Shown here: positions 1-26,612 of the stretch, piece after piece | Layout: each line of letters starts with the position of its first letter | Position numbering within the stretch: the first letter of the stretch is position 1 | IMG/VR virus record: IMGVR_UViG_3300033405_000065 | Span: 1 to 26,612 of that record | Source: a virus | Taxonomy: Duplodnaviria > Caudoviricetes | Length of the DNA: 26,612 nucleotides | Direction: 5' to 3' (one strand) | The notes under the pieces: model-generated | What the model saw: the letters and a program-made list of their open reading frames with translations, nothing else | Database searches by the model: none | Told to the model about the DNA's origin: nothing | Program-made: the position numbers and the translations under genes

Positions 1-110
1 TTAAGGTGATGGAGGACTTCACCGGCTTTTTGAAGGAGCAACTGGGGGAGCCGGGAGAATTGCAGCTTATCGGCTCCCGCATCCGGGCCTGGTTCAGGAG
101 TTTGGAATAG
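1..110 (+). CDS. 3' end of upstream gene, possibly terminase small subunit (partial)
   Basis: Open frame from 3 reads KVMEDFTGFLKEQLGEPGELQLIGSRIRAWFRSLE to TAG at 108-110. The call rests on position upstream of terL and a loose resemblance to DUF1804-type C-termini. Confidence 0.4.
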   Translation, partial: KVMEDFTGFLKEQLGEPGELQLIGSRIRAWFRSLE

Positions 111-204
111 TTCAAAGTTGAAAGTTCAAAGTTCAAAGTTAGAAACCCAGTTTTGACATTGCCTTTGGCTTTAACTTTGAACTTTGAACCTTGAACTTTG
201 AACT
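110..204 (+). repeat. Heptamer-array inverted repeat (GTTCAAA)x4 ... (AACTTTG)x4
   Basis: Arms 110-140 and 173-204 are reverse complements; the loop contains TTGCCTTT. Confidence 0.9.
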
Positions 205-230
205 ATCAACCCTAACCGGAGGAAAAAGAA

Positions 231-575
231 ATGAAGCTGCATCGGATGCAAGCGGTTTTTGCGATGTTCCTGGCCGTGTCCCTGCTGCTCAGCGGCTGCG
301 CGGCCATCGAGAACTTTCTGTGCAGCAACCGGGTGACCATCGAGAACGACATTAGCGCGGCCCAGGCGGCCATCGCCGCGGTGCAGGCCGAATACGGCTC
401 GGTGATCCCGGCCGAGAGCCAGGCCATCATCGCCGCGGCCAACGCGGTGATTAACACGGGGGAAAACATCCTCAACAACGAGGTCTGCCCCACCGACGCG
501 GACGTGCAGACGGTGCAAAACGCCTCCGCCGCCCTGAAACAGGCGAAGATTAAAGCCGGGTGGGTGGCGCCTTAA
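231..575 (+). CDS. Predicted lipoprotein, 114 aa
   Basis: GGAGG RBS; basic N-terminus, hydrophobic stretch and lipobox LLSG|C; Ala-rich helical mature region. Confidence 0.8.
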   Translation: MKLHRMQAVFAMFLAVSLLLSGCAAIENFLCSNRVTIENDISAAQAAIAAVQAEYGSVIPAESQAIIAAANAVINTGENILNNEVCPTDADVQTVQNASAALKQAKIKAGWVAP

Positions 576-576
576 T

Positions 577-646
577 CAGTAAGCAGTGAGCAGTGAGCAG
601 TAGGGGCGGCTTCTAGCCGCCCTTAGCCCACGGAAAACGGAAAACG
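577..646 (+). repeat. (CAGTGAG)x3 array, GTAG REP-like palindrome and (CGGAAAA)x2
   Basis: Array at 577-600; GTAGGGGCGGCTTCTAGCCGCCCT at 600-623; CGGAAAA units at 631-644. Confidence 0.85.
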
Positions 647-658
647 GAGAGAAAAGCT

Positions 659-1441
659 ATGAGTAATCTTCCAGTGGGACGGCTCGGGCGGAAATACGGG
701 TATACCGGTCCTCAGTTGACCGGCATCAGGGCGGTGCCTTTTGACCGGGTGCGCCCCAAAATGACCCTGGCCCAGGCCCCCCCGGTGAAATATCTCATCA
801 CCCCTCCGGTGCGGGACCAGGGGCAGATCGGAGACTGTGTCGAGTTCGCCTGGACCTATTTGAAAAGCGCCAACCTGCTCGTGGCGGGCAAACTCCCCGT
901 ATCCGTGTTCTCGCCCCTGGAGCTCTACTACGACTACCGCGACAAGGTGCTGCACGATGTGGCTGACGACGCCGGCTCCGGCGTCATGGCGGTGGGAACT
1001 CTGCTAACGCAGGATGGGGTATGCCTCGAAGGCCTGTGGCCTTATAACCCGGCTGATTTTGCAGTTAAGCCGCCTGTTACTGCCTATGCTGACGCCCTGC
1101 AAAATAAGTTGGGCTCGGTTCATCCCCTGGAAACCCTGGAGGATATGATCCTCTGCCTAGCGGACGGGTATGGGTTCGTGGCCGGGATCGCGGTTTTCCA
1201 GAGCTTCGAGGATGCCTGGGAGAAGGACGGCATTATCCCGATGCCGGGAGCATCTGAAACCTTTCTTGGCGGCCACGGGGTTTTTGTAGGCGGAGGCTAT
1301 GACCAGGATCAGAGAATCTTCATCGTGGAGAATTCCTGGGGACTTTCCGGAGGGTTGGCAAACCAAAAGGGGTTCTTCTCAATACCTTTCGATTATCTGA
1401 CTGATCCTGATCTGGTCCTGGAGATTGGCACGGGTCGCTAA
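659..1441 (+). CDS. Papain-like cysteine peptidase (C1 family)
   Basis: VRDQGQIGDC (oxyanion Gln and catalytic Cys), GGHGV (His), ENSWG (Asn). Confidence 0.88.
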   Translation: MSNLPVGRLGRKYGYTGPQLTGIRAVPFDRVRPKMTLAQAPPVKYLITPPVRDQGQIGDCVEFAWTYLKSANLLVAGKLPVSVFSPLELYYDYRDKVLHDVADDAGSGVMAVGTLLTQDGVCLEGLWPYNPADFAVKPPVTAYADALQNKLGSVHPLETLEDMILCLADGYGFVAGIAVFQSFEDAWEKDGIIPMPGASETFLGGHGVFVGGGYDQDQRIFIVENSWGLSGGLANQKGFFSIPFDYLTDPDLVLEIGTGR

Positions 1442-1471
1442 AATAGTGCGGCAGGAGGCATAGAGCAGGTA

Positions 1472-1548
1472 TTAGGGAATAGGGGTTAGGGGTCAGAATT
1501 TAGTCTTTTCTGATCCCTAATCCCTGATCCCTAATCCCTAATCCCTGA
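1472..1548 (+). repeat. Heptamer-array inverted repeat (TTAGGGG)-like x3 ... (CTRATCC)x5
   Basis: Arms 1472-1496 and 1510-1548 are complementary; the 3' arm ends 7 nt before the terL ATG. Confidence 0.85.
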
Positions 1549-1555
1549 ATTTAAA

Positions 1556-3198
1556 ATGCTGACTCTCAAACAAAAATTCACCCAGGCGGAGTTTCAAAGG
1601 CGGGCCGATGAGATCTTAGGCCGGCTGTTCCGGGAGGTCACCGCCTTTGGGGACGTGAGCGAATCCGCCAAAAAGGCGCGGCGCGCCCGGAGTATGTCCG
1701 ACCCCTTCGCCTTCTTCACCACCTATCTCCCCCATTATTTCTCCCAGGAGTTCGCGCCCTTTCATCGCGAGCTGGTGGCGCTTTTGGAGCGGCGGCCCGG
1801 CGAAAAAGGTTTTGGGGGGGCGGCGTCCCGCCGCCCTGGGCAGGGAAACCCCGCCCCTGCTACGGAAAACGGAAAACGGAAAACGCTGTCCTGACTCCCG
1901 TCGTGGTGGCCGCGCCCCGGGAGTTCGCCAAGACCACCATCACCTCCTTCGGCTACGTGCTCCACCAGGTCTGCCACGGCCTGCGCCACTTCATCATCAT
2001 CGCCTCCGACACCGAGGACCTGGCCAGCGACCTCACCGGCTATCTCTACCTGGAGCTACTCCACAACGAGCGCCTCAAGTGCGATTTCGGCGAGCTGGTC
2101 CGGGACCACTGGGCGGTGGACGATTTCGTCACCCTCACCGACGTCCGGCTCAAGGCCCGGGGCCGGGGCCAGCGCCTGCGCGGCCTGAAGCACAAACAGC
2201 ATCGCCCCGACCTGATCGTCCTGGACGACGTGGAGAACGACCAGCAGGCCAAATCCCCGGACCTGGTCAAGAAGCTGCTCTCCTGGATCACCGGCGCGGT
2301 CTATCCCGCCATCGAGGCCTCGGGCTCGCTCTTCTGGATCGGCACCATACTGGCCCGCAAGAGTGCCCTCTATACCGCGATACACTCCGAGGAGGAGCCC
2401 TGGAAACACTGGACCCGCAGGATCTACCGTGCACTCAATGAGGACCCCGGGCGGCAAGATGCCGCCCCTACATCATTATGGCCCTCCCGGCACCCGGTGC
2501 CCACGCTCCTGGAGCAGAAGCGCCTCATGGGGTCGCTCGCCTTCAATCGGGAGAAGCAGAACGACCCCGTGGACGAGGAAGGGTTCTTCCAGGAGGCCTG
2601 GTTTCGGTTTTACCATCCCGCGGACCTCAGCGGCAAGGACCTGATCGTGGCGGGGTTCTTCGACCCCTCCATCGGCACCGGCGAGACCGCGGATTATAAG
2701 GCTGTCCTCACCGTGGGGCTGGAGCGCCGGGAGATGATTTTCTACGTCCTGGACGCCTACATCCGCCGGGGTACCCTGGACGAGGCGTTGCGCGCCGCCT
2801 TCATCCGCCACGAGCAATGGAACTACTGGCTCTTCGGGGTGGAGGACAACCTTTTTCAGCGCCTGCTGCTGCGGGAGTTCGACCGGCTGAGTAAAGAGCG
2901 GGGCGTCGTCCTGCCGGTCCGGGGCGTCACCGCCAGGACCGCCAAGGAGACCCGGATCTCCCGGCTTTCGGCCCTGGTGGAGCGGGGCCAGATCCGCTTC
3001 TGCCGGGGCCGGGGTAACCAGGACCTGCTCCTGGAGCAGCTCCTCTATTTTCCGGCCAAAACCGTGCACGACGACGGCCCCGACGCCCTGGAAGGCGCCG
3101 TGGGGCTCCTGGAGGGTGGCGCCAGCATGGGGATCTTCGATTATTACAAAGGGGAGTTTGACACAATGGTGGCCGAGGAGCGCCGTCTTCACGGATAG
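1556..3198 (+). CDS. terL: Terminase large subunit, split across two frames (1556-1894 and the -1 frame continuing to 3198)
   Basis: N-terminal FAFFTTYLPHYF...FHRELV segment; -1 frame reads VLTPVVVAAPREFAKTT (Walker A-like), RPDLIVLDDVEND (Walker B), and nuclease motifs FDPS and HDDGPDALE. Confidence 0.88.
1814..1885 (+). repeat. REP-like double palindrome plus (CGGAAAA)x3 inside terL at the frame break
   Basis: GGGCGGCGTCCCGCCGCCC...GGGCAGGGAAACCCCGCCC resembles the 3791-3837 element; heptamers at 1863-1883. Confidence 0.75.
2449..2471 (-). repeat. GTAG REP-like palindrome in frame within terL
   Basis: Minus strand reads GTAGGGGCGGCATCTTGCCGCCC; + strand encodes GRQDAAPT. Confidence 0.75.
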
Positions 3199-3203
3199 TT
3201 ATT

Positions 3204-3415
3204 AGTGAGCAGTGAGCAGTAAGCAGTAAAAGCAAAGAAAAGGACTTTTTTCAAGGGTTTTAAAAAAGTCATTAAGGCGCTGCCAAAAGTCTAACAAAAT
3301 GCCAAAAAAAGGATTTTTGTCCTAATCAGATTACTTAATTAAAAAAGCAACTTATAAAGGAAAATCTTTTTGTCTTTTGACTTTACTGCTCACTGCTCAC
3401 TGCTCACTGCTTACT
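3204..3415 (+). repeat. Heptamer-array inverted repeat (AGTGAGC)x3 ... (ACTGCTC)x4 around an AT-rich spacer
   Basis: Arms 3204-3227 and 3385-3415; inner inverted repeat GACTTTTTT/AAAAAAGTC at 3243-3270. Confidence 0.9.
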
Positions 3416-3427
3416 TGGGATTAAAAA

Positions 3428-4930
3428 ATGGCTGCTGAACCTAAAAAAATTCCTCTTGCTCCGGAGCTAATCAGCGCCGCCCAATGGGCCGCGGGGCGTC
3501 GTTTCACGCCCACCGGCACGGGCGGCGCGCCGGGGCAGCCGGACCCGAGCCAGGATTTCTTCGGACCCGGGCTGCCCCTGCCGCCCCTGGCCCCCCCCTC
3601 CGCCGCCGGCCGCCAGTTCGACTACCCGGTGGGCTACAATCTGCTGGTCACCCCCCGGGGCGACCTGCCCATCTCGTTTCTGGATCTTAGGAACCTGGCC
3701 CAAAACTGCGACCTGGTGCGCCTGGTGATCGAGACCCGCAAGGACCAGATCAGCAAGATGGGTTGGACCATTAATCCCCTGGAAAAGCACGTAGGGGCGG
3801 CTTCCAGCCGCCCCGGGCGGGTGAAACCCGCCCCTACCGCCTCCGCCTCAGCCCAAGCGCAGGTGAAGGCGGCCACCGCGCTGATGAAGCGCCCCGACGG
3901 GATGCACTCCTTCAACGCCTGGATGCGGATGCTCCTGGAAGACATGCTGGTGATCGACGCGGCCACCCTCTATCCCAGGCTAACCCGCGGGGGCAGCCTC
4001 TATGCCCTGGAGGTGGTGGACGGCGCCACTATCCGCCCCATCGTCGATGAGGGCGGCCGCACCCCGCTCCCTCCGGCCCCGGCCTATCAGCAGATCATCA
4101 AGGGCCTGCCGGCCACCGACTACACCCGGGAGGAGCTGCTCTATTATCCCCGCAACCTTTTGAGCTGGCGCATCTACGGCTTCTCGCCGGTGGAGCAGAT
4201 CATCATCATCACCAACATCATCCTGCGGCGCCAGATGCACCTCCTGCAATACTACACCGACGGCAACCTGCCCGACGCACTGATGGAGGTGCCGGAGAAC
4301 TGGTCCACCGCCCAAATCGCCGAATTCCAGCAATACTGGGACGCCCTGCACGCGGGCAACACCGCCCAGCGGCGCCGGGGCAAATGGGTGCCCCACGGCA
4401 TGACCCCGCACCTGATGAAGGAGGGGGATCTGAAGTCCCCCATCGACGAATGGTTCGCCCGGGTGGTGTGCTACGCCTTTTCGGTGTCGCCCCAGCCCTT
4501 CGTGCAGACGATCAACCGGGCCACCGCCGAGACTGCCCAGGAGGCGGCCCTGAGCGAGGGGCTGGCGCCCCTGATGGAATGGATGGCGGACTTCATCAAC
4601 TATGTCCTCCAGGGCTTCGGGTTCGACCAGGTGGAGTTCGCCTGGGAACAGGACACCGCCATCGACCCCCAGGTGCAGGCCCAGATCGACGACCTGGACG
4701 CGCGCAATGGCATCAGGCTGCGGAGCGAGATCCGGGCCTCCCGGGGCCTGGAGGACGACGGGACCCCGGATTTCATCATGACCGCCCAGAGGGCGGTGCT
4801 GGTGAGCGAGATCGGCAAGGAGAGTAGTGGCACAGGCGTCTCGCCTGTGGCGCCTCCGGAAGAGGAAACGCTTCCGGAAGAGGAAGCGGCGGCGGAAGGC
4901 AAAGGGCAAAAGGTAGGATTGGCCCCTTAG
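3428..4930 (+). CDS. Phage portal protein
   Basis: 500 aa directly after terL; portal-like segments LLEDMLVIDAATLYP, VDGATIRP, YGFSPVEQ and VCYAFSVSP. Confidence 0.88.
   Translation: MAAEPKKIPLAPELISAAQWAAGRRFTPTGTGGAPGQPDPSQDFFGPGLPLPPLAPPSAAGRQFDYPVGYNLLVTPRGDLPISFLDLRNLAQNCDLVRLVIETRKDQISKMGWTINPLEKHVGAASSRPGRVKPAPTASASAQAQVKAATALMKRPDGMHSFNAWMRMLLEDMLVIDAATLYPRLTRGGSLYALEVVDGATIRPIVDEGGRTPLPPAPAYQQIIKGLPATDYTREELLYYPRNLLSWRIYGFSPVEQIIIITNIILRRQMHLLQYYTDGNLPDALMEVPENWSTAQIAEFQQYWDALHAGNTAQRRRGKWVPHGMTPHLMKEGDLKSPIDEWFARVVCYAFSVSPQPFVQTINRATAETAQEAALSEGLAPLMEWMADFINYVLQGFGFDQVEFAWEQDTAIDPQVQAQIDDLDARNGIRLRSEIRASRGLEDDGTPDFIMTAQRAVLVSEIGKESSGTGVSPVAPPEEETLPEEEAAAEGKGQKVGLAP
3791..3837 (+). 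repeat. REP-like doublet (GTAG...CTAC) in frame in portal
   Basis: GTAGGGGCGGCTTCCAGCCGCCCC GGGCGGGTGAAACCCGCCCCTAC, encoding VGAASSRPGRVKPAPT. Confidence 0.85.
4827..4849 (+). repeat. GTGG-type palindrome in portal C-terminus
   Basis: GTGGCACAGGCGTCTCGCCTGTG; sister copies at 11603 and 16208. Confidence 0.8.
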
Positions 4931-4979
4931 CAGAGACAAAATACGGTAAACGGCAAAACAGAAAAAAACCAGAGGGATT

Positions 4980-5744
4980 ATGCAAAAGGAATATCCCCAC
5001 CCTGACCCGCCCGGGCCGCCGCCTGCGCCCGTGAATCTCAAGATCGAGGCGGTCATCACCTGCGTCTCCTACGGCGATTATCTGGCCTGGACGCTGCCGG
5101 CCAATAAGCAGCACTTCAACCGCATGGTAGTGGTCACCCGGCCCGACGATAAGCTTACGCAACAATTGTGCGCCTATTACCACGTCGAGTGCTACCCCAC
5201 CTACGACTGGCACCGGAATGACGACGCCTTCAACAAGGCCAAGGGCATCAATTACGGCCTGTCGCAATTGGCCAAAGACGGCTGGGTGGCGCACCTGGAC
5301 GCCGATATCTACCTGCCGCCCCGCACCCGGGCCATCCTGCAGCGCATCTCTCTGGACCAGGCCTCCCTTTACGGCATCGACCGCATGGAGTGCAAGAGCT
5401 TTGCCGATTGGATCAAGTTTCTGGGAGCGCCGCCCCTTCAGCACGAATGGCAGATCTTCGTCCATCCCCGGCCCTTCCCGCTGGCCGTGCGCATCGCCAC
5501 GCTGGACCGGGACGGCTATGTGCCCATCGGCTTTTTTCAATTATGGAATCCCAAGGGCTCGGGGGTTTCTTATTATCCCGAGCACCATACCACCGCGGCC
5601 CGGAGCGATATGCTGTTCGCCATGCAGTGGCCCCGGGATAAGCGCCATTTGCTTCCGGAAATCATCGCCATCCATCTCGAAAGCGAGTGCGTAGAAATGG
5701 GGGCCAACTGGGAAGGAAGGCAGACAAAACCCTTCAGCCTGTAA
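4980..5744 (+). CDS. GT-A fold (family 2-like) glycosyltransferase
   Basis: N-terminal AVITCVSYGDYL strand, FNKAKGIN, WVAHLDADI (DxD motif), IGFFQL and late SDMLF. Confidence 0.72.
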   Translation: MQKEYPHPDPPGPPPAPVNLKIEAVITCVSYGDYLAWTLPANKQHFNRMVVVTRPDDKLTQQLCAYYHVECYPTYDWHRNDDAFNKAKGINYGLSQLAKDGWVAHLDADIYLPPRTRAILQRISLDQASLYGIDRMECKSFADWIKFLGAPPLQHEWQIFVHPRPFPLAVRIATLDRDGYVPIGFFQLWNPKGSGVSYYPEHHTTAARSDMLFAMQWPRDKRHLLPEIIAIHLESECVEMGANWEGRQTKPFSL

Positions 5745-5746
5745 GG

Positions 5747-5783
5747 GCCGGTACGGGCGGGTTTAAAACCCGCCCGTACCGGC
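5747..5783. repeat. Perfect REP-like inverted repeat
   Basis: GCCGGTACGGGCGGGTTT A AAACCCGCCCGTACCGGC. Confidence 0.85.
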
Positions 5784-5818
5784 AAAATCAAAATCAAGGG
5801 AGCCAAAGGAGAGGTGGC

Positions 5819-6259
5819 ATGAAAAAGCTATTCATTTTCGCACTGATGGTCTTCATCGGGTGCTGCCAGGTTCCCATTTCCAAGGCCCAGGCGCAAACGC
5901 TGGTCCCCTTCGAGATGATGCCGGACAGCCTGGGCCACGCCACCACCCTGGTGCCGCCCGCCGGCCGGTTCATCACCAACCACTCCCTGACGGCGAGCAC
6001 CGCCAAGACCATCACGGTGCCGGCCGGCGCCAACTGGGTCAACTTCTCGCCTTCGGCGAACCTGTGGGTCAATTTCAGCGGCGGGACTGCCGTGATCCCG
6101 TCGGCGGACGTCACGGACGGCTCGGGGACCTACTTCAACCCGCCCATGATGTATGTAGGGCCGATCTATGCCGGAGGGGTCGCCCTCTATCCGGCCCTGA
6201 CCACGATCAGCGTCATATCCGACACCACCTGGGTCTTGACGGCCATGTGGTACAGGTAG
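5819..6259 (+). CDS. Secreted beta-rich hypothetical protein, 146 aa
   Basis: GGAGAGG upstream of ATG 5819; MKKLFIFALMVFIGCC...AQA signal peptide. The ORF track start at 5687 is over-extended. Confidence 0.75.
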   Translation: MKKLFIFALMVFIGCCQVPISKAQAQTLVPFEMMPDSLGHATTLVPPAGRFITNHSLTASTAKTITVPAGANWVNFSPSANLWVNFSGGTAVIPSADVTDGSGTYFNPPMMYVGPIYAGGVALYPALTTISVISDTTWVLTAMWYR

Positions 6260-6263
6260 GGAG

Positions 6264-6372
6264 AGTGAGCAGTGAGCGGTGGGCAGTTAGCAGTAAAAGT
6301 AAAGGCAAAAGCAACCCCAAAAGCAAAAGCTGCGGGACCGCACTGCTCACTGCTTACTGCTCACTGCTCACT
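6264..6372 (+). repeat. Heptamer-array inverted repeat (AGTGAGC)-like x4 ... (ACTGCTC)x4
   Basis: Arms 6264-6294 and 6342-6372; AAAGGCAAAA in the loop. Confidence 0.9.
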
Positions 6373-6387
6373 CAAAGGGAGCGAGGC

Positions 6388-7797
6388 ATGAAAAAGCCGA
6401 TCATTAAATTGCTGCCGCGGCTGCTGCTATCCGGGCTGCTGCTCTCCATCTGCGTGGCCGCGGGGCCGTATAACCCGCCGATACCGCCAAAGCCTATGGT
6501 CTATCCCGGCGCCGGCGTCCCCATGAGCACCGGCTCCGCCTGGGGCACTTCCTACACAGTGGGGACGGCTGCTAATAAGCTGGTGCAGCTTAACAGCAGC
6601 TCGCAGCTTCCCGCAGTCTCCGGTGCCTTACTCACGCACTTGCCTGCCGGCATGGTTTACCCTGGGGCCGGCATAGCCATATCCGCAGGCTCGTCTTGGG
6701 GAACCAGCCTAACCCCCCCAGCCAGCGCCATCGTAGGAATCTCCGATACTCAGACTCTATCGAACAAGAGCTTCGGCTCCGGGATGACCTGGCCGACGCT
6801 TAACCAGAGCACTACCGGCGCAGCCGGCTCGGTAACTGGAGAAACCTTCCCCGCCAGCGGCCTCATTGTCGGCACCACCGACACGCAGACCCTCACCAAT
6901 AAGACGCTGACCGATAGCTCCAATGCTTTTCCTGCTAACTTCGTAACAACGGGCGGAACCCAGACCATCACCAATAAAACCCTGACCTCGCCGACCCTAA
7001 CGACTCCGGCCCTGGGGACTCCCGCTTCGGGGAACCTGGCCAATTGCACCTTTCCGACCCTGAACCAGAGCACCACCGGCGCAGCCGGCTCGGTAACTGG
7101 AGAAACCTTCCCCGCCAGCGGCCTCATTGTCGGCACCACCGACACGCAGACCCTCACCAATAAAACCCTGACCTCGCCGACCCTAACGACTCCGGCCCTG
7201 GGGACTCCCGCTTCGGGGAACCTGGCCAATTGCACCTTTCCGACTCTTAATCAGAGCACTACCGGCGCAGCAGGCTCGGTAACCGGAGAAACCTTCCCCG
7301 CCAGCGGCCTCATTGTCGGCACCACCGATACGCAGACTCTTACCAACAAAACGCTGACCTCGCCGACCCTGACGACTCCGGCTCTGGGGACTCCGGCCTC
7401 GGGCACCCTGACAAATTGTACCGGCCCTTGGCAGCCCCTCCCCATCAATCAATACCAGCTTACCGGCGGCACGGCCATGTCCGCTCCCTCCATCGGCACG
7501 GCGGGCGCAGAATGGCGCTACCATGTCGGCACCAACGGCTCGGGGACCAACACCGGGATAACCGCAGCGACCACGATCCCGGCCCCCTCCGGGACGGCAG
7601 TGGACGGCCAGGTCGGCTACATCACGATATTGAGCGATTCGGGGTCGCACAGTTTGACCTGGAACGGTGCTTATCTTGCCGGGACGACTGTTTCTCTGCC
7701 GGCTACCACGGTGGCCAGCCAGGAATTGGCCTGCGGATTCCGCTATGACCTGGTGCGGGGCGGCTGGCTGTTATTAGCCGGCGCCGGGGGATTTTAA
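6388..7797 (+). CDS. Signal-peptide-bearing Thr/Gly-rich fibre-like repeat protein, 469 aa
   Basis: GGGAGCGAGG before ATG 6388; MKKPIIKLLPRLLLSGLLLSICVAA leader; repeated TQTLTNKTLTSPTLTTPALGTPASG. Confidence 0.75.
   Translation: MKKPIIKLLPRLLLSGLLLSICVAAGPYNPPIPPKPMVYPGAGVPMSTGSAWGTSYTVGTAANKLVQLNSSSQLPAVSGALLTHLPAGMVYPGAGIAISAGSSWGTSLTPPASAIVGISDTQTLSNKSFGSGMTWPTLNQSTTGAAGSVTGETFPASGLIVGTTDTQTLTNKTLTDSSNAFPANFVTTGGTQTITNKTLTSPTLTTPALGTPASGNLANCTFPTLNQSTTGAAGSVTGETFPASGLIVGTTDTQTLTNKTLTSPTLTTPALGTPASGNLANCTFPTLNQSTTGAAGSVTGETFPASGLIVGTTDTQTLTNKTLTSPTLTTPALGTPASGTLTNCTGPWQPLPINQYQLTGGTAMSAPSIGTAGAEWRYHVGTNGSGTNTGITAATTIPAPSGTAVDGQVGYITILSDSGSHSLTWNGAYLAGTTVSLPATTVASQELACGFRYDLVRGGWLLLAGAGGF
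6793..7420 (+). repeat. Intragenic 186-bp (62-aa) tandem repeat, about 2.5 copies plus a partial upstream copy
   Basis: CAGAC...ACCAAYAAAAC recurs at 6961, 7147 and 7333; partial copy at about 6793-6912. Confidence 0.9.
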
Positions 7798-10464
7798 ATG
7801 AACACTCGCAAGCTCGCCATCATCTTCCTGGCCCTGGCCTTCCTCTGCCTGGCGGGACTGGTCTGGTCGGCCTCTGCCACGACCTATTATGTTGACAATT
7901 CCTCGAATATCTCCGGCACCTTCACCTCCGGCACATTCAGGACACCTACCTCAAGCGTGCCAGGAGAGTATGTCGTCCAGACGAGTTCCGGCGCTACCGC
8001 CAAGGTGGTGGGCACCGTGGGCACCTCCGCCCTGACGGTCAACAATATTACCGGCTCTCCTGACAGCTCCGACATCTGGACCGGCCAATCGAGCGGGGCG
8101 GTCTTTACTCCGGTGGCCTCTCCGGTGGTCAATGGCTCAGACTCCAATAACGGCACTTCCACCAGCACCCCCTGGTTGACCATCGCCCATGTCAATGCCC
8201 AATCATCCCTGGCGGCGGGTAGCACCGTTTTATTTAGATGCAGTTGTATTTGGCGTGAACAGTTGACCGCGCCAACTTCGGGAAGCAGTGGTAGCCCTAT
8301 TACCTTCGGGAGTTACGGGACTGGGACTCAGCCTGATATTAGCGGGGCCAATCTTTACACCACCTGGACCACAGAGACAGCCAGTGGCACTAACTTCACC
8401 ACAGACGCCAACATTCAGGGATATTGGTATTTCGAGCAGAACGGTAATGATGGAACCTCCAATGGCAATAACCTGACGAACAATAGCAGTGTGACGTTTA
8501 GCAGCACCCATGTCCAGGGCAGTTATTCCGCAAATTTCAGCGGTTCTAATTATTTCAGCAGGGCGAACGCCAGCCTAAGTGCTGCATTTCCGGGTAAAAG
8601 TAGCTATGCCTATCCTGCGGTTACAATGGGAATCTGGATTAAGCCCAGTTCCGTCCCCGGGGCCCTGTGGGGGATAATGGGGACTGACACGGGTTATAAC
8701 CAGAACCTGTCTCTCACAATCAATAGTGGTGGCAAGGCAAACTTTTACATTAGGGATAGCGGCGGTACCACGCATGATATTGCGTCCGATGCTGCTATTC
8801 CTACCACAGGTTTCACTCTCGTCGTGGGGAGATGGAACCCCGCTGCAACTGCCAATGAAATATCTATATGGGTTAATGGCGTTAAACAGAGCACTACGGA
8901 CACAATGACAGCACCGGCATCGGGCACTAACAGCACTTTTGATATTGGAGCCATTACCAATAACGGCGGAAATAATTATTTTACGGGGCTAGGTGATGAG
9001 GGCTTTATTTTTAACCGAGGTTTGAGCGATGCGGAGATACCCAGCATTTGTACTTTTGGCCTTGATGGCACCAGAAATAATAGCACCCTTTATTATACTC
9101 CTTATTCCACAGCACCTAACCAGGTATTTCGTGACGGAGTGCGGCTGACTCTTGCCGCCTCAAAGGCCGCTTTGGCAACCGGGCAATACTGGTTAGACAC
9201 CACCAACTTACGGATTTATGTTTATGACAACCCCTCGGGTCACATGATGGAGGCCAGCCAGAGGAATTATTGTATTACAACGAACAATCAGCTTTATTTG
9301 ACATTTCAGAATTTGCTGGCCGAGAAAAGCAACACAGCACTTTCCTATGGTGGTAATTTATACCTTTATACCAGTAATGTGACTTGCGGCTATACAGTTT
9401 CAGGAGTAACCAGTCAATATAGTTTCATTCATGGCTTTGCTGTTGTGGACGCTAATAATGCCGCTATAAGTAATTGTATATCTCAATACAATGGCTCAAG
9501 CGGCTATTATGGATATGTCGCACCCGGATTAAATATAACATATTGCCTGGCTCATGATAATGGACAATTACAAAATAATGCTAATGGGGGATCATTTTAT
9601 CTTGATGGAGGCCCGGCATGGTCAGGGGCTACAATACAGTATTGCACCGGCTACAATGAAGGACTTCCTAATTACAGTAATGCTTCTTATTGCACAAACG
9701 GATATTTTTTCACGAATGATGTTCCTATTACTAATCTGATTCTGAGCTATAATAAATTCTATAACACTGTGGGTATCGGCCTTTCGAGTCTGACTAATGG
9801 CAAAATAAATTATAATGTGGGCTATAACAATGTAGTGGGTATAGAGGCGATGACCTCATCGGGGCAGGTGTTAAGCGGCAATCATATCTATAATAATACT
9901 TTCTACAATCAAGCCAGCTACAATCCCAACTACTATTACGGGTTTTTCCCGGGAATCGCCCTGTATGGCGTCAACGGGCAGGCCAACTCCTGCATAAACA
10001 ATATCATCAAGAACAATATCGCTATCGGTTTCGCAAAAGGAACCGGAAGCGGCAATCCGCCGGCTAACCTTGCGGTAGGGTACGGTGGAGAGAATGACGG
10101 TACGATGGGGCATGGGAATGTTTACACTTATCAATGCTTGGGACCTGATGCGACTCAATTTATTCAGTGCGGCGGAGGGGAACCGGGGACAGCAGGGAAT
10201 ACCTACTATTCCAGCTACTCAGCCTGGCAAGGTGCATCAGGAATGGGCGCAGGTGTGTCAGACCACTATGTTGATGCCGACCCTGCCTTCGTCTCCACCT
10301 CCACCCCCGACTTCCACCTTACCCCCCTGTCTCCCTGCATCAACGCCGGGGTGAACGTGGGGCTGACCCAGGATTATGATGGCAGGCCGGTGCCCATCGG
10401 GTCTGTGCCGGAGATCGGGGCTTACTCGACCACCAGGGCGCATGGAAACTTTGCGGGGTTTTAA
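7798..10464 (+). CDS. Secreted protein with LamG/concanavalin-like domain and parallel beta-helix repeats, 888 aa
   Basis: Signal peptide ending ASA|TTYYVD; GSDSNNGTSTSTPWLTI motif; LamG-like TMGIWIKP...ISIWVNGV...FTGLGDE; Asn-rich repeats; C-terminal DFHLTPLSPCINAG...PEIGAY. Confidence 0.8.
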   Translation: MNTRKLAIIFLALAFLCLAGLVWSASATTYYVDNSSNISGTFTSGTFRTPTSSVPGEYVVQTSSGATAKVVGTVGTSALTVNNITGSPDSSDIWTGQSSGAVFTPVASPVVNGSDSNNGTSTSTPWLTIAHVNAQSSLAAGSTVLFRCSCIWREQLTAPTSGSSGSPITFGSYGTGTQPDISGANLYTTWTTETASGTNFTTDANIQGYWYFEQNGNDGTSNGNNLTNNSSVTFSSTHVQGSYSANFSGSNYFSRANASLSAAFPGKSSYAYPAVTMGIWIKPSSVPGALWGIMGTDTGYNQNLSLTINSGGKANFYIRDSGGTTHDIASDAAIPTTGFTLVVGRWNPAATANEISIWVNGVKQSTTDTMTAPASGTNSTFDIGAITNNGGNNYFTGLGDEGFIFNRGLSDAEIPSICTFGLDGTRNNSTLYYTPYSTAPNQVFRDGVRLTLAASKAALATGQYWLDTTNLRIYVYDNPSGHMMEASQRNYCITTNNQLYLTFQNLLAEKSNTALSYGGNLYLYTSNVTCGYTVSGVTSQYSFIHGFAVVDANNAAISNCISQYNGSSGYYGYVAPGLNITYCLAHDNGQLQNNANGGSFYLDGGPAWSGATIQYCTGYNEGLPNYSNASYCTNGYFFTNDVPITNLILSYNKFYNTVGIGLSSLTNGKINYNVGYNNVVGIEAMTSSGQVLSGNHIYNNTFYNQASYNPNYYYGFFPGIALYGVNGQANSCINNIIKNNIAIGFAKGTGSGNPPANLAVGYGGENDGTMGHGNVYTYQCLGPDATQFIQCGGGEPGTAGNTYYSSYSAWQGASGMGAGVSDHYVDADPAFVSTSTPDFHLTPLSPCINAGVNVGLTQDYDGRPVPIGSVPEIGAYSTTRAHGNFAGF

Positions 10465-10468
10465 AGGA

Positions 10469-10563
10469 AGTGAGCAGTGAGCAGTGAGCAGTGAGCAGTA
10501 AAGGCAAAAGCAAAGGCCAAAGCAAAAAACACTGATCACTGATTACTGATAACTGATCACTGA
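10469..10563 (+). repeat. Heptamer arrays (AGTGAGC)x4 ... (ACTGATH)x4, imperfect inverted repeat
   Basis: Arms 10469-10499 and 10531-10563; AAAGGCAAAA follows the 5' arm. Confidence 0.88.
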
Positions 10564-10575
10564 AAGGGAGGTTAT

Positions 10576-12042
10576 ATGCAAAAAATCATGTTCGCCCAAT
10601 TCGTCAAGGTCAATGAAGCCACCGGGGAGTTCACCGGCATCGCCGCGGAGGAGATCCCCGACCAGGCCGGGGAGATCTTCGACTACGAGGCCTCCAAACC
10701 CCTGATCAAGGCCTGGTCCGACGATTCCTTCGAACACAGCGGCGGCAAATCCCGGGGCAACCTCCGGGCCATGCACGACCCCAAAAAGGCCGCGGGCCTG
10801 CTCACCGCCATCATCTTCAACGACGCGGCCAAGCGCGTCGAGGTCAGCGGCCAGGTGGTGGACACGGAGGAACTGGCGAAACTGACCAAAGGCGTATATA
10901 CCGGGCTGTCCTTCGGCGGCTCCTACGCCTGGCGCAAGCAGGAGGGCATCCACGTGCGCTATGCCGCCAAGCCGGTGGAGCTGTCCCTGGCCGACAAGCC
11001 CTGCGTCCCCACCGCCCGCTTCACCCTGGTGAAGGCCGATGGCTCCGAGGTGGAGATGGGCTTTGAAAAAGTTGCGGCCCGGGCCGACACCGACCCTAAG
11101 GAAGGCGAGAAGAAATACGGGGACGTGAAGTTCGCCGACGAGAAAAACAAGAAATATCCCATCGACACCGAGAAGCACATCCGGGCGGCCTGGAACTACA
11201 TCAACAAGGCCAAAAACGCCGCCAAATATGACGCTGAGGACCTGAAGACCATCAAGGGCAAGATCATCGCCGCCTGGAAGAAGAAGATCGACAAGGAGGG
11301 CCCGCCTTCGGCGGACAAAACCCAGGGATCAGGGATCAGGGATCAGGGATTAGAAAAAACCCCTAACCCCTTGTCCCTAACCCCTGCCTTTCACAAGGGC
11401 CTCTACCAGGTGAGCTGGTTCGCCCAGCTTCTCGAATCCCTCACCGACCTGGCCACCGGCCTCGATTGGGAGGCAGCCGCCGAGATGGACGACTCCCCGC
11501 TGCCGGGGCAGTTCAAGGAGTGGCTGGCCGCGGGCTGCGAGATCCTCAAGGCCCTGGCCGCCGAGGAGCTGGACGAGCTGCTCAGCGACCTGAGCAAGGC
11601 CAGTGGCGCAGGCGTCTCGCCTGCGGACCTTAAAAAGGCCGGCGCCCGCCACAGCAAGGCCGACCAGGACCATATCCAGGCCGTCCATGACCACTCCGTC
11701 TCCCTTGGCGCCGACTGCCCCGCGGAGAAAGTCGTAGGGGCGGGTTCTACCCGCCCTGACGAGAATCTAGCAAAAATCCTCATTTTCAAAAATGAGGAAT
11801 TGGCCAAGGTGCGGGCCGATTTCTTGGATCTCGAAACCAGGCATTCGCGGCTCGAAGTCAAGCACGAAAAGCTCGAAGTCGAGCACGAAAAGCTCAAGGC
11901 CGAGCCGGCCCCGGCCAAGGGCGCCCTCAAGGCGGTCCCCAAGGAGGCGGACGTCCTGGATAAGACCACTGAGACCGAGGAGCCTAAAGACGCCCTGGGC
12001 GAGATTGTGGCGTCCCGGCAAAGGCCGTTTTTAATCAAGTGA
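10576..12042 (+). CDS. Prohead protease/scaffold fusion
   Basis: Precedes capsid; protease-like LRAMH...GVYTGLSFGG...ELSLADKP; C-terminal coiled coil LEVKHEKLEVEHEKL; GGAGG RBS. Confidence 0.78.
   Translation: MQKIMFAQFVKVNEATGEFTGIAAEEIPDQAGEIFDYEASKPLIKAWSDDSFEHSGGKSRGNLRAMHDPKKAAGLLTAIIFNDAAKRVEVSGQVVDTEELAKLTKGVYTGLSFGGSYAWRKQEGIHVRYAAKPVELSLADKPCVPTARFTLVKADGSEVEMGFEKVAARADTDPKEGEKKYGDVKFADEKNKKYPIDTEKHIRAAWNYINKAKNAAKYDAEDLKTIKGKIIAAWKKKIDKEGPPSADKTQGSGIRDQGLEKTPNPLSLTPAFHKGLYQVSWFAQLLESLTDLATGLDWEAAAEMDDSPLPGQFKEWLAAGCEILKALAAEELDELLSDLSKASGAGVSPADLKKAGARHSKADQDHIQAVHDHSVSLGADCPAEKVVGAGSTRPDENLAKILIFKNEELAKVRADFLDLETRHSRLEVKHEKLEVEHEKLKAEPAPAKGALKAVPKEADVLDKTTETEEPKDALGEIVASRQRPFLIK
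11323..11386 (+). repeat. In-frame heptamer hairpin (CAGGGAT)x4 ... (CCCTAAC)-like
   Basis: Encodes QGSGIRDQGLEKTPNPLSLTP; same family as 1472-1548 and 14173-14233. Confidence 0.85.
11603..11625 (+). repeat. GTGG-type palindrome in frame
   Basis: GTGGCGCAGGCGTCTCGCCTGCG, identical to 16208-16230. Confidence 0.85.
11734..11757 (+). repeat. GTAG REP-like palindrome in frame
   Basis: GTAGGGGCGGGTTCTACCCGCCCT, encoding VGAGSTRP. Confidence 0.8.
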
Positions 12043-12070
12043 GCAGTGAGCAGTGAGCAGTAAAGGCAAA
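12038..12070 (+). repeat. Solo 5' arm (AGTGAGC)x3 plus AAAGGCAAA
   Basis: The first unit supplies the TGA stop of the protease gene; no local complementary arm. Confidence 0.85.
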
Positions 12071-12123
12071 CGCAAAAGATAAAGCCGTAAAATTCTCAGT
12101 TCCCAGACCAATAGGAGGCTATA

Positions 12124-13626
12124 ATGAACCCCACTGCTGAAACCCTCGAACTTCTGAAAAGCGCCAAGGTCCTGGACGCTGCCGAACTTGCCAAGGCGGG
12201 CATTACCATCGCCCAGGGCCTGGTGGCCTACGACCTGGAACCCGCGGCCAAAAAACTCTATCCCTTGATCACGCCGCTGCGGAACAGCATCTCCCGGGTC
12301 GGCGGCGGCGTCGGCACTGCGGTGCACTGGCTGTCGGTCACCGGCATCAACGTGGCTCGCCTCTCCCCGGGCGTCTCCGAGGGGAAGCGCGGCGGCGCGG
12401 TGTCCCTGAACACCACCAGCAACATGGCGGCCTACAAGACCCTGGGCCACGAATCGTTCGTGACCTTCGAGGCCGAAGAGGCTAGCCTCCCCGGCACCGA
12501 CAACCGGGCTCTGGCGATCCTCACCACCCTGCAATCCCTGATGCAGTCCGAGGAAATGGTACTCCTGGGCGGCAACGGCGACCTGGCCCTGGGGCCCACC
12601 CCCATCCCAACCCTGGCGGACGTGCTCACCGGGGGCGCCCTGGCCGCCAACACCGCCTTTGCGGTGGTCTGCGTGGCCCTCACCCTGGAAGGCTACCTGG
12701 CCGCCTCGGTGCCCAGCGGCATTCAGTTGAACATCACCCGCGACAACGCCGACGGCAGCACCGACACCTACGGCGGCGGCGCGGCCCAGGCGAGCACCCC
12801 GGCCACCCTCACCACCGCCAACGACGGCAACGCCACCCACGGCCTCAAGGCCAGCGTGGCGCCGGTCAACGGCGCGATGGCCTACGCCTGGTTCTGGGGG
12901 CCGGCCGCGGGGCCTCAGCTCTTAGGGGCCATCACCACCATCAACAGCGTCCTCATCCTGGCCGCGGCCTCGGGGACCCAGACCGCCGCCAGCCTCCCGG
13001 CCGCGGACAACAGCGTCAATGGCCTGCTGTTCGATGGCCTCATCACCCAGATCTGCACCCCCGGCTCCGGCTCCTATGTCTACCGGATGGCCACCGGCAC
13101 GCCGGGGACCGGAACCCCGCTGACCCCCGACGGGGCCGGTGGCATCGTCGAGATCAACGAGGCCCTGGAGGCCTTCTGGAACAACTACCGCCTGAGCCCG
13201 GATATCATGTACGTCAACGCCCAGGAGCTGCTGAACATCACCGCCAAGGTGATCGCCGGCGGGGGCGCCCCCCTGTTCCGCTTCAACGTGGACGCCCAAC
13301 AGGGCGCGGTGGCCGACGTCACCCTGACCGCGGGCTCGGTGATCGGCTCCTATCTCAACAAGTTCACGATGGGCGGCGGCCAGTTGGTGCGGGTGATGCT
13401 GCACCCCAACCTGCCGCCGGGCACCATCCTCTTCCGGTGCGAGCGGATTCCCTATCCACTCACCGACGTCACCAACATCATCCAGGTGAAGACCAGGCGG
13501 GAATACTACCAGATCGAATGGCCGATCCGGACCCGGCAGTGGGAGAGCGGGGTCTATTACTCCGGCGTGCTCCAGAACTACTTCCCGCCGGCCTTCGGGG
13601 CGATCTTCAATATCGGCAACGGCTAA
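12124..13626 (+). CDS. Major capsid protein
   Basis: 500 aa after protease/scaffold; AGGAGG RBS; YDLEPAAKKLYPLITPLRNSISRV N-terminus and capsid-like PDIMYVNAQ / LHPNLPPG C-terminal part. Confidence 0.82.
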   Translation: MNPTAETLELLKSAKVLDAAELAKAGITIAQGLVAYDLEPAAKKLYPLITPLRNSISRVGGGVGTAVHWLSVTGINVARLSPGVSEGKRGGAVSLNTTSNMAAYKTLGHESFVTFEAEEASLPGTDNRALAILTTLQSLMQSEEMVLLGGNGDLALGPTPIPTLADVLTGGALAANTAFAVVCVALTLEGYLAASVPSGIQLNITRDNADGSTDTYGGGAAQASTPATLTTANDGNATHGLKASVAPVNGAMAYAWFWGPAAGPQLLGAITTINSVLILAAASGTQTAASLPAADNSVNGLLFDGLITQICTPGSGSYVYRMATGTPGTGTPLTPDGAGGIVEINEALEAFWNNYRLSPDIMYVNAQELLNITAKVIAGGGAPLFRFNVDAQQGAVADVTLTAGSVIGSYLNKFTMGGGQLVRVMLHPNLPPGTILFRCERIPYPLTDVTNIIQVKTRREYYQIEWPIRTRQWESGVYYSGVLQNYFPPAFGAIFNIGNG

Positions 13627-13630
13627 AAAA

Positions 13631-13728
13631 AGTGAGCAGTGAGCGGTGAGCAGTGAGCAGTAAAGGCAAAAACATCAAGATCTTATTGATTACTGGTTAC
13701 TGATTACTGGTTACTGATTACTGATAAC
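13631..13728 (+). repeat. Heptamer arrays (AGTGAGC)x4 ... (ACTGRTT)x6
   Basis: Arms 13631-13661 and 13685-13728; spacer AAAGGCAAAAACATCAAGATCTT. Confidence 0.88.
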
Positions 13729-13739
13729 AGGAGGCTAAA

Positions 13740-13970
13740 ATGGTGCGATTAAAAGCCGATCCCGCCGCGGGCGGCGTGAGCTACAACGGCCAGGAGTATC
13801 CCGTGGTCAAGGGCTATGTGGAGGTGCCTGACGAGGCCGCCCGGGAGCTTCTCGGCTTCGGCTGGGGGTTTACCCTGGCCTCCCGGCAGCCGGCCCCGGA
13901 GGCGCCCCAGGGGGGGAACGGCGAGCCTGCCCCGGAGGAGGCTCTTCCGGAAGGCAAAACCAAAAGGTAG
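13740..13970 (+). CDS. Small hypothetical head-associated protein, 76 aa
   Basis: AGGAGG RBS; directly after capsid; Pro/Glu-rich tail. Confidence 0.7.
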   Translation: MVRLKADPAAGGVSYNGQEYPVVKGYVEVPDEAARELLGFGWGFTLASRQPAPEAPQGGNGEPAPEEALPEGKTKR

Positions 13971-13992
13971 GGGCAGCTTTTAAAGCTGCCCT
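13967..13992 (+). repeat. GTAG REP-like palindrome overlapping a stop codon
   Basis: GTAGGGGCAGCTTTTAAAGCTGCCCT. Confidence 0.75.
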
Positions 13993-14009
13993 CACAATAG
14001 GTGGCAAAG

Positions 14010-14213
14010 ATGGCGGAATTATCCCCGGAAGCGAAAAAGATGATTCATGCGGATAAGTACCGCCGCAAAGTCGATCCGGTCCAGAAGTGCACCGAGATCA
14101 TCGAGGCGGCGCTCAAGGAATACGGCTGTAGTTTTCAGGTGGTAATGGTCCCCCAGGTGATGGTTGTAAAAGCAGGGGCCAGGGGTCAGGGATCAGGGTC
14201 TTCTAACCTCTAA
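14010..14213 (+). CDS. Small hypothetical protein, about 67 aa
   Basis: Co-oriented ORF; start could be GTG 14001; C-terminus runs into a heptamer array. Confidence 0.55.
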   Translation: MAELSPEAKKMIHADKYRRKVDPVQKCTEIIEAALKEYGCSFQVVMVPQVMVVKAGARGQGSGSSNL

Positions 14214-14233
14214 CCTCTAACCCATAACCCCTG
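14173..14233 (+). repeat. Heptamer arrays (CAGGGGT)-like x4 ... (CTAACCT)-like x4
   Basis: Arms 14173-14198 and 14202-14233, ending at the GGAGG RBS of the next gene. Confidence 0.8.
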
Positions 14234-14243
14234 GAGGTTCTAA

Positions 14244-14846
14244 ATGGATCTCACCACACTGGCCAACGCCAAGCAATGGCTCGGGATTTCGAGCGATACC
14301 GACGACGACCTGCTGACGCGCCTGATCACCGCGGCCAGCTTCTTCATCGAGACCTACCTGAGCCGCCGCCTGGGCAGCCAGGATTACCTGGAGATCAGGG
14401 ACGGCACCGGCGGCCAGGTCATGAACTTTCGGGAGTACCCGGTGACCGCGGTGGCCGGGGTCGCGGTGAACGGCGTTTCCCTACCCCCGGCGCCGGACAC
14501 CGTGACCCCAGGCTATCGCTTCACCCGGACCCAGATCATCTTGCAGGGCCATCGCTTCACCCAGGGCTACGGCAACGTCACCCTGAACTACACCGCGGGC
14601 TATGGGCCGCCCACCGGCGGCTGGTTCGAGGACGCCTGGCTTACCGCCGGGGAGGGGGATGCGATCTTCCCCTTCGACCTGGAGCAGGCGTGCATCGAAT
14701 TGATCTCCTGGCGCTACAACGAGCGCCAGCACATCGGCCAGAGCGGCAAATCCCTGGAAGGGGCCAACGTCACCTACAGCGTCCAGGACCTGCCCCCGGA
14801 CGTCAAAACGGTGCTGGACCGTTACCGCCGCGTGACGCCGGTGTAG
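14244..14846 (+). CDS. Head-tail connector/adaptor (gp6/gp15-like)
   Basis: LTTLANAKQWLGI...DDDLLTRLITAAS, YTAGY, DLEQACIEL and VKTVLDRYRR. Confidence 0.82.
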   Translation: MDLTTLANAKQWLGISSDTDDDLLTRLITAASFFIETYLSRRLGSQDYLEIRDGTGGQVMNFREYPVTAVAGVAVNGVSLPPAPDTVTPGYRFTRTQIILQGHRFTQGYGNVTLNYTAGYGPPTGGWFEDAWLTAGEGDAIFPFDLEQACIELISWRYNERQHIGQSGKSLEGANVTYSVQDLPPDVKTVLDRYRRVTPV

Positions 14847-14848
14847 CG

Positions 14849-14883
14849 AGTGAGCAGTGAGCAGTGAGCAGAAAAGGCAAAAG
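14849..14883 (+). repeat. Solo 5' arm (AGTGAGC)x3 plus AAAAGGCAAAA
   Basis: Directly after the stop; an unrelated (GGGAACC)x3 array lies at 15051-15070. Confidence 0.8.
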
Positions 14884-14885
14884 GC

Positions 14886-15020
14886 ATGAGGATGGAAATA
14901 AAAACCGTCAGATTTTTAAACTTTGGCGAAGGGGTTGTTGAGGCCATCCGCAAAGCCAGCGCGGTTCTGGATATTAAGGAAATCCCCTGGCGGAAGATCT
15001 TCGCGGCGCTTTATTTGTAA
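14886..15020 (+). CDS. Possible 44-aa ORF (MRMEIKTVRFLNFGEGVVEAIRKASAVLDIKEIPWRKIFAALYL)
   Basis: ATG 14886 to TAA 15018-15020, filling the gap between two arrays; lower GC; no recognised motif. Confidence 0.35.
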   Translation: MRMEIKTVRFLNFGEGVVEAIRKASAVLDIKEIPWRKIFAALYL

Positions 15021-15075
15021 TTAACAGGCAATAATTGACCTGAAATTTCTGGGAACCGGGAACCGGGAACTAACC

Positions 15076-15555
15076 ATGATTAAAGCCTGGATTGTAGGAA
15101 CCGAAGGAGTGATCGGCCGCCTGGACCAGATCCCAAGCAAGGTGGCCGCGGCGCTGCGCCGGGCGGTGGAGGCCGAGGCCATCAAATTGACCGCCTACGT
15201 CAAGGAGCAGAAGCTCAGCGGGCAGGCGTTGAAGACGCAAACCGGCACCCTCCAGCGCAGCATCAATTATCAACTCCAGGATGAAGGCGACCGAATCGCA
15301 GCCACGGTGGGCACCAACCTGGTCTATGCCGCCATCCACGAATATGGGGGCACCACCCGGGCCCACGTCATCGAGGCCCGCAAGGGCAAGGCCCTGGCCT
15401 TCCAGATGGGAGGCCAGGACGTGTTCTTCAAACGGGTCAACCATCCGGGCTCGCACATGCCGGAGCGCTCCTTCCTGCGCTCCTCCCTGGAGGAGAACGC
15501 CGGCAGCATCAAAGCCGCTATTGAGCAGGCCGTGGCCGAAGGAGTTAAAGCATAG
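15076..15555 (+). CDS. Neck/tail-completion protein (HK97 gp10 / virion morphogenesis-like)
   Basis: TGTLQRSI, VGTNLVYAAIHEYGG and MPERSFLRSSL motifs. Confidence 0.8.
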   Translation: MIKAWIVGTEGVIGRLDQIPSKVAAALRRAVEAEAIKLTAYVKEQKLSGQALKTQTGTLQRSINYQLQDEGDRIAATVGTNLVYAAIHEYGGTTRAHVIEARKGKALAFQMGGQDVFFKRVNHPGSHMPERSFLRSSLEENAGSIKAAIEQAVAEGVKA

Positions 15556-15648
15556 TGATCAGTGATCAGTGGCCAGTAATCAGTAAAGGCAAAAACCGGA
15601 ACCCGGGACTGGGGATTCTGATCACTGATCACTGATAACTGATAACTG
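15554..15648 (+). repeat. Heptamer-array inverted repeat (AGTGATC)-like x4 ... (ACTGATM)x4
   Basis: Arms 15554-15584 and 15618-15648; AAAGGCAAAAA in the loop. Confidence 0.88.
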
Positions 15649-15659
15649 GGAATGAAGTC

Positions 15660-16091
15660 ATGGACCGCGAAGCCATATACAGCGCCCTTTTCGCCCTTCT
15701 CTCCACCATCCCGGGGATCGTCACCTTCAGCCGCCGGGTGCGCCACTGGACCGACGTGCCGCCGGTGGAGCAGCCGGCCCTGATCCAGGAGCAGTTTGAA
15801 GAGAGCGCCCGCTACGTAGGCCGGGCCTTTCCGGCCAAATGGACCCTGAGCCTCAACCTGGCCCTCTACGTCAACGTGGGCAACGATCAGCAGGCCGCCC
15901 CCTCACAAACCCTCAACCCCCTCCTGGACGCGGTGCTGGCCGCGCTGCTGCCGCCCCCGGGCCAGGAGGAGCAGACCTTAGGCGGCCTCGTTTCCCATTG
16001 TCGGCTCAGCGGCAAGGTGCTCATCGCCGAGGGAGGGTCCCTGGGCCCCCAGGCCGCGGCCCTGATCCCGGTGGAGATTGTTGTCAGTTAG
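15660..16091 (+). CDS. Probable tail terminator protein
   Basis: 143 aa just upstream of tail tube; MDREAIYSALFALL start and QTLGGLV motif. Confidence 0.65.
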   Translation: MDREAIYSALFALLSTIPGIVTFSRRVRHWTDVPPVEQPALIQEQFEESARYVGRAFPAKWTLSLNLALYVNVGNDQQAAPSQTLNPLLDAVLAALLPPPGQEEQTLGGLVSHCRLSGKVLIAEGGSLGPQAAALIPVEIVVS

Positions 16092-16165
16092 CAGTGAGCA
16101 GTGAGCAGTAAAAGCAAAAACATCAAGACCTTACTGATTACCGATCACTGATTACTGATTACTGA
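16085..16165 (+). repeat. Heptamer arrays (CAGTGAG)x3 ... (ACTGATT)x4
   Basis: Arms 16085-16109 and 16133-16165; spacer nearly identical to 13662-13684. Confidence 0.88.
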
Positions 16166-16179
16166 AAATGGAGGCTGAT

Positions 16180-16461
16180 ATGACCGATGAACCGCAGGAA
16201 AAACCCGGTGGCGCAGGCGTCTCGCCTGCGCTTCCTGAAGCGCAGCCGGCTCCGGAGCCCGCACCTTCACCCGCGCCTGCGCCGCAGCCCCCAACCGCGC
16301 CTGCGCCTCAACCCGCGCCTGTGCCCGGATCCGCGGCCGTCTTGCTGGTGGAGCGCTGGTGGCAGGATTGGTTCCCCTCGTCCCCGGTGAGCCGGGACTC
16401 GGCTGCCTGGAACCACGCCTACCAAGCCAAGGAAGATTTGAAGAAGAGACTGGCGAAATAG
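16180..16461 (+). CDS. Hypothetical protein with Pro/Ala-rich N-terminus, 93 aa
   Basis: GGAGG at 16170-16174 favours ATG 16180; contains a GTGG palindrome at 16208-16230. Confidence 0.65.
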   Translation: MTDEPQEKPGGAGVSPALPEAQPAPEPAPSPAPAPQPPTAPAPQPAPVPGSAAVLLVERWWQDWFPSSPVSRDSAAWNHAYQAKEDLKKRLAK

Positions 16462-16462
16462 C

Positions 16463-16546
16463 CAGTAATCAGTGATCAGTGGCCAGTGGCCAGTAAAGGC
16501 AAATTCACTGGTTACTGATTACTGATCACTGATCACTGATCACTGA
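16463..16546 (+). repeat. Heptamer-array inverted repeat (CAGTRRY)x4 ... (ACTGATC)x5
   Basis: Arms 16463-16494 and 16507-16546; loop AAAGGCAAATTC. Confidence 0.9.
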
Positions 16547-16561
16547 CCAAAGGAGGCCATC

Positions 16562-17305
16562 ATGCCAAAGCAATTCTTCTTCGGGGCCGGGGCCCTTTAC
16601 GGGCTGGACAATTCCACCCCGACTCCCACCCCCGTCAAATTCGGCACCTTGCAGGACGTCTCGGTGGAATTCTCCGCGGACGTCAAGGAACTTTACGGCG
16701 CCAACCAGTTTCCCGCCCATATCGGCCGGGGCAAGAACAAGATCACCTGCAAGGCCAAGCTGGGCCAGATCCAGGGCGCCATGCTGAACGTCCTCTATTT
16801 TGGGCTGCCCAAGAACACCGGCGAGCTGCTGTCGGCCCAGAAGGAGGCGGCCCAGATCCCGGCCGCTACGCCCTTCACGGTCACCGTGGCCAACGGCGCC
16901 GCCTTCGCCCAAAATCTGGGGGTGGTCTATGCCGCCACCGGCGCCCCCCTGACCCAGGTCCCCAGCGCCCCCGTGGCCGGGCAATACAGCGTGGGCGCCG
17001 GCGGGATCTACACCTTTGCCGCGGCCGACGAAGGCGCAGCCATCCTCATCGACTACCTTTACACCTCGGCCACCACCGGGGGCACCATCGCCATCAGCAA
17101 CCAGCCGATGGGCCTGGCGCCCACTTTTAAGGCAGTCTTGACCGGCGTCACCGACGGCAAGACCATGACCCTGATCCTCAACCAGTGCATCAGCAGCAAG
17201 TTGACGCTGCCCACCAAGAACGAGGATCACCTGATCGTGGAATTCGACTTTTCGGCGATGGCGGACGACAACGACCAGGTCGGCACATTAACGGTGACGG
17301 AGTAG
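16562..17305 (+). CDS. Major tail (tube) protein
   Basis: AGGAGG RBS; 247 aa, beta-rich; FGTLQDVSVEFSADVKELYG; located before chaperone and tape measure. Confidence 0.8.
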   Translation: MPKQFFFGAGALYGLDNSTPTPTPVKFGTLQDVSVEFSADVKELYGANQFPAHIGRGKNKITCKAKLGQIQGAMLNVLYFGLPKNTGELLSAQKEAAQIPAATPFTVTVANGAAFAQNLGVVYAATGAPLTQVPSAPVAGQYSVGAGGIYTFAAADEGAAILIDYLYTSATTGGTIAISNQPMGLAPTFKAVLTGVTDGKTMTLILNQCISSKLTLPTKNEDHLIVEFDFSAMADDNDQVGTLTVTE

Positions 17306-17311
17306 GCAAGA

Positions 17312-17377
17312 CAGTGATCAGTAATCAGTGGCCAGTGATCAGTAAAGGCAAAAACTGATCACTGATTACTGATAACT
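17312..17377 (+). repeat. Heptamer-array inverted repeat (CAGTGAT)-like x4 ... (ACTGATH)x3
   Basis: Arms 17312-17343 and 17354-17377; the loop is exactly AAAGGCAAAA. Confidence 0.9.
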
Positions 17378-17681
17378 TGGAGACCATAATGGAACCGAAA
17401 CTCGACGGCGTGCCGCTGCGCCTGGGGGATAAAGATTACGTCCTGCCGCCGCTCAACCTGGCGGCCCTGGAGAAATACTGGCCGGTGATCGAGTCCTGGG
17501 GCGAGCCGCCGGCATCACTGGTGCAGCGCCTCTCCGAGGCGGCGGAGTTGCTGCACGCCGCGCTTTTGCGCAATTATCCGGAGCTCACCCTGGCCGAGGT
17601 AAAGGAGGGCCTGGACCTGGCCTCGTTTCCGGCCATCCTGCCCCAGCTCCTGGAGGTGAGCGGCCTGACTCGGCGCCCCCC

Positions 17682-17969
<288 letters not shown>

Positions 17970-18021
17970 CTTTTTACAGAGACAGCAAACAGAAAACAGT
18001 AAACAGAAAATAGGCTTTCCT

Positions 18022-19592
18022 ATGGCTGACGACTCCCAAATCGAAGTTCTCATAAGCGCCCAAGCCGACGCATTGAAAGACGGCATGGAGCAGGCCAAGA
18101 CCGCGGTGAGCGACGCCACCGCCGAAATGAAGGCCTCCCTGGAGCAGGTATCGGCGGCGAGCGCCGTCAGCGCCTCTTCCATCATAGAGTCCATGAAGCG
18201 GGGCGGGGGGGCGGCGGCGGCAGCGGCCGGATGGAGGAATGGCGGCAGGAATTGGAGGAGATCAAGGAAGAGGGAAACCTCCTGGAGCAATCCAAGGCCC
18301 AGGAGCGCGCCTTCTGGCAGGAGAAGTTAAATCTCTGTGAGCAAGGCTCCGCGGATTACCGCCAGGTGAAGCACCGGCTCTACGAGCTGGACGTGGCCGA
18401 CGCCAAACAAGCGGTGCAGCTGCAAATCGCCCAGATCAAGGAGCAGATGGCCGGCGAAAAGGAATCCTGGACCCAGCGCCTGGCCGATCAGGACCGGATC
18501 GTCGCCATCAACGCCCAGTCCTACGGCAAGGATAGCCTGAATTATCAAAACGCGGTGAACGAGAAAAAGAAGATGCAGGAGGAGGCGGACAAGGCGGACC
18601 GGGAGTTGGCCGATAAGCGCCTGGAAAATTCCCTCAAGCTGGCCCGGATGGATATTGAGGCGCAGAAGGAGAAATATAAGCAGGAAAAGGACTTGGGCTT
18701 GATCTCCGCCAGCGAGGAACTGGTCCTGGTTAAGGCCCTGAAAGAGCAGGAGATCGCCCTGGAGAAGCAAAACTTCGAGCAGCGCCAGACCATCTGGACC
18801 CAGTACCCCAAGAAGATGGCCGAGATCCTGCAAGAGGTCCAGGTCGCCGAGAAAAAGAACGCCCTGGAAATCCAGAAGATAGAGGCCCAGGCGGCCCAGG
18901 ACGTGGAGAATAAGTGGAAGGCGGCCCTGGCCCCCATCGATTCGGCCATGACCACCGCCATCAACGGCATGATCCAGGGCACCCAGAACCTGCAAAGGGT
19001 GGTGGGCCATATCCTCCAGGACATCCTCGCCTCGTATATCAACCTGGCCGCCAGGAGCCTGCAGAACTGGATCGCCACCGAGGCGGCCAAGCTGCTGTCC
19101 ACCCAAACCACCTCCGCCCAGGTGGTCGCCGCGGAAACCGCGGCCGCCCCTGAAGCCGACGCGGCCCAGGCCCTGGCCGACATTCAGGCGATCCAGGGCT
19201 CCGCGGCCCAGGGCGCCGCGGCCGCCTATGCGGCCATGGCCGGCATCCCGGTGGTGGGGCCGGAAATGGGGGCGGAGGCCGCGGCCCAAACCTATGCGGC
19301 CATCATGGCCTATGCGGGGATGGTCCCCGCCGCCGCGGGCGGCTGGGACGTGCCCGCCGACTCTCTGGCCTACCTCCACAAACAGGAGATGGTCCTCCCC
19401 GCCTCCCTGGCCGAGGGGGTACGGGGCCTGGTGGCCGGCGGCGGGCGGGATGCCCGCCCCACGGGCGGCGACGTTCACTTTCACGTCAGCGCCATGGATG
19501 GCAACTCCGTCAAAAGTTTCTTCAAGAACAACCGCAACCACGTGGCCGAGGCGGTCAAATCCGCCATGCGCGACGGCCGGAGATTGAAATGA
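18022..19592 (+). CDS. Tape measure protein, split across two frames at a G7 tract
   Basis: MADDSQIEVLISAQADALKDG N-terminus; coiled-coil/Ala-rich body in the -1 frame; C-terminal AAGGWDVP...LHKQEMVLP; position after chaperones. Confidence 0.8.
19440..19462 (-). repeat. GTGG REP-like palindrome in frame in tape measure
   Basis: Minus strand reads GTGGGGCGGGCATCCCGCCCGCC; + strand encodes GGRDARPT. Confidence 0.65.
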
Positions 19593-19600
19593 CCTGGCAT

Positions 19601-19670
19601 GTAGGGTGGGCATGGGCCCACCAATTCCTTTTGCCTTTAACTTTGAACTCTGAACTTTGAACCTTGAACT
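19601..19670 (+). repeat. GTAG palindrome, TTTTGCCTTT and solo 3' arm (AACTTTG)x4
   Basis: GTAGGGTGGGCATGGGCCCACC at 19601-19622; array at 19639-19670 matches 173-204. Confidence 0.85.
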
Positions 19671-19679
19671 GAGCCTTTT

Positions 19680-20285
19680 ATGAGCGACGCCATCTTCCCC
19701 ATGCTCCGGGGCTTCACCTATCCGGTGATCAAAAAGCCCACCTTCTCCACCATCGAGCAGGAGGCGGTGAGCGGCATTAAAAAGCACATCGCCAACTGGG
19801 TCTATCCCCGCTGGCAGATCGAGATCCCGGTGGAATTCCTGCTGGACGACGTGGCCCACGACGAGCTGAAGACCCTGGTGGGCTTCTTCCTGGCCCGCCA
19901 GGGGCGCTTCGACAGCTTTCTCTTCGACGATCCCGATGACGATTTTATTGCCGGGCAGGAGATCGGGATCGGGGACGGCGCCGCCACCGCCTGGCAACTG
20001 GTGCGGGCCTACGGCGGCTTTATCGAGCCCTGCCTGAATATCAAGAGCGCCCCGGTCCCGGTGGTCTATCTCAGCGGCGCGGCCCAGGCCCCCTCGACAT
20101 ACGCCATCACCTATACCAACTCGGGGCTGCTCACCTTCACCGCGGCCCCGGCCGCGGGCGCGGTGATCACCGCCGACTTCGGCTACTACTGGCGCTGCAT
20201 CTTCCAGGAGGATTTAAGCGAGTTCGACAAGTTTATGAACCAGCTTTGGGAGCACAAGGGAGTCAAGATAGAGACCGTGAAGTAG
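19680..20285 (+). CDS. DUF2460-like distal tail protein
   Basis: KKPTFST, GFFLARQGRFDSFLFDDP, IGIGDG and GAVITADF; follows tape measure. Confidence 0.8.
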   Translation: MSDAIFPMLRGFTYPVIKKPTFSTIEQEAVSGIKKHIANWVYPRWQIEIPVEFLLDDVAHDELKTLVGFFLARQGRFDSFLFDDPDDDFIAGQEIGIGDGAATAWQLVRAYGGFIEPCLNIKSAPVPVVYLSGAAQAPSTYAITYTNSGLLTFTAAPAAGAVITADFGYYWRCIFQEDLSEFDKFMNQLWEHKGVKIETVK

Positions 20286-20332
20286 GGGCTGGTAGGGGCG
20301 GGTTTAAAACCCGCCCTTACACCCGCCCCTAC
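20282..20332 (+). repeat. Nested GTAG REP-like palindrome
   Basis: GTAGGGGCGGGTTTAAAACCCGCCCTTAC followed by a duplicated ACCCGCCCCTAC. Confidence 0.8.
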
Positions 20333-20363
20333 TGGCGCCTCTGCGGTGAATGGGAGACTCGCC

Positions 20364-20618
20364 ATGAAAATTGCCCTGATTTCATTCTTCTGCTATGCGG
20401 TCGGCTTGCTTTGCGGCTTTGTCCTGGCCGCCGTGCTGGGGGCCAGGGCCGCGGCCGCTTACGGCGAGCGCCTGCGGCGCCAGATTGCCGAGGAGGCCCT
20501 GGAGCACGATTACGGAACCTTGGATTCGCCTTTGACTTTAACCGCAAACCGCAAACCGCAAACCGGCCCTTATGAAATCCGTCACCTCAGCCCTGGTCGA
20601 TCTCCTCCGCAGCCGTGA
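20364..20618 (+). CDS. Small membrane protein with N-terminal TM helix, 84 aa
   Basis: GGGAG RBS; MKIALISFFCYAVGLLCGFVLAAVLG; 3' part runs through (AACCGCA)x3 and overlaps the next gene. Confidence 0.5.
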   Translation: MKIALISFFCYAVGLLCGFVLAAVLGARAAAAYGERLRRQIAEEALEHDYGTLDSPLTLTANRKPQTGPYEIRHLSPGRSPPQP

Positions 20619-21501
20619 TCCGGTGCTGGCCTTCGACCTCTATCAATTCACACTGCCCGGCGACACGGTGCTCTATTACGGCACCGCCGACGTGCCCATC
20701 GTTTATAACGGCAACACCTACGGCGGCTCCGTGCGCTTCGACCGCTCCCAGATCGATCTGAAGGCCGGCCTGGAGGCGGACAGCCTTACGGTCAAGGCCT
20801 ACGCCAGCCCCACCGATCTGGTCAACGGCGTCCCCTTCCATCAATTCCTGCGCCAGGGCGGATTCGACAACGCCTATCTGCTCCTGCAGCGCGCCTTCTA
20901 TCCGCACCCCGGAGGCTTGTTCGTGGACGGCTGGTTTACCCCTCCTGGCTGGCTGCTGGCCGGGCAGGCCATCGGGGCGCCCACCGGCGTCGTCTGGCTC
21001 TTCTCCGGCTTGGTCACCGAGGTCATCACCGGCGGCCTGACGGCCCAGATCAAGATAGATTCGCACCTCTACACCCTGGACCGGAAGATTCCCCGCAACC
21101 TTTACCAGCACCTCTGCAACCATGTCCTCTACGGCCAGGACTGCGGGCTGAACGGGGCCTCGTATGCGGTGCCGGGCGACGCCCAGGCCGGGAGCACCAT
21201 CTTTCAGATAGTCACCAACCTGACCGGCTATGTGGCCGGCTATTTTAGCCTGGGGAAGCTCCAATTCACCTCCGGGGCCCTCCAGGGGACCTGGATCGGC
21301 ATCCAAACGCAGGTGGGCGCCGGTTCGCAAGCTGTGACCTTCATCCTAACGCCGCCGCTCCTGGCACCGCCGGCCCCGGGCGACGCCTTCACCGTTTGGC
21401 CCGGCTGCGACCGGGCGCTCAGCACTTGCCGGAACAAATTTAACAATGTCCTCAATTTCCGCGGTTTCCCCTGGATTCCGGTGCCGGAAACCGCGGATTA
21501 G
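20572..21501 (+). CDS. DUF2163 / BR0599-like tail hub protein
   Basis: PRNLYQHLCNHVLYGQDCGL and GDAFTVWPGCDRALSTCRNKFNNVLNFRGFPWIP Cys motifs. Confidence 0.85.
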   Translation: MKSVTSALVDLLRSRDPVLAFDLYQFTLPGDTVLYYGTADVPIVYNGNTYGGSVRFDRSQIDLKAGLEADSLTVKAYASPTDLVNGVPFHQFLRQGGFDNAYLLLQRAFYPHPGGLFVDGWFTPPGWLLAGQAIGAPTGVVWLFSGLVTEVITGGLTAQIKIDSHLYTLDRKIPRNLYQHLCNHVLYGQDCGLNGASYAVPGDAQAGSTIFQIVTNLTGYVAGYFSLGKLQFTSGALQGTWIGIQTQVGAGSQAVTFILTPPLLAPPAPGDAFTVWPGCDRALSTCRNKFNNVLNFRGFPWIPVPETAD

Positions 21502-21503
21502 GG

Positions 21504-21555
21504 GCAGGGGCGGGTTTTAAACCCGCCCCTACACCGAAAACCGGAAACCGGAAAC
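21504..21555 (+). repeat. REP-like palindrome plus (ACCGGAA)-like x3
   Basis: GCAGGGGCGGGTTTTAAACCCGCCCCTAC, then array at 21533-21555. Confidence 0.8.
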
Positions 21556-21564
21556 GGGGTTAAT

Positions 21565-22026
21565 ATGACTATCCTGGAATCAGCCCAGCGCCAGGCGGTC
21601 CTCTCCGTCGCCGAGTCCTGGATCGGCACGCCCTTCCATCACCAGGGCCGGGTCAAGGGGCGCCAGGGCGGCGTCGATTGCGCCATGCTGCTCCTGGAGG
21701 TCTTTTTGAGTGCCGGGGTCATTGACGCCAAACTCGCCGGGCGGCGCTTCTCCTACTCCCAGCAATGGCACCTGCACCGGGAGCAGGAGCGCTATCTGGA
21801 GATGGTCCGGAGTCTCGGTGGCCGGGAGATCACCACCCCCTTGCACGGTGACATCGCGGTCTGGAAGATCGGCCGGGCCTATTCCCACGGGGCCATCGTG
21901 CTCCTCTGGCCTTGTATCATCCATGCCGCGGCCGCGCCCGTCGGCGCCTGTGTCCTGGACAATGCCTACTCCTCGGCCCTGAACCTTAGCCAATTTCCGG
22001 TGAAGTTCTTTACTGCCTGGCCGTAA
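21565..22026 (+). CDS. NlpC/P60-family tail-associated peptidase
   Basis: AESWIGTPFHHQGR...GVDC and SHGAI...IIHA motifs. Confidence 0.85.
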   Translation: MTILESAQRQAVLSVAESWIGTPFHHQGRVKGRQGGVDCAMLLLEVFLSAGVIDAKLAGRRFSYSQQWHLHREQERYLEMVRSLGGREITTPLHGDIAVWKIGRAYSHGAIVLLWPCIIHAAAAPVGACVLDNAYSSALNLSQFPVKFFTAWP

Positions 22027-22092
22027 GGAAGGCAAACTTGGCCTTTAAATTTCACCGAAAACCGGAAACCGGCAGCAACAAGGAGCGTATCC

Positions 22093-22296
22093 ATGAAGGA
22101 AAACGGGACTGTGAAATGGTTCAATGACGCCAGGGGCTACGGCTTCATCAGCCGGCCCGGCAGCGACGACCTCTTCGTCCACTACACCGCCATCGAGGGG
22201 GACGGCTACAAGAGCCTGATCGAAGGCCAGGAGGTAGAGTTCGAGGTGGCCGAGGGCAAAAAGGGCCTCCAGGCCATCAATGTAAGCAAAAGATAG
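22093..22296 (+). CDS. csp: Cold-shock protein (CspA family)
   Basis: GTVKWFN, RNP1-like RGYGFI, RNP2-like LFVHY; AAGGAG RBS. Confidence 0.95.
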
Positions 22297-22401
22297 CTGT
22301 CAGCTTTCAGCAGTAGGGGCGCGGTTAAAACCCGCCCCTCCGCCCAGGCAAAACCTTTGCCTTTGCTTTTAACCAAAAACCGAAGACCGAAAACCGAAAA
22401 C
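22295..22401 (+). repeat. Composite: (AGCTKTC)x2, GTAG palindrome, TTTGCCTTT, (ACCGAAA)-like x4
   Basis: GTAGGGGCGCGGTTAAAACCCGCCCCT at 22313-22339; array at 22372-22401. Confidence 0.75.
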
Positions 22402-22409
22402 AGGCATTT

Positions 22410-25400
22410 ATGTCCGGATTGATGGGCGACTCCGCCGCGGGCACCAGCGGTCGCGCCGCGGCCAAAACCAGCACCCTCCAGGCCTCCTACCGCGTCACCA
22501 CCGCGGTGGAGGGCCTGGCGATCCCCATCCTCTATGGGCGCAACCGCCTCCAACCCAACATCTTCTTCACCTGGGGCTGGCAGGCAATCGCCCAGCCATC
22601 CCCTTCCCAGAGCATGGGCAAAGGCGGGGGCAGCCCCCCCGCGGGGGGCGTCCAGTATGTCTATACCATCTATGCCCTTTTCGGCCTCTGCGAAGGGCTG
22701 GTCAGCGCCATCGGCATCAATTGGAACGACAAGACCAAAATCTACCAGTTCAGCGCCGCGGGCCTGGCCTCCGGCGCCCGGCCCCAGCCCCCGGTCCCCG
22801 TCCTCCTGAGCGGGGCGCCCGCTCAAGCTCTGGGCTATTACGGCACCGCCTTTTACTTTGGGAACATTTATCTTGGCAGCGGCAACTCCATGCCCAACCT
22901 GTCCTGGGAGTGCTACGGGCCGCTTCCCTATACCGTTCCCAAGACCGTGACCGGCGAATCCAATGCCCTGTCGCCGCCTCAAACCTTCACCACCTCCATG
23001 ATCCTGCCGCCCGGCACCTTTGACCCGCTACTTAATCAGGTCCTTTTCTTCCCGCCGTACTTGCCTCCCGGATCCCTGCTTTTTACTCCTCTATCCGTGA
23101 CCCTGACCAACAGGCTTTATAATGGGCTGCCGGAGCCTGATTTAGTCCTTACCCAGGGAACCTGGCAGTATTCCGGCTCCCCCGAGCCGGGGACCTATTG
23201 GGTTGACCCGATGGGGACCGGCGATTACACCTTCTGTCCCCTGGATTCGGGAACCGTGATCTTTTCTTATGCATTGGCCCCGCCCACCTATACAATCATG
23301 GCCCAGTGCCTTGGCACCTGCACCGAGGAATATACCCTCCCCGACGACAACCCGGTCCTCGTGGTCAACAACGCCTTATACGCCGGAGACGCCGGCGTCA
23401 CCCTGAACGACGTCCCCCTCACCCCGATTCCGTATGCGCAGCCGAACCCCATATACCCCCCGGTGGTGGGCCAGGGGCAATATACCGCGTCCTCCGGCAG
23501 TTACTGGTTCTCACCCCTTGACGTGGGCGACCTGTGCATCACCTATTACTGTGCCCTGCCCGCCGGCGCCACGATCTCCCCCAGCGGCAACGTCTGGGTG
23601 TCCGACGCCGGCGCCACCTATGACGACGGCACTGCCCTCACCCTGGTCCCCGGCGTTCCTACCGCGGCCGGTCAATACTCCGTCAGCGCCGGCACTTACA
23701 CCTTCTCCGGCTGGGACTCCGGCCGCACCATCCTGCTTAATTACGCCTATAACACGCTGCTCGACTCCAACCCGGCCGATTTCCTCCCCGACCTGCTCAC
23801 CTCGCCCGATTACGGCGCGGGCTTCGACCCCGCCAAAATCGGCGATCTCAGCCAGTTTTCCGACTACTGCCTGGCCAACGATTTCCTCTTATCTCCCGTT
23901 CTCGACGAGCAGCAGGAGGCCCGGGAGCAGGTCGCCGACATCCTCAAACTCCTCAACACCCAGGTCGTCTGGTGCGAAGACCAGCTCAAGTTCATTCCGC
24001 TGGGGGACCAGGTCGTAGAGAGCGCCAGGACCGGCGTCACCTTCACTCCCGACCTCACGCCGGTCCTCGATCTCACCGAAGACGATTTCTTGAGCGACGA
24101 CAACAACGACCCGATCCAGATCACCCGCACCCCCCAGGCCGACGCCTATAACCAGGTGCAGCTCGAATACCTGGACCGCTACGCCGACTACAATACCACC
24201 ATCTACACCGCCAACAACCAGGCGGCCCAGGACGTCTACGGCCTGCGGCCGGCCGACGTCGTCATGGCCCATGCCATCACCGATCCCACGGTGGCGGCCC
24301 TGGTGGCTGCCAATATCCTGCAATATTGCCTCTATGCCCGGAACACTTACCAGTTCAAGCTGGGCGTCATCGCCAATATTTTAGAGCCCGGCGACTGGAT
24401 CACCGTCACCTGCCCCCGCCTCGGGCTAAATCAGATGCCCCTCAGGGTCACCGAGATCTCCGAGGATGACCAGATGACCTCCACGGTCACGGCGCTGGAA
24501 TGGCCCATCGGCGCCGCCCAGGCCCCCACCTTCCCCACCCAGAACCGCTCGCCTCTGCTCATCAATTACAACGCCGCGCCAATGGACTGCAACCCGCCGG
24601 TCATCTTCGAGCCGCCCCTGGGACTGAGCGACAATCTTTCGGTCTGGATGGCGGTGAGCGGCGGCCCCAATTGGGGCGGCTGCCAGGTCTGGGTGTCGCT
24701 GGACCACGCCACTTATCAGCAGGCGGGCGTGGTCTCGGCCCCGGCGCGCACCGGCTCCCTTATTAACCCGCTCCCCGCCTCCCCCGATCCCGACCTCACC
24801 GACACCTTGGCGGTGGATCTGAGCGAGTCCCGAGGAGTGCTGCTTTCCGCCTCCCAGGTCGAGGCGGACGCCCTGGTGACCCTGTGCTACCTGTCCGGGG
24901 GCGCCGGCCTCCCCTCCGAACTCATCGCCTACCGGGACGCCCAGCTCGTCAGCGCTTCGATTTACCACCTGAACTACCTGCGCCGGGGCTGCTATGGCTA
25001 CGGCGGCACCGCAGGGACGGCCCACGCGGCAGGCGAGCGCTTCGCCCGCCTGGACGGCGCCGTCTTTAAACTCCCTTTCTTGGCCAACCAGATCGGCCAG
25101 ACCATCTATATTAAATTTCTTTCTTACAACCTGGTGGGTGGGGCTGTCCAGAGCCTAGCTGACGTGGATGCTTACCAATATCAGATCACCGGGAGCGCCC
25201 TCACCTCGCCGCTTCCGAATATCACCGGCCTGATGTCGGTGTACCAGAACAACCAGCTTTATCTCCAATGGAACGCCATCTCTCCCTCCCAGGACCCGCG
25301 TTACTCCCAGATCAATTACGAGATCCGCATGGGCGCCAGTTGGGCCACCGCCCAGGTCCTGGGCTGGGTGAGCGATCCGGAATTCCTGGTGGCGCAGCCT

Positions 25401-26261
25401 GGGACCTATTGGGTGGCGGCCCATTATGCATACGGCGGCATTACCCTGGCCTATTCGGCCGACCCCGCCGAGATCCAGGTGGGAAGCGTCACCCTCACGG
25501 TAAATAGCCTGGTGAGCCGGGACGAATTTGCCGAAGGCTGGCCCGGCACGCTCACCGGCCTCCAGGTGAGCGGCGGCGATCTGGCGCTGGGGGTGGGGCA
25601 GAGCGCGGGTTATTACACCATCCCGGCCGGCGAGATCCCGGATCTGGGCGCGGCCCAGGCTGCGGCGCTCGGTGGTTCCCTCGCCTTCAACAACGTGGTT
25701 CCCGGACCCTCTTTCGACGCCGCTCCCGACGTGGACGCCATCCCGGACGTGGATCAATACGATGCAGGGGCTGGAGGCCAATTCGACCAGGTGCCGGACG
25801 TGGACGCGGTTCCCGACTTCGACCAGGCCGGGGGCCCGCTGGCCCAGACCGCCCAGATCCAGGCGCAGTTCTCCCAGGACGGCAGCACCTGGGGGGACTG
25901 GCAGAATTTTATTCCGGGGACCTACGTATTTTGGAAGGTGAATTTCCGGCTGGCCCTGATCCAGGTGGTGCAAGGGAACGTGACTCTTAATCCCATGGTT
26001 ACCGACTTCGCCTGGTCAGTGGCCATGCCGGACCGGATCATTCAGGTGGGCTCCATATCGTGCCCCGCCACCGGGCTGGCCATCACCTTCACCCCGGCCT
26101 TTCAGATCACGCCGGCCATCGCGGTGACGATACTGAACTCCCAGCCTGGGGACGTGGTGACCTTCCCCACGGCCATCGGGCCGGCCGGGGGCACCATCAT
26201 GGTCACTAACGGCGGCGCCGGCGTGCTGCGTAACATCAGTTACATCGCCAAGGGCTATTAA
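22410..26261 (+). CDS. Large tail-tip / host-specificity protein (gpJ-like), 1283 aa
   Basis: IPILYGRNRL N-terminus, DSNPADFLPDLLT, YNQVQLEYLDR, LEPGDWITV and YLRRGCYG; follows hub and NlpC genes. Confidence 0.85.
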   Translation: MSGLMGDSAAGTSGRAAAKTSTLQASYRVTTAVEGLAIPILYGRNRLQPNIFFTWGWQAIAQPSPSQSMGKGGGSPPAGGVQYVYTIYALFGLCEGLVSAIGINWNDKTKIYQFSAAGLASGARPQPPVPVLLSGAPAQALGYYGTAFYFGNIYLGSGNSMPNLSWECYGPLPYTVPKTVTGESNALSPPQTFTTSMILPPGTFDPLLNQVLFFPPYLPPGSLLFTPLSVTLTNRLYNGLPEPDLVLTQGTWQYSGSPEPGTYWVDPMGTGDYTFCPLDSGTVIFSYALAPPTYTIMAQCLGTCTEEYTLPDDNPVLVVNNALYAGDAGVTLNDVPLTPIPYAQPNPIYPPVVGQGQYTASSGSYWFSPLDVGDLCITYYCALPAGATISPSGNVWVSDAGATYDDGTALTLVPGVPTAAGQYSVSAGTYTFSGWDSGRTILLNYAYNTLLDSNPADFLPDLLTSPDYGAGFDPAKIGDLSQFSDYCLANDFLLSPVLDEQQEAREQVADILKLLNTQVVWCEDQLKFIPLGDQVVESARTGVTFTPDLTPVLDLTEDDFLSDDNNDPIQITRTPQADAYNQVQLEYLDRYADYNTTIYTANNQAAQDVYGLRPADVVMAHAITDPTVAALVAANILQYCLYARNTYQFKLGVIANILEPGDWITVTCPRLGLNQMPLRVTEISEDDQMTSTVTALEWPIGAAQAPTFPTQNRSPLLINYNAAPMDCNPPVIFEPPLGLSDNLSVWMAVSGGPNWGGCQVWVSLDHATYQQAGVVSAPARTGSLINPLPASPDPDLTDTLAVDLSESRGVLLSASQVEADALVTLCYLSGGAGLPSELIAYRDAQLVSASIYHLNYLRRGCYGYGGTAGTAHAAGERFARLDGAVFKLPFLANQIGQTIYIKFLSYNLVGGAVQSLADVDAYQYQITGSALTSPLPNITGLMSVYQNNQLYLQWNAISPSQDPRYSQINYEIRMGASWATAQVLGWVSDPEFLVAQPGTYWVAAHYAYGGITLAYSADPAEIQVGSVTLTVNSLVSRDEFAEGWPGTLTGLQVSGGDLALGVGQSAGYYTIPAGEIPDLGAAQAAALGGSLAFNNVVPGPSFDAAPDVDAIPDVDQYDAGAGGQFDQVPDVDAVPDFDQAGGPLAQTAQIQAQFSQDGSTWGDWQNFIPGTYVFWKVNFRLALIQVVQGNVTLNPMVTDFAWSVAMPDRIIQVGSISCPATGLAITFTPAFQITPAIAVTILNSQPGDVVTFPTAIGPAGGTIMVTNGGAGVLRNISYIAKGY

Positions 26262-26262
26262 C

Positions 26263-26357
26263 CAGTGAGCAGTGATCAGTGAGCAGTAATCAATAAAACT
26301 AAAATTTCCGGGGTTTTTTTGCCTTTACTGCTCACTGCTCACTGCTCACTGCTCACT
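26263..26357 (+). repeat. Heptamer-array inverted repeat (CAGTGAG)-like x4 ... TTTTGCCTTT(ACTGCTC)x4
   Basis: Arms 26263-26291 and 26327-26357. Confidence 0.9.
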
Positions 26358-26378
26358 CTTTTAAAAGGAGATTCAACC

Positions 26379-26612
26379 ATGAAAAAAATAATCACCTTCC
26401 TGCTGCTTCTCTGCGCTTTGGCGGCGCCGCTCTTTGCCTCCCAAAACGCCCTGGTGGTTCCCGACGGCACCGGGGCCCAGGTGCGGGCCGGCTTCAACAA
26501 TGCCATTGATACCCTGAACACCGTTAACTCCGGACCTTCAGCGCCCGCCACTACTGAGGCTTATATGCTGTGGGCCGACACTACCAACAACCTCCTGAAG
26601 CAGCGGGACGCG
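26379..26612 (+). CDS. Tail-fibre-like protein with N-terminal signal peptide (partial)
   Basis: AAGGAG RBS; MKKIITFLLLLCALAAPLFA|SQNALVVPDGTGAQVRAGFNNAIDTLNTVNSGPSAPATTEAYMLWADTTNNLLKQRDA, open to the window end. Confidence 0.7.
   Translation, partial: MKKIITFLLLLCALAAPLFASQNALVVPDGTGAQVRAGFNNAIDTLNTVNSGPSAPATTEAYMLWADTTNNLLKQRDA

Follow-up and report, generated by a model that had tools for sequence, protein, structure and literature searches.

In many bacteria the long simple repeats found most often are heptamers; to our knowledge these are unexplained, and we know of no job for the PF05635 proteins. The ORF-bearing intervening sequence (IVS) of 23S rRNA with S23p/PF05635, from Coxiella burnetii, is described, in the available sections of PMC4990558, as carrying a gene for a four-helix bundle between terminal inverted repeats; upstream of the ORF are tandem heptamers, the number of which differs among strains. 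It sits in rRNA and is excised by RNase III. The REP/BIME elements, including the GTAG REPs with RAYT, are hairpins lying 3' of ORFs at both co-directional and convergent junctions, often supplying the stop codon and sometimes placed in frame within genes, according to the accessible parts of PMC3733652 and PMC12306157. The TAACTGA repeats of Beggiatoaceae, Cyanobacteria and Bacteroidetes, as portrayed in excerpts of PMC4679880, consist of a 7-nt unit present two to six times shortly before starts, in fixed orientation, often without a Shine-Dalgarno site and in ribosomal-protein operons too; they comprise one word in single direct arrays, for which translational regulation is proposed. At the level of the whole locus, gene transfer agents and vertically inherited orthologous prophages hold structural genes only, with no integrase nearby, at a fixed locus, with a vertical divergence pattern and purifying selection (PMC5721377 and PMC5381585, in the portions available).

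The DNA analysed here, hereafter the window, is the stretch of 26,612 nucleotides at positions 1-26,612 of the Caudoviricetes record IMGVR_UViG_3300033405_000065. It encodes terminase, portal, protease, capsid, neck, tail tube and tape measure proteins, together with DUF2460, hub, NlpC-like and tail J-like proteins and the start of a fibre, and is part of a head-tail-lysis cluster of about 32 kb fixed between tRNA-Lys and a metal-chaperone gene. Period-7 arrays were located by Tandem Repeats Finder and by our own period scan, which found every array listed in an earlier note on this DNA at its place (Table 1). In total, 33 period-7 arrays were counted, compared with a mean of 0.03 (maximum 1) in 30 first-order Markov sequences at score 11; in the same scan all other periods from 4 to 13 gave 0-1 arrays each, and the 19 arrays of period 14 are a harmonic of 7. 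The arrays are mostly 3-5 units long.

Specifically, at least one arm is present at 22 of the 27 junctions, as the earlier note had proposed for most of them, and both arms at 12 of the 27 by an automatic rule, which missed 1472-1493, picked up by Tandem Repeats Finder. About ten junctions carry a single arm or two unrelated arms and mostly give no significant stem when folded. Three arrays lie within coding sequence (1862-1885, 11323-11385 and 17871-17901), and GTAG-type REP-like hairpins replace the heptamers at 600-622, 5751-5779, 19601-19622 and 20282-20332.

Table 1. Array-bearing junctions, inserts and genes of the window (z, folding score of the junction or of the interval given).
Feature	Position	Strand	Remarks
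Head-tail structural cluster	231..26612	+	In relatives, integrase-free cluster of ~32 kb, tRNA-Lys(CTT) to HMA chaperone gene
Two-armed GTTCAAA/TTTGAAC hairpin	109..204	+	z -8.2; 3' word follows PF05635 gene of L178
Hybrid slot: CAGTGAG arm, GTAG REP-like stem (600-622), unrelated ACGGAAA arm	573..648	+	573-661 z -1.6; overlapping empty allele in L003
TAGGGGT/ATCCCTA hairpin ahead of terL	1472..1546	+	z -6.7; terL without Shine-Dalgarno site
Terminase-loop insert: REP-like stem and ACGGAAA array	1809..1885	+	Other families at same site in kin; terL frameshifted here in window, in frame in kin
CAGTGAG/CTCACTG hairpin, AT-rich loop of ~155 nt	3204..3415	+	3198-3428 z -9.2; six different 5' words across window and kin
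In-frame GTAG REP-like insert in portal	3791..3837	+	In kin, GTTCAAA or ACGGAAA arrays, or none
REP-like hairpin, junction without heptamers	5751..5779	+	z -6.2
CAGTGAG/CTCACTG hairpin	6264..6372	+	z -7.3; 10-nt empty allele in G005
Hairpin, arms of two related families (CAGTGAG, ATCACTG)	10469..10563	+	z -5.0
In-frame CAGGGAT/AACCCCT hairpin within protease gene	11323..11385	+	z -3.2
Orphan CAGTGAG arm supplying protease stop codon	12038..12061	+	No stem ahead of capsid gene (12036-12126 z +1.3)
Hairpin 3' of capsid gene, CAGTGAG with ATTACTG	13631..13725	+	z -5.4; six different 5' words among two-armed alleles
Decayed CAGGGGT/TAACCCC pair over end of small ORF	14173..14230	+	14165-14246 z -0.6
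Mismatched arms (CAGTGAG; GGGAACC) flanking small ORF	14849..15070	+	Matched arms in L003
CAGTGAT/ATCACTG hairpin	15554..15648	+	z -4.2; 4-nt gene overlap in G007 prophage
Hairpin, arms of two related families	16085..16165	+	z -2.1
CAGTGAT-family hairpin	16463..16546	+	z -6.5; 3-nt junction in G007 prophage
CAGTGAT-family hairpin	17312..17377	+	z -4.7; 3-nt junction in G007; nine different 5' words among two-armed alleles
Orphan ACCGAAA array (second tail-chaperone frame) and ACAGAAA array (before tape measure gene)	17871..18010	+	17967-18024 z -0.1, no significant stem
Tape measure gene	18022..19592	+	Frameshifted in G/C run near 18200; one ORF in kin
REP-like stem and orphan ACTTTGA arm	19601..19670	+	19590-19682 z -0.2
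GTAG REP-like hairpin (20282-20332) and orphan AACCGCA arm (20540-20565)	20282..20565	+	
REP-like stem and orphan ACCGGAA arm	21505..21555	+	
Orphan ACCGGAA arm	22054..22072	+	
Cold-shock-domain gene	22093..22296	+	Confined to array-rich lineage
Orphan ACCGAAA arm 3' of REP-like stem	22371..22401	+	
CAGTGAG/CTCACTG hairpin	26263..26357	+	z -8.5

When the eleven two-armed junctions listed previously were folded, ten gave z values from -2.1 to -8.5, the exception being 14165-14246. The proposal that partner arms change together holds at the family level, since arms were complementary within one mismatch in 36 of 63 distinct two-arm alleles, against 8.9 after permutation (maximum 20 of 5000); it does not hold at 10469, 13631 and 16085, where CAGTGAG is paired with the CAGTGAT/CAGTAAT family. 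Exact complementarity was found in 9 of the 63. Period, polarity and family-level pairing are thus kept while the word changes, also across relatives. A purine-rich 5' arm is not the rule that had been supposed, as 5' words in relatives and host can be pyrimidine-rich as well, CGGTTTT and CTGTTTT being examples; the constant feature is which word faces outward from the gene.

The earlier view that the stems are not classical terminators was borne out. Between positions 1 and 20000, 24 intrinsic terminator sites were predicted versus 21.9 in shuffles, showing no excess, and no plus-strand site fell at any heptamer stem, which led us to reject a terminator identity. A sigma-70 promoter scan gave no excess, and an Rfam search of the window gave no match. 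For positions 10400-17400 no RNA holder was listed, a result without bearing on expression.

A different matter is whether the stems form a dedicated punctuation system of the operon, read in a 7-nt register and coupling each stop codon to the next start for translation, as first suggested. Folding indeed shrinks the median stop-to-start gap from 100 to 24 nt, several starts lack a Shine-Dalgarno site, and an AGGAGG lies directly 5' of the stem at 1441-1556. However, the folded path is no shorter where that site is missing (median 24 versus 24 nt, p 0.53; 20 nt or less in 22/49 without and 43/107 with it, p 0.60), the start at 19680, supposedly bridged by a stem, has no heptamer stem ahead of it, and non-periodic REP-like hairpins or empty sites take the place of heptamers freely. 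In addition, the families are host-wide, with arms at convergent and divergent host junctions too. We therefore regard such a system as very unlikely.

The words are shared between host and cluster. In the hosts, reached through loci related to the window, they are spread over the chromosome (order Desulfobaccales) at about one array per 10 kb, and a 760-kb host sample (G003) contained 80 arrays with the words of the window, 2 of the 80 within called genes. Arrays occupy convergent host junctions (14/64) no less often than co-directional ones (44/475), and heptamer arms also occur at divergent ones. This host-wide distribution, together with the distant relatives, rules out a phage-specific array system.

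In the host, arms on both sides mark 20 of 29 loci of PF05635 (four-helix-bundle) genes compared to 20 of 570 host genes, and each PF05635 protein subfamily has one heptamer word. Protein identity is at least 77% in same-word pairs (20 pairs, often orthologues and hence not independent) and at most 75% in different-word pairs (211 pairs). The words flanking these genes are CAGTGAG, GTTCAAA, CAGTAAT/GAT, CGGTTTT and CTGTTTT; CAGGGAT stands upstream of L183 only, and for ACGGAAA no PF05635 cassette was found. None of the 28 scanned window proteins belongs to PF05635, which was seen in host cassettes only. A fixed polarity, with a word on the left and its reverse complement on the right, applies to host arms and PF05635 loci alike: reading 68 host arms outward from the gene end, G exceeded C in 50, C exceeded G in 10 and 8 were ties, at stops and starts alike. 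Moreover, a AAAGGCAAAA-like inner linker adjoins 10/34 arrays in the window, 62/203 in kin and 13/111 in the host, against 3/295 in the background. Matches to PF01797 (Y1-type transposase) occurred in 5/5 genomes, with REP motifs, as defined by our own patterns, near 1 of 12 loci; for the heptamer elements, neither a mobilising enzyme nor a target duplication was identified, which weighs against mobile inserts.

The host cassettes share the layout of the IVS, whereas the window copies are gene-less and lie between or inside protein genes, not in an rRNA gene. GTAG-type hairpins use the same slots in the cluster; the heptamer arms differ from REP/BIME in being tandem arrays without a GTAG foot, in many word families, linked to PF05635 and with no known transposase link. 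TAACTGA itself is among the 3' arm units of the window, but paired arms, many families, PF05635 cargo and a prophage hot spot are not described in the available text of PMC4679880.

The count of host versus prophage arrays that had been called for gave a double answer: the words are host-wide, but array density rises sharply inside the cluster. In G002, the 32.5-kb cluster has 25 arrays and 47.5 kb of flank has 0; the figures for cluster and flank are 28 (31 kb) and 1 (49 kb) in G001, and 17 (32 kb) and 1 (19 kb) in G005. A total of 9 arrays was found in 108 distant loci (1.63 Mb). In the Mu-like G007 prophage, which has the same gene order, junctions mostly measure -4 to 17 nt and 20 kb hold 1 array, despite heptamer repeats in its host. 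These overlapping or nearly touching junctions, mostly without a Shine-Dalgarno site (1 of 12 for the tail terminator gene, 0 of 11 for tape measure), are filled in the cluster.

Among relatives, junctions less than 70% identical make up 10/13, 11/11, 10/11 and 9/9 in the cluster versus 6/27, 4/18, 1/6 and 9/25 in the host. Heptamer hairpins, GTAG REP-like hairpins (35 of 159 junction alleles by a loose motif rule; heptamer arms lack the GTAG foot) and empty sites swap with one another at orthologous cluster junctions, and in terL, portal and protease a given loop carries in-frame inserts that vary in family from relative to relative. Gain and loss of whole units shows in orthologous sites that are empty, have a single arm or hold another filling. 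Close relatives disagree in their arrays at nearly every gap, and the arrays are therefore likely mobile inserts that are tolerated.

Could the arrays have been made in place, by replication slippage and by template switching that copies an arm into its mirror? Array copy number does differ by whole units between near-identical kin, and slippage has been proposed for the heptamer excess (Mrazek 2007, as cited in an excerpt of PMC4679880). An origin of this kind leaves unaccounted for the small set of words common to distant loci and tied to PF05635 subfamilies, the shared inner linker, the scarcity of exactly complementary arms and the replacement of whole slots by unrelated hairpins, and we consider it highly improbable.

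As for the cluster itself, its genes are structural, its locus is fixed, and it has neither an integrase nor replication genes (the latter judged from ORF lists alone). No PF00589 (integrase) match was found on the G002 and G005 contigs, the nearest in G001 being about 140 kb off. The fixed flanks and missing integrase rule out an active temperate phage. The cluster is patchy, occurring in 6 of 15 genomes of the genus plus one remnant, and its copies include frameshifted, inverted and deleted ones. Its dS is 2-4 times that of the host, with pairs ranked alike, divergence across it is a gene-to-gene mosaic, and its dN/dS (0.25-0.31) matches the low values of flanking host genes (0.25-0.39), which means that protein selection is not simply relaxed. 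Judged by gene content, it is possibly a gene transfer agent; compared with known ones, it belongs to an unrelated lineage with a Mu-like relative and is patchy with broken copies.

All together, these data fit best with the selfish host repeat family that the earlier note had mentioned as its alternative. The cluster is probably a grounded prophage or prophage remnant fixed in the Desulfobaccales chromosome, and the arrays of the window are, in our reasonably confident judgement, gene-less copies of a host mobile hairpin element that pile up there where tolerated. The arrays would be arms of host-wide inverted 7-base-repeat elements, whose gene-carrying form brackets PF05635 genes. Such elements would enter originally compact junctions. 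Their 5' arm would then come to lie at the stop codon, which in many cases it provides, with the 3' arm reaching the ribosome site; inserts would survive solely at junctions or in frame in surface loops. Arms may be lost by slippage or exchanged singly, perhaps via an inner linker of AAAGGCAAAA-like sequence that they share, and the same slots would also take GTAG REP-like hairpins. Faster evolution than in host genes and a probably low frequency of expression would explain why the cluster gathers elements. By analogy with E. coli REPs, long stems in the mRNA may, as a side effect, block 3' decay, stall terminating ribosomes and provide RNase III sites.

The window newly contributes a sharp array hot spot, counts of turnover and a cluster that is fixed in place. 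In the literature, mostly open-access main texts, we found no account of a class of paired heptamer arms that flank PF05635 genes in operons, and none of a Desulfobaccales gene transfer agent, and the accessible part of PMC6749651 holds nothing on paired arms. The cluster also shows that a "virus" record of this kind can represent a stretch of genes fixed in the chromosome, possibly a gene transfer agent not described before. In addition, the cluster offers a natural series of about 20 slots in a dozen relatives, with hairpin families gained, lost and swapped while protein identity stays at 70-100%, an outgroup whose junctions are empty and a sharp boundary towards flanks poor in repeats, which makes the insertion mechanism and any RNA effect directly testable.

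Some observations sit less easily with mobile inserts. Slots remain mostly occupied despite turnover, with 146 of the 159 junction alleles at least 40 nt long and 106 folding at z <= -2, as selection for "some hairpin" would also give; tight junctions of the G007 type are filled here, while comparable ones in the host ribosomal-protein operon remain empty; and the low dN/dS points the same way. Former mobile inserts might hence have been co-opted, the cluster now needing a hairpin of any family at most junctions; such hairpins would segment, stabilise or dampen the long mRNA through RNase III cuts, a 3' decay block or ribosome stalling, with the cluster's cold-shock protein as a chaperone melting them. 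Stems at z <= -2 in 12/12 cluster alleles at both the capsid-to-hyp2 and neck-to-terminator junctions are consistent with this reading, as are the purifying selection on cluster proteins and the arm start, at a median of about 3 nt past the stop codon, inside the 15 nt given for REP-induced stalling in the available part of PMC12306157. However, 53 of the 159 alleles are empty or non-significant, including the window protease-to-capsid junction and 10/10 portal-to-GT alleles, turnover of the same kind occurs within coding loops, and a G-U wobble excess is absent (16 G-U versus 28 A-C mismatches, a trend against G-U, p 0.10). Co-option is thus, in our view, rather unlikely. More doubtful still is a wider scenario, in which a Desulfobaccales lineage would have turned a Mu-like head-tail cluster into a domesticated gene transfer agent, running its mRNA via interchangeable hairpins from the host's mobile pool, of any family if the stem reaches from the stop codon to the ribosome site; output would be set by RNase III and the cold-shock protein, and PF05635 four-helix-bundle pentamers would recognise their own word and move or bind modules. 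The array-rich lineage has the cold-shock gene and none of the 108 distant loci does, and Csp proteins are named as candidate heptamer binders in a section of PMC4679880, which favours co-option; against it, the gain of this gene is a single event, and the G004:C3 cluster copy, which lacks the gene, carries 18 arrays in 13.5 kb.

The head-tail gene run of the window is encoded on one strand and carries 33 period-7 arrays (score 11), compared to a mean of 0.03 in 30 Markov sequences, and in our own scan the other periods from 4 to 13 gave at most one array each. All the arrays listed in the earlier note were found. By an automatic rule, 22 of the 27 junctions have an arm, i.e., a period-7 array at one side, and 12 have two; three of the arrays lie in coding frames, and GTAG-type REP-like stems replace the heptamers at some junctions. 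The proposed junction hairpins were recovered in 10 of the 11 listed two-armed junctions tested together (fold z -2.1 to -8.5), while one-armed or mismatched junctions mostly showed no fold.

Arms start at a median of about 3 nt past the stop codon and end about 15 nt ahead of the start, as expected for inserts into compact junctions, and a change of insert often changes the stop codon too. The idea that the stems bridge stop to start was not borne out, the folded path being 24 nt both in alleles with a Shine-Dalgarno (107) and in those without (49; p 0.53). In place of the dedicated punctuation system that the earlier note had envisaged, our data indicate that a host element has accumulated locally at high density, in agreement with the alternative offered there of a selfish host repeat family: 760 kb of the Desulfobaccales host genome G003 (about one fifth of it) contain 80 arrays with the same words (7-nt units) as the window.

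Genes called with our own, approximate caller contain 2 of these 80 arrays. Read outward from the gene end, 50 of 68 host arms have more G than C and 10 the opposite. Since this polarity is alike at stop and start ends, and since arms occur at convergent (14/64), co-directional (44/475) and divergent (6/61) junctions, polarity belongs to the ends of the element and not to stop-start pairs. Genes of the four-helix-bundle family PF05635, which probably resembles the Avd protein of diversity-generating retroelements, are present in all five hosts. Arrays lie on both sides of the PF05635 gene in 20 of 29 loci (30 fetched, the duplicate L195 dropped), compared to 20 of 570 host genes; locus L183, mis-oriented in this count, was scored as unarmed, and a separate check located arrays on its upstream side. 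The word is specific to the protein subfamily, although many of the same-word pairs are orthologues.

The arrays of the window are probably gene-less copies of this heptamer-armed host element. Such copies would enter at gene ends and tolerant protein loops, through a putative insertion step and its enzyme, and would decay via slippage and arm exchange, with REP-like hairpins occupying the same slots. The direct observations behind this reading are the words in common with the host, the link to PF05635 genes, the step in density, the turnover of alleles and the inserts in frame. PMC4990558 describes an rRNA intervening sequence that carries a four-helix-bundle gene along with tandem heptamers and is excised by RNase III, and it cites a pentameric structure for the family; PMC4679880 reports one heptamer word upstream of starts and suggests that cold-shock proteins might bind it. 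For the supply of stop codons, for convergent sites and in-frame inserts, and for stalling at up to 15 nt from the stop, REP precedents appear in PMC3733652 and PMC12306157. Neither this cluster nor the class of paired arms turned up in our literature search.

The array density changes abruptly at the cluster borders, with 25, 28 and 17 arrays inside versus 0, 1 and 1 in the flanks (47.5, 49 and 19 kb), a hot spot that may reflect faster evolution of the cluster than of host genes and its probably rare expression. At a lower threshold, 3-5 arrays per 20 kb are present in host ribosomal-protein regions; the slots there are few, occupied in some species and vacant in others, and the overlapping or very short junctions are array-free. 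Host hot spots include a few slots in the ribosomal-protein operons (L227, L229, L232 and L234). Capsid relatives 83-100% identical belong to virus records and to Desulfobaccales or delta-proteobacterial genome bins. Arrays occur in 10 of 11 close virus loci, the 7.3-kb L006 having none at the threshold used, and 108 distant loci (1.63 Mb) total 9 arrays.

Junction alleles were compared between the window and 14 related records or contigs from its lineage, giving 159 distinct alleles at 19 junctions after exclusion of four with extra ORFs or unreliable starts. Among them, 146 are at least 40 nt long and 106 fold with a z of -2 or lower; heptamer arrays occur in 109 and REP-like motifs in 35. 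A single junction shows up to nine different 5' words, and alternative alleles are other hairpin types or empty; 8 of 16 junctions distinguish the window from its 99% relative. In four genome pairs, junctions less than 70% identical amount to 10/13, 11/11, 10/11 and 9/9 in the cluster versus 6/27, 4/18, 1/6 and 9/25 in host operons. Because long host junctions (at least 40 nt) also diverge, at 6/13, 4/7, 1/5 and 8/12, turnover acts throughout the host, and what sets the cluster apart is that nearly every junction is a slot. Of the 63 distinct two-arm alleles, 36 have arms with at most one mismatched base per unit (null 8.9, maximum 20 in 5000 permutations), 9 have exactly matching arms (null 2.6, maximum 10), and 27 are looser or hybrid. 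These counts, like those of turnover, are not fully independent because related records share history. Families are also swapped in frame in loops of the terminase, portal and protease, at sites without stop or start, and the terminase of G007, a genome of the same order, has a short loop at the insert site.

Occupancy is high throughout this turnover, which argues against a pure passenger reading, as do the filling here of junctions that are coupled in G007, without a Shine-Dalgarno, the purifying selection still acting on the proteins, and the gain by this lineage of a cold-shock gene present in 0 of 108 distant loci. These points speak for the main rival, in which the hairpins have been co-opted and are now an RNA-processing code. 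Selection for RNA pairing on the sense strand is not evident from the aligned arms (771 positions), where G-U mismatches number 16 and A-C mismatches 28. We regard co-option as rather unlikely and favour gene-less copies of the host element, which may have some effect on the RNA.

In G002, G001 and G005 the cluster has tRNA-Lys(CTT) at one border and an HMA chaperone gene at the other, and contains head, tail and lysis genes only; no tyrosine integrase was found near it. Both flanks also occur in a virus record with a capsid 99% identical to that of the window; the window, which itself ends short of the flanks, therefore very likely derives from this locus. Within this Desulfobaccales genus, 6 of 15 genomes have the tail tube, while the capsid occurs in 7 of 83 genomes across the order. 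dN/dS is 0.25-0.31 in the cluster, 0.25-0.39 in flanking host genes and 0.15-0.27 in the ribosomal-protein region. Cluster dS puts the genome pairs in the same order as host dS but exceeds that of flanking and ribosomal-protein genes by a factor of 2-4; local amplification, or else recombination involving other copies, may account for this. Both the terminase and the tape measure gene carry a frameshift in the window, most kin being intact. The cluster is a grounded prophage; being integrase-free, at a fixed locus and under purifying selection, it is also a possible candidate gene transfer agent, and PMC5721377 and PMC5381585 offer precedents for such agents and for orthologous prophages. The array system is of value for its allele series and for this fixed, possibly gene-transfer-agent locus. 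A Mu-like prophage (GemA) in G007 has the cluster's gene order; most of its junctions measure -4 to 17 nt, and its 20 kb contain one array, despite the presence of heptamer repeats in its host.

Locations of the cluster and of individual features in the window and in related loci (L) or genome contigs (G:C)
Feature	Record	Coordinates	Remark
Cluster	window	231-26612	
Cluster	G002:C66	57330-89782	
Cluster	G001:C22	244460-275484	
Cluster	G005:C123		
Cluster	L001/L235		
Cluster remnant	L260 (G040:C38)	3063-9795	6 kb, same locus; holin, different endolysin, virion-like genes
Internal inversion	L084 / G001:C22		about 18 kb; NlpC-like gene truncated
Junction	window	3198-3428	fold z -9.2
One-armed or mismatched junctions	window	573-661, 12036-12126, 17967-18024, 19590-19682, 22294-22412	z +1.3 to -1.9
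Accessory head-region genes	window	659-1441, 4980-5744, 7798-10464	variable among copies
Terminase frameshift	window	1809-1894	
Tape measure frameshift	window	about 18195-18230	gene split likewise in identical record L010
Tail chaperone pair	window	17389-17969	second overlapping frame, ahead of tape measure gene
Cold-shock-domain gene	window	22093-22296	inside tail region; array-rich lineage only; missing from G004:C3 copy
Copy of parts of cluster's upstream region	L001	20686-21040	cold-shock-to-tail-J junction; 88-97% identity
Copy of parts of cluster's upstream region	L207	15663-16100	cold-shock-to-tail-J junction; 88-97% identity
Host hot spot	L154	1485-3740	several consecutive junctions around xseA-xseB-ispA-like genes (names judged from N-terminal sequences)

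The accessory products are peptidase-like, a 254-aa protein and a low-GC LamG-domain protein, the peptidase being swapped for another in G001, G002 and G003. In tailed phages with a programmed frameshift, overlapping tail chaperone frames precede the tape measure gene, an arrangement that the window's pair presumably resembles. The copies at the cold-shock-to-tail-J junction may represent a promoter or leader that was duplicated. L156 (terL-portal, tube-chaperone) and L082 (hub-NlpC) have whole junction units, with their ribosome site and start codon, tandemly duplicated two or three times. Finally, in the set L031, L005, L180 and L187, an 8-nt-period GGGGAAAA/TTTTCCCC-like arm family and 9-nt-like ATCGGCG hairpins share the heptamer slots, and the 8-nt arms additionally border one PF05635 subfamily.
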